Part shown: positions 1 through 64,000 of the stretch, one piece after another
Layout of the letters: each line of letters opens with the position of its first letter
Position numbering within the stretch: the first letter of the stretch is position 1
DNA from: Pseudomonas phage vB_PaeM_RyC23_M4LORT
Sequence record: PP781973.1
Strand: one strand, 5' to 3'
Length of the DNA: 64,000 nucleotides
The notes under the pieces: model-generated
The model's input: only the letters and a program-made list of their open reading frames with translations
Database searches by the model: none
What the model was told of the DNA's origin: nothing
Made by a program: the position numbers and the translations under genes

Positions 1-126
1 GTCGGCCTTCGACCCCAGCGCCGTCGCGACGATAGCGCCCACGGCGGCGCCTGCAGGCCCACCCAGGAGCGACCCAAGAGCCGGGGCAGCCGCGCCGATC
101 TTACTACCTATGTCCTTCCAGTCCAT
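1..126 (-). CDS. Partial CDS (N-terminus only); Gly/Ala-rich glycine-zipper small membrane protein. Start at 126, continues beyond the window start.
   Basis: Reverse complement reads MDWKDIGSKIGAAAPALGSLLGGPAGAAVGAIVATALGSKAD... with a GAGGAG Shine-Dalgarno 8 nt upstream; GxxxG-type repeats. Confidence 0.4.
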   Translation of the reverse strand, partial: MDWKDIGSKIGAAAPALGSLLGGPAGAAVGAIVATALGSKAD

Positions 127-141
127 TTTCGACTCCTCAGA

Positions 142-168
142 AGAAAGGCGCCATTACAGCGCCTTTCT
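142..168 (-). terminator. Rho-independent terminator-like hairpin downstream of the gene 183-1079
   Basis: AGAAAGGCGC-CATTACA-GCGCCTTTCT perfect 10-bp stem, followed on the minus strand by a U-rich CUUCU stretch. Confidence 0.4.
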
Positions 169-182
169 CCGGCCGGTGATTT

Positions 183-1079
183 TTAGAACTCTTCGGCTTC
201 GGTCGCATCGCCGACGCCACCGGCGTCACTGCGAGGCTGTTCCTGCTTGCTGTAATCCACCTTCACCTCGCCGCCGACGAACGACTTGTACAGGTCGGCC
301 GCAGCCTTGAAGTGATCCGGGTTCTTCACCAGGCCTTCCAGCTCGAACTGGACGCCGGACCAGCTCCCCTTGTCGTTCGACATGCCTACGGTGGTCATAC
401 GGACCAGGTTGGCGAAAGTCGGCGGGGTGCGCAGGCCCTGCGGGGTCTGAACCTTTTTCTGGGACAGCGCGGTCATGAGCTTCTTCGAGGCCTTGATCTG
501 CGAAGACGACAGGGAGATCAGAGCCTGGCCGAAATCGCCGGTGTCCGGATCGATGACGATGACGTAATGACCACGGGTGTCGGCGAAGTAGTCAGACTTC
601 TTGTCGCTGACCGAACCGTCTTCGTTCGGCGCGTACAGGCGTCCTTCGACTTCCTTCACCTTGGTCGGGTCTTTCATCATTTCCTTGAAGTCTTCGACGC
701 TGATGGCGCCCTTGAAACCGCCCTCGGCCTCGCGACCGGCCCAGCGGATGAACTCGCGGCGGTACGCGGCCGGAATGATCAGCAGGCCGGTCTTGCCGTC
801 GTAAACCTTGCCGGTGACGGTGTTCAGGAACATGCCGGCCTTCGCGCCTTCGATGTACTTCGGGTCATCTTCATCGACCTGGGGAGACATCTTCTGCAAA
901 ACCTGGATGAAGGGGATGGCATAGGACTCGGCATCGGCGCCTTCGAAGCCTGCGCCGTCATACGATCCCAAATCCATGAAGTCGGGAACTTCGGTAGTCG
1001 CGACGGCGCCGCCGGTGGCAACTGCTACGGCCTTGGTTTCTTCGGTTGCTTCGGAAGTTTCGGTTTTCTTACCAGCCAT
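183..1079 (-). CDS. Hypothetical replication/recombination-module protein, possibly ssDNA-binding (DUF669-like?), 298 aa
   Basis: Long ORF with a Shine-Dalgarno site; sits in a SNF2 / VRR-NUC / Gp157 neighbourhood; no Walker motifs. Confidence 0.55.
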   Translation of the reverse strand: MAGKKTETSEATEETKAVAVATGGAVATTEVPDFMDLGSYDGAGFEGADAESYAIPFIQVLQKMSPQVDEDDPKYIEGAKAGMFLNTVTGKVYDGKTGLLIIPAAYRREFIRWAGREAEGGFKGAISVEDFKEMMKDPTKVKEVEGRLYAPNEDGSVSDKKSDYFADTRGHYVIVIDPDTGDFGQALISLSSSQIKASKKLMTALSQKKVQTPQGLRTPPTFANLVRMTTVGMSNDKGSWSGVQFELEGLVKNPDHFKAAADLYKSFVGGEVKVDYSKQEQPRSDAGGVGDATEAEEF

Positions 1080-1119
1080 GTTAGGCTCCTTGTTTGTCGA
1101 ATTTCAGTTATCGCTAACT

Positions 1120-1156
1120 GTGGGTTTATAATAACGGAAGTTGCAACTAAGTAAAG
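1120..1156 (-). promoter_or_regulatory. Sigma70-like promoter on the minus strand (TTTACT -35, TATTAT -10) upstream of gene 183-1079
   Basis: Shares the GCTTTACT -35 motif with the early-promoter family described in the findings. Confidence 0.4.
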
Positions 1157-1167
1157 CAAATTACATA

Positions 1168-1800
1168 TCAAGATTTGCTCTTTTTCACCTTCGGTTTCGT
1201 GATCTTGGCCTCTTTGTATTCGTGTACGCCGATGAAATCTGGCAGCTCTTCGCCCTTCTCCAGGTACTCGCGACCGAACGCCTGGAGGGTCTGGTAATGG
1301 ACATCGCGGTTGATGGTGGCGTCATAGCCGGCTTCGATGATGGCCTCGGCCGCCTTCTTCGCATCTTCCATTTCGCCGCGACCGAATTCGGCCAGAACCT
1401 TTGTCTTGATGATGCCATCGTTGTCGGTATCTTCCAGCCACTTCCAGAACTTCGGTTTGTTCTCTTCCTTGACGGAAATGATGGCCTTCGGCTCTACTTT
1501 TACCGTGCGACCGTCCGCCAGAGTAGTGGTCTTCTGACCAAGCTCCTCCAACAGCTCCGGAATGGTGTTGCGCTTGAGGGTTTTCAGCTCCTCTTCCTTT
1601 TCGGCCAGCGCCTTTTGAAGATCGAGGATTTCGACGTCCAGCTGCGAAGCCTTGTCCACCAGGTTCAGCAGTCGATGGCCGATGTCGGTGGCTTCGACCG
1701 CCATTTCATCCATGACGCCAAAATAGTCGATTTCGCCCGGTGCGTTCTCTTTCAGGTATTCCGGGATTTCAAGCTCTTGCTCTTTCATGTCCGCCTCCAA
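1168..1800 (-). CDS. Gp157-like (Sipho_Gp157 family) coiled-coil protein
   Basis: 210 aa, Glu/Lys-rich coiled coil, sits next to an SNF2 helicase as is typical for Gp157. Confidence 0.45.
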   Translation of the reverse strand: MEADMKEQELEIPEYLKENAPGEIDYFGVMDEMAVEATDIGHRLLNLVDKASQLDVEILDLQKALAEKEEELKTLKRNTIPELLEELGQKTTTLADGRTVKVEPKAIISVKEENKPKFWKWLEDTDNDGIIKTKVLAEFGRGEMEDAKKAAEAIIEAGYDATINRDVHYQTLQAFGREYLEKGEELPDFIGVHEYKEAKITKPKVKKSKS

Positions 1801-1882
1801 CTTAGTGATGTTCCCTTACTTGAACTAAGTATTGAGTAGATATTATGCCGCATCTTCCTTGATACGGCTACTGATTTACATA

Positions 1883-3442
1883 TTAAATTTCGTCGCGAGT
1901 GCTAACGTCAGCCTCAAACACTCCATCAACGACATAACTTGCCAGGTTGCGCTTCCACTCCAAGCTGACCTGGATTTTCTCGTCGATGGAATCCAGACAG
2001 ATCAGGTCGAAGTACAAAACCGAGTTGACGGTGCCGATTCGGTGATTTCGGTCTTCGGACTGCATCCGCAACTCGTTGTCTTCGTCGGTCGTGTAGTAAA
2101 TGGCCACGTCTGCGGCGGTGAGCGTGATCCCGATCCCTGCTGCGGCCGGGTTGCCCAGGAACACCTGGACGCGCTTGGCCTGGAAATCGTCGATCAATTT
2201 TTCCCGCTCGGCCTCTTTGGTCTCGCCGTAGTATGTGCCAAACGAAATTCCTTGGGCCTCCAGATACGCCTTGATCTGGTCGATTTCCTGAATGCGCATG
2301 GCCCAGATGATGATGGAGCGCTCCGGGTCTTCCTCCAGCAGACCCTCCAGAAGATCAGTAAACACGGCGAATCGCGGGTTGTCTTCGGGCGGCAGGATCA
2401 CCGGCTCGCCATAGACGTTGATATAGCCGGATGCAACTTGCTTGAGCTTCGAACGCGCTGCCGCAGCATCGAAAGATACGTCCAGCATGAAGTCTTCGTT
2501 CTTGAGAACGAAGTGGTAGTCTTCTTCCACGCGCTGGTAAACTTTTCGTTGCTCCGGCGACATTTCGAAGTATATGCGCTTGTACACCTTGTCCGGCAGG
2601 AATGGGAGTGCTTCCTTCTTCGTGACCCGGAAACTGTGCGGCTCGATCAGGGACCGCAGCTTGTCCAGGTTCCGGAATACCGGGCGCCCACGCTCGTCTT
2701 TTTCGACCAGTTGCGGCGGCATGGTTTGCTTCCCTTCCAGCTTGCGCATGATAGCGATCATTCGAGGATCGTCACTGGGAACCAAAACGGAAAATTCGGC
2801 CACGAACGCCCGATAGGATTTAGTCCCCAGAATTCCATTCCGCAAGAATTGGAACTGCATGAACAAATCGGTCGGTGCCCGCGTCAGAGGAGTTCCGGAA
2901 AGGATGCGACGGGCCACGGCCTTCTCACCCAGCTTTACGATCTTTTTCGCACGCTTGGCTTGTGGGTTTTTGATCCTCGTTGACTCGTCCACAATTGCGC
3001 AAACTTTGAATGTATCAAGGAATCGCTCGACCTCATCATAGCCAGCCTGGTGGTTGATTGCGTCAACGTTTATGGCGAAGACGCGAAGAACTTTTTCATC
3101 TGCGAACGTCTCGGCATACAGACGATCCAAGCGCGCTCTGGCCTTTTTGGAAGTCGGTCGGCCGCGCCAATCCACGCTCAAAGTCTTGATCGCGACGTGG
3201 GTGGGAATCTCGCGCAGAATCCAGTTGGTGTGGACGCCTTTGGGGGCGACGATGAGCAGCGCGTCCACGCGCCCCTGTAGGAAGAGGCGAACGGCATCGG
3301 CCAAAGTCGTCCAAGTCTTCCCGGTGCCCTGCTCCATCAGGTATGCGAAATTCCGTTTGTTCAGGGACGCGGCCAGGGCATTGAACTGGTGCTGCATGGC
3401 CTCGGTCTTCATGCCCTTGACGGGATATGTTTTGGCTTTCAT
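1883..3442 (-). CDS. SNF2-family (DEAD/DEAH-box) helicase
   Basis: Motif I LMEQGTGKT, motif II IVDEST, helicase-C motifs (FLGNPAAAGIGITLTAAD); 519 aa. Confidence 0.85.
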   Translation of the reverse strand: MKAKTYPVKGMKTEAMQHQFNALAASLNKRNFAYLMEQGTGKTWTTLADAVRLFLQGRVDALLIVAPKGVHTNWILREIPTHVAIKTLSVDWRGRPTSKKARARLDRLYAETFADEKVLRVFAINVDAINHQAGYDEVERFLDTFKVCAIVDESTRIKNPQAKRAKKIVKLGEKAVARRILSGTPLTRAPTDLFMQFQFLRNGILGTKSYRAFVAEFSVLVPSDDPRMIAIMRKLEGKQTMPPQLVEKDERGRPVFRNLDKLRSLIEPHSFRVTKKEALPFLPDKVYKRIYFEMSPEQRKVYQRVEEDYHFVLKNEDFMLDVSFDAAAARSKLKQVASGYINVYGEPVILPPEDNPRFAVFTDLLEGLLEEDPERSIIIWAMRIQEIDQIKAYLEAQGISFGTYYGETKEAEREKLIDDFQAKRVQVFLGNPAAAGIGITLTAADVAIYYTTDEDNELRMQSEDRNHRIGTVNSVLYFDLICLDSIDEKIQVSLEWKRNLASYVVDGVFEADVSTRDEI

Positions 3443-3849
3443 TTGTTCTCCAAATCGGCGAGGAACTGAACAATGTTATCCAGTCCTTCTGCATAGCTCG
3501 CAACTTCCACCAAGTCGCGGCTGTTAAGCTCGAACAAATCGAGCATGGGATTCAGCAGCAGCCAATCGGTCCCGATCTTGGCCAGGACGAAGCCACGGCC
3601 GCCCCAGCCGATCCGTTCCCGAAGGAAAGGGATTTGCCCAGGCTCGAAACATCTGGCCATTGGGCAGGTGGAGGCGCGTTTCGGCCACTCCTCCAACGCC
3701 TTGAACTCGACCCAGAACTGGACACCTCGACGATTCAGGCAAATCGAATCGGACATACCAGACCGCCGCGTCTCCAGAAAGTCGATCAGGATTCGGCCGA
3801 GTGAGCGTTGCTTAAACGCATTCGCCGCTTTCGTTTCGCGATCATTCAT
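3439..3849 (-). CDS. VRR-NUC-like (PD-(D/E)xK) nuclease
   Basis: 136 aa; VQFWVEFKALEE...Q..FL motif spacing; frequent partner of phage SNF2 helicases; ATGA overlap with neighbouring genes. Confidence 0.45.
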   Translation of the reverse strand: MNDRETKAANAFKQRSLGRILIDFLETRRSGMSDSICLNRRGVQFWVEFKALEEWPKRASTCPMARCFEPGQIPFLRERIGWGGRGFVLAKIGTDWLLLNPMLDLFELNSRDLVEVASYAEGLDNIVQFLADLENK

Positions 3850-6800
3850 CGCCTTCGCCCTCTTTGGAAACTTTCTCTGCTTGCGCTGCCAGCTTTGCTT
3901 TTTCGCGTTCGGTCAAAATCCTCTTGACGGCCTTCACGATGAACATATCGATTCCGCTGAGCTTCCAGCCTTTGATGAGGAACCAAGAGCCTGTCGGCGT
4001 TCCTTCAGCAATCTGCTTTCCGTATTGCAGATATTTTTCAGGCCTAATTCTGAAACGTATCGGCTGATCAACCGAGTCGTCAACACACATGATGTCGAGA
4101 AACTGCGACTGGCCCTTGTACACCGGGTTTTTCCCTTGATCTGCCCTCTTCTTCTGGCGAATCGGTTCGTTCTCATCAGACAGAACTTTTTTCACCATCT
4201 TGACAATGACCAGACCATCATCTCCATCGCGGATATCCCGAATGTTCTGAATGGGGTTTCCGGAAGTTACTCCAACCAGCTCCGGATTGTCATAAGCATG
4301 ACCCCAGAGCGTGTGAGCTTCGTTCAAATCTGCGAATTGAACTTCAGAATTCGACAGACTCGCGGCGACTTTCTCCCAATCCTGAAGCGTCTTCAGGTGG
4401 GTGCCTGCCAGCTCTTTATATTGAGCCTTCAGCTCCTTAAGATCGGCCTTCAACTCCTTCAGATCGGCCTTCAACAGTTTCTCCAGTTCTTTGTCTTGGC
4501 TGATTTTCGCCGAAAGAATCTGGGCTTCCAGAGCTGCTACATCAGCAGCCTTGTCCTCAACATCCTGTGCCGATATCGGGCAATTGGCCAGGGCGATCCT
4601 CGCGGCCTTGACTTCCTCACGAAGACGCAGGAACCGCTCGGCCTTCGCCGGGCCGAAGCCTTTGGCGTTCATGATGCCGCCGATCAGGCGCCCGTCCGCC
4701 ACCACCCAGTTGAGTTCGGAATGCTCCGGGTCCAGGGCCGTATATTCTACGCCTTCTTTGGCCAATTCGCGAAGGATAGACACAGTTTGCTGGTCGTCCT
4801 TCGCCGCCCGAAGGCACGCGGCCGCGTATTCCAGGCGATGATACCGCTTCATGTAGCAAGTCCAGTATGTCACCACGGCATAGCTTACCGAGTGGGAGCG
4901 GTTGAATCCCCAGGCGCCGAATGTCACCATTTCCTGCCAAACTCGGTGAGCGTCTTCCGGGGCGACGCCTATGGTCTTGGCGCCCTCGATGAACAATTCC
5001 CGGCGCTTGTTGAAAAATTCTTCGCCCTTTCGCGCCGACATCGCTTTCCGGATCGCCGACGTTTGTTCCCAGTCGAACTGACCAATGTCCTTAACAATTG
5101 ACATGATCTGTTCTTGGTACAGGAACACGCCATACGTCCCCGACAAATACTGCTCGACCTGCGGAATGGTATAGGTCACAGGCTCGCGGCCGGCCACGCG
5201 CTCGATATACTTGGTTGCCATACCAGAAGACAACGGACCCGGACGGGCGAGCGCCGTGATGTGGTCGATGTTCTCGAACGCGGTGATGTTGATCGCGTTT
5301 GCTACCGAGCGAACGGCCTGCCCTTCGAACTGGAAGATGCCGGACATTTTGTCTTCATTGAGAATGTCCAGAACCGCCTTGTCGTTCAAAGGCAAGTCGT
5401 ACAACTCTTGCGCGGTCACGCAGTTCGCGTCCTGGATGACTCCCAAAGTTCGAAGTCCAAGCGCGTCAATTTTGAGGAGATTCAGATATTCCGAATCGGG
5501 CTTGTCGAGCTGCGCAACGCCTTCGGAAGTCACCGTACAGAAGTCGATGACTTCATCGTTGCAGACCAGGATGCCTGCCGCGTGGACGCCAGAGTGGGAT
5601 GGGTGAATTTCGAGGTCGCCCATGCAGGCGGACGCGATCTCATACTTTTCGCGGAAGTCGCGGCCGGGCTGAGTTTTTTCGAAAGTATCCTCCAATCCTT
5701 TTCCATATCGTTCGTCCGCCGATGTATATTCGATGATCGAGTTTTTGATGTTGTCGGTGTCGTGGAATGGAATGCCGAAGCGTTTTCCGACGTGAGCGAT
5801 AACCGACGCGGCCTTGAGTGTGTTGATGTTACCCAACTTCACAACGTTCCAAGTGCCATACTTCTGCTGGAGATATTCGAACACTAGATAGCGATGGGTA
5901 TCGGCGAAGTCGATATCTATATCGGGAAGATCGGACCGGGAAATGTCGATAAAGCGCTGAAAGAGGAGGCGATGCGGGAGCGGGTCAACCTCTGTAATGC
6001 CAAGGAGATAGCAGACCAAAGAGCCGGCCGAAGAGCCGCGAGCTGGACCGACCAGCATGTGCTTCTTGGCAAACGCGACCAGATCTGCCACGACCAGGAA
6101 GTAGCTGTCGAAATCTTTCAGCTGAATCTGCTTGATCTCTTCTTGGAATCGATCCTCATACTCCTGGGTCCATTCCTTGATGTGGCCGCGACTGAGGCGG
6201 TAGGCTTGCCCCTCGCGAGCCAGAGCGACGATATCACCATCCAAGTGGATCATCGGCGCCTTCGCCAGTTTCACATCCGCCAACCGCTCGACTACCGCAC
6301 GAGTATTGGCTGCGGCAGTATCGAACTCTTCGCGAGTCATGATGTGGCGTAAACGGCTCCACAGCTCCTCTTCGGTGGCGATGTGGCGAAGGCCGACCGA
6401 TTCCCGCACCTTCCAGGCCGACGCGAAATCAGCATGGTCGATGGACGGCATGTCGTTGTAAGAGGTAATTACCACCGGCTTTCCGAATGCCCTGGCCGTC
6501 TCCATAGCGCCGTGCGCGGCGACCATCGACGCGGGATTGATGTCAATGTAGTCGATTCCGGCCAGATCCAGATGGGCATAGGCCTCGCCAGCGAATTTGA
6601 TGACGCCGTCAGCTTCCTGGAATTCTTGCGGAGTCAATCCTTGATTCTGGACCGACTTGGAAGTCAAGCGGTAGAACTTCTTGGTGTCCTTGGCGAGCAC
6701 CCAGGCTTTGAGCTTCAGCTCTTTCTCGCCATCGTCGGCGCATTTGATCGGGATTTCCATGCCGAATCCGCGAGGCAGTTCTGCCTTGGCAGCGGCTTGT

Positions 6801-6952
6801 TCCCAACGGACGTGGCCCCATGTTCCATCATCGACGATGGCGACGAATGGGGATTCGATCTCTTTGGCGCGCTCGATGATCTCCGGGAATCGACCATATG
6901 CGGCGCCGTAGGAGTAACCAGAGCGAACGCGGAGCTGAGGGAAAGACATCAT
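3842..6952 (-). CDS. dnaE: DNA polymerase III alpha subunit (DnaE-type, PHP domain), 1036 aa
   Basis: PHP N-terminus; hallmark LPDIDIDFADTHRYLVFEYLQQKYG; GLLKIDALGL; FNRSHSVSYA finger motif; C-terminal coiled-coil insertion (DLKELKADLKELKAQYKEL). Confidence 0.9.
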   Translation of the reverse strand: MMSFPQLRVRSGYSYGAAYGRFPEIIERAKEIESPFVAIVDDGTWGHVRWEQAAAKAELPRGFGMEIPIKCADDGEKELKLKAWVLAKDTKKFYRLTSKSVQNQGLTPQEFQEADGVIKFAGEAYAHLDLAGIDYIDINPASMVAAHGAMETARAFGKPVVITSYNDMPSIDHADFASAWKVRESVGLRHIATEEELWSRLRHIMTREEFDTAAANTRAVVERLADVKLAKAPMIHLDGDIVALAREGQAYRLSRGHIKEWTQEYEDRFQEEIKQIQLKDFDSYFLVVADLVAFAKKHMLVGPARGSSAGSLVCYLLGITEVDPLPHRLLFQRFIDISRSDLPDIDIDFADTHRYLVFEYLQQKYGTWNVVKLGNINTLKAASVIAHVGKRFGIPFHDTDNIKNSIIEYTSADERYGKGLEDTFEKTQPGRDFREKYEIASACMGDLEIHPSHSGVHAAGILVCNDEVIDFCTVTSEGVAQLDKPDSEYLNLLKIDALGLRTLGVIQDANCVTAQELYDLPLNDKAVLDILNEDKMSGIFQFEGQAVRSVANAINITAFENIDHITALARPGPLSSGMATKYIERVAGREPVTYTIPQVEQYLSGTYGVFLYQEQIMSIVKDIGQFDWEQTSAIRKAMSARKGEEFFNKRRELFIEGAKTIGVAPEDAHRVWQEMVTFGAWGFNRSHSVSYAVVTYWTCYMKRYHRLEYAAACLRAAKDDQQTVSILRELAKEGVEYTALDPEHSELNWVVADGRLIGGIMNAKGFGPAKAERFLRLREEVKAARIALANCPISAQDVEDKAADVAALEAQILSAKISQDKELEKLLKADLKELKADLKELKAQYKELAGTHLKTLQDWEKVAASLSNSEVQFADLNEAHTLWGHAYDNPELVGVTSGNPIQNIRDIRDGDDGLVIVKMVKKVLSDENEPIRQKKRADQGKNPVYKGQSQFLDIMCVDDSVDQPIRFRIRPEKYLQYGKQIAEGTPTGSWFLIKGWKLSGIDMFIVKAVKRILTEREKAKLAAQAEKVSKEGEGDE

Positions 6953-7503
6953 GCGGCCTCCATTGCTTGATACGCCCGATACACTCCCATGCGCTTGCAG
7001 ACTTCGTGGAGCAGCCGCACGTCGTCGAGCGCCCGGTGTTTCTGTACATATGGGCCGCAGTAGTGCTCATAAAGATGTTGCAACCGCATGCGGTGGCCGA
7101 ACAACGGCGCCGACTCTTCCACAGTACAGATATCGAGTGATGGGAAATTGACTTCTTCCAGGCCGAGCTTTCCGCGAGCCAAATCGCAGGTAAGCATGAA
7201 CTTATCGAATGGCAGGTTGTGGGCAATATTCGCGTCGGCTCTGGAAAAGAAGTCGCGAACTTTCTGGCGCTGATCGAGGAAAGATGGGTGCTTGACCAGG
7301 TCTTCGTTCTTCAACCCGGTGATCTTGGTGATGATTTCCTCGATAACGATTCCAGGATTGCAGATGAACTCTACTTCATCCAAAATCTTTTCGCCATCAG
7401 TTATCACGCCGGCGAATTCGATGATTCTCGGCTGCTTTCTCAGACTCACCCTTTGGTGGAACGGGAGTCCTGTGGTCTCAGTATCCCATACAGCGAATAT
7501 CAT
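6949..7503 (-). CDS. dnaQ: DnaQ-like DEDDh 3'-5' exonuclease (Pol III epsilon-like)
   Basis: Exo I FAVWDTETTGL, Exo II IAHNLPFD, Exo III HRALDDVRLL; 4-nt overlap with dnaE. Confidence 0.85.
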   Translation of the reverse strand: MIFAVWDTETTGLPFHQRVSLRKQPRIIEFAGVITDGEKILDEVEFICNPGIVIEEIITKITGLKNEDLVKHPSFLDQRQKVRDFFSRADANIAHNLPFDKFMLTCDLARGKLGLEEVNFPSLDICTVEESAPLFGHRMRLQHLYEHYCGPYVQKHRALDDVRLLHEVCKRMGVYRAYQAMEAA

Positions 7504-7578
7504 GTTTGTTCCCTCTTATGTCGAAAGGCCGGCTGCTTTCGCGACCGGCCTGAGGAGTATATCGCGACGGCTGAAGAT

Positions 7579-8595
7579 TTACGCCTTCTGTCCGTCTTTC
7601 GGCGTGATGCGGCTGGAGCGCATGGTGGCGTGAACAAACGCCGAATAGTTGATCAAGTCCAAGGCCGAATCGGCATCCTTGAACCCGCTATTCGCCAGGC
7701 GAGTGAGTTTGCCCACCATATGCATCACGAACAGGGCGAGCCGATGGTCATCTGCGGTCTTCGCCACCAGGCCGTTCGGGAAGAGGATTTCCATGATCTT
7801 TCCGTACATCAGGTCATTGCGACCATAGGTGCTCTGGCGGGCGCGGAAGACTTCTTCTGCGGCGTACAGATTGTTGAGAACATCTTCCGCGAAATCATCG
7901 GAATGAGCGTCATCTTCGCCAGGCCAGACGGATGCCATGGCGAACGGCGCGGCGTCTTCGGTCGGGTCTTCGGACTGAGCCGTTTCAGCGAGCGGAGACG
8001 GGGCTTTCGCAAACGCCTCGTCGAGGGTAGGGGCGGAGTTCGGGGCGGCCGGGAACGGCTCGCCTGCCATGTCGTTGGGCGCGCTATCGGGGTCGCTATC
8101 GGCCGCGACGGCGAAGAACGGCGCATCGCAACCTTCCAGGTTCAGGATGTAGGAGTCGATCCCCAGGCTATTGTAGGCATCGATGATGTCCTGGCGATCA
8201 TCGAACGCCGCGACGATCTTGGTGACGCCTTCGATTTTCTTCAGGATATCGAGCACAACTGCCCGCTTGAACTGAGGCGCCGGCTCGGTGTTACCATACG
8301 GTCGCATGATGAGTTCATACTCGCGATGTTCGGCGATGCCGAGTTCGCGGTGGAGCTTGGCCCTGGTCTGGAAAAAGTGGTTGTCGGTTCGGCCGGTGAC
8401 GAAGAAAATCATGAGGTCGGCGTCGATGGCATTCCTGATGCGACCTACAGCGTGCGGGTTGAGAGTGTCCTTGTCGAGACGAGAATGATACTCGTCCCAT
8501 TGCCGTTCCAAGGCGAAGCTCTTGCGGTGGCTATCATCGAATACGCAGCCGTCCAGGTCGAAGATGATGATGCCATTCTTTGGTTTGCGTTCCAT
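7579..8595 (-). CDS. HAD-superfamily phosphatase (nucleotidase or polynucleotide 3'-phosphatase-like) with an unknown C-terminal domain
   Basis: Motif I IIFDLDGCVFDD (DxDG), motif II FFVTGR, motif III K...FDDR; acidic Pro/Ala linker, then a helical C-terminal domain. Confidence 0.65.
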   Translation of the reverse strand: MERKPKNGIIIFDLDGCVFDDSHRKSFALERQWDEYHSRLDKDTLNPHAVGRIRNAIDADLMIFFVTGRTDNHFFQTRAKLHRELGIAEHREYELIMRPYGNTEPAPQFKRAVVLDILKKIEGVTKIVAAFDDRQDIIDAYNSLGIDSYILNLEGCDAPFFAVAADSDPDSAPNDMAGEPFPAAPNSAPTLDEAFAKAPSPLAETAQSEDPTEDAAPFAMASVWPGEDDAHSDDFAEDVLNNLYAAEEVFRARQSTYGRNDLMYGKIMEILFPNGLVAKTADDHRLALFVMHMVGKLTRLANSGFKDADSALDLINYSAFVHATMRSSRITPKDGQKA

Positions 8596-8597
8596 AT

Positions 8598-8789
8598 TCA
8601 GATTTCCTTACTGGTTGCTTTCTGGGTGACGGTTTTATCGATGAACGTCCCATCAGAAGTGAGGCGGAAAACTTCGCCATTCTGGATGAAATCGAACGAT
8701 TGCACGTTCATCGTGATGCGAATGGATTCGCTGCCGTTGGTCACTTCGACTTGTGCGATGTCGCCAACTTTCTCGACAATGATCTTCAT
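8598..8789 (-). CDS. Small hypothetical protein (64 aa)
   Basis: Internal start MKIIVEK lies 2 nt after the thyX stop; the longer 139-aa listed ORF overlaps thyX in another frame. Confidence 0.35.
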   Translation of the reverse strand: MKIIVEKVGDIAQVEVTNGSESIRITMNVQSFDFIQNGEVFRLTSDGTFIDKTVTQKATSKEI

Positions 8790-8790
8790 G

Positions 8791-9708
8791 TTACATGGAC
8801 TTCCCATTGACGGCCACAGGGTTGGCCTCTTGTTTTTCCGATCCCCAGAAATCGCGGCGCAGTTCTTCCTGCTCGGCCGAGCGATCCATCCAGGGGCGAT
8901 AGAACTTGCACTGGTAGATAGGTTCCAACGGAACATCAACCACAGGAATCTGGCCGGGCTTCGTCTCCAGAGCTGCCATGAACCGGTCATAGGATTTCTG
9001 CTGGATTTCCTCTTCATTCATCACCTTCGACCCATAGCGCGGGAAGGCGCAGGAGCCGGTGGCGACGCAGTGCGGCTGGAGTAGGCTGTCGAACATCGGA
9101 TAGACTTCCAGAACCAGCCGGCGCATCTCGCGGAACACTTCCTGGTATTCGCCCTGGGTCCGAACGCACAGGCGAACCTTCGCCATGTCGCTGAGAGTCC
9201 GCAGATTGAACTTGGCCGCGATCTTCGTTTCCATGTTGGAAGGGATGATGGCACGAGCGTCCTGGAGCGACGCGCCGGCCTCCAGAAGCTTCTGGTAGCT
9301 GGTTTGCGCGTCGGCAATGGCGTCATGCCACAGGCGGTTCAGCTCTTCGCGGACGTGGTAGGTCGGGTCATGCTCGCCATTGACCGTAGCCGGTTCGTCG
9401 AATTCCCAGCGGAAGGCTTCCGGCTGAACGACGGCGCTGATTTCCAGAGCGCGACTGGTTTCCTGCTGGTAAGCCCCGGTACGAGTCCGAACGAGTTGAT
9501 GGGTGAAGTTCTTGCTGACACCCTCGATCTGGAAAATGAAGTCCACGAACTCGAACGGCGAGCGGATGGTGTCCAGCATGTACTTCCAGTGGTCGAGCTT
9601 TTCGGCCTCGGTCATGGTCGCCGGGTCTTGGCCGCGCATGCGGGTGGACTTCGTTCCCAAGAGCAATTCCCAGGCGTTCTGGGTGTAACTGATCAGAGAA
9701 ATTTTCAT
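8791..9708 (-). CDS. thyX: Flavin-dependent thymidylate synthase ThyX
   Basis: ThyX signature IEGVSKNFTHQLVRTRTGAYQQETSRA (RHR-x7-S-like); 305 aa. Confidence 0.85.
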   Translation of the reverse strand: MKISLISYTQNAWELLLGTKSTRMRGQDPATMTEAEKLDHWKYMLDTIRSPFEFVDFIFQIEGVSKNFTHQLVRTRTGAYQQETSRALEISAVVQPEAFRWEFDEPATVNGEHDPTYHVREELNRLWHDAIADAQTSYQKLLEAGASLQDARAIIPSNMETKIAAKFNLRTLSDMAKVRLCVRTQGEYQEVFREMRRLVLEVYPMFDSLLQPHCVATGSCAFPRYGSKVMNEEEIQQKSYDRFMAALETKPGQIPVVDVPLEPIYQCKFYRPWMDRSAEQEELRRDFWGSEKQEANPVAVNGKSM

Positions 9709-9914
9709 CAGAAATCTTCCGGAATTGGCGTGAAGTGGAATTTTTTGGTTAGAGCCAGGGCCAGGCCTTGGGCTTGCTCTTTACGAAGGCCATACTGCTC
9801 TATCTCTTCCTTGAGCAGTTCGCAGGCATCCAGACGCGACTCATACTCTTCAGCCTCCTGAACGGATGAGAAAACGGTTCCATCAGAGGTTCGGTACACA
9901 AGTTCAATCGACAT
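9708..9914 (-). CDS. Small hypothetical protein
   Basis: Preferred start MSIELVY with a GAGG Shine-Dalgarno site, 7 nt after the upstream gene's stop. Confidence 0.4.
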   Translation of the reverse strand: MSIELVYRTSDGTVFSSVQEAEEYESRLDACELLKEEIEQYGLRKEQAQGLALALTKKFHFTPIPEDF

Positions 9915-9921
9915 GATGACC

Positions 9922-10152
9922 TCAGTAGCAGCGGATGATTTCGGCGCGGATATCTCGACGGTCGAGGTAGTGCTCACGAATCTTATCGCGGGCGCGCTCG
10001 GCCTCTTCTCGACTGCCGAACGACAGGTTGAACGAAGTGAAAGGCTTATCGTCCAGTTCAGCGCCGGTTTGATACAGGATGCCTACCAGAACGAAAGACG
10101 GCGCGGTCTTCGGCTGCTGGTCGGCTTGCATTTCGAGTTCGAGGAAGGACAT
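9922..10152 (-). CDS. Small hypothetical protein (76 aa)
   Basis: ORF in an operon of tightly packed early genes. Confidence 0.4.
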   Translation of the reverse strand: MSFLELEMQADQQPKTAPSFVLVGILYQTGAELDDKPFTSFNLSFGSREEAERARDKIREHYLDRRDIRAEIIRCY

Positions 10153-10184
10153 AGGAACCTCTTCAGGATGATCTGGTGCGTAAA

Positions 10185-10403
10185 TTAATAGCGCTCCTGC
10201 TGAGCAGCTACGGTTTCCGGCTCGTAGATGAGCATGTCAACGATTTCCGGGCACTGGCCTTTCACCCAGTCGATGGCCGCGACCAGTGTGGTGGAAGCGG
10301 AGAAAGAGAAAGTGCGGTAAGACTCATGGATGTACGGCGACCCCATCGAATCGCGCTCGGTCGTGCGAGAAATGACTGCTTTGATATTAACGATCCGGCC
10401 CAT
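10185..10403 (-). CDS. Small hypothetical protein (72 aa)
   Basis: ORF; 17-nt overlap with the upstream gene. Confidence 0.4.
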   Translation of the reverse strand: MGRIVNIKAVISRTTERDSMGSPYIHESYRTFSFSASTTLVAAIDWVKGQCPEIVDMLIYEPETVAAQQERY

Positions 10404-10641
10404 CTTCGGCCTCCACTTTAGCGATTATATCTGACAGGCTCAGCTTCTCGCCATTCAGGAAATAACTGGCGCGAAACTTCCTGTCACCCTCTGGCCCGAC
10501 GATCCGGGCCGTTATGGTGAGACTCCCGCCGCCAAGGGCATCGGTGTCCCTGAAGAAAGCCAGCAGCGCCCGCTTGAGCGCTGCCTCGCGAGGATCGACG
10601 GCCATTAACCTACCACGTTCCAGCCGTGCTGAGCGCACCAA
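10387..10641 (-). CDS. Small hypothetical protein (84 aa)
   Basis: ORF in the operon. Confidence 0.35.
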   Translation of the reverse strand: MVRSARLERGRLMAVDPREAALKRALLAFFRDTDALGGGSLTITARIVGPEGDRKFRASYFLNGEKLSLSDIIAKVEAEDGPDR

Positions 10642-10835
10642 ACCGCACCGGCCCCTGCAGGAAGGCTATTCAGAAGGAACACAGGAGTCAGGCGGCCATC
10701 CTCGGTCATATGGATGAAGTAGCGGGTGCCTTCACCGAGCCATTCGGCCTTGGCGATAGCGCGTTCGAGATTGGCCTTGGTGGCATAGGTCTTGGTGTGG
10801 TTCTTGTCGGTGGAGAAGGTTACTTCGCGGGCCAT
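10605..10835 (-). CDS. Small hypothetical protein (76 aa); first gene downstream of an early promoter
   Basis: ORF directly downstream of a promoter/leader cassette. Confidence 0.45.
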   Translation of the reverse strand: MAREVTFSTDKNHTKTYATKANLERAIAKAEWLGEGTRYFIHMTEDGRLTPVFLLNSLPAGAGAVWCAQHGWNVVG

Positions 10836-10860
10836 TTGTCGATTCCTTTTGGTTGAAGGG

Positions 10861-10915
10861 TTTCGCGTTTCGATGAGGGAATATTACGCCCACCTGATCC
10901 AGAAGTAAAGCACTT
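10861..10915 (-). promoter_or_regulatory. Early sigma70-like promoter/leader cassette (TTTACT -35, 17 nt, TAATAT -10, leader CCTCATCGAAACGCGAAAC)
   Basis: Member of the repeated promoter family listed in the findings. Confidence 0.55.
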
Positions 10916-10922
10916 TTGTAAA

Positions 10923-11924
10923 TTACTTCACGAACATCTTCTTGGCCTTCTGATAAGACGAAGAAGTCATCAGGCGCTCGATGACGTCCATGTCCGAAAC
11001 CAGATCATCCAGAAGGACATTGCGCCAGGTAGCGAACCGGCCGAGCGAGAAGATGCCAGCCTCATGGGTGAGATTCCAGATCATGGATTCGCGCTCGTCG
11101 CGACCGAGCGGAATGATTTTGCCTTTGGTCTGGATGGTCGGCTCGCCATCTTCGATGAGCTGTTTCCTTCTGATGCCGAAGGCCGCGCAGACTTCATCCA
11201 GATCCCAGGCCGGATTCCATTCGATCTTTTTGATCTCACCATCTGCATTCTCCACGACACCATTCGCGATGGATTCCACGATCAAGGTATCGCCGGTGAT
11301 GGACGCACGAAATGTTCCGAAATCGGGACTGGGGAAATACACGGTCTGGAAGACGTCACAAGGGATGGAAAGCTTGTATCGACTCACGATGATGGAAGTG
11401 CCTTTACCGAAGGACGGGTCGATTCCCAGGTCCAGTCCTGCCGCAGCCAGGTTGGCGCGGAATGGCGCGGTGCTGATGACATTCACATGGTCATCTTGCC
11501 GGCGAATATACTGGAAGAAAGAGGCATCGAAAGGACGGCTCCAGGTGATACGGTTCGCGAGCTTAGCCACCAGCTGCTCATAGTAGTCGGCCGGTGCGAT
11601 CCAACGCTTTTCAGTCGCCAGATTCCAGATGGACCGGTCCGACAGGCCTCCTGTTACTTTCCGGGAGTACAGGTTGCAGTAGTCGATGCGCGGCTGGGAA
11701 ATCAGCTCGTCATCCATGTAGATGGCCTTGTGTACAGTGACTTCGCGGAACGGGATGCCGGTGAGTTGGCCAATTACTGGCGAGCGGAATCGCAAGAGTG
11801 CGTTGTGACGCTCCTTGTTCTCCGGCGTTGCCGCGTCGATGATTTGAGCTTGAGGAAAGCGATGCGCGGCGATCAGTCCGGCTAGCCCGGCGCCTACGAT
11901 GATGACTTTCTGATCAGGAATCAT
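10923..11924 (-). CDS. FAD/NAD(P)-binding Rossmann-fold oxidoreductase (function unknown)
   Basis: N-terminal dinucleotide-binding motif VIIVGAGLAGLIAA (GxGxxG); AAGGAA Shine-Dalgarno site 8 nt before the MIPDQK start; 333 aa. Confidence 0.65.
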   Translation of the reverse strand: MIPDQKVIIVGAGLAGLIAAHRFPQAQIIDAATPENKERHNALLRFRSPVIGQLTGIPFREVTVHKAIYMDDELISQPRIDYCNLYSRKVTGGLSDRSIWNLATEKRWIAPADYYEQLVAKLANRITWSRPFDASFFQYIRRQDDHVNVISTAPFRANLAAAGLDLGIDPSFGKGTSIIVSRYKLSIPCDVFQTVYFPSPDFGTFRASITGDTLIVESIANGVVENADGEIKKIEWNPAWDLDEVCAAFGIRRKQLIEDGEPTIQTKGKIIPLGRDERESMIWNLTHEAGIFSLGRFATWRNVLLDDLVSDMDVIERLMTSSSYQKAKKMFVK

Positions 11925-11960
11925 GATATGTTCCTTATGAGTGTACAAAACTTGAGAGGA

Positions 11961-11995
11961 TAAAAAAGGGACCCATTTTCATGAGTCCCTTGAAG
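11961..11995 (-). terminator. Rho-independent terminator (AAGGGAC..GTCCCTT stem followed by a T-tract on the minus strand)
   Basis: Hairpin followed by TTTTTTATCC on the transcribed strand. Confidence 0.5.
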
Positions 11996-12028
11996 AGCTA
12001 GACGATTCGGTCTCAGAAGAGCGGCGGC

Positions 12029-12919
12029 TTACTCTTCTTCACCATCGGAACCGTCGGCGCCCTGACCTTCACCGTCGTGCTCCTGGCCTTCATCGGCCTT
12101 CTCGTCATCGCCCTGGCCAGCTTCGTCTTCCTTCGAAGCGATGGCAACCAGATCGACCCAGCCCATGATTTCCAGCTTGCTCAGATAGCTGCGGACAGAG
12201 GTGCCATAGAGCAGATGGGCCACCTTCTCGCCGAAGGCTTCGATTTCGACCGGCTCACCAACGGTGCAGTGCTCGTTGATGTAAGCAAACACCTTGCCGC
12301 GAGTCGAGAAGGCCTGCGGGGTTCCATGGCCGTCGCCGGTCGGGATGAAGTGAGTGGCGCGGGGGCGACGCGAGCCGTTGGACTTCAGGTCTTCGCGGCG
12401 GGCTTCGGCCTTCGCGCGGCGCTCTTCCTGCTCTTCCTTGCGGCGCTGCTTCTCGGCTTCGCGCTCTGCCTTCTTCTGCTCGGCCAGGCGCTTGCGCTCT
12501 TCTTCGCGTGCGGCTTTCTGGGCTTCCTGCGCGGCCTTCTTCTCTTCGGCCTTCTTGGCGCGCTCGGCTTCCTTCTCGGCCTTCTTCTGCTCGCGCTCGG
12601 CTTCCTTCGCCTTCGCCTTCTCGGCCAGCTCGGCTTCCTTCGCCTTCGCCTTTTCAGCACGCTCGGCTTCCTTGGCGGCGGCCTTTTCCTTCGCCTTCTC
12701 GGCGCGCTCGGCTTCCTTCTTCTCGCGCTCGGCCTGGCGCTTCGCTTCTCGCTCGGCTTTCTTCTGCTCGGCTTCCTTGGCCTTGGCTTCGGCCTTCTCG
12801 GCGCGCTCGCGCTCTTTACGTTGACGCTCGGCGGCCTTCTCGGCTTTGCGCAGGGCTGCTGCTTGTTCCTTGGTCAGCTCTTCGCCTTGGGCCTGTTCGT
12901 TCTGGTCTTTCTGTTCCAT
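12029..12919 (-). CDS. Lys/Ala/Glu-repeat charged single-alpha-helix (ER/K-type) protein with a globular C-terminal domain and an acidic tail
   Basis: About 180 aa of AEKAKAKEAE / EREKKEAERAEKAKEK repeats; C-terminal domain ~80 aa; then D/E/G-rich tail; imperfect DNA repeats at 12380-12880. Confidence 0.55.
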   Translation of the reverse strand: MEQKDQNEQAQGEELTKEQAAALRKAEKAAERQRKERERAEKAEAKAKEAEQKKAEREAKRQAEREKKEAERAEKAKEKAAAKEAERAEKAKAKEAELAEKAKAKEAEREQKKAEKEAERAKKAEEKKAAQEAQKAAREEERKRLAEQKKAEREAEKQRRKEEQEERRAKAEARREDLKSNGSRRPRATHFIPTGDGHGTPQAFSTRGKVFAYINEHCTVGEPVEIEAFGEKVAHLLYGTSVRSYLSKLEIMGWVDLVAIASKEDEAGQGDDEKADEGQEHDGEGQGADGSDGEEE

Positions 12920-13079
12920 GTTCTTACTCCGGGAATGTTTAAAAGGATGGCTTATTGGCCTGTGAGGGGATTATCTCTAAACTAATTGAAGAAGGGAATA
13001 CCCTTAGCCTGAACTTTCCTAAATATTTTCTTTCGGGAAAGTCCAGACTCTAGGGAACTTATTTATGTTCGAGAAGTTC

Positions 13080-14267
13080 CTAGCTTTTACGCAAAAACAG
13101 CAAGTATTCAATTGCGCGAGTTATCCCAGTATACATCAACTGACTGTAAGGAATGGACGGCAAGTTTTCTTCCAGCATTGCCACACGCTTCCATTCCGAT
13201 CCCTGCGACTTATGGAACGTCATCGCCCAACCGAAGTCGAATCCGCCAATGGCCTTCTGCGCCTCCAGCCGCACATCTTCCTCGGCCGAAAAGCTCAAAG
13301 GATTGAACTTCACCCATCGCTCATAGTTCGTTCCGATAATGCGAACTTTGGCGAACAACATTTCATCCGGCTCGTCATCATCTTCTTGGCCTTCGGGGAC
13401 CGGCTTGAAGTCCAGCAGAATTGCTTGCTCGCCGTTCATGATGCCATATTCGTGCTGGTTCCCGGTGCACACCAGCTTCTCACCGATTCCTGGCTGCACG
13501 CCTTTGTAGCCGAGGATTCGGCGAGCGCGTGCGTTCAAGCGACGGCGAGTATTGTTGTAAGCGCAAAGAATCACACCATCGTTGTCCAGGAACGTCCGCA
13601 TTTCATCATCCGACATATCGAAGCCGGCCCGGACCACTATGTCATCATACTCGCGGCAGGGCAGGCGCTTTCCCTGGCGGACGAACATCGACGCCCGAAC
13701 GATATTGCCGGCGTTGCGCTCGATTTCGGTCATGATGGTGTCACAGCTGTTCTCATGGAAAATCTGGACGCCGCGCACAGGAGGAACTTGGCCAAAGTCA
13801 CCAATCTCCAGAACCGGAATCCGGTGCGACAGCAAGCGCTCTTCATCCCACTCGCCGATCATGGACGACTCGTCGAGCACGACCAACTTCGGCTTCTCGT
13901 CGAGCGAGTCTTTGTTGGCAAACATTATTTCGCCGTCTTCATCTTCACCAATCGGCCGATAGATGAAGCTGTGGAGGGTCCGGGCATTGGTGCAACCCTT
14001 CTCGCGAAGCCGCGCTGCTGCTTTCCCGGTTGGCGCGACGAAGACTGTCCAGTCCATCGAGCAGCAAAGTTCGGCGATTATCTTCGCGATGGAAGTCTTA
14101 CCAGTTCCGGCGAAACCAGCGAGTCGATAGACCTGGCGGCGGTGCGCTCGATCACACCAACCGCGATACCAGTCCACAACGGAATTGATCGCGTCGATCT
14201 GCTGACTGTTTGGTCGAAAGCCGAATCGCTCTTCGATCTGATCGACGGTGAAGTTAGATGCTGACAT
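13080..14267 (-). CDS. Dda/RecD-like SF1 DNA helicase
   Basis: Walker A GFAGTGKTS, Walker B VVLDESSM, TFHKSQGSEW motif; GGAGAA Shine-Dalgarno site before the MSASNF start. Confidence 0.8.
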   Translation of the reverse strand: MSASNFTVDQIEERFGFRPNSQQIDAINSVVDWYRGWCDRAHRRQVYRLAGFAGTGKTSIAKIIAELCCSMDWTVFVAPTGKAAARLREKGCTNARTLHSFIYRPIGEDEDGEIMFANKDSLDEKPKLVVLDESSMIGEWDEERLLSHRIPVLEIGDFGQVPPVRGVQIFHENSCDTIMTEIERNAGNIVRASMFVRQGKRLPCREYDDIVVRAGFDMSDDEMRTFLDNDGVILCAYNNTRRRLNARARRILGYKGVQPGIGEKLVCTGNQHEYGIMNGEQAILLDFKPVPEGQEDDDEPDEMLFAKVRIIGTNYERWVKFNPLSFSAEEDVRLEAQKAIGGFDFGWAMTFHKSQGSEWKRVAMLEENLPSIPYSQLMYTGITRAIEYLLFLRKS

Positions 14268-14676
14268 ATTTGCGTTCTCCAACGCTAGGTTTAATGGAAT
14301 CGAGACTCAGTTTAAGCACGCCGTCCACAGACCATCCAGTATCACGACGATACTTGCGGCCTTGCGGATCGACATAGAAGTTCTTCGTGCGCCGCAGCAG
14401 AACATAATGCCAAGCAGCTCCAAGCGCGTGGACCCTTCCTTTATACGGGAAAGCCTTCGCCTGCTCTGCGGCCTCTTTGGCCCCAGGGAGCCAGCGGACG
14501 GTCGAAAGGACCAGGACCGCCCCCTTAATAGCCTGGGAAGCGGCGCGGCCGTCCTGTGGGCTATAGCGATGTCTATCGAAGTCTACCCAGTGGTGGTTGC
14601 CGCGCCGGAGCTTGACCGTTCGGGATCGCCCCTCGAACACCACCGTGCCTTCATGAGTAAAAATATGTTCCGCCAT
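14254..14676 (-). CDS. Hypothetical protein (140 aa); first gene of the leftward operon
   Basis: ORF downstream of a divergent promoter region. Confidence 0.45.
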   Translation of the reverse strand: MAEHIFTHEGTVVFEGRSRTVKLRRGNHHWVDFDRHRYSPQDGRAASQAIKGAVLVLSTVRWLPGAKEAAEQAKAFPYKGRVHALGAAWHYVLLRRTKNFYVDPQGRKYRRDTGWSVDGVLKLSLDSIKPSVGERKYVSI

Positions 14677-14770
14677 CTAATGTTCCTTTATAACGTACAG
14701 TTATGCTTTACCTCTGCGCAGGAAGAGTATACTATCAGCTGACTCGCCAAAGCGAGCGAATTTAATCCAA

Positions 14771-14800
14771 CTTTACTTCGGCAGGAAAGTGGCCGATACT
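14771..14800 (+). promoter_or_regulatory. Rightward sigma70-like promoter (CTTTACT -35, 17 nt, GATACT -10)
   Basis: Same -35 motif as the early-promoter family; followed by an AGAGGA Shine-Dalgarno site and the ATG at 14845. Confidence 0.45.
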
Positions 14801-14844
14801 AGCGCCGCCGCCTGTACTGCCCTCCAAAACAGAGGATACATTAA

Positions 14845-15630
14845 ATGCAAGAATGCAAGATTTCCCGCGACCAACTCCCGGTCGGTAATCCGAATCCCAA
14901 TGTCGACAAGACCCGCGACCCGAACCTGAAGCCCGGTTTCCTGCGTCGCAGCCGCGAGCTGGACCCGGCGCTGGCCGTTCGCATTCGTCGCGAGCTGATC
15001 CACGCCGAAGCGTCCGATCTGGCCAAGGCCGGATGGGTCAATTCACAGTCCAGCCTTTATGGATCGAAAGCCTTCCCGCGCCATTCCGTCGTTCGCGTGA
15101 CCGGAGTTCCGGAAGATGGAGCTTTCATCGGCATGCTGATCGGCTTCATCGAGCATCGCGAGCATGGCGAATGGGCGGTCATGGAAGCCGGAACGAAAGA
15201 AGGCGGCGCCGTCATTATTCCAGTCGATCACATCATGCGAGCGTCATTCGCCGAAGCCGAAGAGTTCGCCGAAAAGTGGGAGCGGAACTTGGGGTGGCGT
15301 CTCCTGCGCCAACTCCGCGAGTGCGGCGCCCTGGCCGGGACTGAAGACGAGTTCCTGCGGCGGATCATCAATCGATACGTTCGTGATCGCACGATCCTCG
15401 ATCACCACAAAGTCGGCGCGGACAAAACCTATACTGATGCAGTACTCAAAAGCATCGGCGAAACATGGCCGAAGATTCCTTCGGGGAAATTCGTCGGACA
15501 CCGAGTCGCGCAGCTCCTGATCGGCCACAAGCTAGGTCGAGCGGGGACCATCCTGAATGACCTGGTGGACTTCCTGGAGAAGTTCGCGGCCGGGCGCGAT
15601 AAAATTCTCAACATCGCCATCTGTAATTGA
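14845..15630 (+). CDS. Hypothetical protein (261 aa)
   Basis: ORF with a Shine-Dalgarno site; first gene of the rightward operon. Confidence 0.5.
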   Translation: MQECKISRDQLPVGNPNPNVDKTRDPNLKPGFLRRSRELDPALAVRIRRELIHAEASDLAKAGWVNSQSSLYGSKAFPRHSVVRVTGVPEDGAFIGMLIGFIEHREHGEWAVMEAGTKEGGAVIIPVDHIMRASFAEAEEFAEKWERNLGWRLLRQLRECGALAGTEDEFLRRIINRYVRDRTILDHHKVGADKTYTDAVLKSIGETWPKIPSGKFVGHRVAQLLIGHKLGRAGTILNDLVDFLEKFAAGRDKILNIAICN

Positions 15631-15640
15631 GGTGAATGAA

Positions 15641-15892
15641 ATGGTTGACTTGGAAAAGCTGAGTCCAAAGCTGAGTCCTCGGCAGCATGCCGTTCTACTG
15701 GAGATGTACAGGCATCCTGAGCATCCAGTTCACAGATCGCCAACGAATTTAACTCTTAAGGCTTTGAGACGAAGGGGGCTTGTCGAGCTATCCTGGAAGG
15801 ATTCCGTGGCTGGATATATGTTCGGTCGCCAACCTTGCTGGAAAATAACTGATGCCGGCATAAGGCGAATCCTGGGAGTGCTGGGGGAATAA
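15641..15892 (+). CDS. Small winged-helix-like DNA-binding protein (putative)
   Basis: MVDLEKLSPK start with a GGTGA Shine-Dalgarno site; segment HAVLLEMY...LKALRRRGLVE resembles a MarR-type recognition helix and wing. Confidence 0.4.
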   Translation: MVDLEKLSPKLSPRQHAVLLEMYRHPEHPVHRSPTNLTLKALRRRGLVELSWKDSVAGYMFGRQPCWKITDAGIRRILGVLGE

Positions 15893-15893
15893 T

Positions 15894-16985
15894 ATGGAAA
15901 AAGAACAAAGCGAAGATCGCCCAAGCATCCCTGAGTTTGAGAAGACCGACGCCAACAAACTCTATGATGCTCTGGAGACGATTTCACTGCTGGAGAAGAA
16001 GTTGGACGAATCCGAAAAGCGCGGGAGCGAGCTGGCCGCGAGCTATTGTGACGGCGTAGTCGGCGATGAATACGGCCATCCTTATTGTCGTTATAAAGTG
16101 GAACGCGACGCCGCCTTGGCCGAAGTCGAGCGCCTGCGAGAATCAAAAGGCGATCCCTCTGGCAGCTTCGACAGATGTATGAAGATGATGTACGAGCGCG
16201 ACGAGAATGCAAAACAACTCGACGCCGCCTTGGCCAGGGTCGCGGAGCTGGAAGGGAAGTTGACGGACTGGGTGCACGAAGGGTTCCGGCTCAACGAGGC
16301 GCTAGCGGTCGCCAAGGCTCAACCCAGCGTGCCGGAAATATCTGGCATCGGTCGCGATGCCGAACATCCCAGAGCTGTAGTGCTGTATCTGCGTAACGAA
16401 CCCAGCGATGAAGATATGCGAGCAATTCAGAACTTTTTGCGCGCCATGGCCGCCCTCGCTCAGCACAGCGTGCCGAAAGCATGGCTCGACGTTCAGGCAG
16501 AGCGCCGCCGGCAGGTCGAGGCCCAGGCGCTAAGGCAGGAAGTCGCAGCACTGCGCGCAAGGGCGGATGTTGTGCCGGAGGTGTTCGGGCTTGAGCGGTA
16601 CCGCGTAGAAAAAACTGGGAAGGGTTTCTGGCCATACTGCGTGCGTGCGGGGGATGGAACGCGTGAACTGTTCGTCGGCCACTTGAAGCAGTGTCAGCGG
16701 GTAGCGACCGAATTGGCTACGGCGTTTGAAGATGGGAAGTTTATCGCCGCGCCCGGCAGCTCGGCTCAGCACAGCATGCCGGAGGGGTGGAAGCTCGTAC
16801 CGATGGACCCGACATCGCAGATGACCTATGTCGGTCAGTCCCTGCGTTATGACGCGGTAAACAGCATCGGCGAGATTTACCGGCAAATGCTCGCCGTAGC
16901 TCCCTCACCCATCGATCCGGCCGCGCATCCTCAGCCGTGCCAGCAACCACAGGCCCATCCTGCCCGCTGCGGGTGCGAGCGGTAA
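15894..16985 (+). CDS. Hypothetical coiled-coil protein (363 aa)
   Basis: ORF; start 2 nt after the upstream gene's stop. Confidence 0.5.
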   Translation: MEKEQSEDRPSIPEFEKTDANKLYDALETISLLEKKLDESEKRGSELAASYCDGVVGDEYGHPYCRYKVERDAALAEVERLRESKGDPSGSFDRCMKMMYERDENAKQLDAALARVAELEGKLTDWVHEGFRLNEALAVAKAQPSVPEISGIGRDAEHPRAVVLYLRNEPSDEDMRAIQNFLRAMAALAQHSVPKAWLDVQAERRRQVEAQALRQEVAALRARADVVPEVFGLERYRVEKTGKGFWPYCVRAGDGTRELFVGHLKQCQRVATELATAFEDGKFIAAPGSSAQHSMPEGWKLVPMDPTSQMTYVGQSLRYDAVNSIGEIYRQMLAVAPSPIDPAAHPQPCQQPQAHPARCGCER

Positions 16986-17008
16986 GTGCCAAGTAAGGAA
17001 TTCATGTA

Positions 17009-17458
17009 ATGGAACCGAAGAAACCTTCACCAGTAGATGGAGTCATCATGACCAGCCTCGACGTTCTCAGGAAGGCAAAGCCTGAAGCCCAGGACGAGTA
17101 TGCCCTGTCCATGTTCGCAACGGCGATCCGCCAGAAACTGCAGCGCTCCCGCGATAAAGGTCGAGGCGGCTGGATCGACTGCGACGAAGATGTTCTGATC
17201 AACGGATTCGCCGAACATGCGCTGAAGGGAAATGAGAACAACCTCTTGGACCTGGCGACGTTCCTGATGTTCATGTGGGTGCGCGGCATCGACGATGCGA
17301 AGATTCCCCCGGCGCTCGAAAAGGCGCGGCAGCACAAGATCATGGAAGCATGGAGTCGGGTCCACGAAGATGGACTAAACTCCGCCAGAAAGGCGAGTGC
17401 TGCGCGACAGTTCGTGGAAGTGCCTCGACGCAAGGGGCGCCCGGAGCGACTTGCATGA
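17009..17458 (+). CDS. Hypothetical protein (149 aa)
   Basis: ORF; ATGA overlap with the following primase gene. Confidence 0.45.
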   Translation: MEPKKPSPVDGVIMTSLDVLRKAKPEAQDEYALSMFATAIRQKLQRSRDKGRGGWIDCDEDVLINGFAEHALKGNENNLLDLATFLMFMWVRGIDDAKIPPALEKARQHKIMEAWSRVHEDGLNSARKASAARQFVEVPRRKGRPERLA

Positions 17459-18531
17459 AGCCTCACGAAATAAGACTGGCACAGGCCGAAGAGTTCCTGC
17501 GCGAACTCGGCAGAGGGATTCCGGACGACGAACGGGTAATGGTCGGCTACGCTGAAGAGGCCACAGTCCAAACCGACGAGAACGGCCGCAAGCTCAACGC
17601 CGGCTGGTGGCCTGTGCCCTGGAAGGAAGGTAAGTACATCAATTCCAGGTCCAACGCCTATGCCTGTATCTCGTCGTCCATCAAGACGCCTAACCCGAAG
17701 ACCGGCCAGATGCGATACTGGCGCGGCGAAGCCTCTTTCGGCCACGGCCTGGCGTTGATGGTCGATGACATCGGCTCCGGCAAAGGGTCCAAAGGCGACT
17801 TCGACCGCGACGAGTTCCGCGAGCGACTAGAGCCGACCGCGATTGTGGAGACTTCGCCGAACAACTACCAGTTCTGGTATTTCTTCAAAGAGCCGATGTC
17901 CCACATGCTCCAGTTCAAGGCGCTGCTCTATTCGTTCGTGGACCAGGTGCTAAAGAAAGGCGGCGACAACACAGTCAAGGATGTCAGCCGTTATGGTCGC
18001 ATGCCATTCGGCTTCAACAACAAGCGCGGGAAAGACGGCAACTTCAAGTATGCCGACGAAAACGGCAAACCCGAACTGGTGCGCCTGTACAGCGCCGACT
18101 ATTCCAAGCGATACTCACCGGAAGAGATCGCCCAGGCCTTCGGAGTCCGCATCATTATGCCACAGATGAAGAAGGTGGAGATAAATCGCGACGATTGGGT
18201 TTATGACCAAGTATGGCTGAAGTATGCCGAGCACATCTGCACGAAGTACAAGATGGGCGAAGCGGCAGGCGGCCAGGTCCAGCAGAATATGTCCGGCAAA
18301 TACCGCATCCGCTGTCCATGGGGCGACGAGCACACCAACGGCGATCCTTTCGGAGCGTACTTTCGCGGACCGATACCTGGCGCCGAGCACGAATATGTGT
18401 TCGGTTGCGGGCACGATACTTGCCGCAAAGAGCATCGCCGGACTTGGGCGGCCTTCACGGATGAAGTCGTGCTACCCTATATCGTCGAACAATTGGAAAG
18501 AATCAACCGCCGTCATATCGGTGAGGAGTAG
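17455..18531 (+). CDS. PrimPol-type DNA primase (P4 alpha / pRN1 ORF904 N-terminal-like) with a C-terminal Cys/His zinc-binding motif
   Basis: Motifs LMVDDIGSG, TSPNNYQFWYFF, YGRMPFGFNNKRG; C-terminal RCPWGDEH...CGHDTC. Confidence 0.6.
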   Translation: MKPHEIRLAQAEEFLRELGRGIPDDERVMVGYAEEATVQTDENGRKLNAGWWPVPWKEGKYINSRSNAYACISSSIKTPNPKTGQMRYWRGEASFGHGLALMVDDIGSGKGSKGDFDRDEFRERLEPTAIVETSPNNYQFWYFFKEPMSHMLQFKALLYSFVDQVLKKGGDNTVKDVSRYGRMPFGFNNKRGKDGNFKYADENGKPELVRLYSADYSKRYSPEEIAQAFGVRIIMPQMKKVEINRDDWVYDQVWLKYAEHICTKYKMGEAAGGQVQQNMSGKYRIRCPWGDEHTNGDPFGAYFRGPIPGAEHEYVFGCGHDTCRKEHRRTWAAFTDEVVLPYIVEQLERINRRHIGEE

Positions 18532-18536
18532 ACAAT

Positions 18537-18722
18537 ATGCAAAACGATCCTGGAATCCTGATTACCGCCATCGGCTTGCTGTTCCTCGGCCTTATCATCT
18601 TCTTCGAAGGCCTAAAGGGGTGGAAAATACAAGTCGCAAACTTCCTCGCGTCGCTTCTGTGCTTCTTCTTCGGCCTTTCTGCTTTGACGTTCTGGTTCGT
18701 CGTTGCGTTTGATGTATTTTAA
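18537..18722 (+). CDS. Small two-transmembrane-helix membrane protein (61 aa)
   Basis: Two hydrophobic helices; sits between the primase and helicase genes. Confidence 0.4.
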   Translation: MQNDPGILITAIGLLFLGLIIFFEGLKGWKIQVANFLASLLCFFFGLSALTFWFVVAFDVF

Positions 18723-18869
18723 TCGACGAACGGTACAGAAATTTTCGGATGGGGACGGAACTTATTAGCTATGCCGGTTTAGGTAGGAGATAATAGCCGT
18801 CCCTTTCGCCTCAATGTGTAGAGGCAATGTTGAATCCGATCATGTAAAGCAGAAGGCGGCAAACCTAAC

Positions 18870-20609
18870 ATGATTATCGACGACGATAACATTCTTGATG
18901 ATGACGAATCGGGGTCCAGTGAGTTCGATCTCACACAGATAGAAGATGCTGGAATGGACCCTTTGATGACCGCCGCAAGTAAAGCGGCCGACGATGCGAT
19001 TGCGAGGAATGAGACTTACCGAGCGCAAAAGGCAGCAAAGTATGCAGAGGCGTATGCGGAACCAGATTTGAAGAAGCGAGCGCGATTGTTGATGCTCGAT
19101 CAGGCCTTTGATCTTCCGGTCAGCCGGCTGGTGAAAGGACCGTTCGACGACTTCATCACCAAGTACAGCTCGACTTCAGACAGCAACTACCTCGCGGTCT
19201 ATGATACGTTGTTCTGTAAGGGCGACGGAACTGTCCCACACCCGCACTTCGACGAGTTTCGCGGCCGGCTGGTGGACCACCGAGGCGTGGCGTTCAACAA
19301 CAAAACCCTCGATCCGATTGACCTGATGGGCGCCCTCGCGGCTGCGGCCTTGGACGATCCCTCGATTAAGAAGACGATTGAGACTTGCTGCGTTTGGGCG
19401 CGTCGATATCGCCGCAACTCGCTGATCGAGACGTTTGAGAAGAAGATACCGGATTGGGACGGCGAAGAGCGGATCGAAACGCTGCTGATCGACTTGTTCA
19501 AACCGTTCGACACCGAGCTTAACCGGATGGTGAGCAAGTATTTCTGGCTGAGCTTGTACTGCCGCATCAACTACCCTGGAATCTCGGCGCCGATCTCGTT
19601 GGCGTTGATTGGTGGGCAGGATGCGGGGAAATCATATTTCGGCTTGCTGATCTGTAAGGAACTGTCCGGTGGGCGCGATCTGGCTCCAGTTCAGCTCGAC
19701 CTGAGCCGACACGACCAGACGCCGTTCCTGCGCAACATCACCGGCAACTCGGTTATTGCGAACGTCGGCGAAATGTCCGGCTTCAAAAAGGGCGACATGG
19801 AACGCATCAAAGAATTCCTGGTGCGATCTTCGGATACATTCGATCAGAAATTCGAGCCTGGCGAAACGATCAAGCGACAATGGATCACCATCATGGACGG
19901 CAACGGATACGATGGACTCCAGCGGGACGACTCCGGCAACCGTCGATTCTATCCGATGTTCGTGGCACAACTTCCCGACGAAGATGGAAAGCCGAACTGG
20001 GTTAAGCCGGGCGATGGTAATGAACCGTTCAAGGTGGACTTCACCGACTTCGGTCGCAAATTCTGGCAAGCGATGGCTGAATGCCGCGCATGGATCGAAG
20101 AGCATGGTGTCGATGGATACCTGGATATGGTGTCGGAAGCGAACCGCGAAGTGCAGAAGTTCTCTATTTCGGAAATGGAGAATGCGCGTGGCGTGGTTCG
20201 TGATGACACGATTGATATGTATCTGATCAACGTGCTGATCAGTTGCGAGTTCGAAGAGATCAAGCCTGGCAGGAATTCAAAGAATCCTGGATGGAGAGTC
20301 AACACCATCGAAATCCTGAAATGGTTCGATGTTCTCGCCAGAAAGAAGCCGATTTCTCGCCACTTAACTCCGCACCTGAAGGCTCTGGGATTTGTTCCGA
20401 ATAAGAATGGCTTGAATGGATGGTGCCTGCCTGTAGATAAGGTTGCACCTGGATGGACCAGAGATATGCACACGACGTTGCCGCCGTTCAATGATGTGCT
20501 TGTATACTTGCTGAGGAAGGTGGATTCTGAGGTGACTGATGAAGAGGCAATGATTCAAATCCGCAAAGTTAAGGCCGAGCGCGCAAGGATATTGGGCGAG
20601 GATTTCTGA
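18870..20609 (+). CDS. VirE/D5-type primase-associated helicase (P-loop NTPase; P4 alpha C-terminal-like)
   Basis: P-loop ALIGGQDAGKSYF, RFYPMFV motif; 579 aa. Confidence 0.75.
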   Translation: MIIDDDNILDDDESGSSEFDLTQIEDAGMDPLMTAASKAADDAIARNETYRAQKAAKYAEAYAEPDLKKRARLLMLDQAFDLPVSRLVKGPFDDFITKYSSTSDSNYLAVYDTLFCKGDGTVPHPHFDEFRGRLVDHRGVAFNNKTLDPIDLMGALAAAALDDPSIKKTIETCCVWARRYRRNSLIETFEKKIPDWDGEERIETLLIDLFKPFDTELNRMVSKYFWLSLYCRINYPGISAPISLALIGGQDAGKSYFGLLICKELSGGRDLAPVQLDLSRHDQTPFLRNITGNSVIANVGEMSGFKKGDMERIKEFLVRSSDTFDQKFEPGETIKRQWITIMDGNGYDGLQRDDSGNRRFYPMFVAQLPDEDGKPNWVKPGDGNEPFKVDFTDFGRKFWQAMAECRAWIEEHGVDGYLDMVSEANREVQKFSISEMENARGVVRDDTIDMYLINVLISCEFEEIKPGRNSKNPGWRVNTIEILKWFDVLARKKPISRHLTPHLKALGFVPNKNGLNGWCLPVDKVAPGWTRDMHTTLPPFNDVLVYLLRKVDSEVTDEEAMIQIRKVKAERARILGEDF

Positions 20610-20634
20610 TGTAGTGATGGAGTGTACTTGGACT

Positions 20635-20660
20635 AGGCCGCCTTCGGGCGGTCTTTTCTT
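20635..20660 (+). terminator. Rho-independent terminator (GGCCGCC-TTCG-GGCGGTC followed by TTTTCTTT)
   Basis: GC stem plus T-tract immediately after the helicase gene. Confidence 0.6.
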
Positions 20661-20699
20661 TGGTGAGGCGTACATTCTATTAGGTTGTGGCCGAGTGAG

Positions 20700-21125
20700 A
20701 TTCGGAAGCTATCTGGTAATTAGGATGGGGTGGCGATGGTGTATTATGGAAAGTTCGTGGACGGTGGATCGAGGATTTTGTGTGGTGAGTGGGTGGATTA
20801 TGGAAAATCGACGATTCTGACTGGATTTTTGGGGTCGGCCGCGCCGGTCTTACTGGTAATTACCGAAACCGGGAATTTGGGTCGAGCCTTAGTGCCGCGT
20901 GGGCTTGAAGCGCTTATTCGGATACTTCCCGGTTTCGGATGCAGCCGCAAAAGTATACTACAGCGAAAATCGATTGCACAATCCTAATAGAAAAAATCTA
21001 TCACGGACGTTACCTATCTTTAAAATTAATAAAATTAATAGTAATTTGGTAATTTGGTAAACTTTAGTATTTGAAAGCCTCGCGGCACTAAGCTTGTACA
21101 TATCCCGTCAAGTTTCCGATTCCAG
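20700..21125. repeat. Iteron-bearing intergenic region 1: GGTG(T/G)ATTATGGAAA x2, CTGGTAATTA x2, GGTAATTTGG x2, a 13-bp inverted repeat (20863-20875 / 20926-20938), and inverted plus direct copies of a conserved box
   Basis: Seen directly in the sequence; the box 21073-21125 matches 40913-40965 at about 85% identity. Confidence 0.7.
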
Positions 21126-21409
21126 CCAGCTCGCGGCAGGGTCGCCGGAAACTTCCGGACTTCCAATCCATGGGTCGCGGCAACACCACGGCGGACTAAG
21201 CGGCAGGCACCAAAACTCGACGAACGGAACCGGAAATTTGGGAGCGCGACAGAATCGCTCAGCTGGACATATTTCTAACATTCTATTTAACACTCAATCC
21301 AAACACTCACCACCATCGTCTCCCGCCAACCGCCGACTCGATCCTCACCCACCAGCGGATCGCCCGTATAACATCCTATAACACCACCTAACACTCATTC
21401 ATCATCAAA

Positions 21410-21433
21410 CCCACCCAGACCTACAGCCCACCC
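21410..21433 (-). other. G-quadruplex motif on the minus strand (GGGTGGG-N10-GGGTGGG) inside a CA-rich non-coding tract spanning 21120-21570
   Basis: Plus strand reads CCCACCCAGACCTACAGCCCACCC; strong strand asymmetry and no ORF. Confidence 0.5.
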
Positions 21434-21570
21434 ACAAGCAGCCCATAGACGCGATCCCTGGCCCCATAGTACAATCGCGCCATACTCAGTGTCGCGGCAG
21501 AGCACCAGGCCCATCCACCACCAACGCCACCGCGACGACTCCAGAATCGAACTCAGGGACGCAGCACCAA

Positions 21571-22140
21571 ATGACCAAACACTACAGCCCCGACGATCTA
21601 GTCACGCCACAGGAATTCGCAGACCCGCATTTCGCGGCGATCAACCAAAAGCGATTCGACCTGTACATCGACCTGCGCGTCCAAGGCTACAGCTCCTGGC
21701 GGGTCTTCCGGGCCATCTGGGGTGAGGAGCACATGGACGGTCCCGCCCAGGCTCGCATCTTCGCGATGGAGTCCAACCCGTACTATCGCAAGCAGTTCAA
21801 GGCCAAGTTGAACGCGACCAAAACGTCCGACTTGTGGAATCCAAAGACGGCGCTCCACGAACTCCTCCAAATGGTTCGTGACCCCACCGTCAAGGACTCC
21901 AGTCGTCTGTCGGCCATCAAGGAATTGAACGTTCTGGCTGAAATCACGTTCGTGGACGAGTCTGGCAAGACCAGGATCGGTCGCGGTTTGGCCGACTTCT
22001 ACGCATCAGAAGCCGAGGCTCAGACCGCGACCGTCGCTGCTGCGGCCGAAGCCAATGGCTATGTGCCGGAAGGCGAAGAGGGCGATTTCCCGTCCCCGAC
22101 GCCGGAACCGACCGAGGAAGACCGCGCCAACCCCATTTAG
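21571..22140 (+). CDS. Hypothetical protein (189 aa) with an acidic C-terminus; small-terminase role possible but not supported
   Basis: ORF starting a plus-strand transcription unit after the non-coding tract; no recognisable motif. Confidence 0.45.
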   Translation: MTKHYSPDDLVTPQEFADPHFAAINQKRFDLYIDLRVQGYSSWRVFRAIWGEEHMDGPAQARIFAMESNPYYRKQFKAKLNATKTSDLWNPKTALHELLQMVRDPTVKDSSRLSAIKELNVLAEITFVDESGKTRIGRGLADFYASEAEAQTATVAAAAEANGYVPEGEEGDFPSPTPEPTEEDRANPI

Positions 22141-22260
22141 ACATAAAATAACATCGTTCTAGGCCCGAATCGGACCGAACTAAGGCGACGGTAGCGGGAA
22201 GGGACGAAAAACGATTCTAGGGCGGTTCTAGGAAGTCGGAGCCTAACCCTCAGAAACGAC

Positions 22261-22300
22261 AAAGCCCCGGACTCTAGCTCAGAATCCGGGGCTTTCTTTT
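22261..22300. terminator. Bidirectional rho-independent terminator (AAAGCCCCGG...CCGGGGCTTT followed by CTTTT)
   Basis: 10-bp GC-rich stem between two convergent genes. Confidence 0.7.
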
Positions 22301-22307
22301 GGGCGCC

Positions 22308-22922
22308 TTATTCGCCAGCTTCGATGATTTCGAAGTTGTATTTGACGCCTTCGTGCTCGAAAGTCATTTTGCCAGCCGCCTTCAGCTGCATGCGGAAGCG
22401 GATGTGTTTCGAAGAAGGCAGGCCGAACTCGATGAATGCTGCGTTGGTGGACCGGAACTCGCCGCGCTTGCCTTTGACAGTCACAGCCACGCCATGGCGC
22501 TGAGTGCGTTTCTTGGAAACTTCCGGGTCTTTCCAGGAGTTGGCGATGGCTGCCGACAGGTCTTTGGACTCTTTGGCTTTCTCCGGAGCGTTCTTGGCCT
22601 CTTCGCGCATCTTCCGGATTTCTTCCAGCGCTTCCTCTTCGGTGATCTCTTCTTCAGGCTTCAGATTCTCTTCCTCGGCCTTCTCTTCTTCCTTCTTCTT
22701 GGAAGTGCGGGTTTTGTAGACTTTGGCCGGGGCTTCCTCTTCCTGGAAGGCTTCTTCCTCGGCCGGCAGAGCATTCAGGATGGCGAGGCAGCGACGCTCA
22801 GCAGTCTTGCGGTCAGAGAAACGCTTGACAGTCGCATCGGCGTTGTGGGCGTTGTAGAAGGCGACCAGTTCTTTCATTTCTGCGTTCTGGATGTCGCCGA
22901 AGGTTTTGATGGAGTTGGTCAT
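22308..22922 (-). CDS. Hypothetical early protein (204 aa) with an acidic Glu/Lys central segment
   Basis: ORF downstream of an early promoter; conserved 5'UTR. Confidence 0.5.
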   Translation of the reverse strand: MTNSIKTFGDIQNAEMKELVAFYNAHNADATVKRFSDRKTAERRCLAILNALPAEEEAFQEEEAPAKVYKTRTSKKKEEEKAEEENLKPEEEITEEEALEEIRKMREEAKNAPEKAKESKDLSAAIANSWKDPEVSKKRTQRHGVAVTVKGKRGEFRSTNAAFIEFGLPSSKHIRFRMQLKAAGKMTFEHEGVKYNFEIIEAGE

Positions 22923-22940
22923 TTTGCGATCCTCTGTTTT

Positions 22941-23015
22941 GGAAGATTTCGTTCGGGCTTCGGTTTGTCGCCCCGTTGAAAGAGATTATGCCTAGGTCGA
23001 TGCTGCGTGTCTACA
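22941..23015 (-). promoter_or_regulatory. Early promoter (TAGACA -35, 17 nt, CATAAT -10) with a conserved leader and Shine-Dalgarno site
   Basis: Member of the repeated promoter family. Confidence 0.5.
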
Positions 23016-23111
23016 TTTATTTCATCAGATTGATCGCAAAGCCGACGAACGGTTGTCGGATGTGAAAACACCGCAGAGCAGGCTGCGGTGTTTGGTGGGC
23101 GAGGGCGATGG

Positions 23112-23822
23112 TCAAGCGAACGGATCGCCCAGCATATCTTCAGACGGGGCACGTTGCATATCGCCCAGCTTGTCTTCGTCAGTTGCCGGACTGGACGGGA
23201 TCGCGCCGGACCGAAGCGACAGAGATTCCGACTGCCTGCTCACCTGCGGAGCCGGAGGAGCCGGAGGAGCTTTTGGCGCAGTAGGGGCAGGCGGGACCGG
23301 CAGGCCTGGAGGAGCCATCGGCGCCATGGGCGGCTCCGGAAGATCGGGCAGGTCAGGAAGACTCGGCGCTATGCCGCCAAAGGACCGCTGCGACTGCTGC
23401 GCCGGATTGTCGCCGAACATTTCGGCGGATCGGTTGTCCTTGATGACTTGACCTATGGCCGTCTTGTCGCCGCCCGGCTCTGCCGGATCGAAGCCCGTGA
23501 CTGGCCTGGTTACGCAGCGCATGTTCGGATGGGTAGGCAGATTTTTCAGAACTATGGAATCTGCCCAGACATACGGATTCTTGTGGTTGCCGGGTCCGTG
23601 GCTGATGATCTCGGCAGGAATATGGCCGTTCATGGTGAGCCATTCCGCCATCCCTTGCCGAGTCAGCGGGCTTACCACGATCTGGCCAGTAGACTCTTCG
23701 GCGACGGCGAACAGATCACCGAGCTTGAACCCGATGATTATGTAGTTGGACCTGGACTCGCCGACGAAAGCCAGGGTTTCGATGTTGTGGTGGATATCTT
23801 GGTCTTCCCAGATGTAAAGCAT
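23112..23822 (-). CDS. Hypothetical protein with a Pro-rich C-terminus (236 aa)
   Basis: ORF. Confidence 0.45.
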   Translation of the reverse strand: MLYIWEDQDIHHNIETLAFVGESRSNYIIIGFKLGDLFAVAEESTGQIVVSPLTRQGMAEWLTMNGHIPAEIISHGPGNHKNPYVWADSIVLKNLPTHPNMRCVTRPVTGFDPAEPGGDKTAIGQVIKDNRSAEMFGDNPAQQSQRSFGGIAPSLPDLPDLPEPPMAPMAPPGLPVPPAPTAPKAPPAPPAPQVSRQSESLSLRSGAIPSSPATDEDKLGDMQRAPSEDMLGDPFA

Positions 23823-23832
23823 GATGCGCTCC

Positions 23833-24144
23833 TCAATAAGGCTGCTTGTTGTATTCGACCAGAGACATACCGGCCGGAACTTTGAAGCGGACGTATTCGA
23901 TCATCATCGCCGTTCGACGCCGATTCTTGCCAGACTCGTCATTAACGAAGAGTTCGCACTGATGCGGAATGACTCGCGTCACCAGGTCTTCGCCTTTCGA
24001 ACCGTAGAACTTGATGTAGGCTGCGACGCCTCGCGTCATGTTCAGATGGACCGTTTCGCAGAGTCGCTGCGCGGCCGACGCGCTGGACAGATCGTTTGGA
24101 CTGACCGTCACCCAGTAATGGCCACTTTGTTCTTTATCGGACAT
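23833..24144 (-). CDS. Hypothetical protein (103 aa)
   Basis: ORF. Confidence 0.4.
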   Translation of the reverse strand: MSDKEQSGHYWVTVSPNDLSSASAAQRLCETVHLNMTRGVAAYIKFYGSKGEDLVTRVIPHQCELFVNDESGKNRRRTAMMIEYVRFKVPAGMSLVEYNKQPY

Positions 24145-24196
24145 AAAATGTCCTCCAATGAGAAAGCCTCTGCCGAGTCGCAGAGGCTGGTTGTTG

Positions 24197-24427
24197 TTAG
24201 TCGCGCTTCAACAGAACGACTTTGTCATATGCGCGATATTTACCGCGCCAGTCTTCCCAGTAGTCGCCGGCCGGGCAGGTAAGCTCCAGGGTGATTTCGT
24301 CGCGCCAGCATTCGACAGAAAGTACAATCGCCTTGTTCCTGGCTGCACCCTCTGCGGCATCTGCTCTGAGCTTAATCAGAATTTCGTCGCCAGTTTTCAG
24401 CTCATCAACTCTTACAACTTTGGCCAT
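24197..24427 (-). CDS. Small hypothetical protein (76 aa)
   Basis: Internal start MAKVVRVD with an AGGAGTG Shine-Dalgarno site. Confidence 0.4.
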   Translation of the reverse strand: MAKVVRVDELKTGDEILIKLRADAAEGAARNKAIVLSVECWRDEITLELTCPAGDYWEDWRGKYRAYDKVVLLKRD

Positions 24428-24482
24428 GACACACTCCTGTTTGAAGAGGCGAGGCCGGAACCAACCCAGCCGCGCCGATGGA

Positions 24483-24707
24483 TTAACGTTTGTGAAGGAT
24501 GGACACTGCGTCCACGTCGAGGATGCTAATGGTACGGCGACGGCGCGGATTGCTGCGTTCATGGATGCGAATCAGGTTCGCAGCTGGAGCTTTGTCCACC
24601 ACCCATATATCTTCCGGCTTCTGCTTCCGGAGCAGGACCGTCACTTCTGCGTTCTGGGCGAGGCCGTTGCAGATGAACGTGAACTTGGACGAGGGAGTTC
24701 TGTACAT
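24483..24707 (-). CDS. Small hypothetical protein (74 aa)
   Basis: ORF downstream of the promoter at 24758-24786. Confidence 0.4.
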   Translation of the reverse strand: MYRTPSSKFTFICNGLAQNAEVTVLLRKQKPEDIWVVDKAPAANLIRIHERSNPRRRRTISILDVDAVSILHKR

Positions 24708-24757
24708 GTCGAGATTCCTTTTTGGACTTCGGGTCCGGCTTTTCAGTCGGTGAAGAG

Positions 24758-24786
24758 ATTATGCCTGATCATCACCGTCGAGTAAA
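24758..24786 (-). promoter_or_regulatory. Early promoter (TTTACT -35, 17 nt, CATAAT -10)
   Basis: Member of the promoter family (plus-strand consensus GAAGAGATTATGCC...GAGTAAAGCAC). Confidence 0.5.
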
Positions 24787-25098
24787 GCACTTATGGACCA
24801 ATTCTCCAGTTAAATGGAACCACAGCGCGGTATCGCTGATCGCTACGCTTCCGCGCCATGGCCCTTCTTGCTCACAGACTTCGAACCACAAGCTGATTTC
24901 CATCCTTGCCAGGACTCGGCCGAAGGATTCGAGCCGGCGCCGACTGGACAGGATGTCGACATTCACTCGTCGATTGACCTCGTACCGGCGACCGTTGATG
25001 GCGAAGACCAGCCGCAGGGTTTGTCCGTCAAGACACTCCCAGTATCTGGTTTCACACCGAAGCCAATAGCGCTTGCCAGCCGGGCCTACCATGGTCAT
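24772..25098 (-). CDS. Hypothetical protein (109 aa)
   Basis: Start MTMVGP lies 2 nt after the upstream gene's stop; overlaps the promoter at 24758-24786, which weakens the call. Confidence 0.3.
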   Translation of the reverse strand: MTMVGPAGKRYWLRCETRYWECLDGQTLRLVFAINGRRYEVNRRVNVDILSSRRRLESFGRVLARMEISLWFEVCEQEGPWRGSVAISDTALWFHLTGELVHKCFTRR

Positions 25099-25099
25099 T

Positions 25100-25744
25100 T
25101 TAATCGATGCTCCTGGCCGCGCCACGCGGTCCGGTCGGCGGGACGGGATCGAACCGACCCAGGATGTAGTCGGGCCGGCGCGCTTCCTGAGGACACACGG
25201 CGAGAAGGCGCCATCCTGCGTCCAGGGCAGACTGGAGTTCGTCCGTGCAGCAGTCTTCCTTGAGCAGCAGACGGTTGACGTTCTGGAGATTCGGACCAGG
25301 TATGGCCGATCCTGTGAGTGAGTTCCAACCCTCGATTCCACTCACCATCTCCGGTTGGTTGATGTAGCTTACGGACATACCGGCCAACCGGCTCGCGGCC
25401 AGCTCCAGACGCTCCAGCATGGGTCGCAGAGCAGCTTCCGGGTCAATGTCGTCCCAGAGAAGGACCAGGCTGATGATGGTATACGGATAGTCCTTGTCCA
25501 GATCCCAGGCTGAAGCGGTCAGACGGCCCAGGCCGATTTCATTACACATCACGGGAACGTCGTTGCTCCAGATGGACGGCTCCCAGTTCCGCTCACCAGG
25601 ATTCCCGATTGTTACGCCTTCCAGGTTCCCCAGGAGAACGTGGAGCTTGCTGACATATTCCGACTCCAAGACTTTCCGCTCTTCGTCGGTCTGGTTGTGG
25701 CGATAGAAGGATGGAGGGCTGACTTTGGCATGGTAGAGTTTCAT
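25100..25744 (-). CDS. Hypothetical protein (214 aa)
   Basis: Start MKLYHAK with the conserved upstream UTR TCTTCCAAAACCGAGGA. Confidence 0.5.
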   Translation of the reverse strand: MKLYHAKVSPPSFYRHNQTDEERKVLESEYVSKLHVLLGNLEGVTIGNPGERNWEPSIWSNDVPVMCNEIGLGRLTASAWDLDKDYPYTIISLVLLWDDIDPEAALRPMLERLELAASRLAGMSVSYINQPEMVSGIEGWNSLTGSAIPGPNLQNVNRLLLKEDCCTDELQSALDAGWRLLAVCPQEARRPDYILGRFDPVPPTGPRGAARSID

Positions 25745-25981
25745 AACTGTTCCTCGGTTTTGGAAGATTTGAAAGTTAGAGAATGGTGTCGCAGTATTTC
25801 TCGAAAGGACTCTGGCGCTTCTTCTCGCAGATCGCGCAGGTGATTTACAGGTCGGGCAGCTCGCTGTAAGTCTTGCCGAGATACAACCAGCGCTTGCACA
25901 GACTGCGGCCGTCCGACGTGAAGAAGTGGACTTTGCGAGCATTGCCGGGTTGCGCCCAGCCGCTTGGTGCCGGCTTCCTGC

Positions 25982-26197
25982 TCATACCATCACCACGTCA
26001 ATTTCGTCGGCGAAGAAGCTAAAGCCAACTCCATCTGCGTAGCCAGTGTAACGCAGACGAGTCGTCCCATCAATGTGGGCTTCCTCGACGCCGATGACTT
26101 CCAGGGTGGTATCGTTGCAGTACAGCTTGACGAACATCTTGATGCCGGAGCCAATCGCCGCGAAGGCGATCTGCTTGTACAGGTCTTGCTTGATCAT
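25982..26197 (-). CDS. Small hypothetical protein (71 aa)
   Basis: ORF. Confidence 0.35.
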   Translation of the reverse strand: MIKQDLYKQIAFAAIGSGIKMFVKLYCNDTTLEVIGVEEAHIDGTTRLRYTGYADGVGFSFFADEIDVVMV

Positions 26198-26394
26198 GCT
26201 TTACGCTCCTGTTTGCGGATGTATTCTGCCCTGACTTCGGCTTCGTACTTCGCCCAGAGCGCGTTGTCTACTGGACCCCAGGGACCGGTCTGAGTTCCGT
26301 CCACCGGCGCGAACTTGCCACCGGCGCGACGATACTTGGACAGCGTTCTCAGGCTGATGATTTTCTCTTCTTGGGAATCGAATTGATCGATCAT
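26194..26394 (-). CDS. Small hypothetical protein (66 aa)
   Basis: Start MIDQFDSQ; ATGA overlap with the upstream gene. Confidence 0.35.
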   Translation of the reverse strand: MIDQFDSQEEKIISLRTLSKYRRAGGKFAPVDGTQTGPWGPVDNALWAKYEAEVRAEYIRKQERKA

Positions 26395-26642
26395 TTGACG
26401 TACTTCCCGAAATAGGAGGTGTGGAGGATTTCGCGACCTTTGGTGATGGCCTTGAGCTTGATTCCGAAATTCTTGATCGCCCAGTCCAGATCGTGGTGAT
26501 AGAACTCGATGATGTTGACGATTTGACCGGCGCTGTAGTGGATGACGCGAACCTTGCCGTTCCAGCGGAAGTCTTCGCGGCTGTTTACGGCCTCGACTGC
26601 GATGGTGTCGTTTCTGCCGATGGTCCATTTTGAGCTAGTCAT
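26391..26642 (-). CDS. Small hypothetical protein (83 aa)
   Basis: ORF downstream of a promoter cassette; AAGAGGA Shine-Dalgarno site. Confidence 0.5.
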   Translation of the reverse strand: MTSSKWTIGRNDTIAVEAVNSREDFRWNGKVRVIHYSAGQIVNIIEFYHHDLDWAIKNFGIKLKAITKGREILHTSYFGKYVK

Positions 26643-26664
26643 GTCGCAATCCTCTTTTTGGAGT

Positions 26665-26720
26665 GTTTCGCGTTTCGATGAGGTAACTATACCTCAGTCA
26701 CATCATCGAGTAAAGCACTT
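26665..26720 (-). promoter_or_regulatory. Early promoter/leader cassette (TTTACT -35, 17 nt, TATAGT -10, leader CTCATCGAAACGCGAAACAC)
   Basis: Best match to the family consensus. Confidence 0.6.
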
Positions 26721-26754
26721 TTGAACAGATTGTCTAAAATTTCTGGAAGACAAA

Positions 26755-26967
26755 TCAATCGGCCGCGTCATCGATAGCGAACGCCGATCGCGCCAGGTCG
26801 ATGATCTCTGGCCATGTCAAAGTAAAGGTTTTGCCGTCATCACGAATGATAATTGGAGTCTGCAGCGGCTCGCCCACCAGCATTGTGTAGGTATGTTTCT
26901 CGCCGGATGCGGAGCCGATGCGGGTGCTTAAGGTGAGCGGGGATTCTTTGTGTACGGTGCCGATCAT
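26755..26967 (-). CDS. Small hypothetical protein (70 aa)
   Basis: ORF. Confidence 0.4.
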   Translation of the reverse strand: MIGTVHKESPLTLSTRIGSASGEKHTYTMLVGEPLQTPIIIRDDGKTFTLTWPEIIDLARSAFAIDDAAD

Positions 26968-27010
26968 TGTTTCGTTCCTCGGTAATACCCGGAGAATCGG
27001 GCGCGTTGGA

Positions 27011-27241
27011 TTAGGCTTTGCCGCGACGGATTGTTACGCCGCATTCAGTAGTCACTTCCTTAGCGGCAGGATCGCGAACAAGATAAGCACAGGCGGCTTT
27101 GACATTCAAAGCTCGGGTTGCGCCGAGTTTGCAGGAAAGATCATTCCCCTCTTCGTCCCACAGATGGGCAATGCGAGAGATACAGCCCTTTTCTACTTCA
27201 GCTTCTACAGTTACGGACTGGTCAATGTTAAATACCGGCAT
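27011..27241 (-). CDS. Small Cys-containing hypothetical protein (76 aa)
   Basis: Start MPVFNID with a GGAGAG Shine-Dalgarno site; downstream of the promoter at 27260-27312. Confidence 0.45.
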   Translation of the reverse strand: MPVFNIDQSVTVEAEVEKGCISRIAHLWDEEGNDLSCKLGATRALNVKAACAYLVRDPAAKEVTTECGVTIRRGKA

Positions 27242-27259
27242 CGCTTTCTCTCCGAGATT

Positions 27260-27312
27260 GTTCCGTTTCAATGAGGTGACTATACCTCAGCAACCTCATT
27301 GAGTAAAGCATT
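27260..27312 (-). promoter_or_regulatory. Early promoter/leader cassette (TTTACT -35, 17 nt, TATAGT -10)
   Basis: Family member. Confidence 0.55.
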
Positions 27313-27321
27313 TTCTTCAGA

Positions 27322-27510
27322 TTATCTGAAACCTTTTGAAGCCAGGAATTGTCGCCAGAGCCAGTCAACGTGATCGTTGAGGTAGCGCTCGCCATCGGAA
27401 GACAGAGCCAGGCAGCCATCCTTTATGCCGAGCTTGGAGCCTGCAATCCATTCGAATTCGAACTGGAGCGTTCCGGGCCTAGGGATATGGGACATGGCGT
27501 ATTTCTGCAC
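27322..27510 (-). CDS. Small hypothetical protein (62 aa)
   Basis: ORF. Confidence 0.35.
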   Translation of the reverse strand: MQKYAMSHIPRPGTLQFEFEWIAGSKLGIKDGCLALSSDGERYLNDHVDWLWRQFLASKGFR

Positions 27511-27512
27511 GG

Positions 27513-28199
27513 TCAGTGATCCTCAGAAGGTTTCGCGTTTGCGATAGCCGCTACTTTCTGCATACCGAGGCGATAGAAATCGGCTTCTTTCCTGGCTTTG
27601 GTAAGCTGCTCCATGGCGTCGCACGCCGTCTTGTGCTGGGAATTGGCGTTCTTGATGCTGCCGTCCAGGCTCTTGTCTAACTCTTCCCGAAGAGCCTTCT
27701 GCGATGCTAGCTCGGCCTCCAAATCCTGGATTCTGAGTTGAAGCTGGCGGTTCTGCTCGGCGACCTTGTCTTCGCGGGCTACGAAGTTCTGCAGGCGGTC
27801 GACAAGACGAGTATTTTCGCGCACCAGCTGCTGTTTGGCGACTTTGGTCCTTCGCAGTTCTGCTCGCAATGCGGACAACTCCAGCGCATGCAGATCGGCG
27901 TCCGATTCTTGCGACTCTGCGGCCTGCTTATTGCGCAGATAGTATTGCCCAGCCGCGAAGGCGAGCAGTGCTCGGTCTGTATCCTTAACTGTCTTGGCCA
28001 TGAAGTGGGCTCGATACAGAGGCGCGAACTTGCAGGCGTCTGGGTCCCAGGCCAGATTATCGGCCACAGGCCAGAATGCGCGAAAGCTTTTCGCATCGAC
28101 ATGCGCCTTGACCGTCTGCGATGCGCCCGACTCTTCGCAGATGATTTCCAGAGGGACATAAATGGCGTTCTTGATGCTTCGGAAAGAAATGGTGGACAT
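27513..28199 (-). CDS. Hypothetical coiled-coil protein (about 228 aa)
   Basis: Start MSTISFRS; the C-terminal half is a heptad-rich coiled coil. Confidence 0.45.
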   Translation of the reverse strand: MSTISFRSIKNAIYVPLEIICEESGASQTVKAHVDAKSFRAFWPVADNLAWDPDACKFAPLYRAHFMAKTVKDTDRALLAFAAGQYYLRNKQAAESQESDADLHALELSALRAELRRTKVAKQQLVRENTRLVDRLQNFVAREDKVAEQNRQLQLRIQDLEAELASQKALREELDKSLDGSIKNANSQHKTACDAMEQLTKARKEADFYRLGMQKVAAIANAKPSEDH

Positions 28200-28253
28200 A
28201 ACACAATCCTCATAAGAAGTCGCGGCCGGGACCATCCTGGCCGCGCATCGTAA

Positions 28254-28556
28254 TCACTCTTCGCCTTCGTCCGCGCTCAGCCACTCTTCGAAGGCGAAAT
28301 TCACCTTCGACTCGACCCAATCCTGCAGCTCATCGGCGAACTCGTCACTGTCGATGTCCATCGGAATGCCCAGAGTCTCTTCGTTCCACAGTTCGGCATT
28401 CAGTTCGAACTGGATAGCCGGTTCGCCATCCACATTCAGCAGGGTGCGGTCTGCGACTTCATATTCGTCGACATCGAAGAGGAAACCGCCGCTGATGATG
28501 TGCTGGATGAAAGCTTCGTCGAAGTTGCTGACGCCGATATTGATCTGCTTAGTCAT
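28254..28556 (-). CDS. Small highly acidic protein (100 aa, about 30% Asp/Glu)
   Basis: ORF; composition resembles DNA-mimic-type anti-restriction or anti-defence proteins, by analogy only. Confidence 0.5.
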   Translation of the reverse strand: MTKQINIGVSNFDEAFIQHIISGGFLFDVDEYEVADRTLLNVDGEPAIQFELNAELWNEETLGIPMDIDSDEFADELQDWVESKVNFAFEEWLSADEGEE

Positions 28557-28569
28557 TTTTTCTGGCCCC

Positions 28570-28716
28570 TTATTTGGCGAGTTTGTACTGAGCTTTGAGG
28601 GTGGTCAGCTTAGCTTTCAGGGCGATCATAGCCTGGCCGCGCAGGCCTTCCATTTCTGCCTCGCTGATGGCGATCTTGGCGGAGCGGATTTGATCGTTGA
28701 TCTGGGATTTGGTCAT
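28570..28716 (-). CDS. Small protein (48 aa) MTKSQINDQIRSAKIAISEAEMEGLRGQAMIALKAKLTTLKAQYKLAK
   Basis: Not in the ORF track (shorter than 60 aa); AGAGGA Shine-Dalgarno site; downstream of the promoter cassette at 28741-28796. Confidence 0.35.
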   Translation of the reverse strand: MTKSQINDQIRSAKIAISEAEMEGLRGQAMIALKAKLTTLKAQYKLAK

Positions 28717-28740
28717 TTCTGCGTTCCTCTGTTTTGGAGT

Positions 28741-28796
28741 GTTTCGCGTTCGATGAAGAGATTATGACGCTATTCAGAATGGAAGTAAAGCAGAAT
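28741..28796 (-). promoter_or_regulatory. Early promoter/leader cassette (TTTACT -35, 17 nt, CATAAT -10)
   Basis: Family member; the flanking sequence cagaatggaagtaaag is shared with the cassettes at 29060 and 32826. Confidence 0.55.
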
Positions 28797-28882
28797 TGTG
28801 AAATATTTCTCAAAGTGGACGAACGGTATGCCCCGTCAGGAATATTTCCTCCCATGGAAGGCATTTCCGCATCCGAATGTTG

Positions 28883-29042
28883 ATTAGGTATCCCAAAGCG
28901 CGCAGTGGCGAATGTGAGTCCGCACGTACATAGGGTTGTATTGTGCGAAGTGCTCGACGGTCGCATCCAAGGCTCTGCTATTGCCGCACCCTTCCGCTTT
29001 GCGAGCCAGGAAGAATGCTTCTATTTGCTGGTTTGCGTTCAT
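28883..29042 (-). CDS. Small protein (52 aa) MNANQQIEAFFLARKAEGCGNSRALDATVEHFAQYNPMYVRTHIRHCALWDT
   Basis: GGAGGG Shine-Dalgarno site; downstream of the promoter at 29060-29116. Confidence 0.35.
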
Positions 29043-29059
29043 CGTCTTACCCTCCAGGT

Positions 29060-29116
29060 GTTTGTTCGTTTCGATGAAGAGATTATGCCGTTGGTCAGAA
29101 TGGAAGTAAAGTGTAT
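29060..29116 (-). promoter_or_regulatory. Early promoter/leader cassette (TTTACT -35, 17 nt, CATAAT -10)
   Basis: Family member. Confidence 0.55.
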
Positions 29117-29149
29117 TAACAATAAAATTATGTTCACCGACGAACGGTT

Positions 29150-30595
29150 GTGCTCGACCGTCTGTTGCGGCGTCGATATACTCGACCTATTGCTGACACC
29201 GGATTGATTAGAATGTACAAACTCAACCCTGCACTGCGAGCGGTCTGGCGAACTCGCGCCCGTTACAAAGTCATTTATGGCGGCCGGGCGTCTTCGAAGT
29301 CACACGACGCAGGCGGTATCGCCGTTTACCTCGCGGCCAACTATAGACTCAAGTTCCTCTGTGCTCGCCAGTTTCAGAACCGCATCAGCGAATCGGTCTA
29401 CACGTTGATCAAGGACAAGATTGAGAATTCTGAGTACAACGGCGAGTTCATTTTCACGAAGAACTCGATCAAGCACAAGATGACCGGATCAGAATTCCTA
29501 TTCTATGGGATCGCCCGTAACCTGTCGGAAATCAAGTCTACCGAAGGCATCGACATTCTCTGGCTTGAGGAAGCTCACTACCTGACCCAGGAGCAGTGGG
29601 AAGTCATCGAGCCGACCATCCGGAAAGAGAACTCAGAAATCTGGATCATCTTCAATCCGAACGAAGTGACAGACTTCGTGTATCAGAACTTCGTGGTGAA
29701 GCCACCCAAAGACGCCTTCGTCAAGATGATCAACTGGAACGAAAATCCGTTTCTCAGTGAGACGATGCTCAAGGTCATCCACGAAGCTTATGAGCGCGAC
29801 AAGGACCAGGCCGAGCACATTTATGGCGGGATTCCGAAGACTGGTGGCGACAAATCCGTCATCAATCTCAAGTTCATTCTTGCGGCCATCGACGCCCACA
29901 AGAAACTCGGCTGGGAGCCGGCCGGATCGAAGCGCATCGGCTTCGACGTTGCGGACGACGGCGAGGATGCGAACGCAACTACGCTCATGCACGGCAACGT
30001 CATTATGGAAGTGGACGAATGGGACGGCCTGGAAGATGAACTGCTCAAGTCGTCCAGCCGCGTTTACAACCTGGCGAAGATGAAAGGCGCCTCGGTCACT
30101 TATGACTCCATCGGTGTCGGCGCTCACGTCGGATCGAAGTTCGCCGAGTTGAACGATGCCAGTCCCGACTTCAAACTGATCTATGATCCATTCAACGCGG
30201 GCGGCGCTGTCGATAAGCCTGATGATATCTACATGAAGCTGCCGCACACGACGATCAAGAACAAAGACCACTTCAGCAACATCAAGGCGCAGAAGTGGGA
30301 AGAAGTCGCGACCCGATTCCGGAAGACTTATGAAGCGGTTGAGCATGGAAAGGTTTATCCCTTCGACGAATTGATTTCGATCAACTCTGAAACGATTCAC
30401 CCGGACAAACTAAATCAACTGTGTATCGAACTTTCGTCGCCGCGCAAAGACCTGGACATGAACGGCCGGTTCAAAGTCGAGTCCAAGAAGGATATGCGCG
30501 AGAAACGCAAGATCAAGTCGCCGAACATCGCTGACTCGGTGATTATGTCGGCCATTCTGCCGATCCGGAAGCCCAAAGGTTTCTTCGACTTCTAA
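29150..30595 (+). CDS. terL: Terminase large subunit (PBSX/XtmB-type); start uncertain between 29150 and 29212
   Basis: Walker A YGGRASSKSH, Walker B ILWLEEAH, C-terminal RNase H-like nuclease (IGFDVADDGED...). Confidence 0.85.
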   Translation: MLDRLLRRRYTRPIADTGLIRMYKLNPALRAVWRTRARYKVIYGGRASSKSHDAGGIAVYLAANYRLKFLCARQFQNRISESVYTLIKDKIENSEYNGEFIFTKNSIKHKMTGSEFLFYGIARNLSEIKSTEGIDILWLEEAHYLTQEQWEVIEPTIRKENSEIWIIFNPNEVTDFVYQNFVVKPPKDAFVKMINWNENPFLSETMLKVIHEAYERDKDQAEHIYGGIPKTGGDKSVINLKFILAAIDAHKKLGWEPAGSKRIGFDVADDGEDANATTLMHGNVIMEVDEWDGLEDELLKSSSRVYNLAKMKGASVTYDSIGVGAHVGSKFAELNDASPDFKLIYDPFNAGGAVDKPDDIYMKLPHTTIKNKDHFSNIKAQKWEEVATRFRKTYEAVEHGKVYPFDELISINSETIHPDKLNQLCIELSSPRKDLDMNGRFKVESKKDMREKRKIKSPNIADSVIMSAILPIRKPKGFFDF

Positions 30596-30600
30596 ACACA

Positions 30601-30630
30601 GAAAGCCCGGATCGCTCCGGGCTTCGGGTC
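30601..30630. terminator. Hairpin terminator (AAGCCCGGA-TCGC-TCCGGGCTT) between the convergent terL and the minus-strand gene
   Basis: Stem-loop; the U-tract is better on the minus strand. Confidence 0.5.
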
Positions 30631-31014
30631 TTACTCGGTGTGGTTCCTGGCGCTGAGTGTCGACGCAACGGCCTCGCCGACTCCCAGGGCTTCCTGGCCG
30701 GCCGCGAGCGCTTCGGCTTCCGACTCGACGATGAAATCATCACCTTGGCCATCGCCTGGCGGAACCTCGACCAGCACGGCTTCTTCGCCTTCGAACCGCA
30801 GGTCATAGGTCTTTTCGACGGACAGACCGTAACGAGCGTTGAGCGCGTCCCAGAGCTGGGCCTCATAGGTCCGCAGGTCTTGCAGAGCTTTCTGGTGGCT
30901 GAGCATGGCCATGTCAACGGCCCGTTGCAGGGTTTCGTCCAGGACGTTGAATCGCATGCGAAGAGAACGAATCCGCTCGACCACTTCCGCATCCACTACA
31001 TGCCTTTCGATCAT
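30631..31014 (-). CDS. Hypothetical protein (127 aa)
   Basis: ORF. Confidence 0.45.
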   Translation of the reverse strand: MIERHVVDAEVVERIRSLRMRFNVLDETLQRAVDMAMLSHQKALQDLRTYEAQLWDALNARYGLSVEKTYDLRFEGEEAVLVEVPPGDGQGDDFIVESEAEALAAGQEALGVGEAVASTLSARNHTE

Positions 31015-31226
31015 CGCTTTTCACCTTTGCTGAATGTAACGTTGTAGCCGTTGTCGGCCAGGTAGGTCAGGGCGCCTTCGAAGGAAGTTCCGACGAGGTG
31101 CTTTAGCTTCATTTCGCGTTGCGCGGCCAGCCAGAATGCAGTTCCGGAGAACTCGGCGCGGCCTTCGGCCAAGACCCTGCCATCAGGCCCGGCGATACGT
31201 ACATGGACGGAAGATAGCTTGATCGG
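31011..31226 (-). CDS. Small hypothetical protein (71 aa)
   Basis: Start MPIKLSS. Confidence 0.4.
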   Translation of the reverse strand, partial: PIKLSSVHVRIAGPDGRVLAEGRAEFSGTAFWLAAQREMKLKHLVGTSFEGALTYLADNGYNVTFSKGEKR

Positions 31227-31228
31227 CA

Positions 31229-31579
31229 TCAGTGAATACCTCCACTGGCTTGCGACGGCATACTTTCGGCGCGCGCGGCTTCGCAGTCCGGGCAGGGACA
31301 TGCTTGGCGGACGCGCTCCAGCTCGTCGGCATCCATGACATAGAGCTTCCCATCGGCAGTGTCGTGCGCCATGGCGATGTTCGGGAAGTCGGTGGCGCTC
31401 AGGCCGGCGACAGCGCGGATTTCGTCCCAAAGCACCAGATGCTCGGCATTCAGTCGGGCGGCGAGCGCTTCGTGCTCTTTAGCGACGCGCGCCATGAACT
31501 CGTCCATCCGGAATGCGAATTCCGCATCGATGGCACGGGCCGAGGCCATGGAGCTGAGTCGAATCGGTTCTTTCTTCAT
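31229..31579 (-). CDS. Hypothetical protein with a CPCPDC motif (116 aa)
   Basis: Start MKKEPIRL. Confidence 0.4.
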   Translation of the reverse strand: MKKEPIRLSSMASARAIDAEFAFRMDEFMARVAKEHEALAARLNAEHLVLWDEIRAVAGLSATDFPNIAMAHDTADGKLYVMDADELERVRQACPCPDCEAARAESMPSQASGGIH

Positions 31580-31622
31580 GATGATTCTCTTTTGGTTGGT
31601 GGTTGTTCGCTGCTCAGGCCTA

Positions 31623-32021
31623 TTACAGTCTGAGAAGCATGATGAAGATGAACGCAAGGAACGCAAACGGCACAAGTATGCCGGACATCAGCTTTGACAG
31701 GCGCTGCATCTCAGCGTATTTCTCGGTTGACATTCCGTGCTGCGCCGCCTCAGCCGCGAAGCGGGCTTTCGCCTCGATAACTTCCGGGCGCAGCGACAGG
31801 ACATATTCTAAGGCCTCTTCCCGCGCTTTTTCGGCCTCGACCAGCCTAGGGTCGCGGGCCGAGACTTCGCTGTACCCTGGCCTTGCGGGATGGGCCTGCA
31901 GCGATGGAGGAAGTTCGGCGGCCACGACTCCATAGTCGGCGCAGGCCCAAGCGATCCCGATGAGGATCGCGAGGATGGACTGGACGATTCGCAGCATCAC
32001 TTTGTCGCTAGGAAAGCCCAT
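31623..32021 (-). CDS. Membrane protein (N- and C-terminal transmembrane helices)
   Basis: Hydrophobic segments VMLRIVQSILAILIGIAWA and GILVPFAFLAFIFIMLL. Confidence 0.45.
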   Translation of the reverse strand: MGFPSDKVMLRIVQSILAILIGIAWACADYGVVAAELPPSLQAHPARPGYSEVSARDPRLVEAEKAREEALEYVLSLRPEVIEAKARFAAEAAQHGMSTEKYAEMQRLSKLMSGILVPFAFLAFIFIMLLRL

Positions 32022-32023
32022 GG

Positions 32024-32803
32024 TTAATCCTCCACCGACCGAATGATTTCCATGTTGCGACCGGCATTGGCCCCGGCAGTGTAGGCGCGCCGACCGTCAC
32101 TGTCGTCCAGACGCAGGAGTTTGGTAACATTCGACTTCTTGTAACCCGGATCGCCGAAATGTTCGTGGACCGCAGCTTCCTTAACCACCACCAGAGACGT
32201 TCCGGCAGAAGATACCAGCTCCATACGCTTCCTGGTTATGGACTGAAGGCGATAGCTGATTTCCTGGGTCGCGGCCAGTTTGAATTGCGCGGCAACCTTT
32301 ACGTTGAAACGTTCGTACCCTTGCGCCTTCTGATACTCCCGACACAGACGATCAATGGCCTCGACCAGGGAGTTGAACATGTTCACCGCCAGCTCAACGT
32401 CCGACTTGTAGCCTTTGAAGCGTACGGCATGACCCCAGCGCTTGGTAGTGCTTCCGTCGCGGGCGCTCCTGGATGCCTTAGCCGATGCTCTGTGGTTGTT
32501 GATGCCACCGGCGAAATCCATGATGCAGTCATTGTACGTCGCCACGGCCACTGAGAAAAACTTCATCCAGTTCGGGATTGCGGAATAGTAACGAGTGGCA
32601 ATTTGCTCATCGAACTCTTCGCGAATCTCGCCGGTAGCTTCGAAGTCGTGAAGGTCATATTTGTCCTTCAACTTCTTCACACGCTCGGCTGCGATGGCCG
32701 CTTCGTGCGGACTGGAAGAGTCGGCTGCCATGGCGGTCAGTTTGCGGATGCGGTCTTTCGCCTTCTCGATGGCTTCAGGGGTGAATTCGTTCTGGTCGGT
32801 CAT
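32024..32803 (-). CDS. DUF2786-like hypothetical protein (259 aa)
   Basis: N-terminal IRKLTAMAADSSSPHEAAIAAERVKKL resembles the DUF2786 motif. Confidence 0.5.
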   Translation of the reverse strand: MTDQNEFTPEAIEKAKDRIRKLTAMAADSSSPHEAAIAAERVKKLKDKYDLHDFEATGEIREEFDEQIATRYYSAIPNWMKFFSVAVATYNDCIMDFAGGINNHRASAKASRSARDGSTTKRWGHAVRFKGYKSDVELAVNMFNSLVEAIDRLCREYQKAQGYERFNVKVAAQFKLAATQEISYRLQSITRKRMELVSSAGTSLVVVKEAAVHEHFGDPGYKKSNVTKLLRLDDSDGRRAYTAGANAGRNMEIIRSVED

Positions 32804-32825
32804 GGTCGGTTCCTTTTGTCTGAAG

Positions 32826-32882
32826 GGTTTCGCATTTCAATGGAGCTATTCTGCCTTCATTCAGAATGGAAGTAAAGCACTT
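32826..32882 (-). promoter_or_regulatory. Early promoter/leader cassette (TTTACT -35, 17 nt, CAGAAT -10)
   Basis: Family member. Confidence 0.5.
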
Positions 32883-32889
32883 TCTTCCA

Positions 32890-33327
32890 CTATTTCGGCA
32901 TCGACTGGAAGAAATTCCAGATCCAATCACCTGCTACCAGCAAGAGGATGAGGGCGGCAAAGAACAAGACAGCGGCCGCGAGCTGTGCGCCCGGCTTCAG
33001 TTTGGGATGGCTGAGCTTGGGCTCTACGGGAACGGCCGGAGCGCTAGCGCTGCAACCGGCGTCTCCTGGGCCGTAGCCGATGCCGCGTTCACACGCCTGG
33101 AACGACACCAGGGATTTAAGATACTCGGTCTGCTTTTGCGACTCTTCGTAGATGCCGGCGACGGCGAACCAGAGGGCGAACACTACTGACGTACACACAA
33201 CCCAGGCGCCGGTCAGCAGGAGGGCCAGCGGGCCGATGACGAAGACGGTAGCAGCCAGGACGATTGCGCCGCCCCAGATGATGAAGCCGGCCAGACCATT
33301 AGTGATGTCGACACAGAACTTTTTCAT
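32890..33327 (-). CDS. Polytopic membrane protein (3-4 transmembrane helices; holin- or superinfection-exclusion-like)
   Basis: Start MKKFCVD; multiple hydrophobic helices. Confidence 0.45.
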   Translation of the reverse strand: MKKFCVDITNGLAGFIIWGGAIVLAATVFVIGPLALLLTGAWVVCTSVVFALWFAVAGIYEESQKQTEYLKSLVSFQACERGIGYGPGDAGCSASAPAVPVEPKLSHPKLKPGAQLAAAVLFFAALILLLVAGDWIWNFFQSMPK

Positions 33328-33343
33328 TTTCAGATTCCTTCGG

Positions 33344-33931
33344 TTACGGGATGGAGGGGATTTGAAACTCTGCGCCGCCGAGAACATCAATGACGACTTC
33401 CCAGAGCGTCGGAACAGACCACTGGTAACGGTCGAAGTCGGTTTCAGGATCGACGCCCAGCGTCACATAGGAAGTGGCAGGCCATTTATGAACACTGCCT
33501 TTCCGCATGAGAGTCGCCACGCGGCCGTCACCGAGCGGATTCGTCCTGTGCGGAACGTACGCAGACATCGAATATTGCTGCCCGGCGTCGATAACAAATC
33601 TTTGCCTCTGGCGCAGACATACAGAGCCCACAGGATTCCAGCCGCGACCGCCGCAAGCCTGGCGAGCCGAAGAATGCTCATAACCTTCGTGAGTCATTTC
33701 GCCGAGGCAAGCCGAGCGATCCTCGTAATAGTTGATGTTCTCCATCGATCCAACCAGCACCAGAGACTCGAAATCGAATCGATGATCGTGGATGGCCGAG
33801 TGATTGAAGCAAAGCCGACGCGGCAGCTCCGGGTGCCAAACATGGAGGCGACCGGCCGGAAGTTGGACCTGAATGAACCCCAGGCCGTGCAGAGTGATCT
33901 TGTCCTTCATCGGGTCATGGACGGTGCTCAT
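33344..33931 (-). CDS. Hypothetical protein with a His-rich cupin/2OG-oxygenase-like motif (HSAIHDHRFD)
   Basis: 195 aa; HxxHDH plus a later His suggest a metal-binding site. Weak call. Confidence 0.4.
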   Translation of the reverse strand: MSTVHDPMKDKITLHGLGFIQVQLPAGRLHVWHPELPRRLCFNHSAIHDHRFDFESLVLVGSMENINYYEDRSACLGEMTHEGYEHSSARQACGGRGWNPVGSVCLRQRQRFVIDAGQQYSMSAYVPHRTNPLGDGRVATLMRKGSVHKWPATSYVTLGVDPETDFDRYQWSVPTLWEVVIDVLGGAEFQIPSIP

Positions 33932-34032
33932 GGATAATCCTCAGTAGCAGAAATGTATTGTGAGAGTTACGATTGATAAGCCGGTCGCCCATAGAAGGGC
34001 GAACCAGGCCATGGCTTTGATGGTCGTGTAGA

Positions 34033-34965
34033 TCATCCGAAGAATTTTCCGGCACAGATCGGGCCAATGCCCATTTCGATGGATGCGTGGTTGGTCAACT
34101 CGCGACCGCAGCAGGAGCACTGACCAGTCTTCCGACCGTAGGCGACTGCCGATTCCATCGGCTTTTCGAACATCTTCAGAACGTCGTCGTGCTCAGTATC
34201 GGTGCAGTCGCGACTCTTGATGAATTTGCCATTGGTGATCCGGCCGAGGTAGATGTCGCCCAGGACGTACAGGCTACCGGCGTTCCGGCTGTGAGCGCTA
34301 GCCTCTTTCACAACAACGATGAGCGGCTCCTCGCCTTCGCCAGCTAGGCGGATTTTCGGGCGCTTGATACCAGACTCTTTCGCCTTCTCAAACGCTTTCT
34401 CGATGCAGGAAATGTCCAGAGTCGGCGCAGCAGCTTCCTGCGCGGCCACTTTCTCGCGATACTTGGCGAGGTTTTCGATGGCGCGCTTCGCAGCAGCGAT
34501 CTGATTTTCCGTCAAGGAGCCGTATTTATACAACGACTCCTGAAGGCTCTGAGCGAAGCTGAAGGAATTTCCAGTCCACCACTCGATGATATCCGGGTGC
34601 GCGGCTTCGAAAGCCTTAATTTTGAGGTCGCGTTCTTGCGCAGCGCTACAGATTTTCTCGGCGCGCTTTTCTGCCGCCTTGGCACGGCTCTTGGCGCGCT
34701 GCTCCGGGCTGGTTTTGTACTCTTTGTATCCGACACCGCCGCAGGCAAAGCAGGCGCGACCATAAGATGAAGGGCCACGGTACAGGCCGGTGCCTGCGCA
34801 TTTGGTGCACTTGTCGCGATACAGCTTCACTTCCTTCCGGGAGTTCGGGCGGGCGCCCATGGACACATCTTCCAGCGTCTTCGGAGCTTCGTCAGTGATC
34901 GCTACGGTAGCGAAGTCATCGCCCAGGTCTTCGAAGCCGGTGAACAGATTCTCTGCTGCGTTCAT
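34033..34965 (-). CDS. Zinc-ribbon protein with a C-terminal DUF6011-like motif
   Basis: CTKCAGTG...CFACGGVG and the C-terminal CSCCGRELTNHASIEMGIGPICAGKF. Confidence 0.5.
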   Translation of the reverse strand: MNAAENLFTGFEDLGDDFATVAITDEAPKTLEDVSMGARPNSRKEVKLYRDKCTKCAGTGLYRGPSSYGRACFACGGVGYKEYKTSPEQRAKSRAKAAEKRAEKICSAAQERDLKIKAFEAAHPDIIEWWTGNSFSFAQSLQESLYKYGSLTENQIAAAKRAIENLAKYREKVAAQEAAAPTLDISCIEKAFEKAKESGIKRPKIRLAGEGEEPLIVVVKEASAHSRNAGSLYVLGDIYLGRITNGKFIKSRDCTDTEHDDVLKMFEKPMESAVAYGRKTGQCSCCGRELTNHASIEMGIGPICAGKFFG

Positions 34966-34989
34966 GTCGATTCTCCTGTTTGGAAAGTT

Positions 34990-35040
34990 CGTTTCGATGA
35001 GTTGACTATACGCCAGAAATGGAAAAACGGTAGCGTTTTC
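34990..35040 (-). promoter_or_regulatory. Early promoter-like cassette (TATAGT -10, leader CTCATCGAAACGAAC); -35 poorly matched
   Basis: Partial family member. Confidence 0.35.
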
Positions 35041-35068
35041 TCACTACCGTTCGTCGGGTCGAAGACAA

Positions 35069-35422
35069 TCAATAAATGTCGCTATTGATCTTGAACCCAT
35101 GCTCAGCGCCGTCGTTGTAGTCGTACTCAACATAACTGTCGCAGTAGTCGTTCAAATGCTGAATGATGCCTAGAACGTCGTTCGCGGCCTTGTGCCTTTT
35201 CGCGGCGATGGTCTTGGCGATGCTGTCGCCGACTTCCAGGGCTTCGGCCGTCCGGCGATGGATCAGCAGGCGACTCCAAAGATAGAGCCGGACGCGACGA
35301 ATGATGTCGCGATGGCGCTCCAGTCGTCCGTGCAACTCTTCAATTTCGTGCTCGCGAGATTTTAATACTCGTCGAAGCTGTTGAACTTCCAACTCCAAAT
35401 CGGCCTTAGTAGCCATGTTCAC
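35069..35422 (-). CDS. Hypothetical protein (117 aa)
   Basis: ORF. Confidence 0.4.
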   Translation of the reverse strand: MNMATKADLELEVQQLRRVLKSREHEIEELHGRLERHRDIIRRVRLYLWSRLLIHRRTAEALEVGDSIAKTIAAKRHKAANDVLGIIQHLNDYCDSYVEYDYNDGAEHGFKINSDIY

Positions 35423-35664
35423 CTCAGAAAGGAAAATCGTCTGAGACTCCAGGAAGCTCGACGATTATTGTTGAGCCTGATCGGTCTAGAATGCATCCGA
35501 CCGAGCCAGCCCTGTGTGGATAGGGTCTACACGAACTATAACAGGTGACTTCCCTGACTATTCGCCAGGTCGATCCTCCACACCATCTGCAAATTGGCGG
35601 GCGCTTCGACTTCAGTTTTCGTTCGTCCAGGACGGCGCGTCTGTCGCAGGAAAGGCAGCGTGCC

Positions 35665-35976
35665 TTAACCGACGTAACCATTGGTATAGTCGATCATTCG
35701 GATGAGCTCATCATCCTCTGATTCTCTCGACTTCAGACCGCCCAAAGAGTCCGACTGGCCGTCGCATTTCGCATCGATATCCATCGAAGACAGGAATCCT
35801 GCCGATACTGCGGTGATATCAACTTTGTCGCCGGCCTTCTTGAAGCCTTCGCACTCAGCATCGAGGGCCACAATTGCACTCGCGGCCATGTTCACATGAC
35901 TGATGAGGTCGGGGAAGATCACAGGAACTTCACGCGACATGCCACGGACCGTCAGCTTCAGGACTACATACTTCAT
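35665..35976 (-). CDS. Hypothetical protein (103 aa)
   Basis: Start MKYVVLK with an AAGGGA Shine-Dalgarno site. Confidence 0.4.
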   Translation of the reverse strand: MKYVVLKLTVRGMSREVPVIFPDLISHVNMAASAIVALDAECEGFKKAGDKVDITAVSAGFLSSMDIDAKCDGQSDSLGGLKSRESEDDELIRMIDYTNGYVG

Positions 35977-36181
35977 ACTCACTATCCCTTTTGTATGTGA
36001 GGAAAGAACTTGCTGTTTTCCGGATGGTGAAAACGCTCGGTCGCAGGCGGTCTTTCTTCCGGACATTGAATCGTCGAAGGCGGGAAAACCGCGCCGGCGA
36101 TAATCGCCGCGAGGAGTGCAGCGGATGTCGACATCCAGAGGGCGGTTTCCAGGCTCACCCGAACTTCCGGACGGCGCGGCT

Positions 36182-36505
36182 TCATTCGCTCCACCCTCTT
36201 CCTGGCTCATAGGATGGCAGACCGCCGCCGCGAATCCAATTGTCCCACATACGGTTCAGACCAGTCGGCGGCTGGGGCGGCGGACTGTAGAATCCGGGAG
36301 TCTCAGTGCTGCTCAGGAAATAAGGCGTGCAAACGGCCTGGACGACCAATTGGTGCCGCTCCCACATCTTATCAATCGCTCTTAGCATGACGTCTTCGCA
36401 CTGAGCCTTACTGTCGAACCGTCTGCTAGTATGGTCCGGCATCTGGACGCAGCCGTCTCCAGTGCAAAGGAAAGCAGTAGCAATCCATACGGTGATACTC
36501 GCCAT
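36182..36505 (-). CDS. Secreted or lipoprotein-like small protein with a Pro-rich segment (107 aa)
   Basis: N-terminal MASITVWIATAFLCTGDGC (signal or lipobox-like), PPPQPPTG; AAAGAGGG Shine-Dalgarno site. Confidence 0.4.
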   Translation of the reverse strand: MASITVWIATAFLCTGDGCVQMPDHTSRRFDSKAQCEDVMLRAIDKMWERHQLVVQAVCTPYFLSSTETPGFYSPPPQPPTGLNRMWDNWIRGGGLPSYEPGRGWSE

Positions 36506-36536
36506 TTCGTCACCCTCTTTAGTTGATGAGCAGAGT

Positions 36537-36938
36537 CTATTCCATCTGCTCGCCAGGAGTAAAGCGCTTTTCGTCGGGATAAATGCCGATGATGTCTGCG
36601 TCGAGCATCCAAATCTCCACGGACGGATCGTCGCTGCTGATTTGGTACAGGTTGTACAGCTCCCGTCCGCCGACAGCGCGCTCGCCTCGCGGCTCAACCG
36701 CCAGAACCTTGCCGTGCCCTTCTCCGTGCTCGTCCAGGTATATGACGTGATCGCCGACTTCATAGCTTTCTTTCGTGACGAGGCGTGAACGCGAGCTGTT
36801 CTGCGATTCCACTACCCAGGAATCCAGCATGCCGCCTTTCATGTCGCGAAACAATCTTGCCGATTTGTCGCAATCGAATACGCCCAGAACTTCGCCGTCT
36901 TTCAACACGATATGTACGATTGGCAAAAGAGTATTCAT
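36537..36938 (-). CDS. Hypothetical protein (133 aa)
   Basis: ORF; first gene of the leftward block from the divergent region at 36.94-37.12 kb. Confidence 0.45.
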   Translation of the reverse strand: MNTLLPIVHIVLKDGEVLGVFDCDKSARLFRDMKGGMLDSWVVESQNSSRSRLVTKESYEVGDHVIYLDEHGEGHGKVLAVEPRGERAVGGRELYNLYQISSDDPSVEIWMLDADIIGIYPDEKRFTPGEQME

Positions 36939-37039
36939 GTTTAATCTCCATTGGTTGATAATTAGAGTCTAATCTGCCGAAAAGTTCCCGTAAAGAATTA
37001 TTTTCTCATAACTGATTAGTTGCAACTGTTAATCTGATG

Positions 37040-37118
37040 TATATGTTTGAATCTCTTTTGAACGTTTGATGTTTCCCCTATAATAAGCGCACACAGCCAA
37101 CAACCACGTGGAACTACA
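37040..37118 (+). promoter_or_regulatory. Rightward promoter for the structural operon (TTGAAC...TATAAT) in an AT-rich divergent region
   Basis: tcttttgaacgtttgatgtttcccctataataagcg, about 40 nt upstream of the portal ATG. Confidence 0.5.
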
Positions 37119-39416
37119 ATGTTTAAACTTTCCTGGATATTCGGGCGCAAAAAGGATAATGCTGCCTGTTCTGAATCGGCGCCGGAGAAAGTCGCAAAAA
37201 TCCCTCAACACGATCCGCTCGACCCAATGATCAAGCTGGGAAGGATTCGCGGCTGGAACGTCGAGCCGGAGAAAGCCCCGGTAATTCGTAGCGTGAAAGA
37301 TTTCCTGGAGCCGGGCCTATCTGTAGCAATGGATAGTGCGTATGGTGATGGACCAACTCCGGCCGCGAAGGCTGCTGCGGGCGGCCAGAATCCCTATGTC
37401 GTCCCGACTATGTTGCAGGACTGGTACAATTCCCAAGGGTTCATCGGATACCAAGCTTGCGCAATCATTTCCCAACACTGGTTGGTGGACAAAGCTTGTT
37501 CCATGTCTGGGGAAGACGCAGCACGGAACGGATGGGAACTCAAATCGGACGGCAGGAAGCTATCCGATGAACAAAGCGCGCTGATCGCCCGGCGCGACAT
37601 GGAGTTTCGCGTCAAAGACAACCTTGTCGAACTCAACAGATTCAAGAACGTTTTCGGCGTTCGTATCGCGCTGTTCGTTGTGGAGTCTGACGATCCGGAC
37701 TACTACGAAAAGCCGTTCAATCCGGATGGAATCACGCCCGGCTCCTACAAGGGAATCTCCCAGATCGATCCATACTGGGCAATGCCGCAGCTCACTGCTG
37801 GCTCGACGGCAGATCCGTCTTCCGAACATTTCTATGAGCCGGATTTCTGGATTATCAGCGGTAAAAAATATCACCGCAGCCACCTAGTGGTGGTTCGTGG
37901 ACCGCAGCCGCCAGATATCCTGAAGCCTACATACATCTTCGGCGGTATCCCGCTCACCCAGAGAATCTATGAGCGCGTGTATGCAGCGGAACGGACGGCG
38001 AACGAAGCCCCGCTGCTTGCCATGTCGAAGCGAACCAGCACCATCCACGTTGACGTGGAGAAGGCCATCGCGAACGAAGAGGCCTTCAACGCTCGCCTGG
38101 CGTTCTGGATCGCCAACCGTGATAACCACGGCGTGAAAGTTCTGGGAATTGACGAAGACATGGAGCAGTTCGACACGAACCTGGCCGACTTCGACAGCAT
38201 CATCATGAACCAATATCAGCTGGTCGCGGCCATCGCCAAGACTCCAGCCACGAAGCTCCTCGGCACTTCTCCAAAAGGATTCAATGCCACTGGTGAGCAC
38301 GAAACGATTTCTTATCACGAAGAACTGGAGTCCATTCAAGAGCACATATTCGACCCACTTCTTGAACGCCACTATTTGCTTCTGGCGAAGTCGGAAGAAA
38401 TTGATGTGCAGCTGGAAATCGTCTGGAATCCTGTGGACTCCACGTCCAGCCAGCAACAAGCCGAATTGAACAATAAGAAAGCCGCGACCGATGAAATCTA
38501 CATCAACTCTGGCGTTGTGTCTCCGGATGAAGTTCGCGAGCGTCTGCGTGACGATCCGCGTTCCGGCTACAACCGACTCACCGACGATCAGGCGGAAACC
38601 GAACCGGGCATGTCTCCGGAAAACCTGGCCGAATTCGAGAAGGCCGGTGCACAGTCGGCCAAGGCGAAAGGCGAAGCCGAGCGAGCCGAAGCCCAGGCGG
38701 GCGCCGTAGAGGGCGCAGGCGGCCCGGTTCCCGCCGCTCCACGCGGGACTAAGCCTCTCGCGAAAGCGGCCGAGGAAGGGGCCAGCGAGGCCGCTGAACC
38801 GCCGTCGAGGCCGGACCCCAAGGCCGAGCTGCGGAACTTGTTGGTCGATCTTTTGTCGAAGCTCCAAGACCTGGACGACATTAAGGCGCCGGACGGCGTA
38901 GACATAGAGCACAATGATGCGCCTGGCTTAAAGCGCACATCCAAACCTGGCGTGTCTGGTATGGAGCCTTCGGTGTTTTCGTCCAACCGCATCGTCGGGC
39001 CTCGTGATCATTCGGAACTCCAGAGAATCAAGGTGAATGGAATAACCACCTTGATCGAAAATCCGCGCGGAAGCATTCGACAAGGCAAGGATGGGAGTTG
39101 GCGAGTTCAGATGAAACACCACTACGGGTTCATCAAGGGAACGAAAGGCGCTGATGGGGATGAAGTCGATTGCTTCGTCGGTCCGAATCTGGGATCCAAA
39201 CGGGTCTTCGTCGTCAACCAAGTGAACAAGGAAGGTCAGTTTGACGAGCACAAGTGTATGCTCGGCTTCAACAACATCAACGATGCGAAGTCTGGATATC
39301 TGTCCTGCTTCCGTCCGGGCTGGGATGGTCTCGGCTCCATCCATGAAGTTGACCTGCCCGCTTTCCGTCGCTGGCTGGCGAACGGCGACACCACCAAACC
39401 GTTCGGGGGCGAGTGA
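37119..39416 (+). CDS. Portal protein (DUF1073-like) with a low-complexity linker and a C-terminal inorganic-pyrophosphatase-like domain
   Basis: 765 aa, first structural gene; C-terminus HHYGFIKGTKGADGDEVDCFVGP matches the family I PPase signature D-[SGDN]-D-[PE]-[LIVMF]-D-[LIVMGAC]. Confidence 0.65.
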   Translation: MFKLSWIFGRKKDNAACSESAPEKVAKIPQHDPLDPMIKLGRIRGWNVEPEKAPVIRSVKDFLEPGLSVAMDSAYGDGPTPAAKAAAGGQNPYVVPTMLQDWYNSQGFIGYQACAIISQHWLVDKACSMSGEDAARNGWELKSDGRKLSDEQSALIARRDMEFRVKDNLVELNRFKNVFGVRIALFVVESDDPDYYEKPFNPDGITPGSYKGISQIDPYWAMPQLTAGSTADPSSEHFYEPDFWIISGKKYHRSHLVVVRGPQPPDILKPTYIFGGIPLTQRIYERVYAAERTANEAPLLAMSKRTSTIHVDVEKAIANEEAFNARLAFWIANRDNHGVKVLGIDEDMEQFDTNLADFDSIIMNQYQLVAAIAKTPATKLLGTSPKGFNATGEHETISYHEELESIQEHIFDPLLERHYLLLAKSEEIDVQLEIVWNPVDSTSSQQQAELNNKKAATDEIYINSGVVSPDEVRERLRDDPRSGYNRLTDDQAETEPGMSPENLAEFEKAGAQSAKAKGEAERAEAQAGAVEGAGGPVPAAPRGTKPLAKAAEEGASEAAEPPSRPDPKAELRNLLVDLLSKLQDLDDIKAPDGVDIEHNDAPGLKRTSKPGVSGMEPSVFSSNRIVGPRDHSELQRIKVNGITTLIENPRGSIRQGKDGSWRVQMKHHYGFIKGTKGADGDEVDCFVGPNLGSKRVFVVNQVNKEGQFDEHKCMLGFNNINDAKSGYLSCFRPGWDGLGSIHEVDLPAFRRWLANGDTTKPFGGE

Positions 39417-40252
39417 TGGCATTCAAGGCCTCCAAAAAGCGCGAGCGCCGGGCACCTCTTCCAGTCGGAAGAGGGAAGCCCATAATTCCATCGGCAGGAA
39501 TCGAGGCCTGGTATCGAAAGCAGATGAAGGATATGTCCAAGCTCATGATCTCCGACTATCGAAACGAGATTGAGAAGGCGCTGTCCCAGCCTGCGGCCGA
39601 ACGTTTCTTCGCCAGAGACGAATCCGTTAACGTCCTGTTCAAGATGACCCTTCGAAGCCTACAGCAGCGATGGAGCCGCATTTTTGAAGGTTTCGCGGCC
39701 AAGATCGCCCCGGAGTTCGTCAACCGGACCGAAGAAGCCGCTACCGCCGCGACCCTTCACAGCTTGTCGGTGGCCGGCGTCGATCAGCCACGAGCTGCGT
39801 ATAATGAGAGCGTCAGGAACACCCTGGAGGCCGCAACCACTTACAATCATACTCTCATCACCAAGATCCAAGAGGAAGTCCACGAGAAGATTTACACATC
39901 AGTAATGCTGTCTCTGACTTCCCCGAATCCGGAAGAGCAAGGAACTTCCGGCATAACTAACGCACTTCGCAAAGTCGGGAAGTTTTCTGAAGATCGAATC
40001 GAACTCATCGCAAGAGATCAAACAAGCAAGCTTTACAGTTCTCTGAGCGATGAGAGAATGGCGGAAAATGGAGTCGAGGAGTTCGAGTGGCTACACTCTT
40101 CTGCCGGCAAGACTCCTCGCCACACCCACCTGGAGAAAGATGGGAAGAGGTTCAAGCTGAATGACCCCAGACTTTGGGAGGGTCCGAAAGCAGACCAGGG
40201 GCCGCCAGGATGGGCGATTAACTGTAGATGCAGAAAGATACCAGTCATTTGA
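39413..40252 (+). CDS. Phage Mu F-like (SPP1 gp7) minor head / head-morphogenesis protein
   Basis: C-terminal signature HTHLEKDGKRF...PPGWAINCRCR; ATGA overlap with the portal gene. Confidence 0.85.
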   Translation: MMAFKASKKRERRAPLPVGRGKPIIPSAGIEAWYRKQMKDMSKLMISDYRNEIEKALSQPAAERFFARDESVNVLFKMTLRSLQQRWSRIFEGFAAKIAPEFVNRTEEAATAATLHSLSVAGVDQPRAAYNESVRNTLEAATTYNHTLITKIQEEVHEKIYTSVMLSLTSPNPEEQGTSGITNALRKVGKFSEDRIELIARDQTSKLYSSLSDERMAENGVEEFEWLHSSAGKTPRHTHLEKDGKRFKLNDPRLWEGPKADQGPPGWAINCRCRKIPVI

Positions 40253-40270
40253 CATCGATAGGAGCGCTAT

Positions 40271-40477
40271 ATGCCGTTAGTTCATGGCACTTCCAATGAG
40301 GCTCGTTCTGAAAACATCAAGCGGGAAATCGAAGCCGGTAAAGACCCAAAGCAGGCTGCGGCCATCGCTTATTCCATCCAGCGCAGTGAGGAAGGGAAGA
40401 CGGCGAAAGATTGTTCGCCTGAGCTCGTCGCCGATCTTCGCGCCCTGGTGGACGCTCTGTCGAGGCTCGTGAAATGA
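40271..40477 (+). CDS. Small hypothetical protein (68 aa)
   Basis: ORF. Confidence 0.4.
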
Positions 40478-40614
40478 ACCGCAAGACGTGCCGGCGCCGA
40501 CTCGTGGTCGATGTAATCAGGGCCAATATTCACGGCGGATTCTTCAGCCTGAAGTTTGCCGCCATCGATTTGGCAATCATCGGCGTCGCCATCTTGATGG
40601 CTTTTGGCCGATAA
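40474..40614 (+). CDS. Small single-transmembrane-helix protein (46 aa) [46 protein letters not shown]
   Basis: ATGA overlap with the upstream gene; not in the ORF track. Confidence 0.3.
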
Positions 40615-40639
40615 TGCTGAGAAAAATCTGGATTCTGAC

Positions 40640-40995
40640 TAAAAATTCTAGTCCGGATAGCCGCAAGTTACCGTTTACGGAAAATAGCAGTAATTTGGAA
40701 ATCCTACTGCCGCGAGGCTTTAACAGAGCCAGTTCCTAATTTCCGATTTAGCCGCATGCTTCAAAAGTATATAGCCTGGGAAATTAGAAGTAACGTTCCA
40801 ATAGAATTCATCTATAAGTAACGTTATAATATAACGTCAATCTATATGCTCTAGACGTATTGAAATTCAATTTTTAATCGGTAAATTGGTAATTTGAATT
40901 AGTTTAGGAGTTGAAAGCCTCGCGGCAGTAGGCTTAGACAAATCCCGTCAAGTTTCCGAGACCAAATTACCGGATTTTCGCGGCTGAGGAAACTG
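40640..40995. repeat. Iteron-bearing intergenic region 2: inverted copy (40694-40712) and direct copy (40914-40932) of the 19-bp box AAAGCCTCGCGGCAGTAGG, GGTAA(A)TTTGG repeats, CTGGTAATTA, and the shared element CCCGTCAAGTTTCCGA
   Basis: Same architecture as region 1 (20700-21125); seen directly. Confidence 0.7.
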
Positions 40996-41127
40996 GTAAT
41001 TAGATCACAATACAAATTATAATGTAAGTTAACAGTCACGGCTACATCTAATTATTGTTCCGCTTATTTACCCTTAGATGTACTGCGTATATAATACAGC
41101 CATAGTCCACGACTCTTCGAATTAACG

Positions 41128-42561
41128 ATGGCAAAGTCGAAAAGAAAAATTGACGAAAATGGATATATGACCATAGAGGGCTGCCCGATCAGCTCTTATG
41201 GCGTTTTCCAATATTCTGCTGGTCAACTCGGTCTTCCGGGCGATCCGACGCGGATTGTCAACGTATATCGCCCGGAGTCTGCCGTCAGCGATCCGGAGTA
41301 CATCGAATCTCTGAAGAATCTCCCGTTGATCGACGAGCATGAGATGCTGTCGGGATTCGACGATGATGACGATAGCGTGGCCCCCGAAGACAAAGGGGTG
41401 GAGGGCATCATCACATCCAACGCTTACTACGAAGCCCCATGGGCACGCGGCGATATCCGCATCTATTCCCGCAACATGCAGAATCAGCTGGAAAGGGGCA
41501 AAGAAGACCTGTCCCTAGGCTATAGTTGCCGCTACACTGAGCAACCCGGCATCTGGAACGGGACGCCTTATGAAGTCGTCCAGGACAAGATGCGCGGCAA
41601 CCACATCGCCCTGGTAAAAGAGGGTCGTGTGCCGGGGGCCAGAGTATTGGATGGTCTGTGTTTTGACCATCTCAGTTTTGATTTCAGACCATCCGATGAG
41701 GGTAATGAAATGAGTCTCAAGAAAGCCAAGCGGAAGCCCCCTGTCCAGCGCGTAGGGCAAGCTGCTGACTCGGCGGTCGAAGAGTTGCGCGCCCTGTGGC
41801 CGAAGCTATCTGCGTCTGTCCAGAAGTTCCTGGGCGAAGAAGAGCAGGAGCCGGAGCATCAGGAAGGCGCAGCTCCGGCCGAACCGACCGACAGCGAGCA
41901 CCTGACCGAGCATCCGACTCTGGAAGGTGCTCAGAAGGATGACGAAGAGCAGGAAGAGGAGCCTTCCGTTGTCGATCCGGCCGTGGCCGCCGTCGAGCCG
42001 GAGCATCAAGAAGGTGCCGCATCCGAAATGTCCGGTGAAGGCGAAGTCGCCGAACTGATCTCTCAAGTCAAGGCCATTCTGGCTCGACTGGAGGGCACGG
42101 TAGCCGAAGGGGCGGACGAAGAGCATGGCGAAGGTCAAGATGTCGTCGAGGGCTTGGAAGAGCAGAGCAGCCTCAGCGGCGCGCAAACCGCCAGCGACGA
42201 TGGTGGTGAGGGCAAGGATAACAGCGAGGAACTTCCTGAAATGGCACAGAAGAACGCGCAAGATGCTGCAATTCGCGGTCTCTATCGCGACATTGCTGCT
42301 AAAGATCGCCTCTACAAGCGTCTTAGCTCCGTGGTTGGTGCGTTCGATCACCGAGCTATGGACTCGGCTGAAGTCGCTGTTTACGGCGTGAAAAAGCTGA
42401 ACATCAGCTGTGCGAAGGGCCAGGAAGCTCTGGCGCTCGACATGTACCTGAAAGGCGTCGAAGCCTCGCGCGGCGCGGCCAGCCGTCAATCGAAAGCCCA
42501 GGATTCGGCCGGTTCTGCTCCGCAGTGCGCCGAGCTGGACAGCTACCTGAAGGGGGAGTAA
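41128..42561 (+). CDS. Putative prohead protease / scaffolding fusion (Mu gpI-like N-terminus, acidic C-terminal scaffold-like region)
   Basis: N-terminal about 190 aa with a GNHIALVKEGR-type motif; the following ~250 aa are Glu/Asp-rich low complexity; sits between the Mu F-like gene and the capsid gene. Confidence 0.5.
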   Translation: MAKSKRKIDENGYMTIEGCPISSYGVFQYSAGQLGLPGDPTRIVNVYRPESAVSDPEYIESLKNLPLIDEHEMLSGFDDDDDSVAPEDKGVEGIITSNAYYEAPWARGDIRIYSRNMQNQLERGKEDLSLGYSCRYTEQPGIWNGTPYEVVQDKMRGNHIALVKEGRVPGARVLDGLCFDHLSFDFRPSDEGNEMSLKKAKRKPPVQRVGQAADSAVEELRALWPKLSASVQKFLGEEEQEPEHQEGAAPAEPTDSEHLTEHPTLEGAQKDDEEQEEEPSVVDPAVAAVEPEHQEGAASEMSGEGEVAELISQVKAILARLEGTVAEGADEEHGEGQDVVEGLEEQSSLSGAQTASDDGGEGKDNSEELPEMAQKNAQDAAIRGLYRDIAAKDRLYKRLSSVVGAFDHRAMDSAEVAVYGVKKLNISCAKGQEALALDMYLKGVEASRGAASRQSKAQDSAGSAPQCAELDSYLKGE

Positions 42562-42564
42562 CTC

Positions 42565-43200
42565 ATGTTCCAGAAACAAGTTTACCGCCAGTACACTCCT
42601 GGTTTTCCGGGCGATCTGATCGAGGACGGCCCGAAGCGGGCGCGGCCGGGTCGAATCATGTCTCTGTCTGCCGTAAATCCGGCTGCCACCGCCACCGGCC
42701 CCAACCGCATCAGTCGCGCTTTCGGTTACGCCGGTGACGTCAGCGCCCTCGGCGAAGGTCAGCCGAAGACCATCGCGGCTCGCGCTTCTGAAGTCGTGAT
42801 CGGCGGCGCCAACTTCTTTGGTGTCCTCGGTCATCCGAAGCACTATGCGCTGTTCGGTTCGGCCGGAGACTCCCTGGCTCCCAGCTATGATCTGCCCGAT
42901 GGCGCCGAAGGCGAGTTCTTCGACATGGCCACCGGCCTGGTCGTCGAAATTTTCAACGGCGCCGCAACCGCCCTGGACCTGGACTATGGTGACCTGGTCG
43001 CCTATGTCCCCAACAACCTGGCTACCGCCGACAACGCGCTTGGCCTGCCGGCCGGCGCCCTGGTTGGCTTCAAGGCTGGCTCCATGCCGACCGGCTTGGT
43101 CCAGATTCCCAACGCACGCATCGTTAACGCCATCAGTCTGCCGGCCCAGTCGGCGGGGAATCTGGTTGCTGGCGTTACCATCGTCCAGCTCACGCAGTAA
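42565..43200 (+). CDS. Hypothetical head protein (possibly decoration), 211 aa
   Basis: Gly/Ala-rich; located between the scaffold gene and the major capsid gene. Confidence 0.45.
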   Translation: MFQKQVYRQYTPGFPGDLIEDGPKRARPGRIMSLSAVNPAATATGPNRISRAFGYAGDVSALGEGQPKTIAARASEVVIGGANFFGVLGHPKHYALFGSAGDSLAPSYDLPDGAEGEFFDMATGLVVEIFNGAATALDLDYGDLVAYVPNNLATADNALGLPAGALVGFKAGSMPTGLVQIPNARIVNAISLPAQSAGNLVAGVTIVQLTQ

Positions 43201-43209
43201 GGAGGCGTC

Positions 43210-44358
43210 ATGAGCCAGATCAGCAAGACCCATTCGCGCCTCGCAGGCCGCAATGCGAAACCTTTCGACCTGAAAAACATCACCAATGACGCCGTGGCGT
43301 CTCTGCGCCGCATCGGCCTGGTATTCGATCACGCCGTCGTCCAGGACCAGATCAAGGCCTTGGCGAAGGCCGGCGCGTTCCGCTCCGGCTCGGCCATGGA
43401 CAGCAACTTCACCGCCCCGGTGACCACGCCGTCCATCCCGACTCCCATCCAGTTCCTGCAGACCTGGTTGCCAGGCTTCGTGAAGGTCATGACCGCTGCA
43501 CGGAAGATCGACGAAATCATCGGCATCGATACCGTTGGCTCCTGGGAAGATCAAGAAATCGTCCAGGGCATCGTGGAGCCGGCCGGCACTGCGGTGGAAT
43601 ACGGCGACCATACCAACATCCCGCTGACCAGCTGGAACGCCAACTTCGAACGCCGCACCATCGTTCGTGGCGAGCTGGGTATGATGGTGGGTACCCTGGA
43701 AGAGGGTCGCGCCTCGGCCATCCGTCTGAACAGCGCCGAAACCAAGCGCCAACAGGCGGCCATCGGTCTGGAAATCTTCCGCAACGCCATCGGTTTCTAC
43801 GGCTGGCAGAGCGGCCTGGGCAACCGCACCTATGGTTTCCTGAACGATCCCAACCTGCCGGCATTCCAGACCCCGCCGAGCCAGGGCTGGTCCACTGCCG
43901 ACTGGGCAGGCATCATCGGCGACATCCGCGAGGCCGTTCGCCAGCTGCGTATTCAGAGCCAAGATCAGATCGATCCGAAGGCGGAAAAGATCACCCTGGC
44001 CCTGGCCACCAGCAAGGTGGACTACCTGTCGGTAACCACGCCTTACGGCATTTCGGTTTCGGACTGGATCGAACAGACCTATCCGAAAATGCGGATCGTG
44101 TCGGCTCCGGAATTGTCCGGCGTCCAGATGAAAAACCAAGAGCCGGAAGATGCTCTGGTGCTCTTCGTCGAAGACGTGAACGCGGCCGTCGATGGCAGCA
44201 CCGATGGCGGCAGCGTGTTCAGCCAGCTGGTACAGAGCAAGTTCATCACCCTGGGTGTCGAAAAGCGGGCGAAGTCGTACGTGGAAGACTTCTCCAACGG
44301 CACCGCCGGTGCGCTGTGCAAGCGTCCGTGGGCTGTGGTGCGCTACCTCGGCATCTAA
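43210..44358 (+). CDS. Major capsid protein (Mu T / DUF2184-like)
   Basis: 382 aa, in major-capsid position after scaffold; a terminator follows. Confidence 0.7.
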
Positions 44359-44375
44359 CAGATGCCTATTCACCA

Positions 44376-44400
44376 AAGGCCGGGCTTCCGGCCTTTGTTC
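44376..44400 (+). terminator. Hairpin terminator/attenuator after the capsid gene (AAAGGCCGG-GCTT-CCGGCCTTT)
   Basis: 9-bp stem followed by TTTGTT. Confidence 0.5.
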
Positions 44401-44459
44401 ACTCTGACTCTAACTCGGTTGTAGGGGCCGGTTAGGGCATAATTACTAGGACTACGCCA

Positions 44460-44897
44460 ATGACTGTTTATATCGTTTCCTCCATGACTCAATCGGTGTC
44501 TTACAATGCGTATGACACCTCTGATCCGTCCAATCCTCGCCTCCAGCGAAAGATTCTGATTCGAGGCCGCGCAGGCATCGCATCCGAAACTTCCGGCTTC
44601 GGCGACATGATTTCCGACGAGGCCGGACGTCCGATCTGGACCCCACAGGGCGATTGTACTGCCGTGAGCGATTCGGATTTCGAGCTGCTTCAGGCCAATA
44701 AGATTTTCATGCGTCACATGGAGAAGGGTTATCTGCGAGTCGTGAAGACCGACATCACCAGTGACCACCAGCGGATTTCCAAAGAGACTCGCACCATGGA
44801 GCGCGATGGATTCCAGCCTCTGGATGCTACTCGCCTGCAGCAGAAAATCAAGGTGACCACAGCCAGCGCTTCCCAGGAACAAGAGTTCCGGATTTAA
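44460..44897 (+). CDS. Hypothetical head/neck protein (145 aa)
   Basis: ORF in the structural operon. Confidence 0.45.
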   Translation: MTVYIVSSMTQSVSYNAYDTSDPSNPRLQRKILIRGRAGIASETSGFGDMISDEAGRPIWTPQGDCTAVSDSDFELLQANKIFMRHMEKGYLRVVKTDITSDHQRISKETRTMERDGFQPLDATRLQQKIKVTTASASQEQEFRI

Positions 44898-44911
44898 CCG
44901 AGGGTTTCGGT

Positions 44912-45379
44912 ATGGTGATTTTCGACGAACATAAGTTTCGCACGCTGTTTCCGGAGTTTGCTGATCCAGCCGCTTATCCGGACGTGCGCCTGCAGATGTA
45001 CTTCGACATTGCGTGCGAATTCATTTCTGATCGCGATTCGCCATACCGGATTCTCAATGGTAAAGCCCTGGAAGCCTGTCTGTATCTTCTGACCGCCCAC
45101 CTCCTGTCGCTGTCCACGATGCAAGTTCAGGGCGCGGCTGGAGGTGGCGTCACTGCCGGTGGGACCCAGGGCGGTTTCATCACCAGCGCTACTGTCGGCG
45201 AGGTCAGCGTGACCAAGCTCGCGCCCCCGGCCAAGAATGGTTGGCAGTGGTGGCTTTCCGGGACGCCTTATGGTCAAGAGTTGTGGGCGCTCCTCAGCGT
45301 CAAAGCGGTGGGCGGATTCTACATCGGCGGTCTTCCAGAGCGCCGAGGCTTCCGGAAGGTTGGAGGGACGTTCTGGTGA
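44912..45379 (+). CDS. DUF4054-like head-tail connector protein
   Basis: 155 aa; gene position. Confidence 0.45.
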   Translation: MVIFDEHKFRTLFPEFADPAAYPDVRLQMYFDIACEFISDRDSPYRILNGKALEACLYLLTAHLLSLSTMQVQGAAGGGVTAGGTQGGFITSATVGEVSVTKLAPPAKNGWQWWLSGTPYGQELWALLSVKAVGGFYIGGLPERRGFRKVGGTFW

Positions 45380-45774
45380 TCCCTGGTGCGAATCTTCTGC
45401 GAATGGCCTTCGGGGTCATCGGTACTCAAATTGTGAAATATCGCAAGTTTGAGCAGCGAGTGAAGAATGATCAAGCTCAGTACGTTTCCATGTTCGAGGA
45501 GCCTTTCGACCTGGCAGCGTCTGTTCAGCGAGTCCGACGCGATCAGTATGTCCAGTTTAATCTGGAGTTCCAACGGAATTACGTTATGATCTTCGCCAAC
45601 TTTGAGATGGTTGACTTGGATCGCGATGTGGCCGGTGACCAGTTCCTCTGGACCGGAAGAGTCTTTCAGCTGGAGTCTCAAGGCTCCTGGTTTTATCAGG
45701 ACGGCTGGGGAGTTTGCCTGGCCGTGGATATCGGTGCGGCCAAGCTCACTGATGACGGGAAACCGACCTTCTAG
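45376..45774 (+). CDS. Hypothetical neck/tail-completion protein (GTG start, 133 aa)
   Basis: GTGA overlap with the upstream gene. Confidence 0.4.
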   Translation: MIPGANLLRMAFGVIGTQIVKYRKFEQRVKNDQAQYVSMFEEPFDLAASVQRVRRDQYVQFNLEFQRNYVMIFANFEMVDLDRDVAGDQFLWTGRVFQLESQGSWFYQDGWGVCLAVDIGAAKLTDDGKPTF

Positions 45775-45781
45775 GTGATGT

Positions 45782-46333
45782 ATGTTTGACGGCGAACTGA
45801 TAGCGAAACTGGTTGTCGAGTTGAATGCGGCGATGACATCTGCTCAAGAGGCTTTGCAGTTCCCGGATTTTGAAGTCGTCCAGAAAGCTCAGCCGACCCA
45901 ACAGGGAACGTCAACCAGGCCGACCATCTTTTTCCAGAAACTGTTTGACATTCCTCGCGGCTGGCCTGCCACCGATTGGCACCTGGACAACACGGCCCGC
46001 AAATATGTAGAAATAACTCGACAGCATGTAGAGACGACTTTCCAGATCAGTTCCCTTCATTGGCAGAATCCTGAAATAACTCACGTGGTTACGGCTTCTG
46101 ATATCGCCAACTATGTGAGGGCTTATTTCCAAGCTCGATCCACGATTGAGCGCGTAAAGGAACTGGACTTCCTCATTCTTCGCGTGTCTCAAATTTCCAA
46201 CGAAGCATTCGAGAACGACAATCACCAGTTCGAATTCCACCCAAGTTTTGACATGGTTGTAACTTACAACCAATATATTCGCCTGTACGAAAACGCAGCA
46301 TATTCGGCCGATGGGGTATTAATAGGCATATGA
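45782..46333 (+). CDS. Hypothetical structural protein (183 aa)
   Basis: ORF. Confidence 0.45.
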   Translation: MFDGELIAKLVVELNAAMTSAQEALQFPDFEVVQKAQPTQQGTSTRPTIFFQKLFDIPRGWPATDWHLDNTARKYVEITRQHVETTFQISSLHWQNPEITHVVTASDIANYVRAYFQARSTIERVKELDFLILRVSQISNEAFENDNHQFEFHPSFDMVVTYNQYIRLYENAAYSADGVLIGI

Positions 46334-46911
46334 GTCTGAGGCGCGATTCAGAGCTAATCGCCGCGCACCTCCAGATGTTAAGAGCCATGCGCGGCAGGTC
46401 CGTTTCAGCCGGATGGTATTCCACGGCTCGATATCCTGACAAGGCAGGCGGATCGGTCGGAATACAAGTCGCGAGAATCGCACGTCTCAATGAGTACGGC
46501 GGAACTATCGACCATCCGGGCGGGACCAGGTATATTAGGGACGCCATTGTTCGGGGTCGGTTTGTTGGCGTTCGGTTCGTCAGAAACGACTTTCCGGGAG
46601 AAACCGAGGTAACTAAGCCTCACAGAATTACCATCCCGGCTAGACCGTTTATGCGATATGCTTGGAACTTGTTTTCCGCAGATCGCGCCGCAATCCAGAA
46701 CCGGATAGCCATGAGGCTGGCCAGAGGACAGATCACTCCAGATCAAGCTCTTGCCCAGATCGGCCTGGCGTTGGAAGGATACATAGCCAGAAGCATCAGG
46801 ACCGGGCCATGGGTGGCTAACTCAGCATCTACGGTCAGGAGAAAGGGATTCAACAGACCGCTGGTCGATACGGCGCACATGCTTCAATCGATTAGCAGCA
46901 GAGTAACATAA
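46330..46911 (+). CDS. Hypothetical structural protein (193 aa; tail terminator or neck candidate)
   Basis: ORF immediately upstream of the sheath gene. Confidence 0.45.
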   Translation: MSLRRDSELIAAHLQMLRAMRGRSVSAGWYSTARYPDKAGGSVGIQVARIARLNEYGGTIDHPGGTRYIRDAIVRGRFVGVRFVRNDFPGETEVTKPHRITIPARPFMRYAWNLFSADRAAIQNRIAMRLARGQITPDQALAQIGLALEGYIARSIRTGPWVANSASTVRRKGFNRPLVDTAHMLQSISSRVT

Positions 46912-46926
46912 CCAGGAGATCATCCA

Positions 46927-48441
46927 GTGATCAGTCAGAGCCGTTATATCCGGATCATTTCGGGCGTAGGCGCAGGCGCTCCGGTCGCAGGCCGAAAGCT
47001 GATTCTGCGCGTCATGACTACCAACAACGTCATCCCGCCCGGAATCGTCATCGAGTTCGACAACGCCAACGCAGTCATGTCATACTTCGGCGCGCAGTCG
47101 GAAGAGTATCAGCGGGCTGCGGCTTATTTCAAGTTCATCAGTAAAAGCGTGAATTCGCCGTCCAGCATCAGCTTCGCTCGCTGGGTAAACACCGCCATCG
47201 CGCCGATGGTTGTTGGTGACAATCTGCCGAAGACCATCGCCGATTTCGCCGGCTTCTCAGCAGGGGTTCTGACCATCATGGTCGGCGCGGCCGAACAGAA
47301 CATCACCGCCATCGATACGTCCGCAGCGACTTCTATGGACAACGTGGCGTCGATCATCCAGACCGAAATCCGCAAGAACGCCGACCCGCAGCTGGCCCAG
47401 GCTACCGTTACCTGGAATCAGAACACCAACCAGTTCACCTTGGTCGGCGCCACCATCGGCACCGGCGTCCTGGCTGTGGCGAAATCTGCCGATCCCCAGG
47501 ACATGTCCACTGCCCTCGGCTGGTCCACCTCCAACGTCGTCAACGTCGCCGGCCAGGCTGCCGATCTTCCCGACGCGGCCGTTGCCAAGAGCACCAATGT
47601 CAGCAACAACTTCGGTTCGTTCCTGTTCGCCGGTGCGCCGCTCGACAATGACCAGATCAAGGCCGTGTCGGCCTGGAACGCGGCTCAGAACAACCAGTTC
47701 ATCTACACGGTCGCAACTTCCCTGGCGAACCTCGGCACTCTTTTCACCTTGGTGCATGGAAACGCCGGGACCGCCCTGAACGTGCTGTCGGCGACTGCTG
47801 CCAACGACTTCGTGGAGCAGTGCCCCAGCGAGATTCTGGCCGCCACCAACTACGATGAGCCGGGCGCTTCGCAAAACTACATGTACTACCAATTCCCTGG
47901 CCGCAACATCACCGTTTCCGACGATACCGTTGCGAACACCGTCGACAAGAGCCGGGGCAACTACATCGGCGTCACCCAGGCCAATGGCCAGCAGCTCGCG
48001 TTCTACCAGCGCGGCATTCTGTGCGGCGGTCCGACCGATGCTGTGGACATGAACGTCTATGCCAACGAAATCTGGCTGAAGTCGGCTATCGCTCAAGCGC
48101 TCCTGGACTTGTTCCTGAACGTCAATGCGGTTCCGGCGAGCAGCACTGGCGAGGCGATGACCCTGGCGGTGCTGCAGCCGGTTCTGGACAAGGCGACCGC
48201 CAACGGCACGTTCACCTACGGCAAGGAAATCAGCGCCGTCCAGCAGCAGTACATCACCCAAGTCACCGGTGATCGCCGCGCCTGGCGTCAAGTCCAAACC
48301 CTGGGTTACTGGATCAACATCACCTTCTCCAGCTATACCAACAGCAACACAGGCTTGACCGAGTGGAAGGCCAACTACACGCTGATCTATTCGAAGGGCG
48401 ATGCCATCCGCTTCGTCGAAGGATCGGATGTGATGATCTAA
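46927..48441 (+). CDS. Contractile tail sheath protein (DUF3383-like)
   Basis: 504 aa; followed by tail tube genes. Confidence 0.75.
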   Translation: MISQSRYIRIISGVGAGAPVAGRKLILRVMTTNNVIPPGIVIEFDNANAVMSYFGAQSEEYQRAAAYFKFISKSVNSPSSISFARWVNTAIAPMVVGDNLPKTIADFAGFSAGVLTIMVGAAEQNITAIDTSAATSMDNVASIIQTEIRKNADPQLAQATVTWNQNTNQFTLVGATIGTGVLAVAKSADPQDMSTALGWSTSNVVNVAGQAADLPDAAVAKSTNVSNNFGSFLFAGAPLDNDQIKAVSAWNAAQNNQFIYTVATSLANLGTLFTLVHGNAGTALNVLSATAANDFVEQCPSEILAATNYDEPGASQNYMYYQFPGRNITVSDDTVANTVDKSRGNYIGVTQANGQQLAFYQRGILCGGPTDAVDMNVYANEIWLKSAIAQALLDLFLNVNAVPASSTGEAMTLAVLQPVLDKATANGTFTYGKEISAVQQQYITQVTGDRRAWRQVQTLGYWINITFSSYTNSNTGLTEWKANYTLIYSKGDAIRFVEGSDVMI

Positions 48442-48499
48442 TGGTTTGCGGCGGACTCGATCCGCCGCAACCTTCCATAAATGGAGTGAGGAATAAGCA

Positions 48500-48952
48500 A
48501 TGATCAACATTTCTGCGTTCGGCTCGATCTGCCAGTTCACGGCAAGCAGAACTTTCCCGACCGGATTCACCGTCACCGAGTTTGCCGACGATGCGGACCC
48601 CATCGACAGCCCGCCGTTCACTGCGGCCGATACCGGCGTCGGCCTCAACGGTGACATGGTAGTCTGGAACCGGGCGAACATCCTGGAAGTCGTCGTTAAC
48701 GTCATTCCGAATACCGAGGGCGAGCGCAACCTGGCAGTCCTGCTGGATGCCAACCGCACCGGAAAGGACAAGTCGGGCGCTCGTGATGTCGTCGGCCTGG
48801 TCGTGGCGATGCCGGACGGCAGCAAAATCACCTGCACCAACGGCACCCCAATCGACGGCGTTCTGATCAACGCGGTGGCAAGCGTCGGCCGTCTGAAGAC
48901 CAAGCCGTATCGGTTCCGATTTGAAAAAGTGATCAAAGCCGGTACTAGCTGA
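48500..48952 (+). CDS. Tail tube protein (DUF3277-like)
   Basis: 150 aa; paralogue of gene 50065-50568. Confidence 0.65.
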   Translation: MINISAFGSICQFTASRTFPTGFTVTEFADDADPIDSPPFTAADTGVGLNGDMVVWNRANILEVVVNVIPNTEGERNLAVLLDANRTGKDKSGARDVVGLVVAMPDGSKITCTNGTPIDGVLINAVASVGRLKTKPYRFRFEKVIKAGTS

Positions 48953-49275
48953 TGAAGAAAATTCCGCTGACAGCAGTCCCCAATCAAGCGATCTCATTTA
49001 ACGCCGGTAGCAGCTATTGGAAGATTCGCCTGTACCAGAACATGGACATGATGAATGCCGATATCAGCCGCGACGGCGTGATCGTTTGCCATGGGGTTCG
49101 CTGCTTCGGCGGGATTCCTCTTCTCCAGTACAGCCATCAGTACCGACCTGACTATGGCAATTTCGTCTTCGACCGCGACGCCGATTGGACATTGTTCGGC
49201 GACGGCATCAACCTGTTCTATCTGGACGGCGCCGAATTCGCCGAGTATCAGGCGCTTGCCACGAGGAAAGAATGA
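48952..49275 (+). CDS. Hypothetical tail protein (107 aa)
   Basis: ORF. Confidence 0.4.
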   Translation: MKKIPLTAVPNQAISFNAGSSYWKIRLYQNMDMMNADISRDGVIVCHGVRCFGGIPLLQYSHQYRPDYGNFVFDRDADWTLFGDGINLFYLDGAEFAEYQALATRKE

Positions 49276-49622
49276 GCACATCAACGATCAGAACCGGGAC
49301 GAACAACGATATCCTTTTGGACGACAATGGAAACATGGTTATCCTCAGGGATGTCGAAGCGTGCGCCCAGGACGTTCGGGCGGCGATGCTCATGCGCACC
49401 GGCGAAAACATTTTCGATGTGAACTCCGGCGTGGGATATTTCGAATACATCTTCTCGCCGCAGAAAAGCTATGATGACGCTCGCAAATCCATCGCGGATG
49501 CAATTTTATCCTCGCCGGATGTGACCGGCATCGAGCAGCTTGACATCGACATAACCGGGGAAGTCTTCGGCGTCGATGCGAAAGTCATCACCATCCACGG
49601 GCCTGTTACCACAGGAGTTTGA
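49273..49622 (+). CDS. Hypothetical tail protein (116 aa)
   Basis: Start MSTSTIRT; ATGA overlap with the upstream gene. Confidence 0.4.
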
Positions 49623-49623
49623 A

Positions 49624-50055
49624 ATGAGTACCATCCGCATCCAATACGCCAACGGCACCCAACTGTTCCTGGACGGCAAAAATCCGCCGCCCCTGGACCC
49701 GCTGCCCTCGTTTAACCCGTCTGTCGAAGATCTGGAAGGCCTGGACCGCGAAAAGAACATCGACAAGGGCGACTCCTCGCCGGCCGGTCTTCCCGTTCCC
49801 CCGGTAAACGTCGATTCCAATGTCGACAACGGCGGAACCATCCCGGCTCCGGTATCGACCGACGCTGCTGCGGCCGAATCGGCCCCAGAAGGCGCCCAGG
49901 AAGCTCCTGCAGCAGGCCAAGGCGACGAGAAAGGCGCCGAGGAAGCCCCGACTACAGCCCCGGTAGAAAAGGCCGAGGAAACGGCCTCGCCGGCCGCTGA
50001 AGAGGAAACCCCGGCTCCCGCCAAGGCCACCTCTCGCAAAACCACCAGCAAGTAA
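49624..50055 (+). CDS. Pro/Ala/Glu-rich low-complexity protein (143 aa)
   Basis: Start MSTIRIQYANG. Confidence 0.4.
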   Translation: MSTIRIQYANGTQLFLDGKNPPPLDPLPSFNPSVEDLEGLDREKNIDKGDSSPAGLPVPPVNVDSNVDNGGTIPAPVSTDAAAAESAPEGAQEAPAAGQGDEKGAEEAPTTAPVEKAEETASPAAEEETPAPAKATSRKTTSK

Positions 50056-50064
50056 GGACTCGAC

Positions 50065-50568
50065 ATGATCAACGTCAGCGGCTTCGGCACAGGAATTGTA
50101 ATAGTTTCAGCCTCATCGTTCCCGATGGGGTTTTCCTTGTCGAAGTTCGCTGATGATGAGAGTCCGATATCCTCCAAAGAGCTGGAGCCGTTCGGATATG
50201 AGATGCTTTATGACGGCGGCCTATTCGCCTTTGACAAGGCTGCTCCTCTGGAAGTATCTGTATCCGTCATCGCAGGGAGCGAGGATGATATTAACCTTCG
50301 CATCCTTCTCAATTCCAAAAAGGGATCATTCAGATTTCTTCCGGGCAGCATCCCGGATATGACGACTCTCGTGGCCACTCTTCCTGATGGCGGCCGCACC
50401 GTTCTGTCCAATGGGACTATCATCAAGGGTCCGGCCATCGACACCATACAGAACACCGGACGACGCAAAGGCAACACGTACACTTTTGTTTTCGGTAGCT
50501 ATCTTGGCGCCCAGACTGCGCGTCAAGCCATTTCTAACGTTATCCAATCGGTGCTGGAGGTGGTCTGA
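50065..50568 (+). CDS. Tail tube protein paralogue
   Basis: N-terminus MINVSGFGTG...FPMGFSLSKFADDESPIS parallels MINISAFGS...FPTGFTVTEFADDADPID of gene 48500. Confidence 0.55.
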   Translation: MINVSGFGTGIVIVSASSFPMGFSLSKFADDESPISSKELEPFGYEMLYDGGLFAFDKAAPLEVSVSVIAGSEDDINLRILLNSKKGSFRFLPGSIPDMTTLVATLPDGGRTVLSNGTIIKGPAIDTIQNTGRRKGNTYTFVFGSYLGAQTARQAISNVIQSVLEVV

Positions 50569-51107
50569 TGTTGGGGATTTTCACCAGCCTCCTAAGTTCG
50601 CGATCTTTTTCGATTGTGGACCAAAACACAAACCAGCTAGTTGCTGCGGATTTGAGGATAAGCCGGGTCAACACCCGGTTTTCTTCTGTAGGGCAACGCC
50701 ACATGCTGGAAGATGGCACGACCAAGATGGATTCCAGAACGATCCACCCTATGGAAATCATCGTCGAAGTATTTTGCCCTTCAATTGATGTCGTCGATCA
50801 GATCAATCAATTGCTCCTGGATCGCGACACACTGTACAAAGTCATCACTCGCGGCATGGTATTCGAACGGATGATGTGTACCAGCGAAGCGCTCAATCAG
50901 ACTCCGGATATGATATCGGCGACTCCTGCGCGGCTGACATTCTCCCAAGTTCTCGTCCAGAATCCCAAGCCTATAATGTTCAGAAATGCAGGGGACTCTT
51001 CTATGATCGACCGAGGGCTGGCCCTAGCTGAAGACGTGGTTGGCTCGGCCGGCGATCTGTTCGACTACGCAGTGAACGGCGTCCAGAACGCCGCAGACTT
51101 GTTCTGA
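50568..51107 (+). CDS. Hypothetical tail protein (179 aa)
   Basis: ORF. Confidence 0.45.
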   Translation: MLGIFTSLLSSRSFSIVDQNTNQLVAADLRISRVNTRFSSVGQRHMLEDGTTKMDSRTIHPMEIIVEVFCPSIDVVDQINQLLLDRDTLYKVITRGMVFERMMCTSEALNQTPDMISATPARLTFSQVLVQNPKPIMFRNAGDSSMIDRGLALAEDVVGSAGDLFDYAVNGVQNAADLF

Positions 51108-51115
51108 GGTGCCAA

Positions 51116-51709
51116 TTGAACTCTTTCCTCAAGTCTATTCTCAACACGCCTACTCTCACCATACGCGATGATGTTACCAAACTTCCTGTCTGGAAGAGTC
51201 TTCAAGTCAAGAAAGTGGAAATTTACTCGCCGGCTTCCGTAGTGTCGAAACCTCTGGCGACGAAAGACCAGACGGAAGCTCAAGTGTACACCGAAGCTCT
51301 GGACATTGATGTGAAGAATGGAAAGATCATCCAACCGGTGCGACTCCGCATCAATGCTATCTGTCCGGACCTGTCCACCGTTGAAAGTATCATGAACGCT
51401 TTCAATGATAACACCTCGACTTTCGCTATCACTTCTAAGTCGATATTGGCCGATAAAATGGCCATCATGACGCTCGATGTAGATCAGTCTCCAGACATGT
51501 TGAACGCGGCTGAGATCAATATGGAATTCGAGCAGGTTGAGCCTCCAGTATTGAATAAATTCGATCCTGCGTTCCCTCAAGATAGTCCGACTTATGGGGT
51601 ACAGATTCAATCTCTTTCTGATGCTAATTTGCTGGATTTGGGCGCCATCGGCGATTCGATATCTTCGGCCGCAAAATCGCTATATAATCGCGTGACCAGC
51701 TACTTCTGA
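51116..51709 (+). CDS. Hypothetical tail protein (197 aa)
   Basis: ORF. Confidence 0.45.
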   Translation: MNSFLKSILNTPTLTIRDDVTKLPVWKSLQVKKVEIYSPASVVSKPLATKDQTEAQVYTEALDIDVKNGKIIQPVRLRINAICPDLSTVESIMNAFNDNTSTFAITSKSILADKMAIMTLDVDQSPDMLNAAEINMEFEQVEPPVLNKFDPAFPQDSPTYGVQIQSLSDANLLDLGAIGDSISSAAKSLYNRVTSYF

Positions 51710-51718
51710 GGATGTATC

Positions 51719-52147
51719 ATGCTTGAAATCAATCTTCCCGATGGCCGTCAAACTCGCGTACAAATCGAGGCGTGGTCGGCATTGGATGGCTGGGAACTCC
51801 AGCGCCGTTTCGTCGAATTCGCTGTCAGCCAAGATTCCGACTTCCGCCGCTCTTTCACCATGGAAATCCTGGGCTATGCGAAAGTGCTGCTTGGCGACGA
51901 TGACACCGGCATTCCGCTGACCACCGCGGCAGTCATCAACAACCACCTCGGCCACTGGAAGAACGTGGAACTGGTTTTCAACTCTGTTCTCAAGCACAAT
52001 GGCATCGACCCGGCCACGCACGCCGACCGGCCGGACTATTGGGAACAAGTCGGATCGCAGATGGCCATCGCATTTCTGGCCGAGGCGTCCAAGCTCATTG
52101 GTCCAGCAATGAAGATCGCCGAAGGACTCGCCAACAAGCCGGAGTGA
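51719..52147 (+). CDS. Putative tail assembly chaperone (142 aa)
   Basis: Position immediately upstream of the tape measure gene. Confidence 0.45.
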   Translation: MLEINLPDGRQTRVQIEAWSALDGWELQRRFVEFAVSQDSDFRRSFTMEILGYAKVLLGDDDTGIPLTTAAVINNHLGHWKNVELVFNSVLKHNGIDPATHADRPDYWEQVGSQMAIAFLAEASKLIGPAMKIAEGLANKPE

Positions 52148-52150
52148 TTC

Positions 52151-54727
52151 ATGTCTAGTGATTTGGATGAATTCATACTTCGGTATGAGGCCGATACTGC
52201 CAGAGCCGAGCGCAATCTGGAGCGCCTCCAGAACCAGATCAGGCGCGTGAACAGCGCATCGACGAGTGGCCTTCAGGATTTGCGCCACTTCGCAGACGGC
52301 GCGGCCACTGAACTCGGCCGAGTCGTTCCGCAGATCGATTCTGTGACGAGCGCGATTCGCGGGATGAACGCGCAACTGGCGATAGGCGCCACTGGCGTGG
52401 CCCTGGTCGCGGCCGGCGTCAAGGCGTTCATGAACACCAGGGACCAGTACAATCAGCAGCGCATCCAGGCGATGGACATCGGCATCGCCCCGGCACGCTT
52501 GGAAGAGTACCAGAGAAAATTCGTTCGCCAGTCCGGTGGAACCATCAGCCGCGAGCAGGGCGCGGAGATGACCAAAAATCTGGCAGACACTTTCCGGCGT
52601 GCTTATCGCGATATCGGGCGAGTCGGCCCGGAAGCGCGAATTCTGCGTATGGCCGGCGTTGATGTCGGGAGCTTCCAAAAGGGCATGCGGCCGCTCAACG
52701 ACATCATTACTGATCTGGCCACGAAAATGGCCAAGCTGAAGCCGGACGAAATTTCTGCCTACGCTGATGCCCTTGGCGTCTCGCGAGACTACCTGAGCAC
52801 CCTGGCTAAGATCGGCCCGGCCATGGGAAAAGTCACCGAGATGACGACTGCGGAACTCCAGTCCAGGGTCCAGGGCGAGTCCAACATTCAGAAATTCAAC
52901 GATGCTCTGGCGAATCTCAACCAGACGTTCACCACCCTGGAAAACCGAGTCGGCGAAAAGCTCGCGCCTGCGTTCACCAAGCTGATCGAAATCATCGACA
53001 AGATAGTCCAGGCTATTCCCAATGAAGTGGAAAGCTTCGCGAAGGACACCAAATCCCGTTGGGAAGATGGAGTGCTCGGGAAGGCGACCGTTGGCAGTGA
53101 TATCCTATCCCTCCTCAGCCCCGGCGCCCTGCTCGGTCGCCTGGCAGCGTGGGGGACTCGTCGCGGCATGGAAGAATCAGGGCTCATCGACAAGGACAAG
53201 GTTCCCGGCGCTCAAACCAGCGAAGACCTGGCCAAGAAACAAGAAGACCAGGACAAGGCTACTAAGTCCATGAAAGAGCTAGAGAAGCTGGCTGACCAGA
53301 CCACGAAGTCTACCAATGATTTTGCGGTGGCGATCAACATGTTCAGTGGCGCGGTATCGTCGTTCGCGAATGCCGTTGACGAGCGCCAAGCTTGGGCAGC
53401 CTGGGCGGGGGAAATTGGTCGGGCGGTCGGTATGGGAAGCACCGCGCCGACTTCGCGGGCAACCGGCGTCTATCCGCACGCGATCTATGATCAGTCGAAG
53501 AGTGGCGCGGCCGGACAAGTCTTCGGCGAGCCAATCGGCGCCCAGTCTCTTCGCAATCGCATGTTCTCGCCGCAGCGCAAGGCAGAGCCGGTCACCGTTC
53601 CATCGTACATCAACGATATCATCAAAGATGCTTCGAAGATGTACAACATTCCTGAGCTGGACATCAAGAAACTCATATACACCGAAAGCCGATTCAACGC
53701 CAGGGCCACCAGCGAAGCCGGAGCGAAAGGCCTCATGCAACTGATGCCGGAAATCGCCAAGGCGTATGGTATCACTGACGTATATGACCCTCGCCAGAAC
53801 ATCCTCGGCGGAACGCGCCTACTGCGTGAAAACCTAGATCGAGCAAATGGCGACATGCGGTTGGCCTTGACATACTATCATGGCGGACTCGATCCGAAGA
53901 ACTGGGGCCCAAGGACTCGCGCATATCCGGGTTTGGTAATGAGCGCTCCAATCGAGCTGATGGAAGAGGCTCAGCGCAAGCAGAAGGCTGCGGCCATGAC
54001 CGTCGCCAACGAGACGTTCGCCCCGGAAGGCGGCGACATGGACATTCGTCCCTATGATGGCGGGCGACTGGAAACCCCAGACCAGGGCAAGAAGGAAGAT
54101 GAGCGCCGCGAAGCCCGTCGATATGACGACAGGGTTGTGCGACCGGAAATTCGCATCATCGACCGCATGCCAGACCGCAGCGACGGCGAAATCCTCAAGA
54201 TGTCTAGACGTCAAGAGGCCGACCGGGCAGATTCTGGATTCCGGAAGTTCCCGAATCAAGTTCGCGGCGAGACCAAGCAGAACATCCAGGCTCAACTCAC
54301 TGCAGGAGCCATCGCGCAAGTGATCGGCGTTAACCCCAACCAGATCATGCGCCGCGAAATCAGCCGTTCTGACTTGCTGTTCGGATACAACCAAGCCATC
54401 CTGGGCAAGCAACAGGAGATCAAGGCCGCCGCGACCGAAGCCAACAACGTATTCCTGTCTCCAGCCAAGCTTGCCGAAGCCACGGCCAAGGTGAATGCCG
54501 CATCGCGAGAAATGGATATTCTCAGGACGTACGGCGAGCAACTTCTGAAGAGCGCTCCAGAGCGCGGCCAGGAGCTGACCATCGGTCGGATCGACATGTT
54601 GGTCAACGTCACCGGCGCGAATTCTCCGGAAGAGGCTCGTGAGATATTCAGCAAGCAGACTGCAGACCAGCTGACTACGGCAATCCAGGACGCTCAAAAC
54701 GATTCCGCAACTAAGATACTCTACTGA
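52151..54727 (+). CDS. Tail tape measure protein with an internal soluble lytic transglycosylase domain
   Basis: 858 aa; SLT motif YTESRFNARATSEAGAKGLMQLMPEIAKAYG. Confidence 0.8.
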   Translation: MSSDLDEFILRYEADTARAERNLERLQNQIRRVNSASTSGLQDLRHFADGAATELGRVVPQIDSVTSAIRGMNAQLAIGATGVALVAAGVKAFMNTRDQYNQQRIQAMDIGIAPARLEEYQRKFVRQSGGTISREQGAEMTKNLADTFRRAYRDIGRVGPEARILRMAGVDVGSFQKGMRPLNDIITDLATKMAKLKPDEISAYADALGVSRDYLSTLAKIGPAMGKVTEMTTAELQSRVQGESNIQKFNDALANLNQTFTTLENRVGEKLAPAFTKLIEIIDKIVQAIPNEVESFAKDTKSRWEDGVLGKATVGSDILSLLSPGALLGRLAAWGTRRGMEESGLIDKDKVPGAQTSEDLAKKQEDQDKATKSMKELEKLADQTTKSTNDFAVAINMFSGAVSSFANAVDERQAWAAWAGEIGRAVGMGSTAPTSRATGVYPHAIYDQSKSGAAGQVFGEPIGAQSLRNRMFSPQRKAEPVTVPSYINDIIKDASKMYNIPELDIKKLIYTESRFNARATSEAGAKGLMQLMPEIAKAYGITDVYDPRQNILGGTRLLRENLDRANGDMRLALTYYHGGLDPKNWGPRTRAYPGLVMSAPIELMEEAQRKQKAAAMTVANETFAPEGGDMDIRPYDGGRLETPDQGKKEDERREARRYDDRVVRPEIRIIDRMPDRSDGEILKMSRRQEADRADSGFRKFPNQVRGETKQNIQAQLTAGAIAQVIGVNPNQIMRREISRSDLLFGYNQAILGKQQEIKAAATEANNVFLSPAKLAEATAKVNAASREMDILRTYGEQLLKSAPERGQELTIGRIDMLVNVTGANSPEEAREIFSKQTADQLTTAIQDAQNDSATKILY

Positions 54728-55590
54728 TGAAAAAGAGAATTCTGCGAGTAACATTCAACATGCCTTATGGACCCGAAGTCATCCGCGAAGATCTGGATGT
54801 TCGGGTCCGGATTATGAAGGCTGCGTTGCGGATTCAGAACCGGGCGACGATGGAAATTTTCGGCCTCACCACTCAGCTGCGCGAGTCTCTTCTGTCGCAG
54901 TTCACCGCGTGGAAGCACCGGCAACGTCAAGTGGGCAGGGAAGATGAATTGATGATCAAGGTGTCGGTGGAAGCCGGCTACTCTGACCAGGGGCGCGAGC
55001 AAGTTTCCAGAGTCTTTGTCGGCGAAGTTGCCATTGTCGATATCATTTCTCCGCCACCGGACATTGGAATCCGCATCCAGTGCTATACCAGGCAAATCGA
55101 CAGGACGAAGACCATTCGGAATATGCCGCCCGCCAACACGACGTTTGTCAAGTTCGTCGAGTGGGGCGCGAACGAAATGGGATTGAACTTCATCTGCGAT
55201 ACCAGTTACAACGATCAAGTTCTGAAGAATCCGGGCCGGTCTATCACTGTCGCGTCGGCAATCCTGGCGTCGATTCAGGATATGTACATGCCGGACGTGG
55301 CCGCGTTCGTCGATGACGACATATTGATCGTGAAGGACCGCGATAAAGTCATTCGTCCGGATGAGGTGACCAACGTCAACTCGTTTGTTGGAATTCCATC
55401 TTGGTCTGAATGGGGCGTGGAATTCCAGTGTCTGTTTGAGCCATCGATTCGTGTGGCTGGAGGCGTAGCGGTCGAATCTCTCATGAATCCAAGTGTTAAT
55501 GGTAACTATGTAATAACTGCTCTGGAATACGATTTGGCCAGTCGGGATCGGCCGTTCTATATCAAAGTCATGGGGAGTCCAGCAGCATAA
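54727..55590 (+). CDS. Hypothetical baseplate/tail protein (287 aa)
   Basis: ORF. Confidence 0.5.
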   Translation: MKKRILRVTFNMPYGPEVIREDLDVRVRIMKAALRIQNRATMEIFGLTTQLRESLLSQFTAWKHRQRQVGREDELMIKVSVEAGYSDQGREQVSRVFVGEVAIVDIISPPPDIGIRIQCYTRQIDRTKTIRNMPPANTTFVKFVEWGANEMGLNFICDTSYNDQVLKNPGRSITVASAILASIQDMYMPDVAAFVDDDILIVKDRDKVIRPDEVTNVNSFVGIPSWSEWGVEFQCLFEPSIRVAGGVAVESLMNPSVNGNYVITALEYDLASRDRPFYIKVMGSPAA

Positions 55591-56123
55591 TGGCCAGGGA
55601 AATCAAATCATTCAACATGTTCGGAGTTCACTATACTTCGCGGCAATTCTCTGCCGTCGATGGGCTCAGCATGATGTCGGAAATTCAGAGCGTGCCGCCA
55701 GAAGAATTGCTCAAGGGTACTGATGTATTGGCGCATCCGGAAGACCATCCGGAAGGCATCTGGCTTCCATTGACTGCTGCGAACATCAATCTTTATGTCG
55801 TTGATCGAGCGAAAGTAATAGCTCCCGTACAAGTTCTTGCACTTCTGTCCGAAGTGGTAATCGACTGGAATTTTGGTTTTCTCAAAGACTGGACCGGAGT
55901 CAAGATTCCATCCAGATTTGTCGAAGATATCAAAAGCGTGAAGACGGCACATTCACCTTCTGTAGTTGCGAGTTTGGTGGCGAACGGTTCGGCCTCTATG
56001 CGCGAGTTGGAAGAGTATTATTCGACTCAAGATGCGTTTAAGATGATAGACATCATGACGGCGAAGAGCGTGAACGAGGCCTTGGCGTCCGAAGCATCGC
56101 ACAACAGAATCAAAAAGGGATAA
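55590..56123 (+). CDS. Hypothetical baseplate protein (177 aa)
   Basis: ORF. Confidence 0.45.
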   Translation: MAREIKSFNMFGVHYTSRQFSAVDGLSMMSEIQSVPPEELLKGTDVLAHPEDHPEGIWLPLTAANINLYVVDRAKVIAPVQVLALLSEVVIDWNFGFLKDWTGVKIPSRFVEDIKSVKTAHSPSVVASLVANGSASMRELEEYYSTQDAFKMIDIMTAKSVNEALASEASHNRIKKG

Positions 56124-56154
56124 TTCCTAACCGGGCCTGGGAAGGCTATACTAG

Positions 56155-56844
<690 letters not shown>

Positions 56845-56898
56845 GGAGATTTTCATGGCAAGTTTTGATTTTTCTGATTTAACAGCGGGGGGGTTGTA

Positions 56899-58152
56899 AT
56901 GGCTAACTACAACTACATCGTCGATACTGGTGTGATAGTCGCAGATACCGCCGACGTTCTGAGCGACGTTGAGGCCGAGTTCCGCGCCGCCCTCGGTGCC
57001 AATATCAACTTGGCCGCGAGCACTCCGCAGGGATCGCTTGTCGCGGCCGAGGCCATCGCCCGTTCCAGTGTCATGCGGAATGAAGCGCGAATTGCCAATA
57101 CCATAAACCCGAACGTTTCATTCGGAACGTTCCTGGACGCGATCTGTGCCTTGATGGGGATCGAGCGCGGTTCTGATCTGTCAACCTTCGGCTATGGAGT
57201 TCAAGTCACCGGCCGCAGCCAAACCCGCATTTCCACCGGGTCTAGGGTCCAGACTCCGGCCGGCGCGATCTTCACAGTGATGAGCGATGTCACGATCCCT
57301 GCTGGTGGTGTCGCGACCATCGATATCAAATCGCAGGAGTATGGCAACATTCCTCTGCCGGTCGGGAATCTCATAATCATCGACGGAACAATTGGGTGGT
57401 CCGGAGCAAAAGTCATCGCCTCCACTCGCGTCGATCCGGGCAGCCGCCAAATGAGCGATGCAGAGTTGAAGAATGCCCGCGTTAATCGATTGGCCATCCA
57501 AGGCCGCAACTCGACTATGGCCATCAAGGCGTATGTGAGCGCCGTTCCAAACGTCACGTCGGTGAACGTAATCGAGAACAACACCGGCGCCGTTCAAGTG
57601 GTGAATGGAGTCTCGTTTACCCTTCCGTATGCTGTTTGGGTCTGCGTCGCCGGAAACCCGGATAAACAAGCAGTCGCCGATGCGTTGTGGGCCGCCCATA
57701 ACGGCGGAACTCCATGGGACTATGGTGCGACGAACAACGGCGTCCCGGTGGACGGTCCGAACGGCGTTCCTGTGCGCGATCCGGCGTCCGGTCGAAAGTA
57801 TGTCGTGAAGTGGACCACTCCAATCATGTACGATGGATATGTTAACGTAACAGTCCAGCAAGGTTCCTCCTCTGTAGCTCCGGAAGCCATTCAGAACGCA
57901 GTGGTCAATTACGCCCAGGGGAAAGTGGAAGGGGAAGAGGGGCTGGTGGTGGGCGCGAGCCTGTCGGCATTCGAAGTCGCCGGAGCCATCGCTCGCGAAA
58001 TTCCCGGCATCTACATCAAACTCTGCCAGGTCGCGTGCGTCGCGGCTGGCTCGCCGGCTCCGGCTCCGGGCGATTTCACTTCGGAATACGTCATGAGCGC
58101 ATTCGGCCAGGCTACCATTTCCGTTGGTAACGTTCGGGTGACTTTCGTATGA
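56899..58152 (+). CDS. Baseplate J-like protein (P2 J / Mu gp47 family)
   Basis: 417 aa; typical size, position and sequence character. Confidence 0.65.
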   Translation: MANYNYIVDTGVIVADTADVLSDVEAEFRAALGANINLAASTPQGSLVAAEAIARSSVMRNEARIANTINPNVSFGTFLDAICALMGIERGSDLSTFGYGVQVTGRSQTRISTGSRVQTPAGAIFTVMSDVTIPAGGVATIDIKSQEYGNIPLPVGNLIIIDGTIGWSGAKVIASTRVDPGSRQMSDAELKNARVNRLAIQGRNSTMAIKAYVSAVPNVTSVNVIENNTGAVQVVNGVSFTLPYAVWVCVAGNPDKQAVADALWAAHNGGTPWDYGATNNGVPVDGPNGVPVRDPASGRKYVVKWTTPIMYDGYVNVTVQQGSSSVAPEAIQNAVVNYAQGKVEGEEGLVVGASLSAFEVAGAIAREIPGIYIKLCQVACVAAGSPAPAPGDFTSEYVMSAFGQATISVGNVRVTFV

Positions 58153-59663
58153 CTCTGCCTGCGTACAATTCGGACATCCAACAAGCTCTGAAATGGCTCC
58201 ATAACCAGGCGCCTGGAATCACCGGCCTGATCCAGAGAAAGGCGCAATGGTATGACAGATTCAGCCGCCAATTCTGGGCCAACTGGGAGCGCGACGTTTT
58301 CCACTTGAAAACTGCCAACCCGTTCGGCCTTATGGTTTGGTGCATCATCCTCGGCACGCCTTCGAAAGGGTTCGGCCTTTATCCAAAAAACAGTTCTTGG
58401 GCATTCGGTCGGCTACGCCAGAACTTCATCTATAGCGGTACACAAGTTCCGCCACCGGCAGACGCATCGCCTGGCGGCAACTTCTACGGTGGCGGCAATG
58501 CCGAAATTCTCAACTTGGACGAAATCAGGAAAGTGCTTCAGCTAAGATATGTAGCGCTGATTTCTAACGGCTCGATTGCATATGTCAATCGCATGCTTCG
58601 TTACATATTCAATGATGATGAGCCATGGGACGAGGCGACCGGTCTGTACTTCTATCTCATGGACTCAACCGGCGAGAATGGCCCTGTGGAGAACTTGGCG
58701 ATATATCGGAAAGATTGGGAAGGTATGGTGCTGTTGTCCAGTTCGCCCAGAACGAACCATGTGCTGACATCGACCCCTGCCAGCGACGCCGATTGGCCGG
58801 GAGTCGATCCGGCCGCGAGCGGTATTCCGGTAACGGTCGAAACGGCGTCCGCTACGGCCCCGGACGGCTCCGCTACGGTGTGCAAGCTTACTAAGCCGGC
58901 CGGGAGTACTGCTTACGTCTCCGCGCCGATAGATGGGCCGCTGGGGTCCGGTAGCACTGTAACGTTCTCGTTCTTCGCGAAAGCCGGCTCCACCCGTTTC
59001 ATTGCAATTCAGTCGGCTGCCGATTTCCCCAGTCGAGCCGATGCCGTTTTCGACCTGGATTCCGGGAACGTGATCAGCGATCAGATGTTGGACAGCAGCG
59101 TGGTAAGCGCCCGAATGATTCGTCTGGAAAATGGCTGGTGGCGTTGCGTTCTCACGACCAAGACCGTCAGCTCTTCGTTCCGCGCTGCTTACGTCGCTCC
59201 GGCAGAAACCAACTTCAGCTGGATTGATTCGAATTCCAGCGCGGCGATTGACGTGCTTATATGGGGCGCTCAGATCGAACTGGGTGATACTCCAACTGGA
59301 TACTTGGAGACTACCGGGGCGCCCGTAACCATCACCGATTATGTTTTGCAGAACGCCCAGACCGGAACAGTCAAGTTCACACAGCCCCTTCCGACCGGAG
59401 TAGAAGCGTATTGGACTGGAGACTGGAAAGGCGGGTCTGCGACCGAGCCGGCCAGATTCGCAGTAGGGGATGGGACTCAAGATGCATTCAATTTGTCCAG
59501 CCCTGCATACATCGGCCTACCCACTAGTGGGGCGTTCAAGCTAGAATACAGAGTTGGTCCGGCGCTTAATTTGTCGCCGCAATTGATCAACCTCATGAAT
59601 GACCGGGCGGTCGGTATCATGCCGACTTGCGCCGGTTGCGATGTAAAAGTCATTCAGGAGTAA
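58149..59663 (+). CDS. Baseplate wedge / tail-fibre-proximal protein (P2 I-like, DUF2612-like N-terminus)
   Basis: 504 aa; overlaps the J gene by 4 nt. Confidence 0.55.
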   Translation: MTLPAYNSDIQQALKWLHNQAPGITGLIQRKAQWYDRFSRQFWANWERDVFHLKTANPFGLMVWCIILGTPSKGFGLYPKNSSWAFGRLRQNFIYSGTQVPPPADASPGGNFYGGGNAEILNLDEIRKVLQLRYVALISNGSIAYVNRMLRYIFNDDEPWDEATGLYFYLMDSTGENGPVENLAIYRKDWEGMVLLSSSPRTNHVLTSTPASDADWPGVDPAASGIPVTVETASATAPDGSATVCKLTKPAGSTAYVSAPIDGPLGSGSTVTFSFFAKAGSTRFIAIQSAADFPSRADAVFDLDSGNVISDQMLDSSVVSARMIRLENGWWRCVLTTKTVSSSFRAAYVAPAETNFSWIDSNSSAAIDVLIWGAQIELGDTPTGYLETTGAPVTITDYVLQNAQTGTVKFTQPLPTGVEAYWTGDWKGGSATEPARFAVGDGTQDAFNLSSPAYIGLPTSGAFKLEYRVGPALNLSPQLINLMNDRAVGIMPTCAGCDVKVIQE

Positions 59664-59667
59664 TGAC

Positions 59668-61914
59668 GTGATCACACCCGAACTGATACCCAGTCCGTTT
59701 GCTGCGCAGGGCGACAAAGACCCGATTCCGCAGACCTCTTCCACTGGTTTTGCCAACCTTCGCGACGGCTACACGCCGGACTACGAAATCAGTCTGGCGT
59801 CGAACAACCCGCAGGCCAAAGCGGTCGAGCGGAAAATTCAAAACCAACTCTTCTTCATCGCGACCCAGAACGCACAGGCGTGGCAGCGACAAATGGCACC
59901 GCCGTGGTTTCAGGGCATGCCTGGCGGCTACGAACAGAATGCAGAAGTCGTGCGCGTCGGAAATGACGGCATAATGCGGCGTTATCGTTCCATGGTGAAT
60001 GCCAATGCGAGCGACCCTCTCAGCAGCACGACTTGGGAAGAACAACCCGCATGGTCGGCGATGCGCTCCAACATCCCGATGCCGGCCGGAGGCCCAGGCC
60101 TATCTTCTGGCGGAGAAGTCATCACGACCGGCCGCAACTTCAACGACCTGTTAAATGGGACGTGGGAGTTCTTCTCTGATTCAGTGGTTATCGCTTCTCA
60201 GAATGCCCCCGTATATCCGGCTTCCGCTGGTGCCGCTGCTGGCATGTTGGAGGCGAAATCTTGGGTGTCCGGAGCCAATACGTTCTGCGTCCAACGCTAC
60301 ACTGATCGCGTCGGGAACGTCGCTGTGCGCGGGCTTAATGCCGGAGCGTGGACCAACTGGATGTATGCGGTAAACGTCATGGCCCTTCAACAAGGTCGGG
60401 TCACCTATGGAGTCGCGGCCGGATCGGCGAACGCTTACACGTTGACGCTAGTTCCGCAGCTCCAAGGCGGCCTGGTGGATGGCATGATTCTTCGGGTCAA
60501 GTTCAATACCATGAACACCGGCGCCTCCACCATCAACGTCTCCGGACTCGGCGCCAAAGCCATCGTCGGCGCGGCCAACTTCCCTCTCACCGGCGGCGAA
60601 CTTGGCCAAGGACTCATCGCTGAGCTTGTATTCGACGCAGCAGGCGACCGCTGGAGAATCCTCGCAGGCGCGTCACGCATCCAAGTTGGCAACGCCGATC
60701 AGGACTACCAGGCGCCGAGTTGGAAGCAAGTTAAAGACTATGTCGCGTCCCAAAAGCTCACCGAAGTGGATTGGACGGATGTCGTCAACAAGCCGAACGT
60801 CGCTATCCAAGATACAACGCCGTGGTTCGCCAATCTGGAGCTGTCCGATGCTCGGCCTTTCATCGATTTCCACTTCAACAGCAATCGCGCCAAAGATTTT
60901 GACTATCGGCTGATATCTGAAGCAGACGGATCGCTGGCTTTCTATTCGCGGCAGGGGTCTGCTGGGCCTACCCAGGACATCCTGTTCAACCGAAATTCCG
61001 TGACTTTCTTCCAGCCGCGACTCGATGTGGCGAAAAACCTCGCGTACATCGCGAACTCTGGCCCCCTTTGGCAGAACACCACCGCCGATCAGCCCGGTTG
61101 GAAATTCACCTTTGCACAAGGCGTGGACGCGAACAACAACGCGGTGATCGCAGTCAATACCACCAATCCGGACGGTTCCTATCGTTCACAGGTCATGCGA
61201 TGGGACTGGGCGTCCACGAACGTCATATTCAACAACCGTCCGCTCTTCGCCGGTCAATACACCCCTTGGGATTCTGGGAACTTCGATCCTTCCACCAAGT
61301 TGACGGTGAGCGCCACGAACCAAATCGCCGGCCCAACGGGGATTTGGAATACCAACGGCAACACCGGCAACATGAACACCTGGGGTTCCGGCTCCACGAC
61401 GGCATCCTATGGCAATGCTGCCATTCAAATCTTCGGAAAAGGGGGCGGTGAGCCTGCCGCGATCTATTTCGACAACTCCCAGACCGGATGGTATCTGGGC
61501 ATGGACAAGGATGGACAGCTCAAGCGGGCCGGCTGGTCGCTCGGCAATAACTCCTATGTGATCACCGACGAATCCAACATCCGAACCCATATCAACACAA
61601 TGGCTGCGCGCCCGATTTGGGGGAATGTCGAGTTCTGGGGTCCGTGGAACTTCGATCCGAATCTTAAACTCACTTTGAACGCTTTCAATGATAGCTCATA
61701 CACCAGGATGACCAACAGCGGCGCGAAAGACGTTGGTATCGCGTCCATGACGAGTTATGCTGATGCGGCCATGTCATTCTTCAACTATGAAGCCTCGAAT
61801 CCGACCGGGCCGCGCGCGGCCGTTATTTCGTTCGTGAGAAATGGATCGCGTGGAGTGCTATTCGGCTTGGATTCTGACAACAAGCTGAAGTGGGGCGGAT
61901 ATTTTCGTTCGTGA
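59668..61914 (+). CDS. Tail fibre protein, apparently truncated by a 77-bp tandem duplication
   Basis: 748 aa; the ORF ends ...GGYFRS* inside the second repeat copy. Confidence 0.65.
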   Translation: MITPELIPSPFAAQGDKDPIPQTSSTGFANLRDGYTPDYEISLASNNPQAKAVERKIQNQLFFIATQNAQAWQRQMAPPWFQGMPGGYEQNAEVVRVGNDGIMRRYRSMVNANASDPLSSTTWEEQPAWSAMRSNIPMPAGGPGLSSGGEVITTGRNFNDLLNGTWEFFSDSVVIASQNAPVYPASAGAAAGMLEAKSWVSGANTFCVQRYTDRVGNVAVRGLNAGAWTNWMYAVNVMALQQGRVTYGVAAGSANAYTLTLVPQLQGGLVDGMILRVKFNTMNTGASTINVSGLGAKAIVGAANFPLTGGELGQGLIAELVFDAAGDRWRILAGASRIQVGNADQDYQAPSWKQVKDYVASQKLTEVDWTDVVNKPNVAIQDTTPWFANLELSDARPFIDFHFNSNRAKDFDYRLISEADGSLAFYSRQGSAGPTQDILFNRNSVTFFQPRLDVAKNLAYIANSGPLWQNTTADQPGWKFTFAQGVDANNNAVIAVNTTNPDGSYRSQVMRWDWASTNVIFNNRPLFAGQYTPWDSGNFDPSTKLTVSATNQIAGPTGIWNTNGNTGNMNTWGSGSTTASYGNAAIQIFGKGGGEPAAIYFDNSQTGWYLGMDKDGQLKRAGWSLGNNSYVITDESNIRTHINTMAARPIWGNVEFWGPWNFDPNLKLTLNAFNDSSYTRMTNSGAKDVGIASMTSYADAAMSFFNYEASNPTGPRAAVISFVRNGSRGVLFGLDSDNKLKWGGYFRS

Positions 61915-61979
61915 GAAATGGATCGCGTGGAGTGCTATTCGGCTTGGATTCTGACAACAAGCTGAAGTGGGGCGGATAT
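61826..61979. repeat. Perfect 77-bp direct tandem duplication (2 x 77 bp)
   Basis: ttcgttcgtgagaaatggatcgcgtggagtgctattcggcttggattctgacaacaagctgaagtggggcggatatt appears twice back to back. Confidence 0.85.
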
Positions 61980-62633
61980 TCCCTAGGGGCCGTCGCGTTC
62001 GAGATTGCCGACTCCAACAACCTCATGAGCCTGTGGTCATCCCACGCTGCCGCGCCGAACTGGAACGGGCAGACCATCTGGAGGTCGGGAAACTTCAACC
62101 CAGACACCAAGGCGACTTTGGCAGCTCGCAATACGACGTCATCCCCTACAATATTCAGTTATGGGGCGTCCGGAATCGCATCAACCGGACAGGTCGGTGC
62201 GTTGGTTGTGGAAAACAACAGCGTCACCAATACCGCAGCCGCCATCACGTTCCATTCGCCGCAGAAATATCAGGTCAACTTCGGCCTGGATGCGGACAAC
62301 GTGGTAAAGATCGGTGGCGGCACAATGGGCGGCGTAGCATATCCCATCATCCACTCCGGCAACTACAACAACTACATCAACCAGGCGCTGGTTCAGGTGG
62401 GTCTTGGCGGAGTCGGTTCCTACGCGATCCTTGCCGTGTACGATACTTCCGCACCGGCATCGTCCGTTGGACCTGGTACCATCTTGGACAGTTCCAAGCT
62501 GTTCTATTCGTCCTGCGATTCGACCTATCGCAGCAGCGCCCGTCCGACGGGCACCTGGCGCTGCATGGGGTATGTGTATAACCGAGACTCCACCAACGGC
62601 GACTCGGCATCCCTATTCCAGCGGGTAACGTAA
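61890..62633 (+). CDS. Tail fibre C-terminal segment, separated from 59668-61914 by the duplication-induced frameshift
   Basis: Starts MGRIFSFVRNGSRGVLFGLDSDNKLKWGGY, the same peptide that ends the upstream ORF. Confidence 0.5.
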   Translation: MGRIFSFVRNGSRGVLFGLDSDNKLKWGGYSLGAVAFEIADSNNLMSLWSSHAAAPNWNGQTIWRSGNFNPDTKATLAARNTTSSPTIFSYGASGIASTGQVGALVVENNSVTNTAAAITFHSPQKYQVNFGLDADNVVKIGGGTMGGVAYPIIHSGNYNNYINQALVQVGLGGVGSYAILAVYDTSAPASSVGPGTILDSSKLFYSSCDSTYRSSARPTGTWRCMGYVYNRDSTNGDSASLFQRVT

Positions 62634-62634
62634 C

Positions 62635-63063
62635 ATGAAATGGACGCGGATCAGAAACCCACGTTGGCTGGACGCGGTAAACATCCACGCCATGGTTACT
62701 TTCGAGGGGATCGGGGAAGTTCCTTTCACCGCCAATCCGCACGACGTGGAGGCCCACGGAAGGGCCATCCACGCTGCGATCCTATCCGGGGCGCACGGAC
62801 CTATCGCCCCGGTCGATGCGAAGCGGGAGCAGGCCTTGCAGGACGCTATACGGGCCAGGGAAAAGCGGGCTATCCTTCGTGATACCCGCTGGCCCATAGA
62901 TCGTCACGACGAGCAGAGGCGGCTGGGTATCGAAACCACGGACGAGCCTGGGCTGATAGCAGCCCTTGTTCACTGGAGGCAGCAGATTCGCGATTGGAAT
63001 AGCGGGGATCGGCCGCGACTTCCCATGGCTCTGAAAACGATGTTCAAAAATCAGGAGTATTGA
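62635..63063 (+). CDS. Putative tail fibre assembly/chaperone protein (142 aa)
   Basis: Position immediately after the fibre gene. Confidence 0.4.
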   Translation: MKWTRIRNPRWLDAVNIHAMVTFEGIGEVPFTANPHDVEAHGRAIHAAILSGAHGPIAPVDAKREQALQDAIRAREKRAILRDTRWPIDRHDEQRRLGIETTDEPGLIAALVHWRQQIRDWNSGDRPRLPMALKTMFKNQEY

Positions 63064-63725
63064 TGAAAATCACAAAGGATATTCTTATCACCGGAACCGG
63101 GTGCACCACGGATCGGGCGATCAAGTGGCTGGATGACGTCCAGGCGGCCATGGATAAATTCCACATCGAGTCGCCGCGAGCCATTGCGGCCTACCTCGCC
63201 AACATCGGCGTCGAGTCCGGTGGACTGGTGAGTCTGGTGGAGAATCTCAACTACAGCGCCCAAGGATTGGCCAACACATGGCCGCGCCGGTACGCAGTAG
63301 ACCCGCGAGTCCGCCCATATGTCCCGAATGCTCTGGCTAAACGCCTGGCCCGTAACCCGGTTGCCATCGCTAACAACGTGTACGCGGATCGTATGGGTAA
63401 TGGTTGTGAGCAGGATGGTGACGGTTGGAAGTATCGCGGGCGCGGCCTGATCCAGCTGACCGGGAAGTCGAACTATTCACTGTTCGCCGAAGACTCCGGA
63501 ATGGACGTTCTGGAGAAGCCGGAGCTTCTGGAAACTCCGGCCGGCGCGTCGATGTCTTCGGCCTGGTTCTTCTGGCGCAATCGCTGCATCCCCATGGCGG
63601 AATCCAACAACTTCTCCATGGTCGTGAAAACCATCAACGGCGCCGCGCCGAACGATGCGAACCATGGCCAGCTCCGGATCAACCGTTATATGAAGACCAT
63701 CGCCGCGATCAATCAAGGCTCCTGA
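63060..63725 (+). CDS. Endolysin, glycoside hydrolase family 19 (chitinase-like lysozyme)
   Basis: AYLANIGVESGGL and YRGRGLIQLTGKSNY motifs. Confidence 0.85.
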   Translation: MMKITKDILITGTGCTTDRAIKWLDDVQAAMDKFHIESPRAIAAYLANIGVESGGLVSLVENLNYSAQGLANTWPRRYAVDPRVRPYVPNALAKRLARNPVAIANNVYADRMGNGCEQDGDGWKYRGRGLIQLTGKSNYSLFAEDSGMDVLEKPELLETPAGASMSSAWFFWRNRCIPMAESNNFSMVVKTINGAAPNDANHGQLRINRYMKTIAAINQGS

Positions 63726-63740
63726 TATTCGCCCAAAAGA

Positions 63741-63772
63741 AAAGGCCGCTTATTCAGCGGCCTTTTTGCTTT
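63741..63772 (+). terminator. Rho-independent terminator (AAAGGCCGC-TTATTCA-GCGGCCTTT followed by TTGCTTT)
   Basis: Strong stem plus T-tract after the endolysin gene. Confidence 0.7.
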
Positions 63773-64000
63773 CCGGCTTTGCCTCTTCAACCATCTTGAC
63801 TTCAACCGGCGCGGCGGACTCTTCCTGAGTGACCGAATCCACATAGTTCCCTAGTGAACTCAGAACGCCGATTAACAGCGCTCTTACCACCTTGTCCTTG
63901 ACTGTCTCGCCTATGATCTTGGTCAGAACGGATATTAACTCTTCCCGGAGTCTGGGGCTGATTCTTGGCCGAAAGCGCTTGCGATGCTCTTTGCGTTTCA
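63750..64000 (-). CDS. Possible partial CDS (C-terminus only) on the minus strand, running out of the window
   Basis: Reading ...VTQEESAAPVEVKMVEEAKPESKKAAE*; the stop lies in the terminator loop. Weak. Confidence 0.25.
   Translation of the reverse strand, partial: KRKEHRKRFRPRISPRLREELISVLTKIIGETVKDKVVRALLIGVLSSLGNYVDSVTQEESAAPVEVKMVEEAKPESKKAAE

What the first reader, a model, noticed from the sequence alone, without database searches (positions are those of the whole stretch)
10861..35040. Family of at least 10 near-identical sigma70-like early promoter/leader cassettes on the minus strand
Consensus on the transcribed strand: GTGCTTTACT - 17 nt - TATAGT or CATAAT - (A)CCTCATCGAAACGCGAAACAC(TCCAAAAACAGAGGA) - ATG. 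Copies, by plus-strand coordinate: 1120-1156, 10861-10915, 22941-23015, 24758-24786, 26665-26720, 27260-27312, 28741-28796, 29060-29116, 32826-32882, 34990-35040; a plus-strand version sits at 14771-14800. The -35 and -10 fit host sigma70. The invariant transcribed leader CTCATCGAAACGCGAAAC and the conserved Shine-Dalgarno context are not needed for promoter function, so they suggest a shared post-transcriptional or repressor-operator element controlling the whole early regulon. The cassettes subdivide the early region into many 1-4-gene units.
Basis: seen in the sequence. Interest (0 to 1): 0.55.

Follow-up and report, generated by a model that had tools for sequence, protein, structure and literature searches.

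The report
Recombining early promoter-leader cassettes, Pbunavirus
These repeats are the host-type early promoters of a PB1-like Pseudomonas phage, whose start sites were already mapped in a sister phage; each comes with a shared leader and ribosome-binding site as a portable cassette, and related phages have swapped or lost small genes by recombining between cassettes.

Summary
The window is a Pbunavirus (PB1-like) Pseudomonas aeruginosa phage, 95-97% identical to Epa22/BrSP1 and collinear with phage 14-1. All eleven listed sites exist. The -35 octamer GCTTTACT occurs 9 times against 0.87 expected.

"Near-identical" and "invariant leader" are overstated. Only 7 cassettes share the leader, at 61-78% pairwise identity, and the 18-mer is exact in 2. 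Three promoters were missed (-35 at 36565 and 36996, minus strand; 14705, plus strand).

Published ONT-cappable-seq of 14-1 places a start site at the orthologue of every cassette that has one. It is the A of TCA|TCGA, 7 nt after the -10, except at the 24788 orthologue, called 16 nt after the -10. So the promoters are already known.

Three things are new here:
- **Leader constraint.** The leader diverges 2.3-fold less than synonymous sites across 13 genomes. It is unstructured and A/C-rich.
- **Hairpin sub-family.** One sub-family carries a 10-bp inverted repeat around the -10.
- **Recombination.** Six cassettes in relatives are clean two-parent hybrids, with crossovers in the -35, the spacer/-10 or the leader, each time losing or swapping small genes.

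This resembles the PeSL cassettes of T4-type phages. No test supports an operator or an RNA regulatory element, and none excludes a trans-acting factor.

The parts
26640..26752 (-). Cassette c26716 (TATAGT sub-family, 'A-type'), driving the gp88 homologue. A/T-rich upstream tract; -35 GCTTTACT 26709-26716; -10 TATAGT 26686-26691; TSS 26679; leader AUCGAAACGCGAAACACUCCAAAAAGAGGAUUGCGAC; ATG 26642. Inverted-repeat arms at 26699-26708 and 26676-26685.
   Evidence: The 14-1 orthologue is P049, TSS 65240. The RNA hairpin folds at -16.3 kcal/mol, z -2.4.
27239..27345 (-). Cassette c27309 (A-type), driving a 76-aa ORF at 27011-27241. -35 27302-27309; -10 27279-27284; predicted TSS 27272; ATG 27241. 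Inverted repeat CAATGAGGTT / CACCTCATTG at 27292-27301 and 27269-27278. Together with c26716 it brackets a 2-gene module (26755-27241) that BrSP1, PA8P1 and 14-1 lack.
   Evidence: Hairpin -18.3 kcal/mol, z -3.6. 14-1 has no orthologue.
28714..28830 (-). Cassette c28791 (CATAAT sub-family, 'B-type'), driving the gp02 homologue. -35 28784-28791; -10 CATAAT 28761-28766; TSS 28754; ATG 28716. Spacer TCCATTCTGA is shared with c29112 and c32878.
   Evidence: phiKT28 annotates a MEME-predicted promoter at the same locus. The 14-1 promoter at this locus is P001, GFP-validated. Homology breakpoints at 28790-28827.
29040..29150 (-). Cassette c29112 (B-type), driving a 52-aa ORF at 28884-29042. -35 ACTTTACT 29105-29112; -10 29082-29087; predicted TSS 29075; ATG 29042. 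Its upstream part overlaps the divergent terminase promoter.
   Evidence: At this position different phages carry different genes behind the same cassette. Breakpoints at 29034-29067.
32801..32910 (-). Cassette c32878, driving the gp08 homologue (DUF2786). -35 32871-32878; -10 CAGAAT 32848-32853; TSS 32841; ATG 32803.
   Evidence: 14-1 P006, TSS 4479. Annotated as a promoter in phiKT28.
34963..35052 (-). Cassette c34990, driving the gp12 homologue (DUF6011; 14-1 gp12 is reported to bind the RNA polymerase alpha subunit). Terminator hairpin 35025-35052, whose T-tail replaces the -35; -10 TATAGT 35005-35010; TSS 34998; ATG 34965. This is the only clear terminator-promoter composite.
   Evidence: 14-1 P009 (TSS 6637) lies 24 nt downstream of the mapped termination site T004 at 6661.
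10833..10945 (-). Cassette c10911, heading the gp65-to-gp59 operon in the DNA-metabolism region. -35 10904-10911; -10 TAATAT 10881-10886; TSS 10874; ATG 10835. Its 18-nt leader block is identical to that of c26716.
   Evidence: 14-1 P028, TSS 49234, 7-gene transcription unit.
24705..24820 (-). Promoter c24788, driving the gp82 homologue. It has the family -35 (24781-24788) and -10 CATAAT (24758-24763), but a different 50-nt leader containing a small GNRA-loop hairpin. ATG 24707.
   Evidence: 14-1 P048: the mapped 5' end is 16 nt after the -10.
22920..23045 (-). Promoter c22941, driving the gp77 homologue. -35 TAGACA 23008-23013; -10 CATAAT 22985-22990; TSS 22978. The 62-nt leader is different and shares only the block TCCAAAACAGAGGA with the family. 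ATG 22922.
   Evidence: 14-1 P043, TSS 61300.
1077..1157 (-). Promoter c1157, driving the gp52 homologue. -35 GCTTTACT 1150-1157; 16-nt spacer; -10 TATTAT 1128-1133; TSS 1121. The leader is unrelated.
   Evidence: 14-1 P024, TSS 39481.
36503..36565 (-).
   Evidence: 14-1 P010, TSS 8684.
36936..36996 (-).
   Evidence: 14-1 P012, TSS 9116.
14705..14847 (+). Two tandem plus-strand promoters for the gp70 homologue. First: GCTTTACC, 15-nt spacer, TATACT (14705-14733). Second: ACTTTACT, 17-nt spacer, GATACT (14770-14800). The leader ends in CCTCCAAAACAGAGGA; ATG 14845.
   Evidence: 14-1 P037 and P038; P038 is GFP-validated.

Best explanation
These repeats are the host-RNA-polymerase (sigma70) promoters that drive the minus-strand early and DNA-metabolism genes of a Pbunavirus.

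**Anatomy.** Each promoter sits inside a cassette of about 110-140 nt with these parts, in order:
- an A/T-rich tract ending in AAAAGT, which looks like an UP element;
- the -35 box GCTTTACT, a 17-nt spacer and a -10 box (TATAGT, CATAAT or similar);
- a C/T-rich discriminator;
- a start site at the A of TCA|TCGA;
- in seven cassettes, a 31-38-nt A/C-rich, U-poor, unstructured 5'UTR (AUCGAAACGCGAAAC...);
- a strong Shine-Dalgarno block (CCAAAA(C)AGAGGA or CAAAAGGAA), then the ATG.

**Shown.** The motifs and their excess over chance are shown here. The start sites and factor-independent activity are shown by published work on the orthologues in 14-1. Reduced divergence of the leader is shown here. 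Hybrid cassettes in relatives have clean switches between two parents inside the -35, the spacer/-10 or the leader, and each switch goes with loss or replacement of 1-2 small genes.

**Inferred.** The cassettes are paralogous expression modules, each a promoter plus a translation-optimised leader and ribosome-binding site, that give every small early gene block strong independent expression. Their mutual similarity beyond the promoter boxes is kept by selection on the start-site region and the translation-initiation region, and by recombination between cassettes. That recombination makes them the joints at which accessory early genes are inserted, deleted and exchanged, as with the PeSL cassettes of T4-type phages. 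In this reading the leader is not a dedicated operator or riboregulator.
For: - **Identity of the genome.** The window is 95-97% identical to Pbunavirus genomes and collinear with 14-1.
- **Excess over chance.** GCTTTACT occurs 9 times against 0.87 expected. Every cassette abuts a gene start.
- **Published start sites.** TSSs are mapped at all twelve orthologous positions in 14-1, at the A of TCA|TCGA except P048, called 16 nt after the -10.
- **Published activity.** P001 and P038 are active in E. coli and P. aeruginosa reporters. The P001 fragment ended at +1, so the leader is dispensable for transcription.
- **Divergence across 13 genomes.** -35 0.020; -10 0.023; discriminator 0.020; +1..+15 0.043; mid-leader 0.047; Shine-Dalgarno zone 0.041; spacer 0.080; third codon positions 0.100.
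- **Leader properties.** Leaders are 37-45% A and 8-31% U (at most 13% in 9 of 12). Mean folding energy is -5.9 kcal/mol, against -11.4 for random genomic segments and -5.1 for shuffles of their own composition.
- **Shine-Dalgarno block elsewhere.** The same block occurs at a junction where no promoter was detected (25743-25772) and on the plus strand at 14830.
- **Breakpoints.** Homology breaks between this phage and 11 relatives cluster at cassettes: 7 of 22 clusters fall in 8.3% of the sequence, permutation p = 0.002.
- **Hybrid cassettes.** BrSP1 switches parent at the -35; 14-1 between spacer and -10; PA8P1, R26, 14-1 P001 and E215 within the leader.
- **Gene turnover.** At least five different genes follow the B-type cassette at the locus next to the terminase gene in different phages.
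- **Precedent.** PeSLs are described with the same parts list (A/T-rich tract, TTTACW-N17-TAYWAT promoter, Shine-Dalgarno and start codon) and the same association with indels.
Against: - No experiment on this phage exists; the TSS and reporter evidence comes from a relative about 96% identical.
- A leader that only needed to be unstructured would not have to keep specific bases. Yet c10911 and c26716, which are 16 kb apart and have different spacers, share an identical 18-mer. Some sequence-specific constraint, or recent gene conversion, is therefore needed, and the two cannot be told apart here.
- The breakpoint enrichment is much weaker against a null restricted to gene junctions: about 5 of 9 junction-level breakpoints against roughly 30% of junctions carrying a cassette.
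- Most cassettes lack the upstream terminator stem-loop that defines a PeSL.
- The methyltransferase indel at 35065-35073 lies beside a cassette, not inside it.
Confidence: 0.7

Rival explanations
1. The shared 5' leader (AUCGAAACGCGAAAC... plus the A-rich Shine-Dalgarno context) would be the recognition site for a trans-acting phage or host factor, such as an RNA-binding translational repressor, an endoribonuclease or Hfq/Crc. That factor would switch off, or time, the whole set of early mRNAs after transcription, as T4 RegA and RegB do for T4 early messages.
For: The leader is not needed for transcription, since P001 without it is strong. It nevertheless evolves 2.3-fold more slowly than synonymous sites. 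Seven cassettes with three different spacer types share it, so it is more conserved between sub-families than the spacer is. It is single-stranded and A-rich, and so accessible to such proteins.
Against: The leader tolerates 1-nt indels and substitutions in the GAAACGCGAAAC block, and its length varies from 31 to 38 nt. Five other promoters of the same block of genes lack it entirely, so it cannot control the whole regulon. No Rfam family matches and there is no conserved structure. None of 20 early proteins has a recognisable RNA-binding or nuclease domain. The same degree of constraint is expected for any efficient translation-initiation region.
Confidence: 0.15
2. The block from about -5 to +20 would be an operator overlapping the start site, bound by a phage repressor that shuts off early transcription. 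In the TATAGT sub-family it would include the 10-bp inverted repeat CGATGAGGTG-N13-CACCTCATCG.
For: The position overlaps the start site, as classical operators do. The TATAGT sub-family has a dyad: 94% of cells are paired across 18 distinct sequences, and the arms change together (G:C to A:T at two positions).
Against: The dyad exists only in the TATAGT sub-family, which has 2 of about 13 cassettes in the window. The CATAAT-type cassettes and the others have none. Arms that change together indicate base-pairing or template-switch correction rather than a fixed protein half-site. G-T intermediates fit an RNA hairpin on the sense strand. No helix-turn-helix or other DNA-binding domain was found in 20 early proteins. 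14-1 carries a hybrid cassette with mismatched arms and still has a mapped TSS there.
Confidence: 0.07
3. The leader has no function of its own. Its similarity among cassettes would be purely historical, arising from recent duplication and gene conversion or hitch-hiking with the promoter, with recombination as a by-product.
For: Spacers, which normally carry no sequence-specific function, are also shared within sub-families (TCCATTCTGA; CGATGAGGTGACTGAGG), which shows common descent. Crossovers inside cassettes demonstrably move leader segments between loci.
Against: Between orthologues the spacer diverges at 0.080, close to the 0.100 of third codon positions. The leader diverges at 0.043-0.047 and the confidence intervals do not overlap those of third positions. 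That argues for purifying selection on the leader itself.
Confidence: 0.08

Closest known systems
Mapped sigma70-like promoters of Pseudomonas phage 14-1 (Putzeys et al. 2024, Microlife 5:uqae002; bioRxiv 10.1101/2023.10.13.562163, Table S3)
   Same: These are the same elements in a genome about 96% identical. Twelve of the window's promoters are orthologues of P001, P006, P009, P010, P012, P024, P028, P037, P038, P043, P048 and P049. The -35 and -10 boxes are the same and the TSS falls at the A of TCA|TCGA, except P048, called 16 nt after the -10. P001 and P038 are reporter-validated. MEME-predicted promoters are also annotated at two of these loci in the phiKT28 GenBank record.
   Different: That study analysed only -50..+1. 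The word 'leader' does not occur in it. It does not describe the shared transcribed leader, the sub-families, the inverted repeat or recombination between cassettes. Two window cassettes (c27309, c29112) have no 14-1 counterpart.
PeSL (promoter-early stem-loop) mobile regulatory cassettes of T4-type phages (Arbiol et al. 2010, PMC2839356; Comeau et al. 2014, PMC4122927)
   Same: Both are dispersed, conserved composite cassettes made of an A/T-rich tract, a sigma70-like early promoter, a Shine-Dalgarno sequence and a start codon. The PST/T4 consensus TTTACW-N17-TAYWAT is almost the consensus found here. Both concentrate in the plastic early region in front of small genes of unknown function. 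Both lie next to insertions, deletions and replacements between close relatives, and recombination between neighbouring cassettes is inferred to delete or swap the genes in between.
   Different: A PeSL is defined by a terminator stem-loop just upstream of the promoter. Here only the gp12 cassette has one (35025-35052). The TATAGT sub-family has a hairpin around the -10 instead, and the CATAAT-type cassettes have none. The phage genus, host and GC content (55%) are different. Mini-circles have not been looked for. The conserved transcribed leader is longer and more specific than described for PeSLs.
Intergenic repeats that carry promoters in other viruses, e.g. halovirus HF2 (PMC8707807)
   Same: These are dispersed intergenic repeats that turned out to be promoters placed in front of gene blocks (from the abstract only).
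   Different: The transcription machinery is archaeal. No shared leader or recombination role was compared here.
T4 RegB and RegA control of early mRNAs (from general knowledge, not tested here)
   Different: No RegA- or RegB-like protein or cleavage motif was identified here, and the shared element covers only 7 of about 13 promoters.

Membership tests
Bacterial sigma70-dependent promoter | A -35-like and a -10-like hexamer separated by 16-18 nt | tested here: met
   TTTACT, 16-18 nt (17 in most), then TATAGT, CATAAT, TAATAT, CAGAAT or TAGACT at 11 sites. c34990 and c22941 have weaker -35 boxes.
Bacterial sigma70-dependent promoter | Transcription starts about 7 nt downstream of the -10 | not testable with these tools
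   Not measurable on this genome. Published ONT-cappable-seq on 14-1 orthologues places the TSS 7 nt after the -10 at 10 of 12 sites; P048 is 16 nt after it and P037 about 9 nt.
Bacterial sigma70-dependent promoter | Activity with host RNA polymerase alone, without phage factors | not testable with these tools
   Published GFP reporters show 14-1 P001 and P038 active in E. coli and P. aeruginosa. The other members are untested.
PeSL-type mobile regulatory cassette | Composite of an A/T-rich tract, a sigma70-like early promoter, a Shine-Dalgarno sequence and a start codon, repeated many times in the plastic early region | tested here: met
   The consensus is aaAA.tgCTTTACT-N17-tAtAaT-ctccTCATCGAaacg...aaAAaaGga....ATG, from 60 distinct cassettes in 13 genomes. 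The window has 10 in 22-37 kb.
PeSL-type mobile regulatory cassette | A stem-loop or terminator immediately upstream of the promoter | tested here: not met
   Only 35025-35052 qualifies (it corresponds to 14-1 T004). The TATAGT sub-family has a hairpin spanning the -10 with no U-tract. The CATAAT-type and other cassettes fold no better than shuffles.
PeSL-type mobile regulatory cassette | Indels and replacements between close relatives lie at the cassettes, and recombinant (hybrid) cassettes exist | tested here: met
   7 of 22 breakpoint clusters fall in 8.3% of the sequence, p = 0.002. Six hybrid cassettes show clean switches between parents. Against a null restricted to gene junctions the enrichment is only modest.
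PeSL-type mobile regulatory cassette | Excision of mini-circles between neighbouring cassettes | not testable with these tools
   This needs PCR or deep sequencing of phage DNA.
cis-regulatory leader RNA (riboswitch, attenuator or thermometer) | A conserved secondary structure supported by covariation, or a match to a known RNA family | tested here: not met
   There are no Rfam hits at gathering score. Leaders fold at -5.9 kcal/mol on average, no better than shuffles of their own composition (-5.1) and far weaker than random genomic segments (-11.4).
Repressor operator | Dyad-symmetric or repeated site overlapping the promoter in all regulated members | tested here: not met
   A 10-bp inverted repeat is present only in the TATAGT sub-family. 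The other cassettes lack dyad symmetry.
Repressor operator | A cognate DNA-binding protein encoded by the phage | tested here: inconclusive
   No helix-turn-helix or other nucleic-acid-binding Pfam domain was found in 20 early proteins. Most are unannotatable and about 15 small ORFs were not scanned.

The most novel reading that the evidence does not exclude
The conserved start-site and leader block (TCA|UCGAAACGCGAAAC) would be a specific recognition element for a still unidentified Pbunavirus or host factor that co-ordinately times or silences a sub-regulon of seven early transcription units. The hairpin around the -10 in the TATAGT sub-family would distinguish read-through transcripts from transcripts started at the cassette's own promoter. 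In that case the cassettes would be both a regulatory code and a recombination scaffold.
Probability: 0.15. Interest if true: 0.6.

Novelty: new member of a known kind. Interest (0 to 1): 0.3.

Why it matters
Pbunaviruses are among the phages most used in therapy against P. aeruginosa, and their early regions are full of small genes of unknown function that differ between isolates. The promoters themselves are already published. Two points go beyond the published 14-1 study, and two literature searches turned up no description of them for this genus. First, each promoter comes as a portable unit with a leader and ribosome-binding site. Second, isolates differ by crossovers inside these units. 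Together these give a simple mechanism for turnover of accessory genes, and predict where engineered or natural deletions will arise. The cassettes are also ready-made strong expression modules for Pseudomonas synthetic biology. If the leader turned out to be a regulatory target, it would give a handle on the early-to-middle switch, which is not understood in this genus.

Tried and rejected
1. **Anti-Shine-Dalgarno hairpin.** By eye, short pyrimidine runs (CCTT..AAGG, CTC..GAG, TCTC..GAGA) seemed to covary with the Shine-Dalgarno sequence. Folding the predicted transcripts showed no stability beyond shuffles of the same composition, so I dropped the idea.
2. **A hairpin around the -10 as a general cassette feature.** Only the two TATAGT cassettes fold significantly. 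The CATAAT-type and the others do not.
3. **Generic sigma70 consensus scan.** The region is not enriched for TTGACA/TATAAT matches overall (10 found against 7.2 expected). The signal lies in the family-specific octamer.
4. **Known RNA families and tRNAs.** None were found.
5. **IMG/VR relatives through the gp08 protein.** This returned only 6 loci. I used GenBank phage records instead.
6. **Spread of the cassette outside the genus.** BLAST of one cassette found it only in Pbunavirus records, apart from a 31-nt chance-level match in an E. coli phage.
7. **Regulator candidates.** Pfam scans of 20 early proteins found only DUF6011, DUF2786 and DUF7168 above their cut-offs.
8. **Ceyssens et al. 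2009.** This comparative paper on PB1-like phages could not be read, so I could not check whether it mentions these repeats.
9. **Methyltransferase indel at 35065-35073.** It lies beside the gp12 cassette and not within it, so I do not count it as cassette-mediated.

Full report
**What the window is.** The 14-kb stretch that holds most of the finding matches 302 phage records, almost all Pseudomonas Pbunavirus (PB1-like) genomes, at up to 97% identity. The whole window is collinear with phage 14-1 (NC_011703), starting at 14-1 position 38361. The minus-strand genes between about 22.3 and 37 kb are homologues of 14-1 gp17 down to gp01 and gp90 down to gp77. These are the small, mostly unannotated early genes, and the terminase gene sits among them on the opposite strand.

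**Checking the observation.**
- The -35 octamer GCTTTACT occurs 9 times against 0.87 expected. None of 100 shuffles reaches 9. Eight of the nine are followed at 16-18 nt by a -10-like hexamer.
- An unbiased repeat search recovers the cassettes as families D7, D9, D10, D16 and D20.

The description is too strong in two respects.
- The 'invariant' 18-mer is exact at only two sites, and nothing else lies within three mismatches.
- Pairwise identity over about 90 nt is 61-78% for a core of seven cassettes: c10911, c26716, c27309, c28791, c29112, c32878 and c34990. The background for random segments is 53 +/- 4%. The other promoters are indistinguishable from background outside the boxes.

Two further promoters of the same -35 family were missed, with -35 at 36558-65 and at 36989-96, as was a plus-strand one at 14705.

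**These are known, experimentally mapped promoters.** Putzeys et al. mapped 50 start sites in 14-1 by ONT-cappable-seq and classed 26 of them as sigma70-like. Their Table S3, held with the preprint, lists the 50 nt upstream of each start. Every window cassette with a 14-1 orthologue corresponds to a mapped start:

| Window cassette | 14-1 promoter |
|---|---|
| c1157 | P024 |
| c10911 | P028 |
| c14705 | P037 |
| c14770 | P038 |
| c22941 | P043 |
| c24788 | P048 (start called 16 nt after the -10) |
| c26716 | P049 |
| gp02 locus | P001 |
| c32878 | P006 |
| c34990 | P009 |
| c36565 | P010 |
| c36996 | P012 |

- The start is the A of TCA|TCGA, 7 nt after the -10.
- P001 and P038 drive GFP in E. 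coli and P. aeruginosa without phage proteins, and P001 is among the strongest.
- The published transcription units from these promoters hold 1-5 genes, and 7 for P028.
- The phiKT28 GenBank record already annotates MEME-predicted promoters at two of the loci.

The promoter part of the finding is correct and already known.

**Is the leader special?** The P001 reporter fragment ended at +1 and was fused to a standard ribosome-binding site. Other active sigma70 promoters of 14-1 lack the block.

I aligned each window cassette with its orthologues in 12 other Pbunavirus genomes and measured mean pairwise differences per site:

| Region | Differences per site |
|---|---|
| -35 | 0.020 |
| -10 | 0.023 |
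| 6-nt discriminator | 0.020 |
| +1..+15 | 0.043 |
| mid-leader | 0.047 |
| last 14 nt (Shine-Dalgarno zone) | 0.041 |
| spacer | 0.080 |
| upstream A/T tract | 0.093 |
| third codon positions | 0.100 |
| first and second codon positions | 0.02 |

- The leader evolves about 2.3-fold more slowly than synonymous sites, and the bootstrap intervals do not overlap. It is not invariant, because substitutions and single-base indels occur.
- The most conserved part, ..CTCATCGA, spans -6 to +5. That is the discriminator and start site, which belong to the promoter proper.
- From the mapped start to 15 nt past the start of the ATG, the transcripts are 37-45% A and 8-31% U (at most 13% in 9 of 12). They fold at -5.9 kcal/mol on average. 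Random genomic segments of the same length fold at -11.4, and shuffles of the leaders' own composition at -5.1. So there is no conserved structure.
- No Rfam family matches.
- The Shine-Dalgarno block CCAAAACxGAGGA also occurs at a gene junction where no promoter was detected (25743-25772) and in the plus-strand cassette. It is a preferred ribosome-binding context of this phage, not a promoter-linked signal.
- None of 20 early proteins has a recognisable DNA- or RNA-binding domain.

**Sub-families and an inverted repeat.** The spacers fall into types: TCCATTCTGA... with CATAAT or CAGAAT, and CGATGAGGTGACTGAGG with TATAGT.

In the TATAGT type, the first 10 nt of the spacer are the reverse complement of the 10 nt that follow the -10.
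- Across 18 distinct sequences, 94% of cells pair.
- Two positions show changes on both sides (G:C to A:T), with G-T intermediates.
- No shuffle out of 500 reaches the observed covariation score.
- As RNA, which could exist only in transcripts reading through from upstream, the two window copies fold at -18.3 kcal/mol (z -3.6) and -16.3 kcal/mol (z -2.4). The other cassettes show nothing comparable.

This hairpin is real but confined to 2 of about 13 cassettes. Its role is unknown. It could be a processing site or a stabiliser, or it could be a product of template-switch correction of a quasi-palindrome.

**Recombination at the cassettes.** Alignment of the window's early region with 11 other genomes breaks repeatedly at 26752-71, 27264-68, 28790-28827, 29034-67 and 35065-73, all at or next to cassettes. 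It also breaks at three cassette-free junctions and inside gp78 and gp90. Seven of 22 breakpoint clusters fall in the 8.3% of sequence occupied by cassettes, permutation p = 0.002. Against a null restricted to gene junctions the enrichment is only modest.

The direct evidence is the hybrid cassettes. Where the window has gp89 - c27309 - two genes - c26716 - gp88, three relatives have a single cassette at that position:
- **BrSP1.** It matches c27309 up to the -35 and c26716 from the spacer onward.
- **PA8P1.** It matches c27309 through +5 and c26716 from the GAAACG block onward.
- **14-1.** Its single cassette (P049) matches the upstream cassette of Ab27/R26 through the spacer, and the downstream one from the -10.

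At the locus next to the terminase gene:
- The R26 and 14-1 (P001) cassettes match Ab27's upstream cassette through +12 and its downstream cassette from about +19.
- The E215 cassette switches parent inside the leader.
- At least five unrelated small genes follow this cassette in different phages.

So crossovers have occurred in the -35, the spacer/-10 and the leader, each time removing or swapping a 1-2-gene module. The cassette sequence is confined to Pbunavirus records.

**Comparison with what is known.** The promoters are those of Putzeys et al. 2024. The architecture and behaviour match the PeSL cassettes of T4-type phages: an A/T-rich tract, an early promoter with consensus TTTACW-N17-TAYWAT, a Shine-Dalgarno sequence and a start codon, clustering in plastic regions, and inferred recombination between cassettes.

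The defining upstream terminator stem-loop is present at only one cassette. That is 35025-35052, which corresponds to the mapped 14-1 terminator T004, 24 nt upstream of the P009 start. I therefore do not file the cassettes as PeSLs. I say they work like them.

The 14-1 study does not mention the shared leader, and two literature searches turned up no description of cassette-mediated recombination in Pbunavirus. The 2009 comparative paper could not be read.

**Verdict.** The family is real and its members are functional early promoters, already mapped in a sister phage. The shared leader is moderately constrained. It is best explained as the start-site region plus a translation-optimised 5'UTR, inherited and homogenised as part of a portable cassette that also serves as a recombination joint. 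A dedicated operator or RNA regulator is not supported by any test, but it is not excluded. Interest is modest.

Noticed in passing
window 61826-61979: A perfect 77-nt tandem duplication (61826-61902 and 61903-61979) lies inside the homologue of the 14-1 tail protein gene gp45. 77 is not a multiple of 3, and the gene is split into ORFs 59668-61914 and 61890-62633. 14-1 has a single copy. This is either an assembly artefact or a real frameshifting duplication in a tail protein gene.
   Followed up: partly
window 21041-21124 and 40881-40964: An 84-nt dispersed repeat (82% identical) lies in two long non-coding gaps. The first copy contains the orthologue of 14-1 promoter P040 (TSS 59399) and about 50 transcribed nt, within a ~960-nt ORF-poor region at 20600-21560. 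It may be a non-coding RNA or a shared regulatory leader. There is no Rfam match.
   Followed up: partly
window 12400-12870: Dense 33-nt-period coding repeats on the minus strand within the 12029-12919 ORF (gp67 position by the offset). They dominate the repeat output (families D1-D8).
   Followed up: no
window 24165-24188: A perfect 9-bp-stem hairpin scores as a terminator on both strands, between the gp79 and gp80 homologues. It corresponds to the mapped 14-1 termination site T014 at 62469.
   Followed up: partly
window 29120-29182 (both strands): The plus-strand terminase promoter (orthologue of 14-1 P002; TCGACC-N17-TATACT) is back-to-back with cassette c29112. Part of its sequence (ACCGTTCGTCGG) is duplicated upstream of other CATAAT-type cassettes (28830 and 23040 regions), so the duplicated unit extends to about -75.
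   Followed up: partly
L001/L002 (14-1) and the corresponding window positions: The 14-1 TSS table lists 11 further starts with a CTGGG motif about 5 nt upstream. Two were tested (P011, P032) and were inactive in reporters. Many lie inside the same early genes, giving a second, phage-factor-dependent promoter class interleaved with the cassettes.
   Followed up: no
window 24716-24752 (minus strand): The c24788 leader carries a small hairpin with a GNRA loop: CCGGCU-GAGA-AGCCGG in most relatives, CCGACU-GAAA-AGCCGG here. G-U and mismatch variants occur between phages. The 14-1 5' end for this promoter (P048) maps inside it, 16 nt after the -10, which suggests processing or a mapping offset.
   Followed up: no

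What the first reader, a model, noticed from the sequence alone, without database searches (positions are those of the whole stretch)
20700..21125. Two distant intergenic regions share an iteron / inverted-box architecture: candidate ori/crr-like pair
Regions 20700-21125 and 40640-40995 each contain three shared elements. First, a box AAAGCC(T/C)(C/A)CGCGGCA(C/G)TA(A/G)G present once inverted and once direct, about 190-220 bp apart (20885-20903 / 21076-21093 and 40694-40712 / 40914-40932). Second, AT-rich DNA between the boxes carrying GGTAA(A)TTTGG and CTGGTAATTA short direct repeats. Third, a nearly identical ~65-bp stretch after the direct box ending in CCCGTCAAGTTTCCGA (21061-21125 vs 40901-40965, about 85% identity). 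Region 1 lies immediately downstream of the P4-alpha-like primase and helicase genes. P4 alpha protein binds iterons at two separated sites, ori and crr, so by analogy these may be paired replication origins or replication enhancers. They could instead be binding sites for a phage regulator that controls the two rightward operons beginning at 21571 and 41128.
Basis: partly seen in the sequence, partly recalled or inferred. Interest (0 to 1): 0.75.

Follow-up and report, generated by a model that had tools for sequence, protein, structure and literature searches.

The report
Paired iteron modules at ori/pac region
Two distant non-coding stretches of this Pseudomonas PB1-like phage are copies of one protein-binding module; the first lies between the replication helicase gene and the small-terminase gene, where DNA packaging starts, and is probably also a replication origin.

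Summary
The window is a Pbunavirus (PB1-like) genome. A 19-nt box, AAAGCCTCGCGGCA[C/G]TA[A/G]G, occurs exactly four times. It forms two inverted pairs (20888-20906/21074-21092 and 40703-40721/40914-40932), each around a 32-34% GC core carrying GGTAATT(T/A)G repeats.

The two regions are paralogous over about 330 bp. Box number and spacing (185-186 and 211 bp) are invariant in five other Pbunaviruses. The same two-locus design, with different short iterons, recurs in E. coli (Wifcevirus) and Burkholderia (BcepF1) relatives.

Region 1 lies between a SaPI-Rep1-like helicase gene and terS (PDB 7UXE). Published read-end data place the packaging start at 20970|20971, between the boxes. Published 14-1 transcript mapping places a sigma70 terS start on the first base of the direct box.

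Position and architecture match a SaPI/P4-type pri-rep-ori module. My best reading (about 0.42) is therefore initiator-bound origin modules, with region 1 doubling as pac and terS control region and region 2 as a second origin or enhancer.

Terminase recognition is the main rival (about 0.3). No binding or replication data exist.

The parts
17275..18531 (+). RepB-type (AEP) primase gene, the 'pri' of the module
   Evidence: Pfam PF16793, E 1.8e-59. Weak PDB match to RSF1010 RepB'.
18870..20609 (+). VapE-like SF3 helicase, homologue of the SaPI1 initiator-helicase Rep1, the 'rep' of the module
   Evidence: PF05272. phmmer vs 7PDS, E 1e-14. AF2 model pLDDT 89.6; Foldseek top hit 7PDS, E 1.8e-17, about 496 columns.
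20635..20662 (+). Intrinsic terminator after the helicase gene
   Evidence: Scan. The same sequence is listed as a terminator in JG024 Table 3. Invariant in 10 phages.
20663..20887 (.). G/T-rich left arm of region 1. It is highly variable between Pbunavirus lineages and carries CTGGTAATTA at 20713 and 20853. A perfect 13-bp inverted repeat (20863-20875 / 20926-20938) brackets the inverted box.
   Evidence: G 37%, C 13%.
20888..20906 (-). Region 1 inverted box (AAGCCCACGCGGCACTAAG)
   Evidence: The core is kept even where the flanks are replaced.
20907..21073 (.). Region 1 AT-rich core (33.5% GC). Positions 20957-21060 are almost invariant in 10 Pbunaviruses.
20970..20971 (+). Reported packaging start / fixed DNA end (AAAAT|CGATTGC)
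   Evidence: Pa204 and Ab28 records are cut exactly here. Essoh 2015 reported fixed read ends. The JG024 PhageTerm site 59,376 maps to 20971.
21040..21070 (+). Tandem GTAATTTGG iterons plus TAGTAT. This is the promoter region of the distal terS promoter (14-1 P040).
21074..21092 (+). Region 1 direct box. Its first base is the mapped P040 transcription start. The 46-nt unit 21074-21119 is shared with region 2.
21120..21570 (+). C-rich, G-poor right arm. It is the long terS leader and carries further TCGCGGCA copies (21131, 21175, 21492), the palindrome CCGGAAACTTCCGG (21146-21159) and the proximal sigma70 promoter (21446-21475, start about 21482).
21571..22140 (+). Small terminase (TerS)
   Evidence: Matches PDB 7UXE (E217 TerS) over its full length, E 6.7e-125.
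40703..40721 (-). Region 2 inverted box, preceded by GTAATTTGG (40689-40697)
40722..40913 (.). Region 2 AT-rich core (31.8% GC) with AAGTAACGTT repeats and GGTAAATTGGTAATTTG (40880-40897). No transcript start was mapped here.
40914..40932 (+). Region 2 direct box. The unit 40914-40959 is shared with region 1. It is followed by TCGCGGCT (40978) and two GGTAATT copies (40963-, 40995+).
41067..41102 (+). Sigma70 promoter of the head protease-scaffold-capsid operon (14-1 P014; start about 41102). It lies outside the paralogous module.
41128..42561 (+). Head maturation protease gene, first gene downstream of region 2
   Evidence: PHROG 3778, E 6.5e-228.

Best explanation
Both regions are copies of one cis-acting, protein-binding module. 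The module is an AT-rich core flanked by an inverted pair of boxes. The box core, (C/T)GCGGC(A), is shared across the whole phage family. Lineage-specific short iterons accompany it (GGTAATT(T/A)G in Pbunavirus).

Region 1 is the control region between the replication helicase gene and terS.

Shown by published data mapped here:
- The headful packaging series starts at 20970|20971, between the boxes.
- terS is transcribed from two sigma70 promoters. The distal one is built from the iterons and starts on the first base of the direct box.

Inferred:
- The boxes and iterons are bound by the SaPI-Rep1-like helicase, which would then open the AT-rich core. That makes region 1 a pri-rep-ori type origin that overlaps pac and the terS promoter.
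- Region 2, upstream of the head operon, is a second origin or a crr-like auxiliary binding site for the same protein.
- Binding at +1 of the distal terS promoter would also couple terS expression to origin occupancy.
For: - Four boxes only, and highly non-random. The regions are paralogous over about 330 bp.
- Box number and spacing (185-186 and 211 bp) are invariant in 14-1, JG024, F8, KPP12 and datas. This holds even though the region 1 left arm is replaced between lineages while the box core is kept.
- The gene order pri (PF16793) -> Rep1-like SF3 helicase -> module matches SaPIs. In SaPIs the ori lies immediately downstream of rep, with iterons on each side of an AT-rich region pointing in opposite directions (PMC9371898).
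- The helicase -> long AT-cored gap with inverted GCCGC on the left and direct GCGGC on the right is also found in:
  - Wifcevirus SP13;
  - Carpasinavirus XcP1, where 2.5 kb of ORFs separate it from terS;
  - Aeromonas phage Gekk3-15;
  - Serratia MTx;
  - BcepF1 and a 67-kb metagenomic phage contig;
  - integrative elements of Burkholderia gladioli and Cupriavidus pauculus and a related metagenomic contig, with 4 inverted and 6 direct copies in B. gladioli.
- A paralogous second module upstream of the prohead protease gene is present in Pbunavirus, SP13 and BcepF1. Each genus has its own short iteron: ATCATCCGTA in SP13 and TAACTAAG in BcepF1. This implies a co-evolving DNA-binding protein.
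- Region 2 has no mapped DNA end and no mapped transcript start. A function shared by both regions is therefore neither cutting nor promoter activity.
Against: - No binding, melting or replication-initiation data exist for any of these phages.
- The only experimental landmarks in region 1 are a packaging end and promoters, not an origin.
- The cut lies at a similar distance from the boxes in three genera: 71/110, 91/102 and 86/103 bp. That fits a packaging role for the boxes at least as well.
- Cumulative GC skew has its minima near 5 and 15 kb of the window, in the replication-gene block, not at either region (Banzai paper). Skew in phages mostly follows transcription, so this is weak.
- The GCGGC core is the same across genera whose helicase C-terminal regions are poorly conserved. 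SaPI iterons are island-specific.
- XcP1 and Gekk3-15 show no clear second module.
- The winged-helix nature of the helicase C-terminus was not tested at domain level.
Confidence: 0.42

Rival explanations
1. The boxes and TCGCGGCA repeats are the recognition elements of the terminase, either TerS or a TerS-containing complex. Region 1 would be a pac site of the SPP1 pacL-pacC-pacR, P1 pac or lambda cosB type. Bound protein on both sides would position the TerL cut in the AT-rich core. Occupancy at +7 and +11 of the two terS promoters would autoregulate terS. Region 2 would be a non-cut second loading, synapsis or regulatory site.
For: - terS starts 600 bp downstream of the end.
- The fixed end at 20970|20971 comes from independent sources. 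SCUT-S1 PhageTerm also placed Pac in an AT-rich region.
- The DTR left boundary of SP13 and MTx falls in the homologous AT core, at nearly the same distances from the inverted and direct GCGGC elements.
- Direct TCGCGGCA copies fill the interval between the cut and terS.
- Of 40 mapped 14-1 transcript starts, only the two terS ones have GCGGC within +35.
- A TerS homologue follows the module in 8 of 9 lineages examined.
Against: - A review reports that E217 TerS showed no appreciable DNA binding in vitro (PMC9611059). The primary paper could not be read.
- Region 2 has the same geometry, but no DNA end is reported there and no terS lies nearby.
- In XcP1 the module stays with the helicase gene, 2.5 kb from terS.
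- The Banzai study found no PhageTerm peaks at all.
- Inverted arrays on both sides of an AT core are more typical of SF3 initiator loading.
Confidence: 0.3
2. The boxes are operators of a phage transcription factor that co-regulates terS and the head protease-scaffold-capsid operon. It could act, for example, by looping between the two boxes of each region.
For: - The direct box of region 1 starts at +1 of promoter P040, and the iterons form its -35/-10 region.
- Both regions precede rightward late operons.
- The strictly conserved box-to-box spacing suits looping.
- Region 2 is always just upstream of the protease gene in three genera.
Against: - Three of the four boxes are not near any mapped start. 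The head promoter P014 lies about 190 bp downstream of region 2's direct box.
- The P040-like -10 is destroyed in region 2 of all Pbunaviruses (TAGGAG, TAGAAG).
- The module persists in integrative elements that have no head operon.
- No candidate regulator was identified.
Confidence: 0.13
3. The element acts at the RNA or single-strand level. Options are a 5' stem-loop on the terS mRNA, a long-range duplex between the two boxes serving as an RNase III site in read-through transcripts, or RSF1010 ssi-like hairpins for the RepB-type primase.
For: - The region 2 arms are 95% complementary over 22 nt.
- The box has weak internal dyad symmetry (AAGCCT-N9-AGGCTT).
- F8 carries matching changes in both region 2 boxes.
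- The phage encodes a RepB-type primase.
Against: - Single-strand folds of nine box units from three genera give weak, inconsistent hairpins. Eight have z-scores between -0.9 and +1.2; only the SP13 region 2 inverted unit folds well (z -2.4).
- In the JG024 lineage the two region 1 boxes differ at the variable positions, so pairing is not maintained.
- No Rfam family matches.
- Only one of the four boxes is at a transcript 5' end.
Confidence: 0.04
4. The similarity is a passive duplication or a MITE-like insertion with no shared function.
For: Terminal inverted repeats of about 22 nt flank a short AT-rich segment.
Against: - Homology extends beyond the inverted repeats on both sides, and there are no target-site duplications.
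- There are exactly two copies at syntenic positions in all Pbunaviruses, with invariant spacing.
- The two-locus design is kept in Wifcevirus and BcepF1 with different sequences.
- Region 2 is 88-99% conserved.
Confidence: 0.03

Closest known systems
SaPI replication module (pri - rep - ori) of Staphylococcus aureus pathogenicity islands
   Same: - A primase gene is followed by a self-loading SF3 initiator-helicase gene, then a non-coding ori immediately 3' of rep.
- The ori has short repeats on both sides of an AT-rich region, pointing in opposite directions (PMC9371898).
- The window's helicase is a sequence and fold homologue of SaPI1 Rep1.
- Related small integrative elements with the same helicase -> module -> terS order exist in Burkholderiaceae.
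   Different: - The host here is a virulent 66-kb myovirus.
- The primase is RepB/AEP-type.
- The repeats are two-tiered: a family-wide GCGGC box plus lineage-specific 9-10-mers.
- The same region holds the packaging start and terS promoters.
- A second paralogous copy lies 20 kb away.
- Rep binding has not been shown.
Satellite phage P4 ori / crr, bound by the alpha primase-helicase (from my own knowledge)
   Same: Two separated cis sites carry the same repeats. They are presumed to be bound by the C-terminal domain of an SF3 primase-helicase encoded nearby. One site would act as origin and the other as auxiliary.
   Different: - The iteron sequence is unrelated to P4's.
- As I recall, crr is built of direct repeats, whereas both modules here are inverted pairs around an AT core.
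- Primase and helicase are separate proteins here.
- The helicase's nearest solved relative is SaPI Rep1, not P4 alpha.
Packaging-initiation sites next to terS: SPP1 pacL-pacC-pacR, P1 pac, lambda cosN-cosB-Nu1 (from my own knowledge)
   Same: The cut site sits in a bendable AT-rich segment flanked by repeated protein-binding elements. Repeats fill the interval between the cut and the terS start codon. A sub-molar fixed end is typical of a headful series.
   Different: - A second, uncut paralogous module exists.
- The module stays with the helicase gene when terS is displaced (XcP1).
- TerS of the near-identical phage E217 is reported not to bind DNA in vitro.
SPP1 oriL / oriR, two distant origins bound by one initiator (from my own knowledge)
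   Same: One phage genome carries two widely separated copies of the same repeat plus AT-rich design. One copy is next to the initiator gene and the other is among late genes.
   Different: The initiator family differs (G38P is not an SF3 helicase). Nothing has been shown experimentally here.

Membership tests
SaPI/P4-type pri-rep-ori origin | Primase gene upstream of the initiator-helicase gene | tested here: met
   17275-18531 is PF16793 RepB_primase. 18870-20609 is a VapE-like helicase. The same order is seen in L026, Gekk3-15 and BcepF1.
SaPI/P4-type pri-rep-ori origin | Initiator is a self-loading SF3 helicase related to SaPI Rep | tested here: met
   phmmer vs 7PDS, E 1e-14. Foldseek vs 7PDS, E 1.8e-17, TM 0.48/0.60. 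Model pLDDT 89.6.
SaPI/P4-type pri-rep-ori origin | C-terminal winged-helix domain that reads the iterons | tested here: inconclusive
   The model has an alpha/beta C-terminal region (residues about 446-525) and the alignment to Rep1 spans most of the chain. No domain-level comparison was made.
SaPI/P4-type pri-rep-ori origin | ori immediately downstream of the rep ORF | tested here: met
   Region 1 begins right after the terminator that follows the stop codon at 20609. The same position is found in the other lineages examined.
SaPI/P4-type pri-rep-ori origin | Repeats on both sides of a central AT-rich region, pointing in opposite directions | tested here: met
   B. gladioli has 4 inverted and 6 direct copies. 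In SP13 the iterons flank both cores.
SaPI/P4-type pri-rep-ori origin | Initiator binds and melts the site, and replication starts there | not testable with these tools
   Needs EMSA or footprinting, a plasmid ori assay and marker-frequency mapping.
P4 ori/crr pair specifically | P4-type iteron sequence, and a crr made of direct repeat units | tested here: not met
   The box and iteron sequences differ from P4's, and both modules are inverted pairs. The P4 definition is recalled from memory, not checked in a paper.
Headful pac site / terminase recognition region | A physical end of the packaging series maps inside the element | tested here: met
   Met for region 1 only: record starts and published read-end analyses converge on 20970|20971. 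No end is reported for region 2.
Headful pac site / terminase recognition region | Lies in or next to the terS gene | tested here: met
   terS (7UXE homologue) starts at 21571. Not met for region 2.
Headful pac site / terminase recognition region | TerS binds the repeats | not testable with these tools
   A review cites no appreciable DNA binding by E217 TerS in vitro. The DNA that was tested is unknown to me.
Host sigma70 promoter | Mapped primary transcript start with upstream -10/-35 | tested here: met
   Met for 14-1 P040 (window 21074), P041 (21482) and P014 (41102). Not met for the region 2 boxes or for either inverted box.
Sigma54 promoter (GG-N10-GC) | -24 GG and -12 GC, with the start about 12 nt downstream | tested here: not met
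   The box reads GG-N10-GT or GG-N10-AG (direct reading). The mapped start is at the first base of the box, not downstream of it.
RSF1010 ssi-type priming hairpins | Stable, conserved single-strand hairpin on each strand | tested here: not met
   Single-strand DNA folds are weak and inconsistent. Eight of nine units have z between -0.9 and +1.2; one SP13 unit reaches -2.4.
Known RNA families (Rfam 15) | Covariance-model match | tested here: not met
   No match at E<=1 in either region.
MITE-like mobile element | Target-site duplication, many dispersed copies, homology ending at the inverted repeats | tested here: not met
   Two syntenic copies only. Homology extends past the repeats, and there are no duplications.

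The most novel reading that the evidence does not exclude
One nucleoprotein complex, assembled on the box/iteron module, serves as both replication origin and packaging-initiation site. Terminase would cut at a fixed distance (about 70-90 bp and 100-110 bp) from initiator-bound boxes. Packaging of these phages and of their terS-carrying satellites would then be licensed by origin firing. The second module upstream of the head operon would be a replication-only or expression-coupling copy. This would be a replication-packaging coupling device conserved across Pbunavirus, Wifcevirus, Myosmarvirus and Bcepfunavirus.
Probability: 0.18. Interest if true: 0.75.

Novelty: new variant of a known kind. 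Interest (0 to 1): 0.5.

Why it matters
PB1-like phages are among the most used therapeutic Pseudomonas phages. Their origin of replication is unknown, and their packaging mode has been disputed for 15 years.

This analysis gives base-level coordinates for a conserved cis-element pair. It accounts for the recurring fixed end at 20970|20971. It links that end to a SaPI-type rep-ori module and to terS transcription. It also shows the design is shared by several related genera and by small integrative, satellite-like elements.

The result gives concrete targets for phage engineering. It indicates where not to insert payloads and what a minimal replicon or packaging signal might be. The question of origin versus pac becomes directly testable with proteins that have already been purified (E217 TerS).

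Tried and rejected
- Sigma54 promoter reading of the box: the -12 element is wrong and the mapped start is at the first base of the box.
- ssi-like single-strand hairpins or a 5' mRNA stem-loop: no stable or conserved fold.
- Long-range RNA duplex or RNase III site: the region 1 boxes do not co-vary in the JG024 lineage.
- Known RNA families: none.
- MITE or passive duplication: rejected on synteny, lack of target-site duplications and cross-genus conservation.
- Protein-coding explanation for region 1: ORFs annotated across it in JG024 and KPP12 are not conserved, indels break the frames, and there is no PHROG hit.
- Genome-wide over-representation of CGCGGC[A/T]: it is real relative to a naive base-composition estimate of my own, but in the window it follows the coding strand. 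It is probably a codon or dipeptide effect, so only the non-coding clusters were used.
- GC skew as an origin locator: the minima lie in the replication-gene block and track transcription direction, so it is uninformative.

Dead ends:
- The E217 terminase paper is not held.
- The published supplement of the transcript study is not held. The bioRxiv version was used instead.
- The TerS word-index search gave only 7 hits.
- The TerS alignment was too divergent for locus scanning.
- The single genome-contig scan returned only the query locus.
- P0084 had no contig on record.
- No Carpasinavirus record is opened at a determined terminus.
- The SCUT-S1 paper gives no Pac coordinate.

Full report
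**Identity of the window.** The window is a Pbunavirus (PB1-like Pseudomonas aeruginosa myovirus). It is 99.8% identical to vB_PaeM_P1420 around region 1, and about 300 related records exist.

- ORF 21571-22140 is the small terminase. It matches the E217 TerS structure 7UXE over its full length (E 6.7e-125).
- ORF 41128-42561 is the head maturation protease. TerL is 29150-30595 and the portal is 37119-39416.
- Upstream of region 1 lie a RepB-type primase (17275-18531, PF16793) and a VapE-like helicase (18870-20609, PF05272).

- With AAAGCCTCGCGGCA[C/G]TA[A/G]G there are exactly four matches at <=3 mismatches. They are 20888-20906(-), 21074-21092(+), 40703-40721(-) and 40914-40932(+). The expectation is 0.06.
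- The arms extend to 22 nt, at 82% and 95% complementarity.
- The DNA between the boxes is 33.5% and 31.8% GC in a 55.5% GC genome.
- GGTAATTWG is strongly clustered. Sixteen of 26 matches, and all five exact ones, lie in the two regions.
- The 65-bp stretch is 83% identical.
- The two regions are in fact homologous over about 330 bp. When the four box units are aligned in one orientation they share a roughly 47-nt unit: box, then AAAT(T)CCCG, then TTTCCG(W)A.

**Conservation within the genus.** I aligned both regions from ten and nine Pbunaviruses spanning 78-99% identity.

- The left arm of region 1 (20660-20950) exists in two very different versions, yet the inverted-box core is retained.
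- 20957-21095 is almost invariant.
- Region 2 is 88-99% conserved.
- In 14-1, JG024, F8, KPP12 and datas there are exactly four boxes, with spacings of 185-186 bp and 211 bp.
- ORFs annotated across region 1 in some records are not conserved.

**Published landmarks mapped onto the window.**

(a) A DNA end.
- Several GenBank records begin at window 20971. Pa204 and Ab28 are cut exactly at 20970|20971, with no repeat.
- Essoh et al. [quoted passage not shown]
- Ipoutcha et al. 2024 give a putative JG024 packaging site at 59,376 (PMC10913387). This maps to window 20971.
- Guo et al. [quoted passage not shown]
- The Banzai study saw no peaks and concluded plain headful packaging.

(b) Transcript starts. 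The ONT-cappable-seq table for 14-1 (bioRxiv 10.1101/2023.10.13.562163) lists three relevant starts.
- P040 (59,399, sigma70) maps to window 21074, the first base of the direct box. Its promoter is made of the GTAATTTGG repeats plus TAGTAT. Its transcript runs through terS.
- P041 (59,807) maps to 21482 and is also a terS promoter.
- P014 (13,257) maps to 41102. It is the head-operon promoter and lies about 190 bp downstream of region 2's direct box.
- No start is listed at the region 2 boxes or at either inverted box.
- Of 40 starts I could map, only P040 and P041 have GCGGC within +35.

**Relatives in other genera.**

- E. coli phage SP13 (Wifcevirus). It has a 3,899-bp direct terminal repeat. 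The left boundary of that repeat lies in an AT-rich core about 360 bp upstream of its terS. The core is flanked by oppositely oriented copies of a different iteron (ATCATCCGTA) and by inverted and direct (C/T)GCGGC elements. A second, paralogous AT-rich core with the same iterons lies just upstream of the protease gene. With one isolated exception about 370 bp upstream of the second core, the iteron occurs only at these two loci in the 38 kb examined.
- Serratia phage MTx. Its PhageTerm-annotated terminal repeat begins 368 bp after the helicase stop and 376 bp before the first gene.
- Geometry of the end. It lies 71/110 bp (Pbunavirus), 91/102 bp (SP13) and 86/103 bp (MTx) from the nearest inverted and direct GCGGC elements.
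- Burkholderia phage BcepF1. It also has two paralogous modules, one between helicase and terS and one upstream of the prohead protease, with its own iteron (TAACTAAG). Its terS homologue is unannotated and sits on the minus strand.
- Xanthomonas XcP1 keeps the module right after the helicase gene, although 2.5 kb of small ORFs separate it from terS. I saw no clear second module.
- Aeromonas Gekk3-15 has the first module only.
- Integrative elements. Helicase homologues in Burkholderia gladioli and Cupriavidus pauculus sit in small integrase-bearing elements. Each is followed by the same kind of gap and then a TerS homologue. The B. gladioli gap has four inverted TGCCGCG copies, an AT core and six direct CGCGGC copies. 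The C. pauculus TerS homologue is 39% identical (E 2e-38). A metagenomic relative of the C. pauculus element and a 67-kb phage contig show the same order.

**Nature of the helicase.** It matches PDB 7PDS by sequence (E 1e-14). A confident AlphaFold model (pLDDT 89.6) has 7PDS as its best fold match (E 1.8e-17). NrS-1, ASFV and poxvirus D5/E5 primase-helicases follow. 7PDS is the SaPI1 Rep1-DNA complex.

The paper describing it states three things (PMC9371898).
- SaPIs carry pri, then rep, then an ori immediately downstream of rep.
- The iterons lie half on each side of an AT-rich region and point in opposite directions.
- A C-terminal winged helix of Rep reads them.

Region 1 matches this description feature for feature.

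**Interpretation.** A function shared by both modules cannot be promoter activity, because only one of four boxes is at a transcript start. It cannot be terminase cutting, because an end is reported only in region 1. It is very probably binding of a phage protein that co-evolves with the short iterons.

Position and architecture point to the Rep-like helicase. That makes region 1 an origin that overlaps the packaging start and the terS promoters, and region 2 a second origin or auxiliary site. I put this at about 0.42.

The main rival is terminase recognition, at about 0.30. Two things favour it: the conserved geometry of the cut relative to the boxes, and the TCGCGGCA copies leading to terS. 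Three things weaken it: region 2, XcP1, and the reported lack of DNA binding by E217 TerS.

An operator model gets about 0.13. RNA or single-strand models and passive duplication are largely excluded. The two leading models are not mutually exclusive. The most novel reading is that one complex licenses both processes.

**Comparison with the literature found.** The JG024 paper noted unexplained AT-rich boxes and intergenic motifs, and predicted a sigma70 promoter inside region 2. The 14-1 data do not confirm that promoter. The SCUT-S1 paper speculated about an origin at the Pac site.

In the papers I could search, I found no description of:
- the four-box architecture;
- the paralogy of the two regions;
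- its conservation in other genera and in integrative elements;
- the coincidence of the P040 start with the box.

I rate it a new variant of known kinds (iteron origin next to rep; pac next to terS), of moderate interest.

Noticed in passing
window 21349-21356; also L017 (Gekk3-15 region 1 right arm, two copies), L029 about 178-185 (MTx), L021 about 8118, L025: CCACCAGC, the complement of the E. coli Chi sequence GCTGGTGG, recurs in the C-rich right arm a few hundred bp to the right of the packaging end. In this orientation a RecBCD enzyme entering at the left DNA end would meet it as Chi. In the enterobacterial phage MTx it lies about 185 bp from the terminal-repeat boundary. It could be chance in CCACC-rich DNA.
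   Followed up: partly
window 20663-20887 versus 21120-21570: Region 1 has strong strand asymmetry. The left arm is G 37% / C 13%. The right arm is C 38% / G 19%, reaching C 43% / G 9% at 21280-21450. Transcripts leaving the core in either direction would be C-rich and G-poor, like Rho-utilisation sites. The same asymmetry is seen in Gekk3-15, MTx, XcP1 and the integrative elements. XcP1 has an 11-bp tandem repeat (ACCCCAGAACA) there.
   Followed up: partly
L027 (BcepF1, EF153632) about 20022-20520, minus strand: A clear TerS homologue (tblastn E down to 5e-25) is not annotated. The record instead annotates small plus-strand ORFs (BcepF1.059-061) over it.
   Followed up: partly
L019 (Burkholderia gladioli CADEYA010000010, 295232-309028), L021 (Cupriavidus pauculus PJRP01000009), L025: These are small integrase-bearing elements that carry only the helicase, the iteron/AT-rich gap, a TerS homologue and a few small genes. 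They look like phage satellites that bring their own replication and packaging-specificity module.
   Followed up: partly
L002 (phage PADD, PP931176) 5692-6784, equivalent to window about 21490: The PADD record has a roughly 1.1-kb insert in the terS leader, flanked by a 77-bp duplication. From reading the ORF translations it contains ambiguous bases and seems to encode fragments resembling bacterial PabB-like and MalT/LuxR-like proteins; no homology search was run. Its 'small terminase' CDS is a 369-aa fusion. It is probably a chimeric assembly or host DNA.
   Followed up: partly
window 20863-20875 and 20926-20938: A perfect 13-bp inverted repeat (CCGAAACCGGGAA / TTCCCGGTTTCGG) brackets the region 1 inverted box with a 50-nt loop. 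It is specific to the lineage of this window (also 14-1, Pa204, PADD).
   Followed up: no
window, whole; also SP13, XcP1, Gekk3-15: CGCGGC[A/T] occurs about 2-6 times more often than my own base-composition estimate predicts, throughout these genomes. In the window its orientation follows the coding strand. It is probably a codon or dipeptide effect, but this was not analysed by reading frame.
   Followed up: partly
window 21146-21159: The palindrome CCGGAAACTTCCGG, just after the second TCGCGGCA, is invariant in all ten Pbunaviruses aligned. It is a candidate site for a dimeric protein.
   Followed up: no
window 40785-40834: AAGTAACGTT is repeated 28 bp apart in the region 2 core, with a third ATAACGTC. 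Region 1 has a single ACGTTAC at the aligned place. The JG024 authors predicted a sigma70 promoter here, but the 14-1 data show no transcript start.
   Followed up: partly

What the first reader, a model, noticed from the sequence alone, without database searches (positions are those of the whole stretch)
40640..40995. Second copy of the inverted-box / iteron element, upstream of the head-morphogenesis operon
This region mirrors region 1, including a 19-bp perfect inverted repeat AAAGCCTCGCGGCAGTAGG separated by about 200 bp. It could form a long-range stem in RNA or DNA, or bind a dimeric factor. It lies between the Mu F-like gene cluster and the protease/scaffold gene, an unusual place for a long (~500 bp) non-coding gap inside a structural operon.
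Basis: seen in the sequence. Interest (0 to 1): 0.6.

Follow-up and report, generated by a model that had tools for sequence, protein, structure and literature searches.

The report
Second copy of phage packaging-start module
The inverted repeat is real and belongs to a conserved non-coding DNA module that is a diverged duplicate of the region where this Pseudomonas phage starts packaging its DNA, a two-site arrangement shared by three phage genera and apparently not described before.

Summary
The window is a PB1-like Pseudomonas aeruginosa phage (Pbunavirus). A perfect 19-bp inverted repeat (40703-40721 / 40914-40932, 192 nt apart) lies in a 513-bp non-coding gap between the MuF-like cluster and the head protease gene. 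It is homologous to a module at about 20815-21120.

That first module sits just upstream of the small terminase gene. Published read-end data (JG024, Ab27-29) place the packaging start at window 20970/20971, between its two boxes. The finding is therefore a paralogue of the pac region.

The whole gap evolves far more slowly than synonymous sites (90-92% versus 64-83% identity) and holds no conserved ORF, Rfam match or terminator. In phage 14-1 the only mapped start site is the sigma-70 promoter P014, about 170 nt downstream of the right box.

Two distant genera (Wifcevirus, Kylevirus) carry analogous modules at the same two places, with their own 9-bp repeats.

Best reading: a DNA-level protein-binding module, most plausibly a second small-terminase recognition site. 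Rivals are a transcriptional operator, a long-range RNA stem and a replication origin. None of these functions has been shown. It is a new variant of a known kind, of moderately high interest.

The parts
40615..41127 (.). Whole 513-bp non-coding gap between the 46-aa ORF (40474-40614) and the head protease gene. It appears to be under purifying selection throughout.
   Evidence: Identity to phages cory and PSA25 is 0.90 and 0.92, against 0.64-0.83 at third codon positions of portal, MuF, scaffold and capsid genes. No conserved ORF. GC 0.42.
40700..40721 (.). Left inverted box, AATCCTACTGCCGCGAGGCTTT. The perfect 19-mer is 40703-40721 and the core is TGCCGCG.
   Evidence: Nearly invariant in 10 Pbunavirus copies.
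40914..40935 (.). Right inverted box, AAAGCCTCGCGGCAGTAGGCTT. The perfect 19-mer is 40914-40932 and the core is CGCGGCA. Each box has self-complementary ends (AAGCC-N11-GGCTT).
40722..40913 (.). AT-rich core between the boxes. It holds a 28-bp direct repeat (40788-40846) and the 17-bp palindrome ACGTTATAATATAACGT (40821-40837). It is homologous to the region-1 core that contains the packaging cut.
   Evidence: Identity 0.91-0.93 between species.
40880..40896 (+). Tandem short repeats GGTAAATT GGTAATTT G next to the right box. Further GGTAATT copies lie at 40965-40971 (- strand) and 40995-41001 (+ strand).
   Evidence: 7 of 11 window copies lie in the two gaps, P = 1e-9. The region-1 counterpart is GTAATTTG x2.5 at 21041-21060.
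40860..40887 (+). Predicted sigma-70-like promoter TTGAAA-N16-TAAATT. It is annotated in the LMA2 and LBL3 records, but no start site was detected here in phage 14-1.
   Evidence: Absent from the 14-1 start-site table.
40942..40959 (+). Block ATCCCGTCAAGTTTCCGA, conserved between the two paralogues and in all 20 copies examined.
41067..41103 (+). Sigma-70 promoter P014 (TTTACC-N17-TATAAT), with its start site at about 41103. It drives the protease gene in phage 14-1.
   Evidence: 14-1 P014 start site 13257, mapped here by sequence identity. The promoter region resembles that of Wifcevirus.
41128..42561 (+). Head maturation protease gene (DUF2213), the first gene downstream of the module.
20888..20909 (.). 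Region 1 left box, CTTAGTGCCGCGTGGGCTTGAA.
21071..21092 (.). Region 1 right box, TTGAAAGCCTCGCGGCACTAAG. The start site of 14-1 promoter P040 falls on 21074/21075.
20970..20971 (+). Packaging-initiation (pac) cut, AAAAT^CGATTGC, between the region-1 boxes.
   Evidence: Base 1 of the Ab27 record is window 20971. It was set from reads with a single fixed end (PMC4482731). The Pa193 and BrSP1 records start at the same base. 36 of 161 JG024 long reads start at 59,376, the same site (PMC10913387; mapped).
21571..22140 (+). Small terminase gene (terS), directly downstream of region 1.
   Evidence: Matches PDB 7UXE 'Small terminase' of phage E217, E = 7e-125 over 189 aa.

Best explanation
The element is a DNA-level, protein-binding, non-coding module, and it is a diverged paralogue of the phage's packaging-initiation (pac) region.

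Both modules have the same build: an AT-rich core flanked by inverted 19-22-bp boxes (core TGCCGCG ... CGCGGCA), short GGTAATT-type repeats and a shared downstream block.

Module 1 lies just upstream of the small terminase gene. Terminase makes the first cut there, between the boxes (shown by published read-end data). Module 2, the finding, lies just upstream of the sigma-70 promoter of the protease-scaffold-capsid operon.

Inference: the boxes and repeats of both modules are recognised by the same sequence-specific protein, most plausibly the ring-shaped small terminase. Module 2 would then be a second terminase-recognition site that is not a major cutting site. It could pair with the pac site during packaging initiation, or couple expression of the head genes to terminase level.

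Shown: the repeat, the paralogy, purifying selection, the absence of coding, the two-site conservation in three genera, and the position of the packaging cut in module 1. Inferred: which protein binds, and what binding at module 2 achieves.
For: - **Paralogy with region 1:**
- **Region 1 is next to terS:**
- **Region 1 holds the packaging start.** Ab27 base 1 is window 20971 and was set from reads with one fixed end (PMC4482731). JG024 long-read starts cluster at 59,376, the same site, and an XbaI pac fragment fits (PMC10913387). Pa193 and BrSP1 start at the same base. PhageTerm placed the SCUT-S1 pac site in an AT-rich region (PMC6521218).
- **Purifying selection over the whole gap:**. No conserved ORF.
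- **Same two positions in Wifcevirus CWP003.** ATCCGTATC occurs 9 times in 68.7 kb, all in the terS-upstream and protease-upstream gaps (P = 2.5e-16). There is a 22-nt perfect inverted repeat around an AT-rich core.
- **Same two positions in Kylevirus PA1.** ATAACCGTT lies in the two gaps in 7 of 8 cases (P = 4e-12). Both modules have 23-nt inverted arms 105-106 nt apart.
- **Shared layout.** TGCCGC to the left and GCGGCA to the right of the AT core appear in all three genera.
- **Termini in relatives.** Wifcevirus and Kylevirus records and one UViG start about 360 nt upstream of terS, inside the AT core of module 1.
- **Binding-site pattern.** Genus-specific tandem 8-9-bp units fit a fast-evolving oligomeric DNA binder. 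E217 small terminase is a decamer, and small terminases diverge fast (PMC9611059).
Against: - No protein binding has been shown for either module. E217 small terminase showed no appreciable DNA binding in vitro (PMC9611059), though the DNA used is not known to me.
- No packaging start has been reported in module 2. No GenBank record seen starts in region 2: 294 of 298 cover it in one piece.
- The JG024 study flagged only 59,376.
- PhageTerm on phage Banzai found no significant peaks at all (PMC12390725).
- The near-perfect complementarity of the module-2 boxes (17-19 of 19, with a G-C to A-T double change in 4 of 10 genomes) is not required by a protein-binding model and would also suit a nucleic-acid stem.
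- Xanthomonas phage XcP1 has a gap at the same place but no comparable repeat.
Confidence: 0.5

Rival explanations
1. The module is a transcriptional operator or enhancer. The boxes bind a phage or host regulator other than terminase, which co-regulates the terS promoters and the head-operon promoter, possibly by looping DNA between the two boxes.
For: Both modules carry or adjoin mapped sigma-70 promoters of phage 14-1: P040 and P041 before terS, and P014 before the protease gene. In region 1 the right box covers about +1 to +19 of P040, a classic operator position. TCGCGGCA also lies at about +10 of P041. A predicted promoter, TTGAAA-N16-TAAATT, lies inside module 2, with the right box just downstream of it.
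Against: In region 2 the right box lies about 170-190 nt upstream of the only mapped start site. Only two sites exist per genome, although many other late promoters exist. The module tracks terS and the packaging cut in three genera.
Confidence: 0.2
2. The boxes form a long-range RNA stem. Transcripts reading through from the portal/MuF genes would fold the two boxes into a 19-22-bp duplex enclosing 192 nt. This could be an RNase III processing site or an mRNA-stabilising or insulating structure.
For: The + strand fold has -79.5 kcal/mol, z = -6.6. The stem is kept in 10 genomes, with one pair changed on both sides (G-C in 4, A-U in 4) and one G-C to G-U change. No terminator separates the upstream genes from the gap.
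Against: The - strand folds as well (z = -6.8), so the score reflects the inverted repeat alone. Only one covarying pair is seen, probably a single event, with A.C intermediates in 2 genomes. Region-1 boxes mismatch at 2-5 of 19 positions, and its left box lies upstream of the mapped start site. There is no Rfam match even at E = 1. No 3' ends or processed species are listed for 14-1 here. Relatives use arrays of tandem repeats.
Confidence: 0.1
3. The module is a replication origin, or one of two. Repeated boxes would act as initiator binding sites, the AT-rich core as the unwinding element, and a promoter would prime synthesis.
For: The anatomy fits: AT-rich core, repeats and a promoter. In Pbunavirus, region 1 directly follows the primase/helicase gene. 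The SCUT-S1 authors suggested the AT-rich pac region could be an origin (PMC6521218).
Against: In Wifcevirus and Kylevirus the module stays with terS while the primase gene is about 7-9 kb away. Cumulative GC-skew minima reported for Pbunavirus lie elsewhere (PMC12390725). The virion DNA ends mapped in module 1 point to packaging.
Confidence: 0.1
4. The element is mobile or switchable: an invertible promoter segment or a MITE-like insertion bounded by terminal inverted repeats.
For: A 19-22-bp inverted repeat flanks about 190 bp that contain promoter-like sequence.
Against: The same orientation is seen in 294 of 298 genomes, each in one alignment piece. Homology between the two copies runs beyond both boxes. 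The copies sit at the same two syntenic places in three genera. The box sequence is at chance level in 596 Gb of bacterial genomes, with no paired hits.
Confidence: 0.03

Closest known systems
pac sites of headful-packaging phages (P1 pac; SPP1 pacL-pacC-pacR)
   Same: Repeated recognition motifs lie on both sides of a central region where the first cut is made. The site lies at the small terminase gene and overlaps its promoter region. Module 1 fits this and has mapped DNA ends. The descriptions of P1 and SPP1 rest on my own knowledge and on PMC9611059.
   Different: The finding is a second, paralogous copy 19.8 kb away from terS, with no reported cut. The boxes are a long, nearly perfect inverted pair rather than short hexamers.
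Lambda cosB (R3-I1-R2 elements bound by gpNu1)
   Same: Small-terminase binding elements in inverted orientation flank a bendable AT-rich segment, so that a multimer contacts both (my own knowledge).
   Different: Lambda is a cos phage with one site per genome. The spacing here is 160-190 bp rather than tens of bp. Binding has not been shown here.
Phage T4 'pac synapsis' (homologous sites in genes 16 and 19 proposed to be paired by double rings of small terminase)
   Same: There are two homologous sites in one genome, one at the small terminase gene, which were proposed to be brought together before packaging starts (PMC9611059).
   Different: The T4 sites are short, lie inside coding sequence and are about 3 kb apart. 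Here there are 300-bp non-coding modules 16-20 kb apart. Synapsis here is pure conjecture.
Looped operator pairs (lac, gal, ara)
   Same: Two related boxes lie 160-190 bp apart, one of them over a transcription start (region 1).
   Different: No regulator is known. In region 2 neither box overlaps the mapped promoter.

Membership tests
pac site (packaging-initiation site of a headful phage) | The series-initiating terminase cut maps in or next to the element | tested here: inconclusive
   Met for region 1: window 20970/20971, supported by Ab27 base 1, JG024 59,376 and the Pa193/BrSP1 record starts. For region 2 no record start or read pile-up is known. Raw reads could not be examined.
pac site (packaging-initiation site of a headful phage) | Lies in or beside the small terminase gene | tested here: not met
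   Region 2 lies 19.8 kb downstream of terS, before the protease gene. Region 1 meets the feature.
pac site (packaging-initiation site of a headful phage) | Repeated recognition motifs flank a central segment | tested here: met
   Inverted boxes plus GGTAATT repeats surround an AT-rich core. The design is the same in Wifcevirus and Kylevirus.
pac site (packaging-initiation site of a headful phage) | Specific binding by the small terminase | not testable with these tools
   E217 small terminase showed no appreciable DNA binding in vitro according to PMC9611059. The boxes have not been tested.
Structured RNA (any Rfam family, or a long-range stem) | Match to a curated family | tested here: not met
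   No match at gathering score in the whole window, and none at E <= 1 in 40550-41180.
Structured RNA (any Rfam family, or a long-range stem) | Base pairs kept through compensatory change | tested here: inconclusive
   One pair shows G-C in 4 genomes, A-U in 4 and A.C in 2. One pair shows G-C/G-U. The other pairs are invariant except for one mismatch in one genome. In region 1 the boxes are 14-17 of 19 complementary.
Intrinsic terminator / attenuator | GC-rich hairpin followed by a T run, and a mapped 3' end | tested here: not met
   No terminator-like sites in 40200-41400. No termination site is listed for 14-1 in either region.
Invertible promoter (inverton) | Both orientations of the segment between the repeats occur | tested here: not met
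   294 of 298 phage records align over at least 80% of the query in one colinear place.
MITE-like mobile element | The inverted repeats are the ends of the repeated unit, and copies lie at unrelated sites | tested here: not met
   Homology between the copies extends beyond both boxes. Copies lie only at two syntenic sites. No paired hits in bacterial genomes.
Iteron-type replication origin | Repeats plus an AT-rich unwinding segment, linked to the initiator/helicase gene | tested here: inconclusive
   The anatomy is compatible. Linkage to the primase/helicase gene holds only in Pbunavirus region 1 and is lost in Wifcevirus and Kylevirus. Origin firing cannot be tested here.

The most novel reading that the evidence does not exclude
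Pbunavirus, Wifcevirus and Kylevirus phages would use a two-site packaging-recognition system. The small terminase ring binds both the cut pac module at terS and an uncut paralogous module in front of the scaffold/capsid operon. The pairing, or competition, of the two sites would license packaging initiation or tie capsid-protein synthesis to terminase level. That would be a conserved long-range cis-element pair of a kind not described for pac phages.
Probability: 0.25. Interest if true: 0.8.

Novelty: new variant of a known kind. Interest (0 to 1): 0.6.

Why it matters
How small terminases recognise viral DNA is a long-standing open question, and PB1-like phages are among the most used therapeutic Pseudomonas phages.

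The E217 small terminase has a solved structure (PDB 7UXE) but no known DNA target. This analysis names concrete candidate targets: the 19-22-bp boxes and the GGTAATT repeats, in two modules.

It places the pac cut between the boxes of one module. It also shows that a second, uncut copy has been kept in front of the capsid operon across three genera.

This makes binding, synapsis and regulation directly testable with tools that already exist for these phages (yeast rebooting of JG024, cappable-seq of 14-1). It also matters for engineering, because deleting or moving this 'empty' gap may affect packaging or head-gene expression.

Tried and rejected
- **Known RNA families and tRNAs:** Rfam at gathering score and at E <= 1, and tRNA/tmRNA scans, found nothing.
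- **Coding:** no ORF of 25 aa or more is conserved in ten copies.
- **Terminator:** none predicted and none mapped.
- **Small RNA:** the single 14-1 ncRNA candidate of Putzeys et al. lies elsewhere, at 62561-62469.
- **Extended hairpin:** the single-sequence fold pairs almost the whole element. RNAalifold does not keep those pairs, and at the DNA level the dyad symmetry stops after about 26 nt.
- **'Compensatory' differences between the region-1 and region-2 boxes:** they looked promising in this window. Six of ten region-1 copies, however, combine a region-2-type left box with the region-1 right box. The pattern is therefore mosaic and not maintained pairing.
- **Exact 16-mer scan of IMG/VR:** mostly chance hits.
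- **Box scan of 596 Gb of bacterial genomes:** 53 single hits in unrelated taxa, against about 69 expected by chance, and none in Pseudomonas.
- **Profile search for terS relatives in IMG/VR:** found only Pbunavirus and Wifcevirus-like contigs.
- **Phage WP1 record:** discarded because its genes are full of frameshifts.
- **Lokareddy et al. 2022 (PMC10026623):** could not be read.
- **GGTAATTACC at 6464:** lies inside a large ORF (3842-6952, - strand) and was treated as chance.
- **Xanthomonas phage XcP1:** has a 370-bp gap at the same place but only a local 18-nt hairpin. The architecture is therefore not universal in the wider group.

Full report
**What the window is.** The region matches Pseudomonas aeruginosa PB1-like phages (genus Pbunavirus). 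It is 100% identical over 40600-41130 to vB_PaeM_PAO1_Ab27 and about 16 other records. 298 phage records hold the region. In the Ab27 and 14-1 annotations, the gap lies between small ORFs that follow the portal ('minor head protein') and MuF-like 'head morphogenesis' genes and the head maturation protease gene.

**The observation.**
- The perfect 19-bp inverted repeat is at 40703-40721 / 40914-40932. It extends to 22 nt at 95%, with 192 nt between the arms.
- With up to three mismatches the 19-mer occurs three times in the window, against 0.01 expected.
- The third hit, at 21074-21092, is the right box of a homologous module. Its left box is 20888-20909.
- The two modules align over about 300 bp, and the best block is 79 nt at 83.5% identity.
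- The gap 40615-41127 is AT-rich (GC 0.42) and has no ORF conserved among ten Pbunavirus species-level variants.
- GGTAATT is concentrated in the two gaps: 7 of 11 copies lie in 2.3% of the sequence (P = 1e-9). So is TCGCGGCA, with 6 of 14 copies (P = 4e-7).

**It is functional non-coding DNA.** Between this window and phages cory and PSA25 the gap is 90% and 92% identical. Third codon positions of the neighbouring portal, MuF, scaffold and capsid genes are only 64-83% identical. The boxes, the AT-rich core, the stretch 40936-41060 and the promoter are all constrained. Only two short patches just inside the boxes are relaxed.

**Transcription.** Putzeys et al. mapped start and end sites in phage 14-1 by ONT-cappable-seq (PMC10914365; tables in the preprint supplement).
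- The only + strand start between the portal promoter and the tail sheath region is P014. I map it to window ~41103, downstream of TTTACC-N17-TATAAT (41067-41095). That is about 170 nt beyond the right box.
- No start, termination site or small RNA candidate falls inside the repeat.
- In region 1, promoter P040 starts transcription on the first or second base of the right box (window 21074/21075). P041 starts at ~21482. Both read into the gene at 21571-22140.
- These are data from a related phage, mapped here by sequence identity, from pooled time points (3-12 min).

**The key link: packaging.** The gene after region 1 is the small terminase (E = 7e-125 to PDB 7UXE, phage E217). Four lines of evidence put the packaging start between the region-1 boxes:
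- Essoh et al. fixed base 1 of Ab27-29 from reads with a single fixed end (PMC4482731). Ab27 base 1 is CGATTGCAC..., which is window 20971.
- The Pa193 and BrSP1 records start at the same base.
- Ipoutcha et al. found 36 of 161 long reads of JG024 starting at 59,376 +/- 5, plus a matching restriction 'pac fragment' (PMC10913387). I mapped that position to the same AAAAT^CGATTGC site, between the JG024 boxes.
- Guo et al. placed the PhageTerm pac site of SCUT-S1 in 'an AT-rich region' (PMC6521218).

Against this, PhageTerm on phage Banzai saw no significant peaks (PMC12390725). This may simply reflect a permuted population. The finding is thus a paralogue of the pac region.

**Conservation of the two-site design.**
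- *Shigella phage CWP003* (Wifcevirus; protease 44% and small terminase 39% identical) has, between its MuF-like gene and protease gene, a perfect 22-nt inverted repeat made of 9-bp units around an AT-rich core.
  - The unit ATCCGTATC occurs nine times in 68.7 kb. All nine copies lie in that gap or in the gap upstream of its terS (P = 2.5e-16).
- *Pantoea phage PA1* (Kylevirus) repeats the pattern with ATAACCGTT (7 of 8 copies, P = 4e-12). It has 23-nt inverted arms 105-106 nt apart in both modules.
- All three genera share TGCCGC to the left and GCGGCA to the right of the core.
- The terS-upstream gap has a G-rich left flank and a C-rich right flank in Pbunavirus. The CWP003 and PA1 sequences look similar by eye.
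- Records of Wifcevirus WFH and Pantoea phage Kyle, and an IMG/VR genome with a 3.8-kb terminal redundancy, begin about 360 nt upstream of terS. For the IMG/VR genome I verified that this start falls inside the AT core of module 1.
- Xanthomonas phage XcP1 has a gap at the same place but no such repeat.

**DNA site or RNA stem?**
- The region-2 boxes keep 17-19 of 19 pairs. One G-C to A-T double change occurs in four genomes, with A.C in two others, and a G-C to G.T change occurs in seven. This is thin evidence and is compatible with both models.
- Both strands fold equally well (z = -6.6 and -6.8).
- Region-1 boxes are only 14-17 of 19 complementary. Six of ten copies are mosaics, and their left box lies upstream of the mapped start site.
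- In the other genera the arms are arrays of tandem units with extra copies in both orientations.
- I therefore favour protein binding at the DNA level.

**Mechanism proposed.**
- Shown: module 1 is where packaging starts, and module 2 is its conserved paralogue in front of the head-operon promoter.
- Inferred: the same protein, most plausibly the decameric small terminase, binds both. Module 2 is not a major cut site. It serves packaging initiation (pairing of two sites, as once proposed for T4) or couples head-gene expression to terminase.
- Confidence 0.5. Rivals: an operator for another regulator (0.2), an RNA stem (0.1), an origin (0.1), a mobile or invertible element (0.03).

**Novelty.** The putative pac position in JG024 is published. 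In the searchable library I found no description of the box architecture, of the second copy, or of its conservation across genera. Garbe et al. only noted 'AT-rich boxes' of unknown function and predicted a promoter in this gap (PMC3008698). The Ceyssens 2009 and Lokareddy 2022 papers could not be read, so prior mention there cannot be excluded.

Noticed in passing
window 61826-61980: A perfect tandem duplication of a 77-bp unit (2.0 copies, 100% match).
   Followed up: no
window 12480-12900: Repeats of 33-nt period with extreme T-over-A bias on the + strand (AT skew -0.68). The sequence reads like a minus-strand coding repeat rich in Ala, Glu and Lys.
   Followed up: partly
window 20863-20875 / 20926-20938: A perfect 13-bp inverted repeat, CCGAAACCGGGAA / TTCCCGGTTTCGG, brackets the left box of region 1. 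Other region-1 and region-2 variants seem to have a different short inverted pair at the same place (by eye, on the alignment).
   Followed up: partly
window 20610-21570: The 960-bp gap upstream of terS is G-rich on the left (GC skew +0.33) and C-rich on the right (-0.28), with nested weak inverted repeats. The terS-upstream gaps of Wifcevirus CWP003 and Kylevirus PA1 look similar by eye.
   Followed up: partly
window 21080, 21131, 21175, 21492: Four copies of TCGCGGCA, all on the + strand, lie in the terS leader. The first is about +6 from the P040 start and the last about +10 from the P041 start.
   Followed up: partly
window 40821-40837: The 17-bp palindrome ACGTTATA-A-TATAACGT is present only in the region-2 copy, as an insertion relative to region 1. 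Garbe et al. predicted a sigma-70 promoter here in JG024, but no start site was found in 14-1.
   Followed up: partly
L050 1-380 and L051 1750-2520 (IMG/VR UViG 2974651032): This Wifcevirus-like genome of 72,472 bp carries terS at both ends, giving a terminal redundancy of about 3.8 kb. Its left end lies in the AT core of the terS-upstream module. The WFH and Kyle GenBank records look the same.
   Followed up: partly
window 20971-40600 versus NC_026586.1: The window is not collinear with Ab27. It has 444 bp fewer between terS and region 2. Its region 1 is closest to another phage (P1420, 99.9%), so the genome is a mosaic.
   Followed up: no
window 40775-40779: CTGGG, the core of the second promoter motif of phage 14-1, occurs in the AT-rich core. 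It is not conserved in the F8-type copies, and no start site is reported there.
   Followed up: partly
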